Assembly (NCBI GenBank): GCA_048938295.1
Contig: JBHLMI010000011.1
Span: 1 to 32,000, forward strand
Length of the DNA: 32,000 nucleotides
DNA from: Promethearchaeota archaeon
GTDB taxonomy: Archaea > Asgardarchaeota > Hermodarchaeia > Hermodarchaeales > Hermodarchaeaceae
Direction of reading: 5' to 3'
Part shown: piece by piece, positions 1 to 32,000 of the stretch
Layout: each line of letters begins with the position of its first letter
Numbering within the stretch: the stretch's first letter is position 1
Notes under the pieces: model-generated
What the model was told of the DNA's origin: nothing
What the model saw: only the letters and a program-made list of their open reading frames with translations
The model's database searches: none
Program-made: the position numbers and the translations under genes

Positions 1-140
1 ATTACCAGCTAATCACATCCTTCTTCGGAACCAAACGCAAAAGCCGAGTGAAGCAATATATGATCGTCTTGCTTTTTGCCCTCTCCTCTTGTCTTCTCAA
101 TGGGCAAATCGTTTTTCGACAAATGCAAAGTTTCTCTGTG
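1..140 (-). pseudogene. possible decayed IS701-like (DDE) transposase C-terminal fragment, running off the window edge
   Basis: Minus strand reads IEKTRGEGKKQDDHILL..AF in one frame and LLRLV...ISW* in another. This resembles my recollection of the IS701-type C-terminus (GIEKCQ.R...Q.NHI...RAFLRLE...GISWY), but only with several frameshifts. Confidence 0.3.
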
Positions 141-241
141 GGGGCCTCGAATAATACTCCTATCTGAGAATTAAATTTTCGTGCATTCTTTTACATTGCA
201 GTAGACTATTTTTTGAAGTGTTATTAGCGTTTTTTCCTTCT

Positions 242-255
242 TTCGAAGACGTATT
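242..255 (+). repeat. dispersed polar repeat, left box only (TTCGAAGACGTATT)
   Basis: Exact left box; shares TCGAAGACGTATT with the copy at 2183. A degenerate right half (CAGAAACGTGTTGTTTTTCAT, ~287-307) is possible. Confidence 0.5.
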
Positions 256-458
256 CGCTTAGGGGAAAGGAATAGCTACATTTTGTCAGAAACGTGTTGT
301 TTTTCATGTGATAATCCAACTATTTCCGCATAAATCGTAGAGTAGACCTGTTCGCAAAGGAGAGTCCGTTTTCTCTTTTGCCGGGCTGTATATGCCCAAA
401 TAACAAAAAGGAGTGGGAGAAATGGAGTACTGAATTCAAATAAGGAGACCTTGATTTC

Positions 459-1295
459 GTGGAAGATATTATCCTGAGGTATACTACAGCGGACGACGAA
501 AAGGTACAGGTTCAGATTCCTCCAAATAAAACTGATATCACGTTCTATGGTCGCGATATTGTTGAGTTGGACCTCTCGCCTATTAACCGGCGTACCGAAA
601 TTGAAGAGCTAGATTTGCGAAGAAACCAATTGACCAAAATTGACCTTAAACCACTTCAACACTGTCCAAACTTGAAGAACTTGCGGTTAAGCGGGAATCA
701 GTTAACTCAACTCGATCTAGGTTCGCTTGAGCATTGTTTGCGATTACGGAGACTGGGATTAAGTAATAATCAATTAGTGGAGATTGATTTGACTGCATTA
801 CAAACATGTACGAAACTCCGAGAACTTCATTTGTCAGCTAATCAATTACAGAAAATTGATCTTTCCTCCCTTCTTCAATGTACGGACCTTCAAGAAGTGT
901 GGCTTAATTGGAACGCACTTAGAGAAATCGATTTAACCCCAGTTGGGCAGTGGAGTCATCTAGAGGATCTGATTCTGGATCGGAATCAGTTGCGGGAAAT
1001 TAATTTGGCACCATTAAAGCTGTGTACAGACCTTCGAACTCTCAAATTAGGAGAAAATCAATTAACCTCCATTGATTTAGAACCACTTCGAAATTGCCCA
1101 AAGCTAGAACTCTTGTATTTAGCGGCTAACCCATTTGAGAAGATTGATTTATCACCGCTTTTTTCGTGTCCAGTTTTAGGACTATTTTCACTGAATTCAG
1201 ATATTGAGTTAGTTGCAGACGCCGCACTCAAAGACGCGAAAACCATTCCATTGGCAATTCAAGATCTGAAAGACAAAATCACTTGGCAGGATTGA
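459..1295 (+). CDS. leucine-rich repeat protein (Asgard-type, 24-aa repeats)
   Basis: About 8 tandem LxxLxLxxNQLxxIDLxPLxxCxx repeats; GTG start with AAGGAG upstream. Confidence 0.92.
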   Translation: MEDIILRYTTADDEKVQVQIPPNKTDITFYGRDIVELDLSPINRRTEIEELDLRRNQLTKIDLKPLQHCPNLKNLRLSGNQLTQLDLGSLEHCLRLRRLGLSNNQLVEIDLTALQTCTKLRELHLSANQLQKIDLSSLLQCTDLQEVWLNWNALREIDLTPVGQWSHLEDLILDRNQLREINLAPLKLCTDLRTLKLGENQLTSIDLEPLRNCPKLELLYLAANPFEKIDLSPLFSCPVLGLFSLNSDIELVADAALKDAKTIPLAIQDLKDKITWQD

Positions 1296-1703
1296 ATTAC
1301 ATCGTTCTCAGGTGGCGTGGTCCACTCCGCATATACTCATTCCTGGTCTACCAGTCCAAGTGCGTTAGTTTTGTAACCGCCGATATTACGGCCGTAAATC
1401 TCTCATACACTATTCTTCTCTATCCATGTTTTCGTACTCTTCAGACCACCCGATATCGGTTCTTTTGACACGTTCACCTGAGATTAGCACATATTCACGG
1501 TTCTTGCGAGCGCGTGGTCGACGATCCAAATCCCGCATAACCCGTCCGTCAGTTTGTTCATCATCATTTGTTTCTTCGTTCATATTCTATCAGCTCCTGT
1601 ATTAGTTATGAATTGAGAGCCAGTCTCAGCGCCCTATTTGGACTATACCTTATTGTTCAGCAGAGAGTGGGGTGGCTGAGACTGGATTAGGGTGATTGGT
1701 AGT

Positions 1704-1898
1704 TTATTCCACCACAACGTTTGTGGCTTTTGGCCCGCGGTCGCCGGCTTCGATTTTAAAGCTGACGTTGTCGCCTTCTCTAAGCAGGTTAGCGCCTTCG
1801 ACTTCGCTGCCGTGTACGAATACGTCGGTGCCTGTTTTGCGTTCGATGAAGCCGTAATTACGGTCGGGATTAAACCATTTGACTGTGCCTTTTACCAT
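1704..1898 (-). CDS. cspA: cold-shock domain protein (CspA family)
   Basis: KGTVKWFN, RNP1 YGFI, RNP2 VFVH, GPKATNV. True start is probably the ATG at 1898, because the GTG at 1907 lies inside the GAGGTGA RBS. Symbol is family level only. Confidence 0.93.
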   Translation of the reverse strand: MVKGTVKWFNPDRNYGFIERKTGTDVFVHGSEVEGANLLREGDNVSFKIEAGDRGPKATNVVVE

Positions 1899-2182
1899 AG
1901 TGTTCACCTCGATTCACTTGAGTTGAGATGGCGTTATCTCTCAGGGATAGGTGGCTGTGTCACGCAACCGTGCTGTTCCGTTGAATGTAATTCGGGGGAA
2001 TAGCTGCCTAGCACGATAAGCTAAAGCTCTTTAAAAAACGAAACTAAATCCTATTTGCTAACAACAAGTGGAAAGCCCGAGAGTGCTTATAGGTGTTGCT
2101 CTTCCTTGTATGTGACAGAAGTTTGCCCACAATTGGGTACTCCAGGTGGTTTCAGGTGCGTTATATGTTCGCATGAATGACT

Positions 2183-2240
2183 ATCGAAGACGTATTTGTG
2201 ATTCTTCATTAATGAGCTGAAAGATGTTTGAGTTCACATC
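2183..2240 (+). repeat. dispersed polar repeat copy (25-nt spacer class)
   Basis: ATCGAAGAC-GTATT-TG...CTGAAAGATGTTTGAGTTCACATC. Confidence 0.75.
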
Positions 2241-2332
2241 CTTGCTTGCTGAATTGAGTGTTTCAGGATAGTGCTAAGTTCGTAAATCTGTTCATTGTAA
2301 TGCCTACATGATGACTATGTGGGCCGAGTGGT

Positions 2333-3274
2333 TTAGGAGTGAGGGTGGTAGGATAGTGCGATTTGGATTTCTTCGATGTTTGCGTGTTGTTCGGCTAAAA
2401 GGGGTGCAGTATATTCGCTGGTTGAGAAGAAAATCTGTTCTCTGAGTGGGAGATCGGTCCATCCCGCGGCGACGGTTTCCTTGGCGAGTTCTATTAGCAA
2501 GCGTTTCCAAGCGGCTCGATAACCGGGTCGGACGGCGCGGAATCGCATTATGGCTCGTTCTTCCTTGCCTCTCAGAAAAATCCCATCGGGTTTGAATCTG
2601 AGGGGCGCGCTGGCGGCCACGATTTGATCTCCTTCGAACACCATGACTGCGTGCCCGTCTTTGAGGACTCGGTCTTTAAAGTAGCTCTCCCATGCTTCTT
2701 GGGTTGGGAAAGCATTGCGGGTATTGGGATCCGACTGGCAGACTTCAATTAGCCGAGTAATATCTTTACTTGTGGCCACTTGACTACGAAAGGAGCGAAT
2801 ATCTTCGGTTAGTTTCCATTCACTAACCTCCTTCACATCATAGTCTAGGGCATAGAGGAACACTCGCTCTTTCTCGGTGAAGCCGTTCTCTGTGAAAAAC
2901 CGGATTTGTTCATCAGCTATCTTTGAAGCCAATACTACTCCGGTAACGATTTCTTGAATTTTCTTGTTCTCTTTGATGTAGCTAATGAGGTCCTTGAAGA
3001 TTTTTTCTTGGACATTGGAGGGGCATCCGGGTAAAGCCCAAGGATAACCCATGCCAATCGTCCAGGGTTGGGAATCAGAGCCACTTGCTGAGATGTAGGC
3101 GAGTGGCTCGTCTTTTTCCGTAAACGCAAACCGCATCAGTTTTGGATCGCGATTTAGGGCTTGCAATCTGATCTGGTCCGCGGTCACGGGAAGACCTGAA
3201 GCCGTGGTGTAAATCTTGGCCCTTACTTCTTCTAGGTTCTGCTCTGGTTCATAATGACGATAAATGACTTTCAT
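2333..3274 (-). CDS. hypothetical protein, possible tandem GNAT-like acyltransferase fold
   Basis: 313-aa ORF with GGAGG RBS; two GNAT-like halves (FFTENGF; AVRPGYRAAWKRLL). Fold is a guess. Confidence 0.6.
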   Translation of the reverse strand: MKVIYRHYEPEQNLEEVRAKIYTTASGLPVTADQIRLQALNRDPKLMRFAFTEKDEPLAYISASGSDSQPWTIGMGYPWALPGCPSNVQEKIFKDLISYIKENKKIQEIVTGVVLASKIADEQIRFFTENGFTEKERVFLYALDYDVKEVSEWKLTEDIRSFRSQVATSKDITRLIEVCQSDPNTRNAFPTQEAWESYFKDRVLKDGHAVMVFEGDQIVAASAPLRFKPDGIFLRGKEERAIMRFRAVRPGYRAAWKRLLIELAKETVAAGWTDLPLREQIFFSTSEYTAPLLAEQHANIEEIQIALSYHPHS

Positions 3275-3455
3275 GTTCTATCAACCTCCTTACGTGGTGT
3301 CTTTATGATATCGATTCTTAGATTATGGACATTATGTATTGGGAATGGTTAAAACATTCTCAGGTATTGAGAAAATTACATTCTTCAGTTATAAAAACAT
3401 GATGAAACCGGATGCCAATTATTATCCGAACATCCGCAAACTCCGATAATATCGT

Positions 3456-4088
3456 CTAAGCTTCCTTTGTTTCTCCCCATCTTTCAAAATGCACCTTCTT
3501 TTGTAGTGACACCGGTTTTTGTTTTATAACGTGTTTATGTGGGTACCCGATTGGGATTATAGCGGCGATTTCGTAACCCTCGGGAATATTCAACGCTTTT
3601 TTGAGATCGACCGTATCGTAGGGTATCTTGGTCACGCCATACAACCCCTCTGCCGCCATCGCTAACAAAATATTTTCAATACAACACCACACGGAAGCGA
3701 AACTATTCAAGTCGAAAAGGGTTTTACAATTCTCGAGAGATTTTCTCATTCTAAAACAGACGATAAGCACTTCAGGTGCACTCAATAGCATTCTTTTCTG
3801 GACGGGCAACGCCTTTAGATACATCTCTTTCTCTAACTGATCAGTCATCCCCTCAGTCCATTCGTTAATCTCTTCACCTGAAAAATCGTGTGAACTCGGC
3901 TCCAACTCGAGAACTTCTTTCCTTCGTTCAATATTCTTCAGTAGAATAAATTCCCATTCTCTTTGATGATTATGCGTCGGAGCTTTCAATCCAGCATCTA
4001 AGACTCGTAGAAGTTTCTCCTTTTCCACCGGTTTAGCCTGAAACTCTCGGATACTCCGCCTCTTCTTGAGAACATTATAAAAATCCAT
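3456..4088 (-). CDS. nitroreductase family protein
   Basis: N-terminal KRRSIREF, APTHNHQREWEF, ENILLAMAAEGLYG and IPIGYP motifs. Confidence 0.92.
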   Translation of the reverse strand: MDFYNVLKKRRSIREFQAKPVEKEKLLRVLDAGLKAPTHNHQREWEFILLKNIERRKEVLELEPSSHDFSGEEINEWTEGMTDQLEKEMYLKALPVQKRMLLSAPEVLIVCFRMRKSLENCKTLFDLNSFASVWCCIENILLAMAAEGLYGVTKIPYDTVDLKKALNIPEGYEIAAIIPIGYPHKHVIKQKPVSLQKKVHFERWGETKEA

Positions 4089-4255
4089 GTTCCATCACCT
4101 TGGAATCCAGATATCTATTAGTAATTTCTGCTGACACAGCCCGAATTATCTTGTGAACACTTAAATTTCGTTTTTTACCTTTTGCATAGAGGTAACAACG
4201 ATCTCAACTGAAAGTAATTCAGATGTTGACAGTCTTGGTGGAAGATAGATCTGTA

Positions 4256-4600
4256 TTATGGGCTAGAGTCGCTATTCGCTTTTCTGTCAACTCGTACTTC
4301 ATAGTGTTGTGAGCGGGCATCATAGCGGGAAAGTAAGGCTCTCGCTTTCGGGGGAACCACGGCAGCTTCATAGTCTTCGCCAGCAAAGGCTCGGATGGCT
4401 TCAAGGGTGTCAAACCACATGATGGTGACGAACTCGACTTCCTTGTCAACCACCCGACGAAAGAGGTGAATGCCTCGATACCCTGCAATATGGCGGTCTT
4501 GAATCCCGTTGAATATTTCCTGTTTGAGAAGAGTTTCGTATGCGTCAGCATTTTGGGGTGTGGTCCATCCATGCCAGATTCGACTGATCATATTAATCAT
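4256..4600 (-). CDS. antibiotic biosynthesis monooxygenase (ABM)-like dimeric alpha/beta barrel protein
   Basis: MISRIWHGWT...EFVTIMWFDTLEAIRAFAGEDYEAAVVP..HYEV pattern; start may be the ATG at 4591. Confidence 0.85.
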   Translation of the reverse strand: MINMISRIWHGWTTPQNADAYETLLKQEIFNGIQDRHIAGYRGIHLFRRVVDKEVEFVTIMWFDTLEAIRAFAGEDYEAAVVPPKARALLSRYDARSQHYEVRVDRKANSDSSP

Positions 4601-4770
4601 TTCCCTGTTTGGGTAGGCTATCCTAGATTTTCACATTTGTGGGTGCTTATTGGGCTCTGATTGAACTTTAGGGTTAGAGTAGGTGAGTCTTCTCATTCAT
4701 TATGTGTCATTCTGCTATGCGTCGAGACTATTTAGTATTCTCAAAGAATTAATTTCAAGGTTATAGAAAT

Positions 4771-5076
4771 TTAGGCTAAGGGCATCACAAGATTACCCAG
4801 TATAACTCCCGCGCTCATTGCCTCCGTTGCTACAAGGCGATGAACATTATATGATCCATTTGAACCACAAGTTATTAGGAATTTAGGAGATTGTAGATAG
4901 TGCTTCTCTTTTTGAAGTAGATTCACTTCTTCTAACTCATCACGATATAATTAGCGTTTTCTCCTCAGATTTTCAAAGTCTTTTATCAGCCTATCTACGA
5001 CGTTATGAGATTCTGATAACATCTCTTCAACTAGGGCTTCTGGTAATTCAACAAATGGCTTTTCTTCCTTATTCAT
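4771..5076 (-). pseudogene. NurA-family nuclease N-terminal fragment (pseudogene)
   Basis: Hand translation: MNKEEKPFVELPEALVEEMLSESHNVVDRLIKDFENLRRKR*LYRDELEEVNLLQKEKHYLQSPKFLITCGSNGSYNVHRLVATEAMSAGVILGNLVMPLA*. In-frame TAA at 4951-4953; TCGSNGSY matches the NurA DGS catalytic motif with D>N; truncated at ~100 codons. Confidence 0.6.
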
Positions 5077-5165
5077 CAATCTCAAATTCTATAATCACGA
5101 CTTCAATGAGTATCAGTCAGTGTGAAGAATCCAATTTCAATTGCGAGAAGAGGGAGGTATTGAGA

Positions 5166-6452
5166 TTATAACGCGAGATAATGGACCAGTTGTTTTGTCA
5201 TATTGAGTAGGTCATCGATTCGGACCCATTCGTCGGGTTGGTGGGCTGAAATATTATCTAATGTTATTGCTCCAACGCCGATGAATTTGTCTGTGTTTAG
5301 TGCGTGAGCGACAAAGCCCATGTCTGTGGAGCCAGATGCACCACCATAAACAAAGTCACTGTCTTGGTAGCCGTGAACGGCTTTCAGGGCGGCTCGCATT
5401 TTTTGTGAATATTGATTTTCGGTATCGGCTTTAAAGGGGTAGTTGGCGTGGGTAAATGTAACTTCAACATCCAAGGCTTTACTGTTGGCTTGTCCTCGTT
5501 CAATGGCAGCACGAATCTCTTCAACGATATCCTCATAGTTTTCTTCTGGTATGTACCGACGATTGATGAGTAATTCACATTCTGAGGGGACAATATTGGC
5601 TTTGTTGCCTCCACTTATAATGTCAAGATTAAACATAGGTGTCATCTGATCTGAGGGGGCTCCCAAGCTTCGAAGCGCCGGAATGAGAGGAACCTTGGAT
5701 TCTCGTTTTTCTACTTCTTTTTTAAGTTTGAGCAACTCGACGAGGATGGGAACCATCTCTTCTACTGCGTTAATTCCTAGAAAGTTCATCCCAGAATGGC
5801 AACTTCGTCCTTTGGTGCGAATGGTAATATCGACCATCCCCGCTACACCACCCATGATAATTGGGAGCTGGGTGCCGAGTTCGGTATTGAGAATGTGTCC
5901 TTTCACGTACCCTTCTTTTGCTAAGTGATAAATGCCCGGGTAAACGCCAATTTCTTCATCGGTGCAAAGTGTGCAGATGAGATTGAAGTGGGGTGTAAGG
6001 TTGAGTTCATTCATGACCTCGAAGGCCACAAGCATACCCGCGATTCCCGATTTCATATCACAGGCGCCCCGGCCATACAGCTTGCCATTTTCAACAATAC
6101 CTGCAAAGGGATCCTTCGTCCAAGGCTCTTCAATGGGTACGACATCCATGTGGGCATAGATGGTGACCGCTTCTTTTTTGTCATGTTCGCGAGTGGCAAC
6201 AAGATTGATACGAGGACCTTCAAGAGGATAGGGGATTGCTTTGATATGTTCGTCCGGTACAATTACTCGTTCAGTAGTAAAGCCGAGGTTCTTGAAAAGT
6301 GGCTCCAAGAAATCGACCAAGTCTGCATAATTGTTACCTGGGGGGACAACCGTGGGAATCTTAATGCACTCTCGTAAGAGGTCGATGATCCGCTCACGTT
6401 TTTGCTCAACCGCCCTAAACACCTGTTCCACAGAGGGTTGTTTAGTGCCCAT
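5166..6452 (-). CDS. M20 family metallopeptidase/amidohydrolase (ArgE/DapE-like)
   Basis: AHMDVVP, LYGRGACDMKSG, TDEE, GRSCHSG, SAHQPDEW. Start placed at ATG 6452 after an AGGTGA RBS; the ORF is open to 6488. Confidence 0.93.
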   Translation of the reverse strand: MGTKQPSVEQVFRAVEQKRERIIDLLRECIKIPTVVPPGNNYADLVDFLEPLFKNLGFTTERVIVPDEHIKAIPYPLEGPRINLVATREHDKKEAVTIYAHMDVVPIEEPWTKDPFAGIVENGKLYGRGACDMKSGIAGMLVAFEVMNELNLTPHFNLICTLCTDEEIGVYPGIYHLAKEGYVKGHILNTELGTQLPIIMGGVAGMVDITIRTKGRSCHSGMNFLGINAVEEMVPILVELLKLKKEVEKRESKVPLIPALRSLGAPSDQMTPMFNLDIISGGNKANIVPSECELLINRRYIPEENYEDIVEEIRAAIERGQANSKALDVEVTFTHANYPFKADTENQYSQKMRAALKAVHGYQDSDFVYGGASGSTDMGFVAHALNTDKFIGVGAITLDNISAHQPDEWVRIDDLLNMTKQLVHYLAL

Positions 6453-6667
6453 GATAACAATCACCTTTGGCTGAAAGAGGTTCATCAAGCCTTATAAGCT
6501 GACCTCCTCAAGGAAGAATAGAATATTCCTCCTCTGACCCCACCAAAATGATCTGAATCTTCTCGGGGCTTTAGATATATATAGAGCCTCTAATCATAGC
6601 TGCAATGAATCTGGTTCGATGGGCTGTGGTCTGTCTTTTTAAGATTCACAACTTGTCATAGCGGTTA

Positions 6668-7915
6668 GTGGAGTGTGTTGTGATGGGTGAGTATAGTGAT
6701 GAATCATGGCGTAATTGGTGGTTAGCACCTTTTGGAATTTTTTACTTTGGACAGGGATATGCGCTGTCAGCCCTTGGCCTCTTTTTGCCCATATACCTAG
6801 TTACGGTGCTAGGTGTTCCCTTTGCGATTACTGGCTTAGCCTTAGCAGTGATTGGTATTCCGTGGATGCTTAAAATCATCTTTGGGGCCATCAGCGACTC
6901 GGTGGCGTGGGGTCGGTTTGGTCGTCGTCGTCCCTATATCATTTTAATGGCGTTACTGGCGGCAATCGGATGGGCACTAATCCCTTTCTTTCCAGAATTT
7001 AATTTGTTATTTGTCGCTATACTCTTCTTGGTTGCCCTAGCAACAGCGTTTGCTGATACCACGATTGATGGGTTTGCTGTGGATATTACGCCTTCTGATC
7101 GGCGAGGAACCTTACAGGGTATGATGTGGGGGGGAAGAGCAGCTGGATCCATTTTAGGCGCTTTAGTGACCGGCATTATCGCGCAAGCTATTGGATGGCC
7201 AATCGTCTTCTTCCTTGGAGCGATAATTCTATTAGTGATGACGGGAGTCTGCGCCCTTCTTAAGGAACCTGCAAAACCATCCGGGCATATGATGTGGAGT
7301 GCACTCAAGACTGGATTTTCGTCCAAGGGTGTATGGCTTTCGCTATTATTTACGCCGATTTTGACCATGAGTTTTGTATTTTATTTCCAATGGGGAGGGT
7401 TATTCATCGGAGAAACTGTGGCTTTAAGCTTGACAGAGATTGGTCTTGTTCTCGCCCTCATGAACACAGGAGCCGCCATTACAGGATTCCTTGGAGGACC
7501 TCTTGCAGATAAGATTGGACTCCGACGAGCCGTGGCTGGACTGGTGCTGGTACAAATTATTGGGTTGGCAGCGCTACTGTTCGTTCAACCGGGGAATCTC
7601 TATCTCGCGATTGTGATTATGTTTATTCATGGTCTGTGTTGGGGTCTGGCAAATATTGCTTGGCTTTCCCTTGCCATGGCTTCATGCCCCCGAGAAGTGG
7701 GAGGCACTTTCTTCTCAATTTATGCCATGATCTTTAACATAGGAACCATGCTTGCGGTGATTCTCAGCATTTTCATTAAACCTACCCTTGGATGGTCTGG
7801 TTTTATCCTGACCCTCATCGTCATCGTCATAATTAGCGAATTTGTTGGAATTTTAGCCGCTTCACAAGTCAAACAAGTGACCGCTATGAAAACACCACCT
7901 CCCGAAACGAGTTAG
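6668..7915 (+). CDS. MFS transporter (AmpG/BT1-like)
   Basis: About 12 hydrophobic segments; GAISDS...GRRRPY, DTTIDGFAVD and GPLADKIGLRR loop motifs. Confidence 0.9.
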   Translation: MECVVMGEYSDESWRNWWLAPFGIFYFGQGYALSALGLFLPIYLVTVLGVPFAITGLALAVIGIPWMLKIIFGAISDSVAWGRFGRRRPYIILMALLAAIGWALIPFFPEFNLLFVAILFLVALATAFADTTIDGFAVDITPSDRRGTLQGMMWGGRAAGSILGALVTGIIAQAIGWPIVFFLGAIILLVMTGVCALLKEPAKPSGHMMWSALKTGFSSKGVWLSLLFTPILTMSFVFYFQWGGLFIGETVALSLTEIGLVLALMNTGAAITGFLGGPLADKIGLRRAVAGLVLVQIIGLAALLFVQPGNLYLAIVIMFIHGLCWGLANIAWLSLAMASCPREVGGTFFSIYAMIFNIGTMLAVILSIFIKPTLGWSGFILTLIVIVIISEFVGILAASQVKQVTAMKTPPPETS

Positions 7916-8062
7916 ATACACCCAATCATTATCTATCAGGTTCAGGCAACAATATGCACACGATGCAGTGCGCGTCAACTACCACCGACTGAAGTCGCTG
8001 GTTTCCTTGACCAGGCTTCTATGATGCATATATAGGAGCCTCTAGCATAAACCCTCGGACCG

Positions 8063-10861
8063 GTGATAGGCATGAGCAGAGAATCTCCACCAGAAGGGCT
8101 CCTCGACTATTCAGAATGTCTAGCGAGCCTCGGCACAGACCCTGAAGGGCTGAAACCAGAAGAGGCTAAAAAGAAGCTCTTGGAACACGGACGTAACGAA
8201 CTCACAATGAAGGAGAGGCAGAGCCCCGTTTCGCTCTTCCTCCGTCAGTTCAAATCGCCTCTGGTGTATGTTCTCATTTTTGCCGCCGTTGTCTCTATTC
8301 TAGTAGACCATGCAGTAGACGCAGTGGTCATCGCCATCATTCTCTTGATCAATGCGACTATAGGCTTCGTCCAGGAGTGGAAGGCAGAAAGAACCATCGA
8401 GTCCATCAAACAGCTCATAGAACAGCGGTCCATCGTCATTCGCGGTGGAGAGGAGACCGAGATCCCGTCCGCAGAGCTGGTGCCTGGGGACCTGCTCCTT
8501 CTCAGAGCTGGCGAGAAGGTCCCAGCAGACGGAAGGGTGTTATTCGAGAGCAACCTGCATGTCGATGAGAGTCTCCTCACTGGCGAGAGCGTACCAATCA
8601 AGAAAGATGTGTTCTGCGCGGTTGAGAACCCACACTACTATGAGGAGTCCAACAAGGTCTTCGCTGGCTCGTATGTTACAGAAGGACGCGCCCGTATTCT
8701 AGTGCTGGCTACTGGTGATAACACCACTTTAGGTGAAATCAACAAGGAGCTCTCGGGCGTCGCTAAGAAAGAAACAACCATCATGATTCGAGTAAAGCGA
8801 CTGAGCATCTTCTTTCTTGCTGCTGCAATGCTCTTCTTGGTGCTCACAGTAATTTTGGGGCTCTACCGGAGCATACCCGTTGTGGAGCTCTTACTGTTCT
8901 CACTATCTGCACTTGTATCTGCAATTCCTGAGGGACTCATCGCTATTGTCACCATAGTGCTCTCTGTTGGAGTCTACAAGCTTTCACAGAAGAATGTCAT
9001 TGTGAGAAACTTGGGTGTCGTAGAAACGCTAGGCCTAGTCAATGTCATTTGCTCCGACAAGACCGGAACTCTTACGAAGAACCAAATGATGACCCGCAGG
9101 ATATTCACTCCGAACCATATGTTCGAGATAAGTGGCGTAGGATTTGATGTCGAAAGCGGAGGGGTCTTCCTTGCAGGCTGTGGCCCAGCAGAATGCCTTC
9201 GTTCGCCAGACCTCGATATGAGCCAAGGGTCCTCAGAAGAGCGCATCGAGGGGGATGGGCTCAAGGAGTACCCCGATCTTGAAAGGCTTCTGACGATGAT
9301 GGCTCTCTGTAATGACTCAGAAGTCTATTCGGAGTGCCTCACAGCAGACGACCCAACGAGAATCTGCACCGGAGCCGATCAGGCATGGAGGATACGCGGG
9401 TCACCTACTGAGGCTGCTCTGCTGGTGGCGTTGGAGAAGGTCGGTCTTCACAAGTATGTGCTCGATGAGGCCTGGCCACGTATTTCTGAGATTCCCTTCA
9501 ACAGCGAGAGGAAGTTCATGGCTACGCTTCATCAGCCCAGCAAGCTCCTGGGTGCAGAAGGAGAGGAAAATCTGGTCATAGTAAAGGGAGCCCCAGAGGT
9601 CATAGAGCAGTTACTTGTGGCCCAATCAAACACAGAGGAGATCGTAACGGAGTTCGCTTCACAAGGACTCAGAATGCTCGCATGCGCGGTCAGGACTGTA
9701 TCCCCTGATAAGACCCAGATAGCCCAGGAGGATCTCAGAGACATGGCATTCGTTGGACTCTGTGGAATCAACGACCCACCAAGGGAAGCCGTCCGTGACT
9801 ACATCGAGAAGGCAAACAGTGCAGGCATTGCTGTCATCATGATAACTGGTGACAATGCCTTTACAGCCAAGGCAATTGGGCAGGAAGTGGGCATCTTTGT
9901 TGAGGAGAGAGGAGACCTGATACTTACTGGTGATGAGATAGATGCTATGGATGACCAGCAGCTTCAAGATGCACTGACTCATGGTGCAACAGTCCTCTCC
10001 AGAACGAGCCCAATCCACAAGCTCAGAGTTGTAAAAGCACTGCAGAGCCTCGACAAGCTCGTCAGCATGACGGGCGATGGCGTGAATGACAGCCCAGCTC
10101 TAAGACAGGCTAACGTTGGCATAGCTATGGGCGTCACAGGGACTGACATCGCCAAGGAAGCCTCTGATATCGTGCTGCAGGACGAGCGCTTTGAGGCTGT
10201 AGTCGACGGCATTGAAGAGGGTAGAAACATCCTGGCTTCGCTCCGGCGTGTTGTTCTCTTTCTGACATCGACGAATCTGGCCGAGAGCTTCACTATCCTT
10301 GCAGTGCTCTTGCTTTTCGTGAATCCTGTTCTTCTGCTTCCGATTCAAATCCTTTGGGTCAATCTCGTTACTGATGGCATGCTAGACATTGCGCTCTCTC
10401 TCGAGCCAAAGGAGAAGGGTCTCTTGGATGAAGGGCCAGGCTCCCTGAAGGATCGGATCCTCTCTTGGGAAACCCTCAGCAGAGCGCTCTTCTATGGTGG
10501 CATCATGGCATCCTTAGTTGTCATCATCTACTACCAGAATCTTGGTCTGCCAGAGGACAAGATCAGGACAATGATGTTCGTTACTCTTATCGTGGTCCAG
10601 TGGTTCAGCGTCCAGAATTGCAGATCCCCCACCAAGTCAATTCGAGAGATGGGAATCCTTCGGAATCGATACATACTCGTCGTCTATCTCATCAACATCA
10701 TACTAGTCGGAATCCTCTTTGTGGTCCCAGCGCTAACAGCAGTCTTCAAAATTGTGCCGCTTTCTTGGTATGAATGGATTGAAGTGGTCCTGTTCGGATC
10801 CTTGGTTATCATCCTTGAAGAAGCAAGGAAGCTCGTAGCAAAGAGACTGCGCAATGACTAG
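8063..10861 (+). CDS. P2A-type cation (probably Ca2+) transporting P-type ATPase
   Basis: TGES, AIPEGL (M4), DKTGT, KGAPE, DPPR, TGDGVND, M5 TNLAE, M6 WVNLVTDG. M8 has Q at the SERCA E908 position. Confidence 0.95.
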   Translation: MIGMSRESPPEGLLDYSECLASLGTDPEGLKPEEAKKKLLEHGRNELTMKERQSPVSLFLRQFKSPLVYVLIFAAVVSILVDHAVDAVVIAIILLINATIGFVQEWKAERTIESIKQLIEQRSIVIRGGEETEIPSAELVPGDLLLLRAGEKVPADGRVLFESNLHVDESLLTGESVPIKKDVFCAVENPHYYEESNKVFAGSYVTEGRARILVLATGDNTTLGEINKELSGVAKKETTIMIRVKRLSIFFLAAAMLFLVLTVILGLYRSIPVVELLLFSLSALVSAIPEGLIAIVTIVLSVGVYKLSQKNVIVRNLGVVETLGLVNVICSDKTGTLTKNQMMTRRIFTPNHMFEISGVGFDVESGGVFLAGCGPAECLRSPDLDMSQGSSEERIEGDGLKEYPDLERLLTMMALCNDSEVYSECLTADDPTRICTGADQAWRIRGSPTEAALLVALEKVGLHKYVLDEAWPRISEIPFNSERKFMATLHQPSKLLGAEGEENLVIVKGAPEVIEQLLVAQSNTEEIVTEFASQGLRMLACAVRTVSPDKTQIAQEDLRDMAFVGLCGINDPPREAVRDYIEKANSAGIAVIMITGDNAFTAKAIGQEVGIFVEERGDLILTGDEIDAMDDQQLQDALTHGATVLSRTSPIHKLRVVKALQSLDKLVSMTGDGVNDSPALRQANVGIAMGVTGTDIAKEASDIVLQDERFEAVVDGIEEGRNILASLRRVVLFLTSTNLAESFTILAVLLLFVNPVLLLPIQILWVNLVTDGMLDIALSLEPKEKGLLDEGPGSLKDRILSWETLSRALFYGGIMASLVVIIYYQNLGLPEDKIRTMMFVTLIVVQWFSVQNCRSPTKSIREMGILRNRYILVVYLINIILVGILFVVPALTAVFKIVPLSWYEWIEVVLFGSLVIILEEARKLVAKRLRND

Positions 10862-11076
10862 AGCGGAGTCTTTCGGTAAGCGTCAGGAACCCGTATTTCA
10901 GTGTCGCCAGCAAACACATCCCTAAGCAGCTAAATGTACTCGTCAATGTCCTTTAGGCGCTTGTCCCTCGCGTTGGGTTTGATGTTCGACTCAACGACTC
11001 AGAGAGATTTCGATTTGTCTCAAGATAACAAAGGTTTAATTGCATTCGAATTCGAAGGCTGGTAGAGGTACCTGTA

Positions 11077-11880
11077 TTGAATAATTCGGTGTCGGTCGAT
11101 GCGTTGAAACCTACAACGTGGGGTGGGTTTTGGGACATTTTCGGTGAGGTTCTAGTTGACCTCCTAGATATTCAGGAAGGACAGCGTGTGCTAGATGTGG
11201 GCACCGGCGGGGGGTCCGTGCTCTATCCCCTTTCGAAAAAAGTCGGTGCATCAGGATGTGTCATTGGCGTCGAAACATGTGATCATTGTGTGAAAAATAC
11301 CAATGCAGAAATTCAGCGATGTAAGATTCACAATGCAGTGGTGCATTACATGGATGCACGTGAAGCCGAATTCGAGGACTACTCCTTTGATTGCGTCACG
11401 GCTGGCTTCATTGGGTGGGACGATTACTTTGACTTCCAGACACTTGAGTACAAGAAAGCCGATGCGCTGATGGAGGCAATATGTAGATTTCTAAAGCCCG
11501 CAGGGAAGTTTGGCATGAGTACGTGGCTCCTGCAAGAGGATCTGGATTGGATGTATAAGTTCCTCTCAGCGCAGTCAATTGAGTGCAAACGCAATTACTC
11601 CACTGAGAATGAGAAAGGATGGAAAAAGATTCTCTCACTAGCCGGATTCCAGAATATACGAGGATACACTAAGCAGGCTTCATTCACCTATGATACTCTT
11701 GATTTCTGGTGGCAAGAGATGATGGACTATAATTGGCTTGTCACAGGAAAAAACAGTGATGTGATTACTGAGTCCATAAAGGCAGCAGCGTTTGCATCAT
11801 TACAAGGGCGGTTGACAGAGACTGGTGGCATACCCTTCAGGCGCGATGCACTCTTTGTGACGGCAATCCGCCAGGCATAG
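11077..11880 (+). CDS. class I SAM-dependent methyltransferase (UbiE-like)
   Basis: VLDVGTGGG motif I, MDA, SFDCV, LKPAGKF; TTG start. Confidence 0.88.
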   Translation: MNNSVSVDALKPTTWGGFWDIFGEVLVDLLDIQEGQRVLDVGTGGGSVLYPLSKKVGASGCVIGVETCDHCVKNTNAEIQRCKIHNAVVHYMDAREAEFEDYSFDCVTAGFIGWDDYFDFQTLEYKKADALMEAICRFLKPAGKFGMSTWLLQEDLDWMYKFLSAQSIECKRNYSTENEKGWKKILSLAGFQNIRGYTKQASFTYDTLDFWWQEMMDYNWLVTGKNSDVITESIKAAAFASLQGRLTETGGIPFRRDALFVTAIRQA

Positions 11881-11944
11881 CTCACTATGAAGCCCAATTT
11901 CCTGGCAAACCAATTACACAAGATGACTTGAATTTCAGTTAGTT

Positions 11945-11980
11945 TTGGAAGACTTTTATTCATTATTCACGCATGCCTAG
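11945..11980 (+). repeat. possible degenerate left half of the dispersed polar repeat
   Basis: TTGGAAGAC (1 mismatch), followed after 18 nt by CATGCCTAG, as in the 16728 copy; no right half. Confidence 0.3.
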
Positions 11981-11997
11981 CTGGAGGGTCTAAGGTA

Positions 11998-12876
11998 GTG
12001 CGATTCTTCATTGGATTGTATACAAATTGGATGAATGAGTGGCCGGCTATTGAAGAGGTGGTGCTGGCTGCCGATCGGTTGGGATTTGATGGCGTTGTGA
12101 TGCCAGACCATTATATGTTCAGCGAAGAAGTCATGGCCATTCGTCCGGACCGGAATGCCACCTTAGAATCTTGGATTGCAATAGCGGTCCTTGCGAGTCG
12201 GACAGAGCGAGTGCGGTTGGGAACATTAGTATCGCCCATTCCACTGCGTCCCCCGGGATTACTGGCAAAGATAGTAACCACGGTGGATGTCTTGTCCAAG
12301 GGTCGAGTCGTATTAGGTGTGGGCGCCGGTTGGTCAGATGTCGAATTCGAAGGGTATAGCGTATGGGATTCACCCAAGGTACGCGTTGGTAAGGTTGAAG
12401 AAGGCGTGGAATTGATGCGCCGCTTATGGACCGAGGACGCCGTGTCTTTTGAAGGGAAGTATTACCAGGCAAAGGATGCTGTGTTGGAACCGAAACCGGT
12501 GCAACAACCCCATCCAACCCTGCTCTTTGGAGGGCATAAAAACCGAATGCTGAGGCTAGCTGGTCGGTTTGCTGATCTTGCATATATTAAAACCGCTGAG
12601 GAAAATTTGGATTTGGAATGTGAGCTCTTTGAGGAGAAAAAAGCGAAGGTGCTACAAAGTGCCAAGGACCATAATCGGAGCAATGAGCTGGCGTTTATGT
12701 TTGGGAGTTTTCATGTTCACCTCTTATATAGTGCATTTGATGTGAAGGAGTGTCAGGATCGGGTGGAAGCCGCGGAAAAGGTGGGCGCCCAGTATTTTTT
12801 GACCCCATTTCCAGCGGGAAGACAAGTTGAAGCGATGAAACAGTTTGCAAAAGAGATTATGCCATCTTATTCGTAA
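11998..12876 (+). CDS. LLM-class flavin/F420-dependent oxidoreductase
   Basis: GFDGVVMPDH, RVRLGTLVS, SKGRVVLGVGAGW and PKPVQQPHPTLLFGG motifs. Confidence 0.92.
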   Translation: MRFFIGLYTNWMNEWPAIEEVVLAADRLGFDGVVMPDHYMFSEEVMAIRPDRNATLESWIAIAVLASRTERVRLGTLVSPIPLRPPGLLAKIVTTVDVLSKGRVVLGVGAGWSDVEFEGYSVWDSPKVRVGKVEEGVELMRRLWTEDAVSFEGKYYQAKDAVLEPKPVQQPHPTLLFGGHKNRMLRLAGRFADLAYIKTAEENLDLECELFEEKKAKVLQSAKDHNRSNELAFMFGSFHVHLLYSAFDVKECQDRVEAAEKVGAQYFLTPFPAGRQVEAMKQFAKEIMPSYS

Positions 12877-12931
12877 GCACTAAATTCGTCTAGTCAACCA
12901 ATTTTCTGTGTTACCGCCTTTTTGACAATTA

Positions 12932-12984
12932 TTCGAAGACGCGAGTCTTCAACATGCTGTGAACGATGATTTAATTCGTATCAT
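12932..12984 (+). repeat. dispersed polar repeat copy (shortened, 18-nt spacer)
   Basis: TTCGAAGAC...GTGAACGATGATTTAATTCGTATCAT; internal hairpin GAAGAC-GCGA-GTCTTC. Confidence 0.65.
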
Positions 12985-13036
12985 AAATGCACCACTCTGA
13001 AGTCAATAGCGAGCTTGTATGAATGAGGATTTGTTC

Positions 13037-13690
13037 TCATTCTTCGATATCGGTTTTCTTTTTCTGGAGCTGTTCAATGGTTTTGTAAGAGTTCCACAAA
13101 TTACCTTGAAACATAGCAAAAGGGATAATCAAGATTAATTGGACTACGAACATACCCACTAACCTAATGAGGATCACCCCTAATGGGCCCCATAGAAGGC
13201 TTATCATCGCTTCTAGATTGACAAATGTTAGATAGAAGAATTTGGAAGCGGTGAAACACGCAAGATTAATTAAAAATAGTCCAAAACTGAAGATGAAATA
13301 CAAGAGCAATTGCACGGCTCGTCGAAGATTTTTTTCCACATTCTGTTGGAGCTCAGCAAACTTTTCAGACGGAAATAAAGTGGGTTCTATTTCGAGGGTT
13401 TTGTTAGCTAGGTAGAACTGAATTTCGTGGCTGATGATAGAACCAATGATGGCTAGTCCGAGAGCGTAGGTGATGGTGAGGAACATCACCAGCGGCATCC
13501 CCCACGTTGTAAGCATTTCTTGGGGATATTCGAGGATATAAATCACAACTATGAATAAGAAGCCGAGAAGAACTCCTACTAACCCAAGTATGGCGTCAAA
13601 GTGGATAGTAGGGCGTTGAAGTTTGGCTGGATTATCCGTCACTATAAGACCTCCTGAGCAGTTCAACAGACACAGACCACATTCAGTCAT
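13037..13690 (-). CDS. hypothetical membrane protein (about 4 TM)
   Basis: 217-aa ORF with four long hydrophobic segments; start uncertain; no family recognised. Confidence 0.7.
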   Translation of the reverse strand: MTECGLCLLNCSGGLIVTDNPAKLQRPTIHFDAILGLVGVLLGFLFIVVIYILEYPQEMLTTWGMPLVMFLTITYALGLAIIGSIISHEIQFYLANKTLEIEPTLFPSEKFAELQQNVEKNLRRAVQLLLYFIFSFGLFLINLACFTASKFFYLTFVNLEAMISLLWGPLGVILIRLVGMFVVQLILIIPFAMFQGNLWNSYKTIEQLQKKKTDIEE

Positions 13691-13919
13691 GAGCCATCAA
13701 CGGGAAATCGAACTGGTTCTCAAGAGCTTATTAGAAGACACTTTTTGGTTAATAAGATGTTACTTTACTTGATTAGCGTAGACTACTATTCTAGTTCTTG
13801 ATGTGATGATGTTATTTAGTGCTCTTTTGTTTGGCTTCGGTTTCTGATACTATTTTCTGGTGTTATTTGGCAGCCACTAAGAGAGAGAAAATCCAATGAT
13901 GATGCAAACCTGACTTTAG

Positions 13920-13975
13920 TTCGAAGATTGATCTGTAATTCTAAGTAATTGTTATTGTGAGGTAGCTTGGTTATT
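13920..13975 (+). repeat. degenerate dispersed polar repeat copy
   Basis: TTCGAAGAT-TGATC-TG-TAATTCTAA...GTGAGG; resembles the 19103 copy (CTGTGATTTCTAA); overlaps the stop codon at 13952. Confidence 0.5.
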
Positions 13976-14677
13976 TGAGTCCTTGATTAGTTCAAACTGG
14001 CATCTAGCATCACAAATTTCATCAGGGTTCAGTGTGACCACACTTAGGGCAATGGCCATTGGGTGTCTAAGTGGTTCCTTCCAATTTCGTTTTACTTTAG
14101 AAAGATGCACCTGTAAATCTTGGATGAATTCTGTGAGTCTGATGTCTAGACCATCAAACTGTCCCTTTTCCGCAACATGAAACCCAATAATCTTGGTGAC
14201 CTTATGGCACGCTTCTTGATTTCCATTGTTAATCGGGTGTCTTTGAGAAAGCATAAGGCGGGTAGTGAGTTGGTTGAGTATGAGAGGAACAGTTTCCCAT
14301 GCCTGTACCCAACGGTTGAGTATTTCGGATCCCTTTTTTTCCTGTGCATAGTTCACGAGTCCATCAGCTGTGGTACGTTCGAGTAATTGTCCGAGGGTTT
14401 GGTGAATGTAATAGTGGGTACGATAACGGCGATCTTCCACGGTTGCATCTTCTTCTTTGGTAAGAAGGCCTAGTTTTAACATCAGGGCTAGACTTCTGAA
14501 TACGCTGGCATGTGCAAGTTCAGTTTTTTCCCTCAGTTCGGATGGCGTGGTTTTGCCGAAGAGTTGTAAGTAAGCGTAGATGAGTAATGTCGAGTCTTGG
14601 TTGATGACTCGAATGATGTCTTGAATTCTTGAGAGTTTGACATCTTGAGATGCAGTGGGGGATGGATTGGGAGGAAT
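13952..14677 (-). CDS. winged-helix transcription regulator (MarR/ArsR/TrmB-like N-terminus)
   Basis: The frame of ORF 13952..14482 stays open upstream through LLIYAYLQLFGKTTPSELREKTELAHASVFRSLALMLKLGLL (wHTH). It reaches an ATT at 14677, six nt after AGGTGA; start codon inferred. Confidence 0.75.
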   Translation of the reverse strand: MPPNPSPTASQDVKLSRIQDIIRVINQDSTLLIYAYLQLFGKTTPSELREKTELAHASVFRSLALMLKLGLLTKEEDATVEDRRYRTHYYIHQTLGQLLERTTADGLVNYAQEKKGSEILNRWVQAWETVPLILNQLTTRLMLSQRHPINNGNQEACHKVTKIIGFHVAEKGQFDGLDIRLTEFIQDLQVHLSKVKRNWKEPLRHPMAIALSVVTLNPDEICDARCQFELIKDSNNQATSQ

Positions 14678-14778
14678 TGCAGTTCACCTACTCAGAGACG
14701 ATGACCTAGTGATGTGTATGTGGATCGTCCAGTTCTTGACTGAAGTCCGTTGAGAGTAGTTGCCTTTTGTCTTAAGAA

Positions 14779-14796
14779 TATATCTTGTGAGATATA
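14779..14796. promoter_or_regulatory. palindromic operator candidate TATATC-N6-GATATA
   Basis: TATATCT-TGTG-AGATATA, ~100 bp upstream of the wHTH gene. Confidence 0.5.
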
Positions 14797-14824
14797 GGTT
14801 CGTAACTCGGAGGCTAATAGCTAC

Positions 14825-15694
14825 TCAATTAATGAGCGCAAAGCGGGTATTCGGGTAATCGATGACTAGTGTGTAACTCTTCAGGAAGGGATATCCGAGA
14901 ACGCCATAATTAATTTCGTCACCGTTTGGAGAAATTAGTTTGAGATCGATTACACCCACATCCATGTTCTCTTGGGTGACTGAACCCACGGTGAGTTGGT
15001 GTAAGGTCGCACCAAATCCGGTTGCAACGCCTGTAGGGCCAACACAAACGCCTTGAGAACATCCCTGAGCTTGCGCAATTTTCTGCTCTTCGCTGCGTTG
15101 GGGTTGGTCATCAGTAATTCCTAATGTGTTCGCTATTGAAGGAGTGATGACCGTTCCAGAAGCTCCAGTATCGAGGATTAGTTCAAAAGGTCCCTGACCG
15201 TTAAGGTGAACAGGAACCCTCATTAGATGAGTGCCTTCTACATACTGGAATGGAATCCACTCGACATTCTTCTCACCCATTGCTGATGGATCTAGCTGTT
15301 TTTCGAGTGTTACGGTTTCAGTCTGATAGTCAATTATTAGGATGTAATCTTTCAAAATATCGTGACCAATGACTCCTGGGGTGAAACAACCAGCTCCCGT
15401 GATCGGGCTAAAATCGATTATTGCAATCGCCTTATCGTGAAAGGTGAATTTTCCTAATTGGAGGCTCGACACCGTTGCTGTTTTGACGGGAATTGGGTTT
15501 CCACCCACACCAATGGCTTTGGCTTTGGAACTTTGATATACCTCGAGGTCAATCTGATCAGCGAGCGCTTTGGAGATCACTGTCATTCCAGCCCCGGTGT
15601 CCAATGTGAAGTCAAATGGGCCTTTTCCGTTGACATATGCTGAGAGGTGGATGTGACCTGAATCTTTGGCGAGTCTAATTTTCACAGTGCTCAC
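14825..15694 (-). CDS. twin-domain retropepsin-like aspartyl protease (clan AA)
   Basis: Two catalytic motifs, FTLDTGAG and LILDTGAS, each followed by a GVIGHD / GVLGYP-type motif. Confidence 0.9.
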   Translation of the reverse strand: MSTVKIRLAKDSGHIHLSAYVNGKGPFDFTLDTGAGMTVISKALADQIDLEVYQSSKAKAIGVGGNPIPVKTATVSSLQLGKFTFHDKAIAIIDFSPITGAGCFTPGVIGHDILKDYILIIDYQTETVTLEKQLDPSAMGEKNVEWIPFQYVEGTHLMRVPVHLNGQGPFELILDTGASGTVITPSIANTLGITDDQPQRSEEQKIAQAQGCSQGVCVGPTGVATGFGATLHQLTVGSVTQENMDVGVIDLKLISPNGDEINYGVLGYPFLKSYTLVIDYPNTRFALIN

Positions 15695-15717
15695 TTCTTT
15701 TTACTTTTAAGGGAAAC

Positions 15718-15735
15718 TATATCACGGATGATATA
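15718..15735. promoter_or_regulatory. palindromic operator candidate TATATC-N6-GATATA
   Basis: TATATCA-CGGA-TGATATA, perfect 7-bp arms, 24 bp upstream of the protease start. Confidence 0.5.
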
Positions 15736-15771
15736 TATTAAACCTGTCTCTTCAATGAGATATATTAAGTT

Positions 15772-15829
15772 TTCGATGACAGAGATGCTGTTTTTCACTA
15801 ATGAAGTGAAAGGTGATTTGTTTTACATC
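15772..15829 (+). repeat. dispersed polar repeat copy (25-nt spacer class)
   Basis: TTCGATGAC-AGAGA-TG...GTGAAAGGTGATTTGTTTTACATC. Confidence 0.85.
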
Positions 15830-16028
15830 TTAAGAAATCATGCATCTCAAATCTTCAGCGAATTAAAGAACTAAGCTACTATCTTGATCCACTTTTCGAT
15901 GGTTTTATGGAAACGAAAGCACCATATTCCCCCTCCATACACCTTGAAATCCTCATTCAGCGTTTCCTAAAAACAGACCAAAATCCTTTTTTCAGAAATT
16001 CTCTATTGTGAATGAGGTGTAGCTATGC

Positions 16029-16553
16029 ATGGTTTCAAAATATAGTTTCAAAGTTATTATGATGGGAGATGGTGCAGTTGGAAAAACCTCTTTGGTTATT
16101 CGATATACGGAAAATCGTTTTGATCTAAAATACAAAGCGACTTTAGGTGCAGCCTTTGCCGCCAAAGAGGTTAAGATCACTAATGTCGAAATCAACCTAA
16201 TGATTTGGGATCTAGCAGGTCAGCCTTCGTTTGATGAGGTACGGGATCGTTATTACCTAGGTTCTTCAGCAGCCATACTTGTTTTCGACGTTACTAATGC
16301 TTCAACCACTGAGAAACTAAGAAACTGGTTAGTAAAATTCAGAAAACAGGTTCCGAAAGGACCAGTCATTTTAGTTGGGAATAAAACAGATTTGGAGGAA
16401 AAACGTCAAATCTCAACCCAAGAAGCACATGAGATTAGAGACAAATTACAATTACCGTATTTTGAAACATCCTGTTCAACCGGCGATGGAGTCAATGAGG
16501 TATTCCACAGCCTTATCATTAAAACCCTCGAAGCCAAGGAAAGAAGAAGATAA
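16029..16553 (+). CDS. Rab-like small GTPase (eukaryotic signature protein)
   Basis: G1 GDGAVGKT, switch I YKATLGAAF, G3 WDLAGQ, G4 GNKTD, G5 ETSC; RabF-like LMIW, YYLGS and LVFDVT; no C-terminal Cys motif. Confidence 0.95.
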   Translation: MVSKYSFKVIMMGDGAVGKTSLVIRYTENRFDLKYKATLGAAFAAKEVKITNVEINLMIWDLAGQPSFDEVRDRYYLGSSAAILVFDVTNASTTEKLRNWLVKFRKQVPKGPVILVGNKTDLEEKRQISTQEAHEIRDKLQLPYFETSCSTGDGVNEVFHSLIIKTLEAKERRR

Positions 16554-16727
16554 ACAGCTAAACGCCCAAATAGCGTTTATGAATCATATGGTTATTTTTC
16601 TCTTCGATGAGCATCGCATCATTCTTTCTAATTATATCAAAATAAGATTTTACCTGAGGATTTGTTCAAGCATTAATTCTCTTTGAGTTGGTCTCTTTTA
16701 CAATTGTTATTGGCTTTTTGAGATATT

Positions 16728-16788
16728 TTCGAAGACATACATGCCTAGAATCTTTCAAGTGATGTGAAAGATAGATTTGTTTTACATC
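16728..16788 (+). repeat. dispersed polar repeat copy (27-nt spacer class, closest to consensus)
   Basis: TTCGAAGACATACATGCCTAGAATCTTTCAAGTGATGTGAAAGATAGATTTGTTTTACATC. Confidence 0.9.
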
Positions 16789-16921
16789 GCGGGCTAAGCG
16801 GAAAATTAAATTTCTGAGATTAGGGTCATGCATGATAAAACTTGGCTGTCACGAGCTCATTTTCATCGTTTTGCTAAAAAAAGAAAGAGCCGAAAGGACA
16901 CTCCAAGCCATCTATTTGAGG

Positions 16922-17905
16922 TTATGGTGTCCTTTTACGGCGAATTGCGATTATAGCGATTGCTACTAACGCGATTGTTATAATGGCAGTTCCAAGTGCA
17001 ATCTCTGGCGTAATCAGAGGAAACGGTGTGAGGGGTAGGGCTGCGATTCCAAGTTTCGGATCATGGAGAATGTTCGTTCCATGTGGATAGCTCAACACAA
17101 TGAGTGCGCCCTCTGCTGAGTCAATTACTGAGGAATTGACCGGGACGGAGTCTCCGTCAACGAGGGCTTCTTTGAGCCAAGAATAGTAGCTACTGATAGT
17201 GTTAGAGTGAATTTCGATTTCTTCTTCGGTCCCTTGGATTTCGGTCTTAATCTCTCGTTCAGAGCTAGCCTCTGCAATCAATGCTAGTGCTCCATCTTCT
17301 TGATAAGGGAAGTTCTCGATTACGATGGTAAGTTTCATCTCAGTTGGATGAATGAAAGACTCGTTGAGGACCGCATAGGTTGGAAAGATATTTGCAATAA
17401 TCTGAAAGGTGTAACTTTCGTTGATTATGTGAGCTTCGATTTGGTATCCGAGTTCTCCATCGTCTGATGTAATTTGGGTAAGTATTGGGTCACTGTAATT
17501 GCGTGAAGTAAGATCGATCATGCCTCCGGAAACGGCTTCTCCAAGATTATAGATGCCATCAGCGTTTTGATCAATGAATTCGACTAACTGCTCGAATTTA
17601 ACTTCTAATTCGAGTTCATATTCGCTGGCATTGATTTCTGTGCTATATCCAAGTTCCAACTTGATGCCCTCATTAGTGGCAAAGCTAATTTCGAACTCGT
17701 TTTCATTGGGTTCATTGACAAATTCGGAGTGAACCGTGATCATGCTATCCTCTGTTTCTATGTGCAGTTCGCGTTCTTCGGTGTCTTCAATGTGGTCGTC
17801 GATTCCATCATTGTCGTCGTCACCGTTACTAGTGCCATTCACTTGAAATAGGTGGAAGCTAGAGAGAATCACTAATAGTAGGAATATCATTGCTAGTTTC
17901 TTCAT
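16922..17905 (-). CDS. acidic secreted, C-terminally membrane-anchored hypothetical protein
   Basis: N-terminal signal peptide (MKKLAMIFLLLVILS), Asp-rich DDDNDGIDD and DQNADGIYN loops (possible Ca binding), C-terminal TM followed by RRKR; AGAGGTGA RBS. Confidence 0.8.
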   Translation of the reverse strand: MKKLAMIFLLLVILSSFHLFQVNGTSNGDDDNDGIDDHIEDTEERELHIETEDSMITVHSEFVNEPNENEFEISFATNEGIKLELGYSTEINASEYELELEVKFEQLVEFIDQNADGIYNLGEAVSGGMIDLTSRNYSDPILTQITSDDGELGYQIEAHIINESYTFQIIANIFPTYAVLNESFIHPTEMKLTIVIENFPYQEDGALALIAEASSEREIKTEIQGTEEEIEIHSNTISSYYSWLKEALVDGDSVPVNSSVIDSAEGALIVLSYPHGTNILHDPKLGIAALPLTPFPLITPEIALGTAIITIALVAIAIIAIRRKRTP

Positions 17906-17990
17906 TTAAAATCACCTCTAATCGCTTATTTTGCGATTTTGCAGGAAAATAGCCGTATTCTGCCGATTTAACCTTTTATTTCAAGTTTTT

Positions 17991-18052
17991 TTGACTAATC
18001 AGAACTTGACAGTCAATTTTTCTTGACTGACTCAAAGTCAACTCTTTTTGAC
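17991..18052. promoter_or_regulatory. cluster of TTGAC/GTCAA half-sites, operator candidate
   Basis: 4 TTGAC and 2 GTCAA in 62 bp, including TTGAC-A-GTCAA (18006-18016) and TTGAC-N9-GTCAA (18023-18041). Confidence 0.4.
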
Positions 18053-18054
18053 TC

Positions 18055-18909
18055 TCAAAAGCCCAAATTCAAAAGAAGCAACACCGCAATGCTCAGATAG
18101 GCCATAATAAAGCTCACAAATGCGGCTTTATCCAAACGCAATATTTTGGCATGACTCACAGCAACTGTCAGGATAGCAAGTGTCCATGTTTGACTAAACA
18201 AGAAAAAGCCTCGTAGTAGCCATCCAAACCAAATGAATTCCAACTGCCATTGAAGGCTATCATTAAGAAACCAGACGGTAGCAAAGATCACGAAGGGAAT
18301 TGCTGAGATTACTATGCCTGTAAAGAGATTTGCGTTTCCAGTTTTTCTTTGAAATAATGCTAGACATAACAAGGCAATAAGAACAAAAATAGTCGTCCAA
18401 TTCAAGAGAAATTGACCAATCGAAAAGGGCAGAATTAGGTTTTGAGGGACATAAAAAAGGAGAATTGGTTGAAGACCAGAAACAAAGCCCATCCAGGCGC
18501 CAAATACCAATAAGAGAATGGCTATCGGGGTTTGTCGTCGCCAATTGCCATTGAGGTGCGGCCAAAGCCAGTCAAATAAGAATGCGATTTTGAGTACAGT
18601 ATAAAGCCTGGTGAAAGGTGTCTGAGATGTGACCCTGCCTTTCACGTGAAGCGTGTTGCTGGTGGTGAGGAGCTTGTATGCTTCTTTGCCTTTTGTACTG
18701 AGCCGATATTTATGGTCTTCAGTCTGTTCAATTAGACCTCCAAGGTTGTCAAGATGATAATATAATTTTCCTGGTCCAAGGTTTAGGAGTTCTTTGAGTT
18801 CAGTGGACCCCAGCAATTCTTGGGAATCTAAAAGTTCGACTATTCGTCGACGGATCGGGTGGTTAAGAGCGTGATAGATTTTTTGCCGATCCTTTTTCAT
18901 ATTCTCCAA
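18055..18909 (-). CDS. ArsR-like wHTH fused to a multi-pass membrane domain
   Basis: IYHALNHPIRRRIVELL...GKLYYHLDNLGGLIEQ..YRLSTKG, then about 5-6 TM helices. Confidence 0.87.
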   Translation of the reverse strand: MENMKKDRQKIYHALNHPIRRRIVELLDSQELLGSTELKELLNLGPGKLYYHLDNLGGLIEQTEDHKYRLSTKGKEAYKLLTTSNTLHVKGRVTSQTPFTRLYTVLKIAFLFDWLWPHLNGNWRRQTPIAILLLVFGAWMGFVSGLQPILLFYVPQNLILPFSIGQFLLNWTTIFVLIALLCLALFQRKTGNANLFTGIVISAIPFVIFATVWFLNDSLQWQLEFIWFGWLLRGFFLFSQTWTLAILTVAVSHAKILRLDKAAFVSFIMAYLSIAVLLLLNLGF

Positions 18910-19102
18910 CTCAAAAAATATGCTAGAAAATCTTAATTCTGGAGTAAATCGAGAAATTTCTTGTAAAAAGCTTTGTAAATTGCTAACGAGACATGGATGT
19001 TCAATTAGAAAACCGCATATGGCATGAGTAAAAGCGGCGATTATCGGCTCCTGGGACTGAACCAGTTCGTTCTTTGAGCGTTATCCGCTATTTCTTTTTA
19101 AT

Positions 19103-19160
19103 TTCGAAGACATACCTGTGATTTCTAACAAATAATGTGAAAGATTTCATCTTTTAAGTT
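19103..19160 (+). repeat. dispersed polar repeat copy (25-nt spacer class, 3' end decayed)
   Basis: TTCGAAGAC-ATACC-TG...AATAATGTGAAAGAT. Confidence 0.8.
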
Positions 19161-19231
19161 ATTTATCTTGAAAACCTTGACAACAATCTTATCTTGAGAT
19201 GCTTGCTCAAAGACCAATCTGCGTTCTGATG

Positions 19232-20158
19232 TCAGAGTGTTACGTCTTCATCTTGTGTGTCATTATGTTGTAAGGTCGCTTGGTCAGCTGTCTTCCGTGA
19301 TCGGTACCAGTAACTTACGATAATAACGCTCATCAGAACAACAACACCCAGAATGATAAATAGATCGGGATTAATTGGCGATTCAATACCAATCAATCCG
19401 GGGAGAGTCCTGATTAGTGTTCGTGAGTTCAACACAATGAGAATTGTGCCCACCAGCGTGCCCAAAAGGTAAGCTGAGACGCGTTTACAGGTATACGCGG
19501 CCACTGGAGCGGCAATAATCCCACCAATGATTAGTGGGATGGTTATGAACCAGAGGAAATTCTCAAAGCCCACAGTAATCCCGAATGTAATGACAATAGC
19601 CACCGTTGTAAAAAACTCGGCAATGTTTACTGAACCGATGATGACCCTGGGCTCTTTTTTATTCGCCGATACTAGCGTAGAAGTGCAAATCGGTCCCCAA
19701 CCTCCGCCACCAAAGGCATCCACGGTTCCCCCAATCAATCCTAAAACTAGCAGAAAGCGATTTGAGAACTCGCCTTTATACAGTAGGATTTGTTTCTTCC
19801 AGAGAAATCTCACAAAAATCCTAATACCTAGAATTAGGAGAATTATTGCGACGATTGGGCTAACAAATTCGCTAGGTAGGGTTGCCAGAAAATAGGCTCC
19901 CACGATTCCACCTATAATCCCTGTGCCGGTTAATGGTACCGCGATTTTCTTCTCGACATTTCCAAAACGAAGATGGGAGGCTCCCGAAGCTAAACTCGCA
20001 AAGATTTCAGAAGTATGAACCGATGCAGATGCGAGAACAGGCATTATGCCCGCCGTTATCAAGAAGGAGGAGGACGAGGCACCGTAACCCATTCCCAGCG
20101 CGCCATCGATATATTGAGCTAAAAAGCCGATCACCAAGATGATGAGGAAAGACCACAT
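19232..20158 (-). CDS. TauE/SafE (DUF81) sulfite-exporter family membrane protein
   Basis: AQYIDGALGMGYG and VDAFGGGGWGP duplicated motifs; GSVNIAEF. Confidence 0.92.
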   Translation of the reverse strand: MWSFLIILVIGFLAQYIDGALGMGYGASSSSFLITAGIMPVLASASVHTSEIFASLASGASHLRFGNVEKKIAVPLTGTGIIGGIVGAYFLATLPSEFVSPIVAIILLILGIRIFVRFLWKKQILLYKGEFSNRFLLVLGLIGGTVDAFGGGGWGPICTSTLVSANKKEPRVIIGSVNIAEFFTTVAIVITFGITVGFENFLWFITIPLIIGGIIAAPVAAYTCKRVSAYLLGTLVGTILIVLNSRTLIRTLPGLIGIESPINPDLFIILGVVVLMSVIIVSYWYRSRKTADQATLQHNDTQDEDVTL

Positions 20159-20176
20159 GGAAAATCACTTTGCAGA

Positions 20177-20386
20177 CTATGTAGAAGCATCGGGCTTAAC
20201 CCGCTTCACCTTCTTGGGAACAATCAGGATGCGGTTGTTCCGTAAAAGAATCCATCGAATTCGATCCCCATCTTGGAGTCCAAGATGATCCACAATCTCT
20301 TTCGGGACCGTGGTGCGTCTTCTGGTTTTACGGATTGTCAGGCTCGTTTCGGTGATGTATTCCACTTCATTTAAATCAATTTGCAA
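20177..20386 (-). CDS. AbrB/MazE/SpoVT family DNA-binding protein
   Basis: RTTVPKEIVDHLGLQDGDRIRW swapped-hairpin signature; TTG start; ends 19 bp before the TauE gene. Confidence 0.85.
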   Translation of the reverse strand: MQIDLNEVEYITETSLTIRKTRRRTTVPKEIVDHLGLQDGDRIRWILLRNNRILIVPKKVKRVKPDAST

Positions 20387-20419
20387 GATAATTCACTAGA
20401 CCTAAATTGAATAAATCTA

Positions 20420-20451
20420 AATATATTGGTTTTGTACCAAAATATATTGGT
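20420..20451. promoter_or_regulatory. iterated operator candidate upstream of the AbrB-like gene
   Basis: AATATATTGGT twice at 21-bp period (20420, 20441), with inverted ACCAA between them. Confidence 0.4.
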
Positions 20452-20604
20452 ATATTATTCTTTGCATCATTGACACATATTGTCGATTCTACGATAGGCG
20501 AAACATCGAGTCAAATGTTAATACTCCCGTAAGCTAAAATCTACTATTGGTGCCTAGTTTCGGGCAAGCAATTTTTCCTAGTGCTATTCGCAATTCTCTA
20601 TATT

Positions 20605-20665
20605 TTCGAAGACACAAATGCCTTGTATTGAATTAACGATGTGAAAAATAGATTCGTTTCTCGTC
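20605..20665 (+). repeat. dispersed polar repeat copy (27-nt spacer class)
   Basis: TTCGAAGAC-ACAAA-TG...AACGATGTGAAAAATAGATTCGTTTCTCGTC. Confidence 0.87.
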
Positions 20666-20802
20666 GCTCAATTGGCTGGTATCGTTGGATTTTCCTCTCC
20701 TCTCATCAGGTATTTGTGAAGTTCTAGAAAGTTAGTATACTATTTCAAATAGTTATAGGAGAATAGATTCGTAGCTTGTGCATTGAGGAGGTAAATGTCT
20801 TC

Positions 20803-21339
20803 ATGATGCCAATTGGGCCATTGATGATTGAACACAGGTTGATTGAACGGATGATTGGGTTCATGAGAGAGGAATTGGGACGAATTCGAGATACGGCGCG
20901 TGTGAATTCACGATTCATAGATACCGCAGTGGATTTTCTGCGGACTTATGCAGACAGAACCCATCATGGGAAGGAGGAGGATATTCTGTTCCGTGAGCTG
21001 TCGAAGAAATCGTTGACAACTAGGCACCAGAAAATAATGGACGAACTGGTCGAGGAACATAGAATTGCTCGGAAGACGGTGGGCCGCTTAATTGAAGCGA
21101 ATACGAAATACATGCAAGGTGACAACACAGCAGTCGATGAGATACTTCAGCTTCTTGAGAAACTCGTCAATTTTTACCCCGAACATATCCGGAAGGAGGA
21201 TAAGAATTTCTTCATTCCGTGTATGGAATATTTTTCTCAACAGGAACAGCAGGACATGCTAAACGAATTTTGGGAATTCGATCGTAAGATGATTCATGAA
21301 AAGTACAAAAAAGTCGTTGAAAACCTTACACTAAAGTAG
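20803..21339 (+). CDS. hemerythrin/HHE cation-binding domain protein
   Basis: LMIEHRLI, HHGKEEDILF, EEHRIAR, EHIRKEDKNFF. Start placed at ATG 20803 after GGAGGT; the ORF is open from 20776. Confidence 0.92.
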   Translation: MMPIGPLMIEHRLIERMIGFMREELGRIRDTARVNSRFIDTAVDFLRTYADRTHHGKEEDILFRELSKKSLTTRHQKIMDELVEEHRIARKTVGRLIEANTKYMQGDNTAVDEILQLLEKLVNFYPEHIRKEDKNFFIPCMEYFSQQEQQDMLNEFWEFDRKMIHEKYKKVVENLTLK

Positions 21340-21372
21340 ACTCTTGGAAATAACTGCACAATGAAAGCGCGC

Positions 21373-22368
21373 TCATAGTTTTGAAATAATGTGATCCTTC
21401 AGGATATGAATCGTGTCTAATCCCATTTGTCGAATATTTCCCACGAAAGGGAGGCCGATATTGAATACGTCGATATGATCCTTGTATTGACGTAATCGTT
21501 CAATAATCCTCTCAGGGGGTCCTGCTAGATCCTGCTTACAACCCGCCTCGAGAGCCTTCTTCTTAAATTCCTCTGTATATCCCCCTTGAGGCCATTCCTG
21601 ACGTATCACATCGCGTTTTCGATTTTTAAAATCATCGTTATCCTCACCGATGACGGCTACCATGAGTCCTGTAGACCATTCTAAATCCTCAAAGTTGCGA
21701 CCAACCGTTTCACACATTACCCGCATGCGCTCCTTCTTCTGTGCATAGTCTGCCGCTGTTCCTTTGATATAATCCACTCCGTCTGCATATCTCGCCGCAG
21801 TTTCTTCCATCATCGGTGCCTTGAGAGTTTCTGTCCCCACCCAAATTGGGATGCGAGGGCGTTGAATGGGTTTAGGGAGGAACATCGTTTTCTTGATACT
21901 ATAGAACTCACCAGCAAAACTCGGTCGTTCTTCGGTCCATAGCAGATTGATAATTTGGAGCGCCTCCCGCAATTGGAGAATTCGAGTCTTTGGGGAAGGA
22001 TACGTATATCCGTAGGCTTCGTACTCAGGCTTCTTCCATCCTGCTCCGATATCGAGGGTGATTCGACCATTGGACGCGTTGTCGAGGTTCGCCACAATCT
22101 TCGCAAGAAGCGCAGGATTCCGATAGGATTGACACGTGACCGACGTTCCAAGGCGAATCCTCGCTGTTTGTGGGGTGAGTAATGCAAGGGTGGTCCACGC
22201 CTCATAGCATTGGTTCTCCCGGTCTTCATTCCATCCAAAGAAATGATCTGATACGGTGAATCGATAGAATCCTGCATCTTCAGCTGCTTTCGCTAGGGTA
22301 ACGATATCATCGTAAGTATAACCTATATGCGGTTCGATGCTAATGCTAATTTTCATTAGGCTCACCAA
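21373..22368 (-). CDS. LLM-class F420-dependent oxidoreductase
   Basis: SDHF, EAWTTLA, RIRLGTSVTCQSYRNPALLAK, GRITLDIGAGW and PKPIQRPRIPIWVG motifs. Confidence 0.92.
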   Translation of the reverse strand: MVSLMKISISIEPHIGYTYDDIVTLAKAAEDAGFYRFTVSDHFFGWNEDRENQCYEAWTTLALLTPQTARIRLGTSVTCQSYRNPALLAKIVANLDNASNGRITLDIGAGWKKPEYEAYGYTYPSPKTRILQLREALQIINLLWTEERPSFAGEFYSIKKTMFLPKPIQRPRIPIWVGTETLKAPMMEETAARYADGVDYIKGTAADYAQKKERMRVMCETVGRNFEDLEWSTGLMVAVIGEDNDDFKNRKRDVIRQEWPQGGYTEEFKKKALEAGCKQDLAGPPERIIERLRQYKDHIDVFNIGLPFVGNIRQMGLDTIHILKDHIISKL

Positions 22369-22436
22369 CTACTACCTTTGAATAAATGGTATTGAATTCT
22401 AATGTTCTTCGAAGGGCTTTTACTAGTTGAATTAAA

Positions 22437-22494
22437 TTCAAAGACATGTCTGCAATTTCTTCCAAATAGCCTGAAGATTATTTGTTTTGTATAT
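22437..22494 (+). repeat. degenerate dispersed polar repeat copy (25-nt spacer class)
   Basis: TTCAAAGAC-ATGTC-TG...TTCCAAATAGC-CTGAAGATTATTTGTTTT. Confidence 0.65.
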
Positions 22495-22630
22495 TAAACC
22501 TAATGTGAAATGTCACCGCGGATGTCAACAATCCTCTTCTATACTCCACCTGTGGAGGACTTGCAGGTGGCATAGTGCTTATCTACTTTCCAGCCCTTTT
22601 GGAATTCACCGTGATTGTCGGTGATGTGCT

Positions 22631-23359
22631 ATGATCACGAGTACAGAAAAGGTGCGTTATGCTGAACTGCTGCCGCACGAATTCTTGAAACGGTTGCACG
22701 ACAAGCCTGTGGCGTATTTACCCTTGGGGACATTGGAATGGCACGGCGCGCATCTCCCATTGGGCTCGGATGCTATCCAGAGTGAAGCGTTAATGGTGGC
22801 TTGTGCCACGCAATTAGGAGGTATTGTGATGCCTCCTCTATTTCTCGGACCGGATCAGGCGGTGGTGGGAAAGACTGGGCAAGTCTTCTATGGGATGGAT
22901 GCCCTCCCTACTTCCTTGCCCCCTCGACAACTGGAAGGCAGCTGTTACTGGGTGTCTAAAGACTTTTTCAAACAGCTCGTCGATGTCATTCTAGTCCAAC
23001 TTAAACGAACCGGTTTCCACGCAGTATTTGCTGACGGGCACGGGCCTTCCCGCTGGTCTTGGGTGCAAGATATCCCAGAGCGTGAAGCGCGCTTGGGCTT
23101 AAAGTTGTTCGGCGTCACCGATGACATCAAGCGTGCTTGGAAATATCAGATTGACCATGCAGGGAAGAACGAAACCTCGATTATGCTGGCGATTCGCCCC
23201 GACCTCGTGGACCTATCACAACTACCACAGGACCCAGCTATTCCTGTTGGACGAATCTTGGGGAAAGACCCACGACGCGCCAAAACGATGTTGGGGTCCA
23301 AATATTTGGACACGGCGGTGGAGCTTGTTAAACAACAGTTTGTTAAAGCCGGGATATGA
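22631..23359 (+). CDS. creatininase / creatinine amidohydrolase family protein
   Basis: LGTLEWHGAHLPLGSD, DGHG and DHAGKNETS metal-binding motifs. Confidence 0.9.
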   Translation: MITSTEKVRYAELLPHEFLKRLHDKPVAYLPLGTLEWHGAHLPLGSDAIQSEALMVACATQLGGIVMPPLFLGPDQAVVGKTGQVFYGMDALPTSLPPRQLEGSCYWVSKDFFKQLVDVILVQLKRTGFHAVFADGHGPSRWSWVQDIPEREARLGLKLFGVTDDIKRAWKYQIDHAGKNETSIMLAIRPDLVDLSQLPQDPAIPVGRILGKDPRRAKTMLGSKYLDTAVELVKQQFVKAGI

Positions 23360-23407
23360 ACACGCACCAACAATTATTTTCCTGTAATAAACGCCCCCTC
23401 TAAGGAT

Positions 23408-23465
23408 TACGAAGACGCAGGTGCTGTTTTTTCCAAATAACGTGAAAGATGATTTGTTTCACATA
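23408..23465 (+). repeat. dispersed polar repeat copy (25-nt spacer class)
   Basis: TACGAAGAC-GCAGG-TG...GTGAAAGATGATTTGTTTCACATA. Confidence 0.87.
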
Positions 23466-23544
23466 ATCAGGTCTATACCTTAGATAATGAATAGGCATGA
23501 ATTCGCCAAATTAAGGTTAAATTTGTAAAATCTTTGAATTGTTG

Positions 23545-23991
23545 CTAGATCACATAGAAGTACACATAGAATGTTAGACCGAAAAGGAATGCTAAGAACC
23601 AGATTGTGATTTGAATTCGCATCTGGGTACGCCTTCCACAGACTAGGGGTTTTTTGCTCGTAGCAAAGTATAGAAATCGAATCGTAAAGATGAGACCAAT
23701 GATTAGCGCTGTGGAGCCAAAGAATACATGAACTAATGTTACTAGTGAGCCCATACTCGTGGGAAATAGAATAAGGACAGGTAGGTTGATGGCTAATGAT
23801 GGCTCCATAATGAGGAGCACTGTAACCAGCATCGAAAGTGTAGCAATGCCCATGATAGTACCATGATACTTCAAAGTTCGCTTTTGAAAAACACCGATGG
23901 TCAAGAGAAGTATGAGAACGATTTGGATTATGAGATTTATATCAAAAATTAATTGTGCAGTTGAACCAAAGAGCACCATCTGAATCACCAA
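23545..23991 (-). CDS. 4-TM membrane protein, DUF420-like
   Basis: Four TMs with intramembrane His residues (KYHGTIM, LVHVFFG); family assignment tentative. Confidence 0.65.
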   Translation of the reverse strand: MVIQMVLFGSTAQLIFDINLIIQIVLILLLTIGVFQKRTLKYHGTIMGIATLSMLVTVLLIMEPSLAINLPVLILFPTSMGSLVTLVHVFFGSTALIIGLIFTIRFLYFATSKKPLVCGRRTQMRIQITIWFLAFLFGLTFYVYFYVI

Positions 23992-24029
23992 GAATTTCTA
24001 GGTTCGCATAGCAGTTAAAGCTATGTTTT

Positions 24030-25382
24030 TCATCTTATCAGCTTCAGAGCGTAATTCGAGAAGCGCTCTGCTACTTTGGCAGTTGCTTTTCCCAGAGCGC
24101 CATTTTTTCGAAGGCGATGTTGAACTAAACCAGCATACATGGCGAGACGTAATTTGTTCTCCGAAAACGCGCTTTTAAAAAGAAGGTCATGGCGGTTCGC
24201 AGATCCACGTTGTTTTCGCCAATCTGGTACAGTAATTTGGTTTTGTACTCGAGAATATAATCCCGTGCCAAAAATCGGGTAAGGAAAGGAATACGACAAA
24301 TAATCAAGAGGAAGTTTTGAAGAGAAATTGAGTGTATCAAGGAGGGTTTCATTTGTTTCTCCAGGATAACCTAGAATGAAGAATCCGCCGGTTTCAATGC
24401 CTGCTTGTTGGGCATTTTCTACAGCACGACGGACTTGCTCGAGGGTTATTCGTTTTCCGATGATATTTAGAATGCTTTGATTGCCTGATTCAATACCAAA
24501 GAAGATACGTCGACATCCTGCTTTTTGCATCTGTGTTGCTAATGTTTTAGAGAGATGATCAGCGCGACTGAGACACATCCACTCTATATTCTGTTTATCG
24601 CGAATCAGGATTTCGCAGATTTCGGCAACACGGTGTGGGTTTTGTGTAAAACAATCATCAGTGAAGAAAACACGGTCATACCCCAAATTGCGAATCAGGA
24701 CCATTTCTTCAACCACATTTTTTGCTGAACGTTCTCGATAACTTTGACCAAAAACAGGGTTACTGCAAAAATCACACAGGTACGGGCATCCCCTGGTGGA
24801 AATCATACTCGATGCAGTATAATGATGGAATGTGCGCCAATACCATTTATACTGAGAATTGGGAAACAAATCGCGCGCAGGGAGAGGAATCGAATCGAGC
24901 GGTTTGATAAATCGCCGACGAGGTTTGACTTTGATTCGACCGCCATTTCCTTTATAAGCAATTCCGCTCGTACGCGTCCAAGAAGTATGCTGGAAATGAC
25001 GCCGAACTAATTCCAAGACGGTTTCTTCTCCTTCTCCTAATACTACGATATCAAAGATGTCGAGGAATTCTTCTGGTACTAGCGAGGGTAGAGGACCACC
25101 AGCTACCATGAGTTCGACACTGGAACGGAATTTTTGGGCAATCATAATTGCATGGTGATTGATAGTGACCATCGAGTAAATTCCCAGAATTCGTGGTTGA
25201 AGCTGTTCAATTCGCCGTAGCGCAGTGTCAAAATGTAGGAAAGTACAATCGACAAGATCAACGGAAAAACCAGCGATGCGAAGAATTGAAGCTAGATAGC
25301 CGAGACCCAAGGGTGGATACCGGAAAATTGAGCGGTCTAATTCTTCGTTGAAATAAGGATAGACGAGTACAATGTCAGTCAC
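24030..25382 (-). CDS. B12-binding domain radical SAM enzyme
   Basis: PPLGLGYLAS and AGGPLPS (B12 domain), GEGEET, RGCPYLCDFC (CxxxCxxC), GIESG, GFFILGYPGET. Start placed at GTG 25382, 2 nt after the upstream gene's stop. Confidence 0.93.
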   Translation of the reverse strand: MTDIVLVYPYFNEELDRSIFRYPPLGLGYLASILRIAGFSVDLVDCTFLHFDTALRRIEQLQPRILGIYSMVTINHHAIMIAQKFRSSVELMVAGGPLPSLVPEEFLDIFDIVVLGEGEETVLELVRRHFQHTSWTRTSGIAYKGNGGRIKVKPRRRFIKPLDSIPLPARDLFPNSQYKWYWRTFHHYTASSMISTRGCPYLCDFCSNPVFGQSYRERSAKNVVEEMVLIRNLGYDRVFFTDDCFTQNPHRVAEICEILIRDKQNIEWMCLSRADHLSKTLATQMQKAGCRRIFFGIESGNQSILNIIGKRITLEQVRRAVENAQQAGIETGGFFILGYPGETNETLLDTLNFSSKLPLDYLSYSFPYPIFGTGLYSRVQNQITVPDWRKQRGSANRHDLLFKSAFSENKLRLAMYAGLVQHRLRKNGALGKATAKVAERFSNYALKLIR

Positions 25383-25384
25383 CG

Positions 25385-26233
25385 CTACTGACCCTCCAGA
25401 ATCCGTTGCAAGGTTCCAAATTGAACCTCGTATTTGCAAATTCTTGTTGATCTGGGTAATTGCAAAATTATACCCGACCAAAAGATTTCAGGTTCTTCAA
25501 GGACTTCTCGTCCTCGATATGCCCGCCCTTCCGCTGGTATTTCGACGCGGAACCCCAAGTTGAGTCGAGGCGCATAAAAAGCAGCCCATGAACTCTTGAT
25601 TTTAGCCCACGGTTCAATCTGTTGTTGGTCGAGATAGGTTCCGGATGCATCATAGTATTGGGTAAAATGGTGTCCTCCAAGTTCGTTGGCAATGTAAATG
25701 GATTGAAGCGTATTTCGCACTATAGAATCGAAACTTAATTTAATCTTTAATTTTTGATTATCCTGGGTGACGAAATACTGTGATTGACTCTCTCCCCGGC
25801 TTTTCACAGGAATGAAAAATTGAGGTGCAAATTGCTTTCCATGTCTCGGGAAGTCCCATTGAGAAAGCCAAGTGATGAATTTGAGGAATTGCCGACCTGT
25901 TTTCATCTTGTATATTTGATTATGCGCACGAGGGAGTATCCATGAAAACGCCTTGATTGAATTACTAGAAGTGGGTTGCTTTCGTTCAATTAAATTAAAG
26001 CTAAACTTCTTCATCCAGTAGTTCTTCTTGGTTTCTTCTCTGCGTGAAACAGTTGAGGTGCCAGGAAAATAGAAATCACGGCGATATTGAAGAATTGGTG
26101 TCCCGAAACCAAGTCCTTCTCCACATAAATCTAATCCTCCATCCTGAAGGGCAGGAATGAGCCCTTTTTGAATTGGAGCGGATTTTCCTTGGTGGGGTTC
26201 TGGGCAATCAGATATATTGAATGAGAGCAACAA
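25385..26233 (-). CDS. hypothetical protein apparently co-transcribed with the radical SAM gene
   Basis: 282-aa ORF (CGEGLGFGTPILQY; WSGIILQ); its stop abuts the radical SAM start. Confidence 0.75.
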   Translation of the reverse strand: MLLSFNISDCPEPHQGKSAPIQKGLIPALQDGGLDLCGEGLGFGTPILQYRRDFYFPGTSTVSRREETKKNYWMKKFSFNLIERKQPTSSNSIKAFSWILPRAHNQIYKMKTGRQFLKFITWLSQWDFPRHGKQFAPQFFIPVKSRGESQSQYFVTQDNQKLKIKLSFDSIVRNTLQSIYIANELGGHHFTQYYDASGTYLDQQQIEPWAKIKSSWAAFYAPRLNLGFRVEIPAEGRAYRGREVLEEPEIFWSGIILQLPRSTRICKYEVQFGTLQRILEGQ

Positions 26234-26337
26234 CGGGAACCTCCGCTATACGTGCGCTATTATTGGGGTTTTGTGTTTTAACTGGCTTTCTTTATTCTGA
26301 AAATGATTTTTGATATCGTTTCTGATGTTTATAATTG

Positions 26338-26371
26338 CTCAACGATGTGAAAGATAGATTTGTTTCGCGTT
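26338..26371 (+). repeat. dispersed polar repeat, right half (27-nt class type)
   Basis: CTCAACGATGTGAAAGATAGATTTGTTTCGCGTT; left box not recognisable. Confidence 0.8.
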
Positions 26372-26462
26372 AAAGGATCGATCTTTACGCATTTGAAACT
26401 AAATAAGGATATAAGACTTCTAAAAGGAGTTTTGACAGAAGTTTCGGTCACTTGAATCACTA

Positions 26463-26681
26463 TCATGCTTGGCCTTGCTGTTGTTCTTTCAGGAGGATAA
26501 ACAAAACAATGCCAATGGTTGCACTAATTACAATGACAAAAAGCACGATCCCAAGCCATATCATGGGCATTCCGTAGAAGAACATGAAGGGAAACATGTG
26601 GCTCCACATGTCAGGGTCTCCCTGTCCCCAATCCCAGTCAAGGGTCATCATGAGGGGTACGATTATATTTAATAGCTCCAT
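26463..26681 (-). CDS. small Met/Trp-rich single-TM protein divergent from copB
   Basis: 72 aa with WDWGQGDPDMWSHMFPFMFFYGMPM followed by one TM; GTGAT RBS-like site. Confidence 0.6.
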   Translation of the reverse strand: MELLNIIVPLMMTLDWDWGQGDPDMWSHMFPFMFFYGMPMIWLGIVLFVIVISATIGIVLFILLKEQQQGQA

Positions 26682-26793
26682 TTTTTATCACATCTTTTTG
26701 ATCGAGATCTTTGTGTAGGTTTTGTGTTAGGATGTAGATCAGAAGTCTAACTTTCGGTTAATGAATCTTGTAGATTGGATAATCGATTTTAAA

Positions 26794-26825
26794 CTTATCG
26801 GATTAGATATATCGGAATAGATATA
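26794..26825. promoter_or_regulatory. tandem TATATC-N6-GATATA-like sites in the copB divergent promoter
   Basis: CTTATCG-GATT-AGATATA (26794) and TATATCG-GAAT-AGATATA (26808), overlapping at 14-bp offset. Confidence 0.4.
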
Positions 26826-26885
26826 TAATGTGGAATTTAAGTTCGAACAACACACAAAAAAAGAAGACTAATTGGACGTGGCGCT

Positions 26886-28928
26886 ATGAACCAAGACACA
26901 GAACACATGACAGGCAATCATTCGCCGCATCATGCGGCGATTAAACACAACTCCCACGATGGAGTTTCTCATCACGAAATGATGATACGTGACTATCGGA
27001 AAAGGTTCATCGTTTCAATGATACTGACAGCGCCGATAGTCTTGCTGTCCCCCTTAATTCAGACCCTATTAGGATTAACAGCGTTCCTCTCATTTCCAGG
27101 ATACACGCTGGTTCTATTTGGCCTATCGACAATAGTTTATTTCTTTGGCGGCTATCCCTTCCTGAAAGGATTAGTCCAAGAAATCAGAAAACGCCAATTG
27201 GGAATGATGACCTTGGTGGCGGTTGCGATAACCGTTGCATATGGCTATAGTAGCGCTGTGGTTTTTGGGTTACCGGGCACGTTGTTCTTTTGGGAACTAG
27301 CCACGTTGATCGACGTGATGCTCTTTGGACATTGGATGGAAATGCGATCCATCATAGGGGCATCACGGGCGTTGGAGGAATTGGTGAGATTACTTCCCGC
27401 TACAGCATTTCTTCTCTTACCTAATGGAGAGGTAAAAGAGGTGCCAACCACTGACCTACAACGAGGAGATCGGGTTCTTATCAAACCAGGAGAACGAATC
27501 CCCTCCGATGGTACCATCCTGGAAGGTGAAAGTAGCATGAATGAGGCCTTCATCACAGGCGAATCGCTTCCTGTGGAGAAGAAACCCGACGACACGGTGA
27601 TTGGAGGTGCAATTAACGGGGATGGAACGCTCACCATGGAAATCACAAAGGTGGGAAAGGAGACATATCTGTCACAAGTAATTGAGTTGGTGCGAGAAGC
27701 CCAGACAAGTCGTTCACGAACTCAGGACGTGGCAAATCGGGCAGCGTTCTTCCTTACCGTCATTGCCTTATCAGTTGGAGCCCTCACGCTATTTGCTTGG
27801 GTTGCGTTAGGCCAAGGAATAGCATTCGGAATTGAACGAAGCGTCACCGTAATGGTGATCACCTGCCCCCATGCACTTGGATTGGCTGTTCCATTGGTCG
27901 TGGCGGTTTCAACCTCAATTTCAGCACAGAATGGGTTATTGATAAGAGATCGTGTCGCATTTGAACGCGCTCGTAAATTAGATGCGATTATTTTTGATAA
28001 AACGGGTACACTAACTGAAGGTCAATTTTCAGTAACTGATGTCGTGTCTTTAGCTGATCTGAACGATGAAACTGTACTCCAATTAGCAGCATCCTTGGAG
28101 ACATTATCTGAACATCCTATCGCCCAAGGCATCGTACGCGGAGCCAATGAACGAAATCTTACTCTCACCACAGCACACAATTTTCAAGCTATTCCCGGAA
28201 AAGGAGCCAAGGGACAAGTTGATGCCAAGCAGATCAAAGTCGTTAGCCCTGGATACCTGAAAGAAAAAGATCTGCTCCCAGAGAATGAAACAATCGAACG
28301 GCTCGCCCAACATGGCAAAACTATTGTCTATGTGCTCGTTGATGATCAGTTGCAAGGCGCCCTTGCATTAGCAGATGTGATTAGGAAAGAATCCAAGACT
28401 GCAATTGCCACACTAAAACGTATGGGCATTCAGAGCATGATGTTGACCGGAGATAATCAGCATGTTGCGCAATGGGTCGCCGATGAATTGGGGCTAGATG
28501 ATTATTTTGCTGAAGTTTTACCCCATGAAAAAGCGGCGAAGATTCGTGAAGTACAAGATCGAGGATTAACAGTGGCAATGGTGGGGGACGGCATTAACGA
28601 TGCCCCTGCTCTTGCCCAAGCAGATGTGGGCATCGCTATTGGGGCTGGAACCGATGTTGCCATCGAAGCTGCAGATATCGTACTCGTCCGCAATGATCCT
28701 CAGGACGCTGTAGCCATTCTTGGCCTCTCTCGAGCTACATACAAAAAAATGGTACAAAATCTATTATGGGCCACAGGTTACAACGCGATTGCGATTCCGT
28801 TGGCAGCAGGATTACTCCTCCCGCTGGGAATTCTCTTAAGTCCTGCAATTGGGGCTGCGCTAATGTCTATAAGTACCATCATTGTGGCCGTCAATGCCCG
28901 CTTCTTATCAATAAAAGGTGAATCATGA
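26886..28928 (+). CDS. copB: P1B-3 copper-exporting P-type ATPase
   Basis: His-rich N-terminus, TGES, CPH in TM, DKTGT, SEHP, GDGINDAP, YN and MSIST C-terminal ligands. Confidence 0.95.
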   Translation: MNQDTEHMTGNHSPHHAAIKHNSHDGVSHHEMMIRDYRKRFIVSMILTAPIVLLSPLIQTLLGLTAFLSFPGYTLVLFGLSTIVYFFGGYPFLKGLVQEIRKRQLGMMTLVAVAITVAYGYSSAVVFGLPGTLFFWELATLIDVMLFGHWMEMRSIIGASRALEELVRLLPATAFLLLPNGEVKEVPTTDLQRGDRVLIKPGERIPSDGTILEGESSMNEAFITGESLPVEKKPDDTVIGGAINGDGTLTMEITKVGKETYLSQVIELVREAQTSRSRTQDVANRAAFFLTVIALSVGALTLFAWVALGQGIAFGIERSVTVMVITCPHALGLAVPLVVAVSTSISAQNGLLIRDRVAFERARKLDAIIFDKTGTLTEGQFSVTDVVSLADLNDETVLQLAASLETLSEHPIAQGIVRGANERNLTLTTAHNFQAIPGKGAKGQVDAKQIKVVSPGYLKEKDLLPENETIERLAQHGKTIVYVLVDDQLQGALALADVIRKESKTAIATLKRMGIQSMMLTGDNQHVAQWVADELGLDDYFAEVLPHEKAAKIREVQDRGLTVAMVGDGINDAPALAQADVGIAIGAGTDVAIEAADIVLVRNDPQDAVAILGLSRATYKKMVQNLLWATGYNAIAIPLAAGLLLPLGILLSPAIGAALMSISTIIVAVNARFLSIKGES

Positions 28929-29032
28929 TAATTGGCGTGAAGACTTTATAGAAACACATTTCTCACCAAAGCAAAGAATCGAAGGACTAGTGTTTAGTGA
29001 GATGGTGTATCGTTATTTCAGAAACTTTATAA

Positions 29033-29072
29033 TTTAAGCAAGCCTAAATTTTATTGTTTAGGCGCACCTAAA
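29033..29072. promoter_or_regulatory. two DtxR/IdeR-type metal boxes upstream of FTR1
   Basis: TTTAAG-CAAG-CCTAAA (29033-29048) and perfect TTTAGG-CGCA-CCTAAA (29057-29072); the first overlaps an AT-rich TATA-like element. Confidence 0.6.
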
Positions 29073-29109
29073 AAACAGTGTTGCCAAAGGAAACGGATGT
29101 TGAACTCAT

Positions 29110-29952
29110 ATGATTGCCGGGTTTGTCATTGCCCTTCGTGAAGGCCTTGAAGCCGCTCTAATTGTTGGAATTGTCTTAGCCTTTCTTGCTCGAACTGGTG
29201 GCTCTCAAAGGTATTGGCAAGTATTTGCCGGGATGATCTCCGCAATCATCGTTAGTATAGCCTTAGCCTTCGGATTTCAGTGGTTAGCTGGCGGATTTAG
29301 TGGACCTAGTGCCCAAATCTTTGAAGGAATTACTACTTTGATTGCCGCTGGTTTGCTGGTCACAATGATTGTGTGGATGGACCGCAAGGGACCGTCCCTT
29401 CAAATGGAACTCGAAAAAAAAACCGCCGCAACAATGACAGCCACGCTAGGAATCTTCTTTATTGTTTTCATCGCCGTGCTTCGAGAAGGTGTTGAGACCG
29501 TGCTGTTTCTCTCCGTGCTCCCCCTTAATGAAGGCGCAATTTGGCTTGGTGTCCTCCTAGGCTTCGCGGTGGCAATTGGTATTGCCTACATCTATTTTGC
29601 TAGTGCAAAACAACTCAGTCTCCAAACCTTCTTTCGGATCACCAGTATCTTTCTCATTTTTTTTGCTGCCGGAATGATTGCTTATGGCATTCATGAATTA
29701 CAAGAAGCTGGAGTCGTTCCGATTCTCGTTGAGCATGTGTGGGATATTAACCTTATACTCCCTGAAAACAGCCCACTCGGATTGGTATTAAAAGGACTTG
29801 TAGGATATAATGGAAACCCATCACTGATCGAGGTCACTGCTTACCTGACAGCCCTAACAGCATTGTTAGTCTATTTTGCCCGACATTATCAGTTAAAACC
29901 ACCACCCAATCATCTCGAAACTACACACGCGAGTTTTACACCAGAAGTCTAA
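29110..29952 (+). CDS. FTR1/EfeU family iron permease
   Basis: Two REXXE motifs (REGLE, REGVE), AGMIAYGIHELQEAG, GYNGNPS. Confidence 0.94.
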   Translation: MIAGFVIALREGLEAALIVGIVLAFLARTGGSQRYWQVFAGMISAIIVSIALAFGFQWLAGGFSGPSAQIFEGITTLIAAGLLVTMIVWMDRKGPSLQMELEKKTAATMTATLGIFFIVFIAVLREGVETVLFLSVLPLNEGAIWLGVLLGFAVAIGIAYIYFASAKQLSLQTFFRITSIFLIFFAAGMIAYGIHELQEAGVVPILVEHVWDINLILPENSPLGLVLKGLVGYNGNPSLIEVTAYLTALTALLVYFARHYQLKPPPNHLETTHASFTPEV

Positions 29953-30005
29953 CCTGAGTTATATCAGTCGAGTTGAACAGATGTTATCGGCAAACCTGAA
30001 TTTAA

Positions 30006-30014
30006 TTCGAAGAC
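30006..30014 (+). repeat. dispersed polar repeat, left box only
   Basis: TTCGAAGAC preceded by GAATTTAA, like GAATTAAA before the 22437 copy; no right half. Confidence 0.45.
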
Positions 30015-30181
30015 TAAATTTCCATTTTAGCTGATAGCACTTCGTAAGAAACTCAACACCATCAAAGACACCATCCACAAACTCGTCAACCCCTCCTCTA
30101 CTCTGAAGTCTTTGCGCCATCATCAATGCGCCATCTGCATGAAAACCGAATAGTATAATGATTTCAATCGGTGGTGGTTGA

Positions 30182-30772
30182 CTAGGGTAGTAGACTTCCG
30201 ATGAGCACAAGTACACCTGCAATGATGAAGGCCGCTGCGGCGATATAGGTGATGGTTGTTGAACTTAGGTATTTGCGGGCACGATCACCTACAAAGACGC
30301 CAATACCATTCACGAGTGCAAGAGCAAAGAATCCGGCGACGAAGACGAGAAGCAGTTGCCCTGTGGTTGCAGCAATAAGAATTATGATTAATTGAGTTTT
30401 GTCACCTAACTCTGCCAAGAACAAGAGAATAAACGCACGCACCCAAACACGTGTTCCATGAGTCTTGGTCTTCTCTTCATCAGGGTCATTGCGTCTTACT
30501 CTGTAGATGCTAAAAATGCCAAGAATAATAAACACAAGTCCGGCGATGAGTTGAATCAGCGTAAGCGGTACAAAGAGCCCAATAAGAGAACCCACAAGGA
30601 CGCCGAGTGCCGTCACTGTGAATAAGCCGCCTAATACTCCAAGATATACTTGGGCAGGTTTTCCTGTTTCAGCCGCGAGGGCGAAGGTGACAAGTTGTGT
30701 CTTATCCGCTAGTTCAGCAAGAAGAACCAATGCAAATACGATAAAAAACAACTGTACTAACACGAGAACCAC
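30182..30772 (-). CDS. TMEM165/GDT1 (UPF0016) family Mn2+/Ca2+ transporter
   Basis: Two signature motifs, LAELADKTQ and LAELGDKTQ; about 6 TM. Confidence 0.93.
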   Translation of the reverse strand: MVLVLVQLFFIVFALVLLAELADKTQLVTFALAAETGKPAQVYLGVLGGLFTVTALGVLVGSLIGLFVPLTLIQLIAGLVFIILGIFSIYRVRRNDPDEEKTKTHGTRVWVRAFILLFLAELGDKTQLIIILIAATTGQLLLVFVAGFFALALVNGIGVFVGDRARKYLSSTTITYIAAAAFIIAGVLVLIGSLLP

Positions 30773-30874
30773 AGGTCAAAACTGCTTGGTGAAGATTGGC
30801 TGAATAGCATTATAGCATCCTAAAGAGTGTGACGCTGTACTAAAGTTCGAGCTGACATGAGCAATAGCCGAAAA

Positions 30875-31291
30875 CTAGCGAGCATGAAGATGGACGATAC
30901 CATAACCAATTGGAATTAAAATCAAAACTCCCAGAGTGAACGAAATAACTAGATTCGTGTTGAAAATCAAATCTCCAAAGACAGGAAGGTAGTAGAAACT
31001 GTTCCATAGCATAAGCAGGAACCAAAAAATAACAGCAAAAAGGATGCTTCCCCCAAAATTCGCGGCTACCCATTTTCTTCGTTGATTTGTATAATACCAA
31101 ATATCAAAAGCTGGGTTACAACACCAATCCATTCGTTCAACATCTCGAACCCAGGGGTTCATCCCAGCATAGATCATCATAATGACGTACACGAGGAAAA
31201 AGAGCCCCAAGGTCAATCCAATCAAAGCGAGAGCCCCAGCAATTACAAAATCAAGAAGGATTAACGGAAAGAATTGGAGCAACCAATACAC
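30875..31291 (-). CDS. hypothetical membrane protein
   Basis: 138-aa, highly hydrophobic ORF after a GAGGTG RBS; no family recognised. Confidence 0.65.
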   Translation of the reverse strand: MYWLLQFFPLILLDFVIAGALALIGLTLGLFFLVYVIMMIYAGMNPWVRDVERMDWCCNPAFDIWYYTNQRRKWVAANFGGSILFAVIFWFLLMLWNSFYYLPVFGDLIFNTNLVISFTLGVLILIPIGYGIVHLHAR

Positions 31292-31519
31292 CTCGCTAAC
31301 AACAGCACTGTATCAGCTAAATAAATTCATGGAGAATATGGTTTTCGAGGATCTTTCCATTCCCCGGGTTTTCAGTTGAAGCAATCGTATTAGGATTACT
31401 TCTAACGCTTAGTCTAGGAGTTCTCGTTCGACGTCACAGAAGGAAGTAGCACCGCTTCCTTCTCTCCTCTTTTTTTGCGAAGAAGCTTTTCCAAGGTGTT
31501 AATCGCCTTTCTTCCCAAT

Positions 31520-31580
31520 TTCGAAGACATACATGCCTGGAATCTTTCAAATGATGTGAAAGAAAGATGTGTTTCACTCC
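31520..31580 (+). repeat. dispersed polar repeat copy (27-nt spacer class)
   Basis: TTCGAAGACATACATGCCTGGAATCTTTCAAATGATGTGAAAGAAAGATGTGTTTCACTCC. Confidence 0.9.
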
Positions 31581-31644
31581 ACAGAAGGGAGCGGGATACC
31601 TTAGAGATTCTAGCGATTTCAGCTGTTCAAGATATGTGTGAACT

Positions 31645-32000
31645 TTACTTGTCTTCCCATACACCGGCTGTTTCACAAATCGCTTTTCCTGCTAAAAATC
31701 CCGAAGCTTGACAGGGATAGAATCCGTGACCTGGTTGAGTCCACTGACCCGCGAGCCAAAGATTCGTAATGGGCGATTTTTGGGCAGGCCGCATCGGACC
31801 GATCTGGTCAGGCGTCGCATCATACCCATATGCCGTGCCCCACTCCGTCCAAAGGTACCGCTCATATGTCCGTGGTGTAGCCAGTTCCATGAGTTCTATC
31901 TGCCCAGCAAAATTAAGTCCCAATCTTTGTTGCAGGAAAGCCACAAGTTGATCGGTGGTTTGCTGCTTCATCTGTTTATATTCCGGTGTATTCCGTGTTG
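31645..32000 (-). CDS. phytoene desaturase-family FAD-dependent oxidoreductase, C-terminal part (5' end outside window)
   Basis: ATPRTYERY...GTAYG...KSPITNLWLAGQWTQPGHG...SG; frame is open to the window edge. Confidence 0.85.
   Translation of the reverse strand, partial: TRNTPEYKQMKQQTTDQLVAFLQQRLGLNFAGQIELMELATPRTYERYLWTEWGTAYGYDATPDQIGPMRPAQKSPITNLWLAGQWTQPGHGFYPCQASGFLAGKAICETAGVWEDK

Follow-up and report, generated by a model that had tools for sequence, protein, structure and literature searches.

The chromosome of Candidatus Hermodarchaeum carries an integron-like array, without an integron integrase or attC sites, in which a polar repeat separates swappable packets of accessory genes; we use integron-like only for a likeness in architecture. 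Our results lead us to favour, by a modest measure, the view that this repeat is both the junction and the recombination site of a chromosomal cassette array specific to the genus, and that the host XerA is the best candidate for the enzyme. We observe that the repeats are clustered, polar and restricted to the genus, that cassettes have been shuffled with their orientation kept, that breakpoints fall inside the repeat and that the repeat shares its palindrome arms with a site near xerA.

The window (i.e., the whole 32-kb stretch of DNA that was analysed) was searched with an nhmmer profile of nine window copies and with a sequence-only covariance model (cmsearch). A prior sequence-only reading had described a polar intergenic repeat of ~60 bp. 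The polar repeat is real, but the conserved unit is ~100 nt, beginning ~34 nt upstream of an invariant TTCGAAGAC box with TTTTT..GTGTTAT..GC and continuing through that box and a variable spacer to a palindrome, ATGATGTGAAA-N9/10-TTTCACATCAT. All copies recovered in the window are on the + strand: nine full, one left half and one right half. Chance is excluded: the right-box pattern has 5 matches against 0.08 expected, and the profile finds nothing significant on the genome's other 65 contigs. The left half lies at 210–257 (T run, GTGTTAT-like motif and TTCGAAGAC at 242–250; nhmmer model positions 4–51), and the array continues off the 5′ end of the contig. Full copies follow at 2149–2248 (cmsearch, 56.4 bits, E = 1e-15), 12900–12991 (diverged, 46.8 bits), 15743–15835 (61.0 bits) and 16695–16793, the last being nearest to the consensus (72.7 bits; core TTCGAAGAC at 16728–16736, palindrome GATGTGAAAGATAGATTTGTTTTACATC at 16761–16788). 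Further full copies were found by cmsearch at 19069–19170, 20572–20675, 22403–22503 and 23374–23475, and by both methods at 31487–31587; the right half, consisting of the palindrome, lies at 26335–26372 (nhmmer model positions 58–94). More copies extend past the window to ~50.86 kb of the same contig. Most of the 14 copies listed in the sequence-only reading were thus recovered, while those at 11945, 13920 and 30006 gave only weak TTCGAAGAC-like matches (E = 2.2 for 30006, the others below threshold). Its placement of the copies between convergent, divergent and co-oriented genes is borne out.

Overall identity between copies is only ~66%, and copies with the left half alone number 50. Conservation is concentrated in the 9–12-nt TTCGAAGAC core and, equally, in a palindrome block of 21–30 nt. 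Base-pair covariation is absent in 146 copies, with 79.2% of cells in the palindrome arms paired as compared to 79.6% in shuffles; the arms vary independently, which suggests a protein-binding site rather than a fold. Rfam gave no match over the 32-kb window at gathering thresholds and, with the limit relaxed to E ≤ 5, only chance-level hits around copy 16728 (E of at least 0.6).

A profile search of the whole 2.5-Mb metagenome-assembled genome (MAG; 91.6% complete) placed every significant copy on the window's contig, between 0.2 and 50.9 kb (~51 kb) and on the + strand throughout, with zero significant matches on the other 65 contigs. A polar chromosome-architecture site, one of the earlier alternatives, fares worse in view of the absence of the element from the other 2.45 Mb. 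With the covariance model, the repeat was detected in 13 of 14 congeneric species, in none of four sister-genus genomes and in none of 22 further Asgard genomes, and it was missing from every other Asgard family searched. Species genomes numbering 185,579 were also scanned, and the exact pattern with correct spacing was confined to Hermodarchaeum-type MAGs. Polarity is nearly absolute: 199 of 200 matches on 55 contigs of 14 species, and 58 of 58 on independent JGI metagenome contigs, share one strand, and the overall ratio is 234:1 over 71 contigs.

The intervals between repeats hold accessory genes for transport, detoxification and unknown functions. Their median length is 1.5 kb, and most contain one gene and some several, on either strand (139 genes share the strand of the repeat and 125 do not). 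Composition is native, with a GC content of 0.453 in the array versus 0.458 in the genome, and a TATA-like element is present within the ATPase cassette. In the window, the first cassette (258–2148) encodes, by Pfam, a leucine-rich repeat (LRR) protein (459–1295) and a 103-aa protein (1692–2003); the G012_C42 and G006_C9 arrays contain orthologues with 81–83% amino acid identity, beside different neighbours. A Ras/Rab-family small GTPase (16029–16553; Pfam Ras, 9e-50) forms a single-gene cassette on the + strand at 15836–16694, and a B12-binding radical SAM enzyme with two small partner genes occupies 23476–26334 on the – strand, a module also found in G012_C42 at 94% nucleotide identity. Two stretches are compound. 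The interval 20676–22402 holds a hemerythrin (20776–21339, +) and a luciferase-like monooxygenase (21373–22368, –), which in G012_C42 are separate cassettes, each with its own repeats. The interval 2249–12899, with the weak left box at 11945 inside it, represents several former cassettes and encodes a 313-aa protein, a nitroreductase, an M20 peptidase with an MFS transporter, a P-type ATPase, a SAM methyltransferase and a luciferase-like monooxygenase, as judged from Pfam matches and from breaks in homology to other species at 7934/8021 and 10902/11014. No recognisable repeat is present at the junctions 7934–8021, 10902–11014 and 21339–21373, although homology to other species breaks there.

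Comparison between genomes indicates extensive shuffling. When contigs were oriented by the repeat, alignments of ≥200 nt between genomes were co-oriented in 529 of 546 cases, and gene order was fully scrambled with respect to G012_C42. Repeat pairs with a homologous flank shared it upstream only in 41 cases, downstream only in 37 and on both sides in 2 (2/80), so that adjacent modules have hardly ever been inherited together. Such pair counts do not represent independent events, since related copies turn up in many of the pairs. In near-identical pairs, homology on the upstream side ends directly after TTCGAAGAC(rTA) and downstream homology begins at the first bases of TTCGAAGAC, so that the left module is linked to the upstream cassette and the right module to the downstream cassette. 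The most recent crossovers map to the 9–12-nt core, ~25 nt upstream of the arms, and breakpoints cluster again within the palindrome, ~40 nt from the first group. A Logan contig of sediment run X2 links positions 31537 and 23434 of the window at a depth of 7.3 versus ~17, through a hybrid of the left half of copy 31487–31587 and the right half (from 23434) of copy 23374–23475, whose cassettes are not adjacent in the window; this joint could be the gene order of another strain. A contig of sediment run X4 departs from the window at 19173, by copy 19069–19170. No excised circle was observed. The proposal in the sequence-only reading that the repeats are recombination sites of an array, with a trans-acting recombinase and with cassettes of one to four genes that have promoters of their own, is supported by the clustering, the genus-wide occurrence, the shuffling with kept orientation, the breakpoints within repeats and the lack of an array-linked recombinase. 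Equal strand counts, breakpoints that ignore the repeat or an Rfam match would have refuted it, and none of these was found.

Which enzyme might act on the repeats is a matter of inference. No recombinase gene was found in or beside any array examined, and an integrase, a primase or other element backbone is absent from all of ~150 array intervals. The genome, as far as it is complete (91.6%), lacks IntI, any HUH transposase and any serine recombinase and has only two PF00589 genes, one strain-specific and the other passing the archaeal XerA equivalog (NCBIfam, 262.7 bits versus a cut-off of 220; top PDB match 4a8e). To judge from its sequence, the latter is a bona fide archaeal XerA. The palindrome arms of the repeat, ATGAtGTGAAA and TTTCACaTCAT, are those of a 28-bp site of 11-6-11 layout, of which 11 of 14 congeners and G000 have one or two copies each and which is absent elsewhere (a reversed-pattern control gave 0). 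In all 10 genomes where both were found, this site lies 1.4–4.2 kb upstream of xerA, and those 28 bp are the only conserved part of the intergenic region. The gene, the site and the arrays have a common phyletic pattern: all three occur in this genus, and none was found in its sister genus. We infer, but have not shown, that the 28-bp site is dif and is bound by XerA. As the arms are shared, host XerA is therefore inferred to be the best candidate for a trans-acting protein that would bind the repeats and might also recombine them. The cores used by known Xer and other tyrosine recombinases are 6–8 bp and of fixed length. The arms of array copies are spaced by 9 nt (85 copies), 10 nt (24), 7 nt (13), 8 nt (5) or 6 nt (2), as against 6 nt in the xerA-linked site. 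The main crossover core lies outside the palindrome and lacks a flanking arm motif, and the arrays are not at the xerA locus (C66 against C32 in this genome).

That exchange is site specific rather than driven by homology, with XerA as the enzyme, is likewise an inference. It is conceivable, although we consider it improbable, that there is no dedicated recombinase, that the repeat is a protein-binding punctuation mark and that shuffling is a by-product of homologous or microhomology recombination between direct copies, whether inside one cell or once foreign DNA has been taken up. There are two breakpoint sites and not a single one, which leaves such exchange possible, and these sites coincide with the two most conserved blocks, the sole stretches of identity between copies; the variable arm spacing, the half copies and repeat-less junctions and the lack of an array-linked recombinase are also as this explanation would have them, and direct repeats preserve orientation automatically. 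However, homology-driven exchange should prefer the longer, equally conserved palindrome, so the location of recent crossovers in the core counts against it. Copies with ~66% identity are poor substrates, and occurrence in arrays only, strict polarity and the persistence of near-invariant blocks are left unexplained. Less likely again is that the repeat is a leftover 3′ end (the last ~25 codons, stop and 3′ untranslated region) of a target gene repeatedly hit by integrase-less elements. The frame TTC-GAA-GAC reads ..FFxVLxAILLxFEDVxAVSYK and then a stop in ~96 of 115 copies, the separate ties of the left and right modules are what attL/attR logic predicts, and a bona fide actin-tail array is present on contig C18 of the same genome. 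Yet no parent gene was found, and no match ends an open frame of more than 100 aa in 15 genus genomes; its absence is unproven, as the 5′ end of the array is unassembled. Nor is there any codon-position bias in conservation or substitutions (73, 85 and 100 differences at positions 1, 2 and 3), and the sole match in a long open reading frame, in a membrane protein of the sister genus, is at chance level (E = 0.84) and falls in the interior of the protein.

Two other explanations receive much less support. A small non-autonomous element (a MITE, or a PATE that an HUH enzyme moves in single-stranded form) or a small or regulatory RNA gene between modules appears very unlikely. Small hairpins can be drawn (ATCTTTCA/TGAAAGAT, GTGAAA/TTTCAC) and strict polarity could track the direction of replication, but the 146 copies and the Rfam searches around copy 16728 offer no evidence of a fold or known RNA, and the left and right parts have separate histories, each tied to a different cassette, which a unitary mobile element should not show. 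The sequence-only reading had raised an HUH/Y1, PATE-like element as an alternative, but the criteria for an IS200/IS605-type PATE or MITE fail: the genome has zero matches to the Y1 transposase family PF01797, the hairpins show no covariation and all copies are in one island, with none dispersed. Membership of a classical integron or of a CALIN (an attC cluster without an integrase), with repeats recombined by IntI, is refuted, and we attach virtually no weight to it. Tandem cassettes divided by polar repeats resemble an integron, and ~8% of Asgard genomes are reported to contain integrons (PMC9668308). Against this, RNAalifold found 0 consensus pairs on 11 copies, single-stranded DNA folds no better than shuffles (z of –0.4 to –1.8), the palindrome does not covary and the unit ends are direct, not inverted (GTTAT.. 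/ GTTTCAC). By contrast, attC sites are imperfect inverted repeats (R″-L″...L′-R′) that fold as single-stranded hairpins. IntI is a tyrosine recombinase with a specific extra domain, usually encoded beside attI; the only conserved tyrosine recombinase here scores 154 bits versus 265 and 107 versus 435 against integron-integrase cut-offs and passes the XerA model. Integron cassettes are mainly promoterless single ORFs co-oriented with the array, whereas genes here lie on both strands and some cassettes hold several.

Parts of our proposed array nevertheless have parallels in known systems. Sedentary chromosomal integrons (the Vibrio superintegron with its VCR repeats; archaeal integrons, Ghaly et al. 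2022, PMC9668308) are likewise arrays of numerous promoter-independent cassettes with a lineage-specific polar repeat of ~100 bp, accessory cargo, content shuffled between close relatives and an enzyme that can act in trans. The Hermodarchaeum array differs in lacking attC hairpins, R″/R′ inverted ends and IntI, in its larger cassettes (up to several genes, with their own promoters) and in having a second crossover zone and a core in mid-repeat, which leaves every cassette with a piece of the site at either end. The pdif modules of Acinetobacter plasmids and IMEX at dif (CTX/TLC/RS1 of Vibrio, the gonococcal genetic island) are also recombinase-less and stacked in tandem, with host Xer the presumed enzyme, and are bounded by sites with the arms of host dif, which in our array are the arms of a site only inferred to be dif. 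However, pdif sites alternate in orientation around a canonical 6-bp spacer, whereas ours are all direct with arms mostly 9–10 nt apart (range 6–10); IMEX arrays sit at dif, whereas ours is on a different contig; and the dominant crossover lies outside the arms. Indeed, with their mostly wider spacing the array copies fail the requirement of Xer modules for a centre of 6 bp, or 8 bp at most, between the arms, where strands are exchanged, and no such modules for archaeal XerA systems were described in the literature searched. tRNA-tail islands such as the tycheposon islands grow in the tail-relic mode. Such tandem accretion at gene 3′ ends (Prochlorococcus, bioRxiv 10.1101/2020.12.28.424599; archaeal mobile genetic elements, PMC8371274) also yields att-like direct repeats that partition a mostly integrase-less cargo island, with left and right repeat parts tied to different neighbours, but the Hermodarchaeum repeat has no known parent tRNA or protein gene, its modules are much smaller and the ~150 intervals hold no element backbone.

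In summary, the cassette-array reading envisages a unit of three parts: a left module that would travel with the upstream cassette, the TTCGAAGAC core and a palindrome-ending right module that would travel with the downstream cassette. Cassettes would carry their own promoters, and recombination between copies, mainly at the core and more rarely in the palindrome, may lead to their gain, loss and reordering. Reinsertion of an excised cassette at another copy would keep its orientation because all copies are direct repeats. The enzyme would be encoded away from the arrays, with XerA binding and perhaps recombining the repeats. It is possible, though we would not yet call it probable, that the array is an independently evolved functional analogue of integrons, in which the housekeeping XerA or an unknown TTCGAAGAC-cutting partner excises multi-gene cassettes and puts them back via a composite ~100-bp site with dif-derived arms. 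If so, it would be a gene-capture platform on an archaeal chromosome, whose site combines a central crossover core with dif-derived arms, and together with the actin-tail array it would exemplify a general and so far undescribed form of integrase-free cassette exchange in Asgard archaea.

The intergenic repeat of this window bounds the modules of a genuine polar cassette array that is found throughout the genus. The repeat is real, as simple pattern scans already exceeded chance, with 5 matches to the right box against 0.08 expected. The sequence-only reading had described a polar repeat of ~60 bp; its existence is confirmed, but its size was underestimated, since copies align across ~100 nt. 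From 115 full-length copies representing 14 species, we derived the consensus ttTTTTc-N3-gtGTTAT-N2-GC-N12-TTTCGAAGAC-gTAnaTGC-(variable ~10)-AAATGAtGTGAAAGATgaTTTGTTTCACaTCaT, that is, a left module, a core, a variable spacer and a right palindrome. Our model recovered nine full copies in the window together with a left half at 210-257 and a right half at 26335-26372, all on the + strand, in agreement with the one-way orientation that had been proposed. The copies listed by the earlier reading were thus largely retrieved, but its left boxes at 11945, 13920 and 30006 are weak. In the host MAG (2.52 Mb in 66 contigs), every significant copy lies on the + strand of the window's own contig, between 0.2 and 50.9 kb of a 66-kb sequence whose first 32 kb are the window, and the other 65 contigs contain zero significant copies; the proposed array is therefore clustered and not a set of dispersed elements. 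Beyond the last copy are core-looking genes, including HdrA/Mvh hydrogenase, and an 842-aa HdrA/MvhD-like protein with an N-terminal winged-helix domain (DUF7347/HTH_20) is encoded on the minus strand at 58371-60899 of this contig (10371-12899 of locus L002).

Scanned with a sequence-only covariance model, 13 of the 14 further species of this genus proved to carry the repeat, at 5-29 copies each, and it was missing from all four sister-genus genomes and from the 22 genomes drawn from other Asgard families. Across 185,579 species genomes, correctly spaced exact matches come solely from Candidatus Hermodarchaeum MAGs, and arrays are also present on independent JGI metagenome contigs. Copies within a contig share a strand in 199 of 200 cases, with values of 58/58 for the JGI contigs and 234:1 across 71 contigs. 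The repeat explains the breaks in MAG assembly in these regions. Copies are separated by a median of 1.54 kb (interquartile range, 1.0-2.4 kb), half of the intervals hold a single gene, and genes inside arrays lie on the repeat's strand (139) or the opposite strand (125). The GC content of the array is that of the genome, and the GC skew of the contig is flat, so replication direction cannot be inferred from it. The genes between copies are accessory, comprising functions in transport and metal handling (P-type ATPases, MFS, FTR1, GDT1, TauE, CbiMNQO, NikR, ChrB and a Na/H exchanger), enzymes (nitroreductases, luciferase-like monooxygenases, hydrolases and a B12-radical SAM module), a Ras-family GTPase, an LRR protein and several proteins not assigned to any family. 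The Ras/Rab-family small GTPase forms a one-gene cassette (15836-16694) flanked by two near-consensus copies, and a second Ras-family cassette is found at L130, a locus on a JGI contig; as there are two such cassettes, a eukaryote-like Ras family is part of the mobile cassette pool.

Shuffling of modules among relatives, which the cassette proposal had anticipated, is readily apparent. Orthologues of window modules in the arrays of other species have 75-94% identity and a changed order; along the array-bearing contig of one congeneric species, G012_C42, the window module order reads 459, 20776, 11077, 48279, 8063, 21373, 29110, 23545, 43724, 40641, 30182, 13037. Orientation relative to the repeat is kept: once contigs are oriented by their repeats, 529 of the 546 alignments of 200 nt or longer between genomes run in the same direction. 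Adjacent modules are almost never co-inherited: cross-genome pairs of copies have a homologous flank upstream only (41), downstream only (37) or on both sides (2). At three places in the window (7934-8021, 10902-11014 and 21339-21373), homology to cassettes of other species breaks and the repeat is gone. The genes adjoining at these junctions are separated by repeats in G012_C42, and the junctions are cassettes fused through loss of the site.

Breaks in homology were also expected to fall inside the repeat, and they do so in the core and the palindrome. Upstream homology stops at model positions 31-43 in all informative pairs, and downstream homology starts mostly at positions 88-97. The most similar pairs, by inference the most recent, locate these limits more finely: where they have the upstream cassette in common, near-identity extends through the left module and halts right after TTCGAAGAC(rTA), and where the downstream cassette is common, near-identity extends from the first TTCGAAGAC bases, via the spacer and palindrome, into the cassette. 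At a relaxed threshold, 16 of 22 upstream-only pairs that break within the unit do so at box positions 8-12, while 8 of 27 downstream-only pairs begin at -4 to +2 and 10 at +34 to +50, within the palindrome. These pair counts are not independent events. Such an asymmetry is the expected product of two active crossover zones, a putative zone X1 in the core and a putative zone X2 in the palindrome, as on either side the zone closest to the common cassette would wipe out linkage beyond it. On a Logan contig from one sediment metagenome (run X2; depth of 7.3 versus ~17), window position 31537 is followed, after eight other letters, by position 23434. This joint is a hybrid repeat, composed of the left half of the copy at 31487-31587 and the right half of the copy at 23374-23475, and implies that the same population contains either cassettes in another order or an excised circle. 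In run X4, a Logan contig departs from the window exactly at the end of the copy at 19069-19170. Where the Logan contigs of runs X3-X5 leave parts of the window uncovered, this does not show that those parts are absent. In our judgement, it is very probable that this is a cassette array in which recombination takes place within the repeat.

How the cassettes are exchanged is less certain. We lean towards a site-specific reaction; exchange guided by homology at the conserved blocks is possible but less likely. The core is invariant in all copies (16728-16736 in the window) and contains TTCGAA, a BstBI site, and GAAGAC, the site of the type IIS enzyme BbsI, which cuts 2 and 6 nt downstream. The BbsI cut positions lie near the point where upstream homology ends. 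A type IIS restriction mechanism was rejected, as the core hexamers are not avoided across the genome (observed/expected, 0.94-0.98). Concerted evolution of the core was also rejected, because two cores from one genome resemble each other no more closely (identity of 0.69) than two from different genomes (0.66). An attC-like fold is ruled out by the absence of any consensus pair (0 pairs for 11 copies with RNAalifold) and by RNA or single-strand DNA folds of individual copies that are no better than those of shuffles. For the dyad GAtGTGAAA/TTTCACaTC, 79.2% of cells are paired in 146 copies versus 79.6% in shuffles, and there is no base-pair covariation across these copies; the dyad therefore behaves as a double-stranded protein-binding palindrome and not as a hairpin. 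The repeat matched no family in Rfam, a match that would have refuted the proposal, and no tRNA was found in the window. A minor rival explanation is that the repeat is the relic of a gene tail, readable as ..FFxVLxAILLxFEDVxAVSYK-stop. Such a coding reading recalls a true actin-tail array on contig C18 of the same genome, but no long ORF in 15 genomes provides a parent gene for FEDVxAVSYK*, and a codon-position test of this reading gave no signal. A membrane protein of the sister genus that contains AFEDAGVIHYK internally was dropped as a candidate parent, its match being at chance level; this multi-pass family (G016:C113:4725-5750, G018:C25 and G015:C90) is present in 4/4 sister-genus genomes and 0/15 Hermodarchaeum genomes. 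The actin-tail array (C18:800-11520, minus strand) is a second cassette array with a different repeat family, in which an intact actin gene is followed by nine relics of its last codons (..EQGAGVIHRCF-stop), each carrying a GC hairpin and a T-run. Its architecture is the same as that of the window's array, but the repeats are unrelated; when the genome was blasted against itself in search of other repeat families, this array was the sole result.

As a check, the sequence-only reading had called for a search for a recombinase or HUH gene at the array end. None was found: Pfam searches of ~55 ORFs detected no integrase, transposase or other element backbone on the contig, and ORFs from one JGI contig and from the 5' boundaries of three arrays in other genomes, searched in the same manner, likewise include no linked recombinase. 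Neither a Y1 HUH transposase nor a serine recombinase is encoded in the genome. A 443-aa tyrosine integrase (C33:7137-8465; weak PF00589 match) was dropped because none of the 12 congeners searched carries it. This gene adjoins a Ras GTPase fragment and probably belongs to a strain-specific integrated element.

The palindrome itself points to another enzyme. Its arms, ATGAtGTGAAA and TTTCACaTCAT, recur at 6-nt spacing as a 28-bp 11-6-11 site, of which the window's genome and 11 of 14 congeners each have one or two copies and which is absent from the sister genus and 12 other Asgard families (reversed-pattern control, 0). In the window's genome this site, ATGATGTGAAA-CATCCA-TTTTACGTCAT, lies at C32:29642-29669 (L144:2143-2170), 3.5 kb upstream of xerA (C32:33154-34092). 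The site lies upstream of the sole conserved tyrosine-recombinase gene, at a distance of 1.4-4.2 kb, in 10 of 10 genomes recording both, and the 28 bp alone are conserved in that intergenic region. Many genomes have a second site of this type a few kb away. The recombinase gene passes the NCBIfam archaeal XerA equivalog (262.7 bits; cut-off, 220) and fails integron-integrase models, and the closest solved structure to its product is XerA of Pyrococcus abyssi. A dif site adjoining the recombinase gene is a trait of the single-recombinase XerS and XerH systems. By analogy, the 28-bp site is probably the dif of this genus, located beside its recombinase as in those systems. Sites of the dif type have this 11-6-11 layout (PMC2958812, PMC8371274). 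No xerA at comparable similarity was found in four sister-genus genomes, an absence that parallels the distribution of the array. Because the arms equal those of the xerA-linked site and the distributions match, we infer that XerA binds every repeat copy; catalysis of exchange has not been shown. Caution is required, as the arms are 9-10 nt apart in array copies (range, 6-10) versus 6 in the 28-bp site, and the dominant crossover is in the TTCGAAGAC core, outside the arms. Involvement of XerA is plausible, and we advance it only tentatively.

The array works like an integron but is not a member of that family; it also works like Xer-dependent pdif/IMEX modules, although it does not fully meet their definition. 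We found no published description of it within the searchable literature. Asgard archaea are the closest known relatives of eukaryotes, and, to our knowledge, how they take up and reshuffle accessory genes is largely unknown. In this genus, a platform of tens of kilobases stores and permutes accessory genes, including those for small GTPases, for transporters of metals and ions, for enzymes of redox chemistry and detoxification, and many whose function is unknown, without known machinery (no IntI, attC, transposase or element-borne integrase). We know of Xer exploitation so far only from bacterial plasmids and phages; if XerA is the enzyme, the range of such exploitation would come to include Archaea and a cassette array on a chromosome. 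The recombination site is sequence defined, with a 9-bp invariant core and dif-like arms, and is testable; although the organism has not been cultured, the mechanism can thus be approached biochemically.

Follow-up and report, generated by a model that had tools for sequence, protein, structure and literature searches.

The window analysed here, 32 kb long, is the start of a 66-kb contig (C66) of a Hermodarchaeum genome (G000) that comprises 2.5 Mb in 66 contigs and has a G+C content of 45.8%. Near its middle lies the gene of a Rab-like small GTPase, which is bracketed by two co-oriented copies of a non-coding repeat with a spacing of 956 bp, at the very places given in a preliminary description of this DNA (Table 1). 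As was also proposed there, the interval between the two copies holds only one credible gene; the other open reading frames, which are short or overlap the GTPase gene in another frame or on the opposite strand, are taken as spurious. The GTPase has the motifs GDGAVGKT, WDLAGQ, GNKTD, and ETSCS, and the details that had been read from its sequence are right, namely a switch I TLGAAF and a C-terminus, EAKERRR, without a prenylation Cys. Its best matches among solved structures (PDB) are Rab21 (4e-40) and a Thorarchaeota Rab (7ezb, 3e-39), followed by Rab5. The protein shares with 7ezb the G1-G5 motifs, the Rab5/21-like switch I and the missing prenylation Cys, whereas eukaryotic Rabs have a C-terminal prenylation Cys motif. 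Orthologs with 93–96% amino acid identity are found in only three of the 15 genomes of the genus, and the next relatives, which are 49–51% identical, form a core group present in most of them. Among 5.8 billion proteins there is a single close cluster (95%), beyond which identity does not exceed 52%. The core paralog of G000 (49% identical) has a gene for a tyrosine recombinase at a distance of 0.6 kb (G000:C33:7137-9592), probably as part of a strain-specific integrated element beside the core gene. To the left of the GTPase, a gene on the minus strand (14825-15694) encodes a protease with two retropepsin-like Asp_protease_2 domains in a single chain, and this gene is conserved in five relatives at 70–73%.

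Table 1. Copies of the repeat, the Rab-like GTPase gene and its surrounding segments in the 32-kb window (nhmmer, profile search; CM, covariance model).
Feature	Position	Strand	Basis
Site copy	2160..2237	+	nhmmer + CM
Left junction site	15747..15831	+	CM E=4e-16
GTPase packet, ~956 bp, Box 1 core to Box 1 core	15778..16733	+	Homology breaks
Rab-like small GTPase, 174 aa	16029..16553	+	Pfam Ras E=9.4e-50, G1-G5 complete
Short stretch with putative Box 2-like remnant GATTTGTTCAAG	16638..16705	+	Alignment breaks
Right junction site, complete	16703..16788	+	CM E=1.7e-19
Site copy, Box 2 truncated	19080..19145	+	nhmmer + CM
Site copy	20583..20662	+	nhmmer + CM
Site copy, weaker	22423..22487	+	Model search
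Site copy	23390..23462	+	nhmmer + CM
Site copy, left half decayed	26286..26379	+	nhmmer + CM
Site copy; core 92% identical to 16727-16786, both flanks different	31498..31577	+	

The repeat has a length of ~85 nt. G000 contains 15 copies, all of them on C66 and on the plus strand, spanning 220-50860 (iterated nhmmer), and a search of the other 65 contigs with nhmmer gave none. For the whole genus we collected 110 copies of this site on 28 stretches from 12 Hermodarchaeum genomes, and the consensus was built on 109 of them. Within each contig the orientation of the sites is uniform, with one weak exception. The site begins with Box 0 (TTTT-N6-GTTATnnGC), which is followed by a variable linker of 12 nt, by Box 1 (TTTCGAAGAC, then nTAnnTGC), by a variable spacer of ~22 nt and finally by Box 2, a palindrome of the form 11-9-11 (ATGATGTGAAA-GATGATTTG-TTTCACATCAT). 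Throughout the 109 copies the boxes are conserved and the linker and spacer are variable; the most invariant stretch of all is CGAAGAC, with a pairwise identity of 0.85–0.98. By chance, 0.00 occurrences of the core motifs are expected in the 32-kb window. The two copies next to the GTPase had been called well conserved, and this is only fairly the case, with an identity of 75% from Box 1 to Box 2 and of 69% over the whole element. The copy at 19080-19145 is devoid of the right arm of Box 2, which, to judge from G003 and G004 (97% identical on the left), may have been lost by a secondary deletion or by an exchange within Box 2.

A coding repeat was ruled out by stops in all six frames across the copies, and a known RNA or tRNA by the lack of any Rfam match at gathering score and of any tRNA in the window. 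A structured RNA or attC-like fold was rejected as well: RNAalifold predicted 0 pairs on the site copies, no covariation was detected between the site columns (highest mutual information 0.27), and single copies fold about like shuffled sequence on both strands (mean folding z ~ -1.2). Boxes that are conserved in primary sequence and do not covary fit the recognition of duplex DNA by a protein.

With a sequence-only covariance model the repeat was found in 13 of the 14 other Hermodarchaeum genomes, most of which have 6–26 copies, and 137 other Asgard genomes (four of the sister genus and 133 further ones) yielded no copy. When 185,579 species, each represented by one genome, were scanned with a pattern, true copies emerged solely in Hermodarchaeum-type MAGs; the ~45 other matches are due to chance. 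We also considered a virus or plasmid as carrier of the site and rejected this idea, as none of 83 pattern matches among the IMG/VR contigs was scored by the covariance model. No published description of the Hermodarchaeum site was found in the literature. A different co-oriented repeat of ~110 nt is present with seven copies in G000:C18:4000-11500. Its sequence is unrelated to the site of C66; in it, a G+C-rich hairpin (GGGAGGC..GCCTCCC) precedes what appears to be the conserved 3' end of a gene on the minus strand.

The DNA between two successive sites is called a packet in the following. The 85 inter-site intervals have a median length of ~1.4 kb, and 39 of them contain one gene and 21 contain two genes. 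The genes face both ways, 107 in the direction of the site and 91 opposite to it. The sites are nearer to the 3' than to the 5' ends of the genes, which suggests that packets come with promoters of their own. The cargo comprises many transporters (MFS, P-type ATPases, TauE, GDT1, FTR1, a Na/H exchanger and an ABC protein), and besides these redox enzymes, peptidases, regulators of the ArsR/TrmB type and hemerythrin. The genes at the edges of the arrays are metabolic or transport genes. The commonest cargo is a secreted protein of ~450 aa (G003:C67:2076-3416, G012:C42:38226-39716, and eight others) with ~8 repeats of the form EVSTGGFAI..G.T.S.G....D.WLIRTD..GN.LWN.T.GG, a C-terminal membrane anchor and no Pfam match. 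The possibility that this most widespread protein of the arrays is a DNA enzyme was rejected, as it is a secreted repeat protein of the cell surface (beta-propeller-like). A block with a P-type cation ATPase at 8021-10889 of the window is 91% identical to a block of G012:C42 that is flanked by two sites. In G000 it has no clear flanking copies, and a weak copy is located at 12916. The stretch free of repeats from 2238 to 15768 may consist of several packets whose sites have decayed.

How the GTPase packet was joined to its neighbors can be read from both of its ends. At the left site, Box 1 (TTTCGATGAC, 15771-15780) is followed by the spacer and the Box 2 palindrome (15800-15829). However, the left half of this copy, up to ~15776, is the native upstream region of the adjacent protease gene and not repeat sequence. 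G014 and G007, both of which are without the repeat at this place, are homologous to the upstream region of the protease gene, and this homology ends inside Box 1, at TTTCG (...TTAAGGTTTCG). Therefore, the GTPase packet was joined there to a bare half-core. The homology to the GTPase packet of G003 begins at 15767. From the spacer and Box 2 the packet continues with a 200-bp upstream region, the GTPase gene, its 3' region and finally Box 0 with the linker. At the right site, Box 0 (GTTATTGGC) occupies 16706-16714 and Box 1 (TTTCGAAGAC) 16727-16736, and Box 2 ends at 16788.

The preliminary description had taken the repeats as possible recombination sites and had asked for the presence or absence of the interval in related strains. 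The 956-bp interval is present in three of the 15 genomes of the genus, with different neighbors on both sides, and it behaves as a discrete unit in two other species, which supports the repeats as junctions. With 93% DNA identity and in unrelated flanks, the packet is found on G003:C66 (corresponding to 15767-16637) and on G012:C50 (15957-16744). In G003 it is preceded by a different site copy and followed by a different site, which comes 68 nt earlier; the alignment to G003 breaks at 16637, and the stretch 16638-16705 is missing there, the own site of G003 starting at this point. Within this stretch, the sequence GATTTGTTCAAG appears to be a decayed remnant of a Box 2. In G012, the packet retains its right site, and other sequence takes the place of its left part from 15957 on. 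At the right end, identity to G012 persists through Box 1 (TTTCGAAGAC) and breaks off as soon as variable positions follow.

BLAST comparison with 30 relatives revealed that shared blocks end at the repeats. C66 and G012:C42 have 15 blocks in common, with unchanged strand throughout and a permuted order, and further block orders are found in G011 and G004. A conserved chromosomal position of the array was also considered; a right-hand backbone common to three relatives matches C20:17-38 kb of G000, and C20 is free of repeats and not joined to C66. Packets are 81–97% identical between species, whereas the syntenic backbone reaches only 68–77%, so packets have moved between species after their divergence, as this mosaic of identities implies. 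Contigs from other samples in Logan bridge the protease/GTPase, the GTPase/site and the site/next packet junctions, and therefore the order in G000 is not an artefact of one assembly. Exact runs common to the repeats are ~20 nt long and are judged too short to mislead an assembler. The Logan loose ends at 16727 and 16782 are explained by alignment of the copy at 31498 to that at 16706. Those at 16625 (a variant contig of run X3), 19173 and 20570 are each represented by a single contig of low depth and give a hint of other neighbors in wild strains. Neither a circle nor an excision joint was apparent in these assembled contigs.

The site family, its polarity, its restriction to one genus and the end of shared blocks at its copies are direct observations. 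The repeats are very likely the junction sites of a genus-specific gene-cassette array, in which the GTPase is one single-gene packet. The window together with the rest of the contig would then represent a variable region that extends over 50 kb or more, made up of packets of one to four accessory genes, which have their own promoter, point in either direction and would be joined head to tail by the polar site of ~85 nt. By exchange at the sites, mostly inside the invariant Box 1, packets could be deleted, inserted and passed between Hermodarchaeum species. As the exchange would take place at these sites, orientation is kept and order and neighbors change.

A completely different origin of the repeat would be a small non-autonomous element, a MITE or PATE-like relic of the IS200/IS605 type, that has inserted between genes, with the breaks of synteny being coincidental. 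The repeat is indeed short, non-coding, intergenic and multi-copy, and a search with PF07282 identified eleven TnpB-like genes (IS605 OrfB) in G000, all of them outside C66. However, no TnpA accompanies them, the copies have one orientation and are confined to one region of the 2.5-Mb genome, and neither terminal inverted repeats nor target duplications were noticed in passing. Moreover, the left half of the copies moves together with the packet on its left and Box 2 with the one on its right, unlike what an inserted element would do. We therefore regard this origin as very improbable.

Where within the site the exchange occurs can be narrowed down with the help of the flanks. Among inter-genome pairs of sites, only the left flank is common in 23 and only the right flank in 11, and there is no pair that shares both; these pairs represent 12 independent left families and 11 independent right families. 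In the left-sharing pairs the excess identity is +0.3 to +0.6 in the variable linker and falls to background by +2 to +10 of Box 1. According to these profiles, the left-hand linkage ends inside the invariant core TTTCGAAGAC. On the right-hand side, six of eight HSPs of right-sharing pairs start at -4 to +1 of Box 1, and linkage is partial in the spacer and full from Box 2 on, the spacer being only weakly linked to either neighbor. In three-way comparisons some crossovers map in or next to Box 2, and they scatter from ~-35 to +55 with no fixed base. Furthermore, the cores 16727-16782 and 31519-31574 are near-identical although both of their flanks are different, which indicates either a second exchange zone or cores that were homogenized by conversion.

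On balance, this exchange is probably site-specific and brought about by a recombinase that acts in trans, and a packet would then pass through a circle with one hybrid site. The scattered crossovers and the weak linkage of the spacer suit a homology-driven exchange or gene conversion as well. In that case, the main role of the repeat could be that of a protein-binding punctuation, an insulator or a small-RNA element between transcription units, and the packets would be swapped by homologous recombination or gene conversion on the conserved boxes with no dedicated recombinase. The near-identical cores in different flanks resemble conversion, and the searches described below yielded no candidate recombinase, both in line with this explanation. 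On the other hand, the left-hand linkage stops in an invariant core of 7–10 nt, which is judged too short for homologous exchange, Box 2 being longer, and a bare TTTCG half-site, devoid of further homology, can serve as one partner. Neither the strict polarity nor the confinement to a single region is explained in this way, and a small-RNA role has the missing RNA fold, Rfam match and covariation against it. Hence, exchange by homology alone appears rather unlikely to us.

No recombinase was found in or beside the arrays examined, which included C66, the array contigs of the relatives and the flanks, all in fragmented MAGs. Searches of the G000 genome for a serine recombinase (PF00239), a Y1 transposase (PF01797) and IS110 (PF01548) were negative. 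Across the genus, PF00589 identified one XerA-like gene per genome and sporadic others, all of them off the array contigs. The XerA-like gene is the only recombinase that is common to the genus, and the site does not appear dif-like. The second tyrosine recombinase of G000 (443 aa), encoded on C33, was found in no relative.

The preliminary description had gone one step further and proposed that the repeats are a direct mechanism for copying and shuffling small GTPases and other eukaryotic-signature genes. The cargo does include one Rab-like GTPase, and in addition a protein with LRRs is encoded at 459-1295. However, only one of the 33 Ras-family genes of G000 lies in the array, and ~0.8 would be expected there by chance, as estimated from the share of the array in the genome. 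Array contigs from 12 genomes, 344 kb in total, contain no repeat-flanked GTPase other than that of this packet, which occurs in three genomes, so that a special link of the repeats with small GTPases is not borne out. Nor is the packet GTPase a duplicate of a resident gene, the nearest paralog being only 49% identical and part of the core group. Transporters and enzymes dominate the cargo, which does not support a device for shuffling eukaryotic-signature genes. Absence of enrichment combined with synteny of the GTPase in relatives without the repeats had been named as evidence against the proposal. Enrichment is absent, but the GTPase is not syntenic in the repeat-less relatives. All in all, it is hardly credible that the repeats preferentially copy or shuffle such genes. 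What distinguishes this GTPase from the Asgard Rab-like GTPases is that it is accessory and patchy and is carried as a packet.

In its layout, the array corresponds to a sedentary integron or CALIN. For archaeal integrons, an enrichment in Asgard genomes has been reported (PMC9668308), and data file 3 of that study records two clustered attC sites for a Hermodarchaeum MAG (contig JABXGY010000468.1) and six for the sister genus YT-063 (Ghaly et al., 2022). Similar to sedentary integrons and CALINs (PMC9668308), the Hermodarchaeum array is long and chromosomal, has a co-oriented and lineage-specific site and small packets, differs in content and order between relatives and has packets that are common to several species. 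However, the inverted R'' (RYYYAAC) and R' (GTTRRRY) boxes of attC are present in none of the 109 copies on either strand, and a crude scan without bulges gave no attC-like candidates in the 344 kb of array contigs. In contrast to attC, conservation lies in the sequence boxes and not in a single-strand hairpin. The crossover core is TTTCGAAGAC and not G/TT, and no IntI with attI was found next to the array in these fragmented MAGs. Unlike integron cassettes, the genes face both ways and have their own upstream regions, and many packets contain two to four genes.

CIMEs and tandem accretion, as described by the Guedon group (PMC5704250), are similar in their tandem units, their direct att-like repeats and the missing recombinase of their own; here as there, units could be mobilized in cis or in trans, and an existing site could take up new ones. 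The Hermodarchaeum units differ in being only 1–3 kb long and without relics of integration or transfer, and in having dozens of sites instead of two or three. Moreover, the site does not coincide with the 3' terminus of a tRNA or protein gene, and no integrase-encoding element of matching specificity was found. Xer-dependent modules, such as the pdif modules of Acinetobacter plasmids and IMEX, are delimited by short sites and rely on a housekeeping recombinase that is encoded elsewhere; the pdif modules have an 11-6-11 dif-like core and sites that are alternately inverted. The genus-wide presence of XerA as the only recombinase would go along with such a system. In Hermodarchaeum, however, Box 2 has the form 11-9-11, linkage breaks at Box 1 and not in the palindrome, and the sites are direct.

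We give an about even chance to the assumption that Hermodarchaeum has a previously undescribed site-specific gene-capture system, with a duplex site, CGAAGAC as exchange core, an accessory palindrome and a recombinase encoded elsewhere, or a re-used XerA, by which self-expressed packets of genes are stored and traded between species, occasionally with eukaryote-like genes. The unit of exchange is defined to within a few bases, and it moves between species whose backbone DNA differs by ~25–30%. A Rab-like gene can travel as cargo, although the array gives no explanation for the expansion of small GTPases in Asgard archaea. Should the enzyme be found, the system would represent a second way of capturing genes, independent of integrons, and possibly a genetic tool for Asgard archaea.
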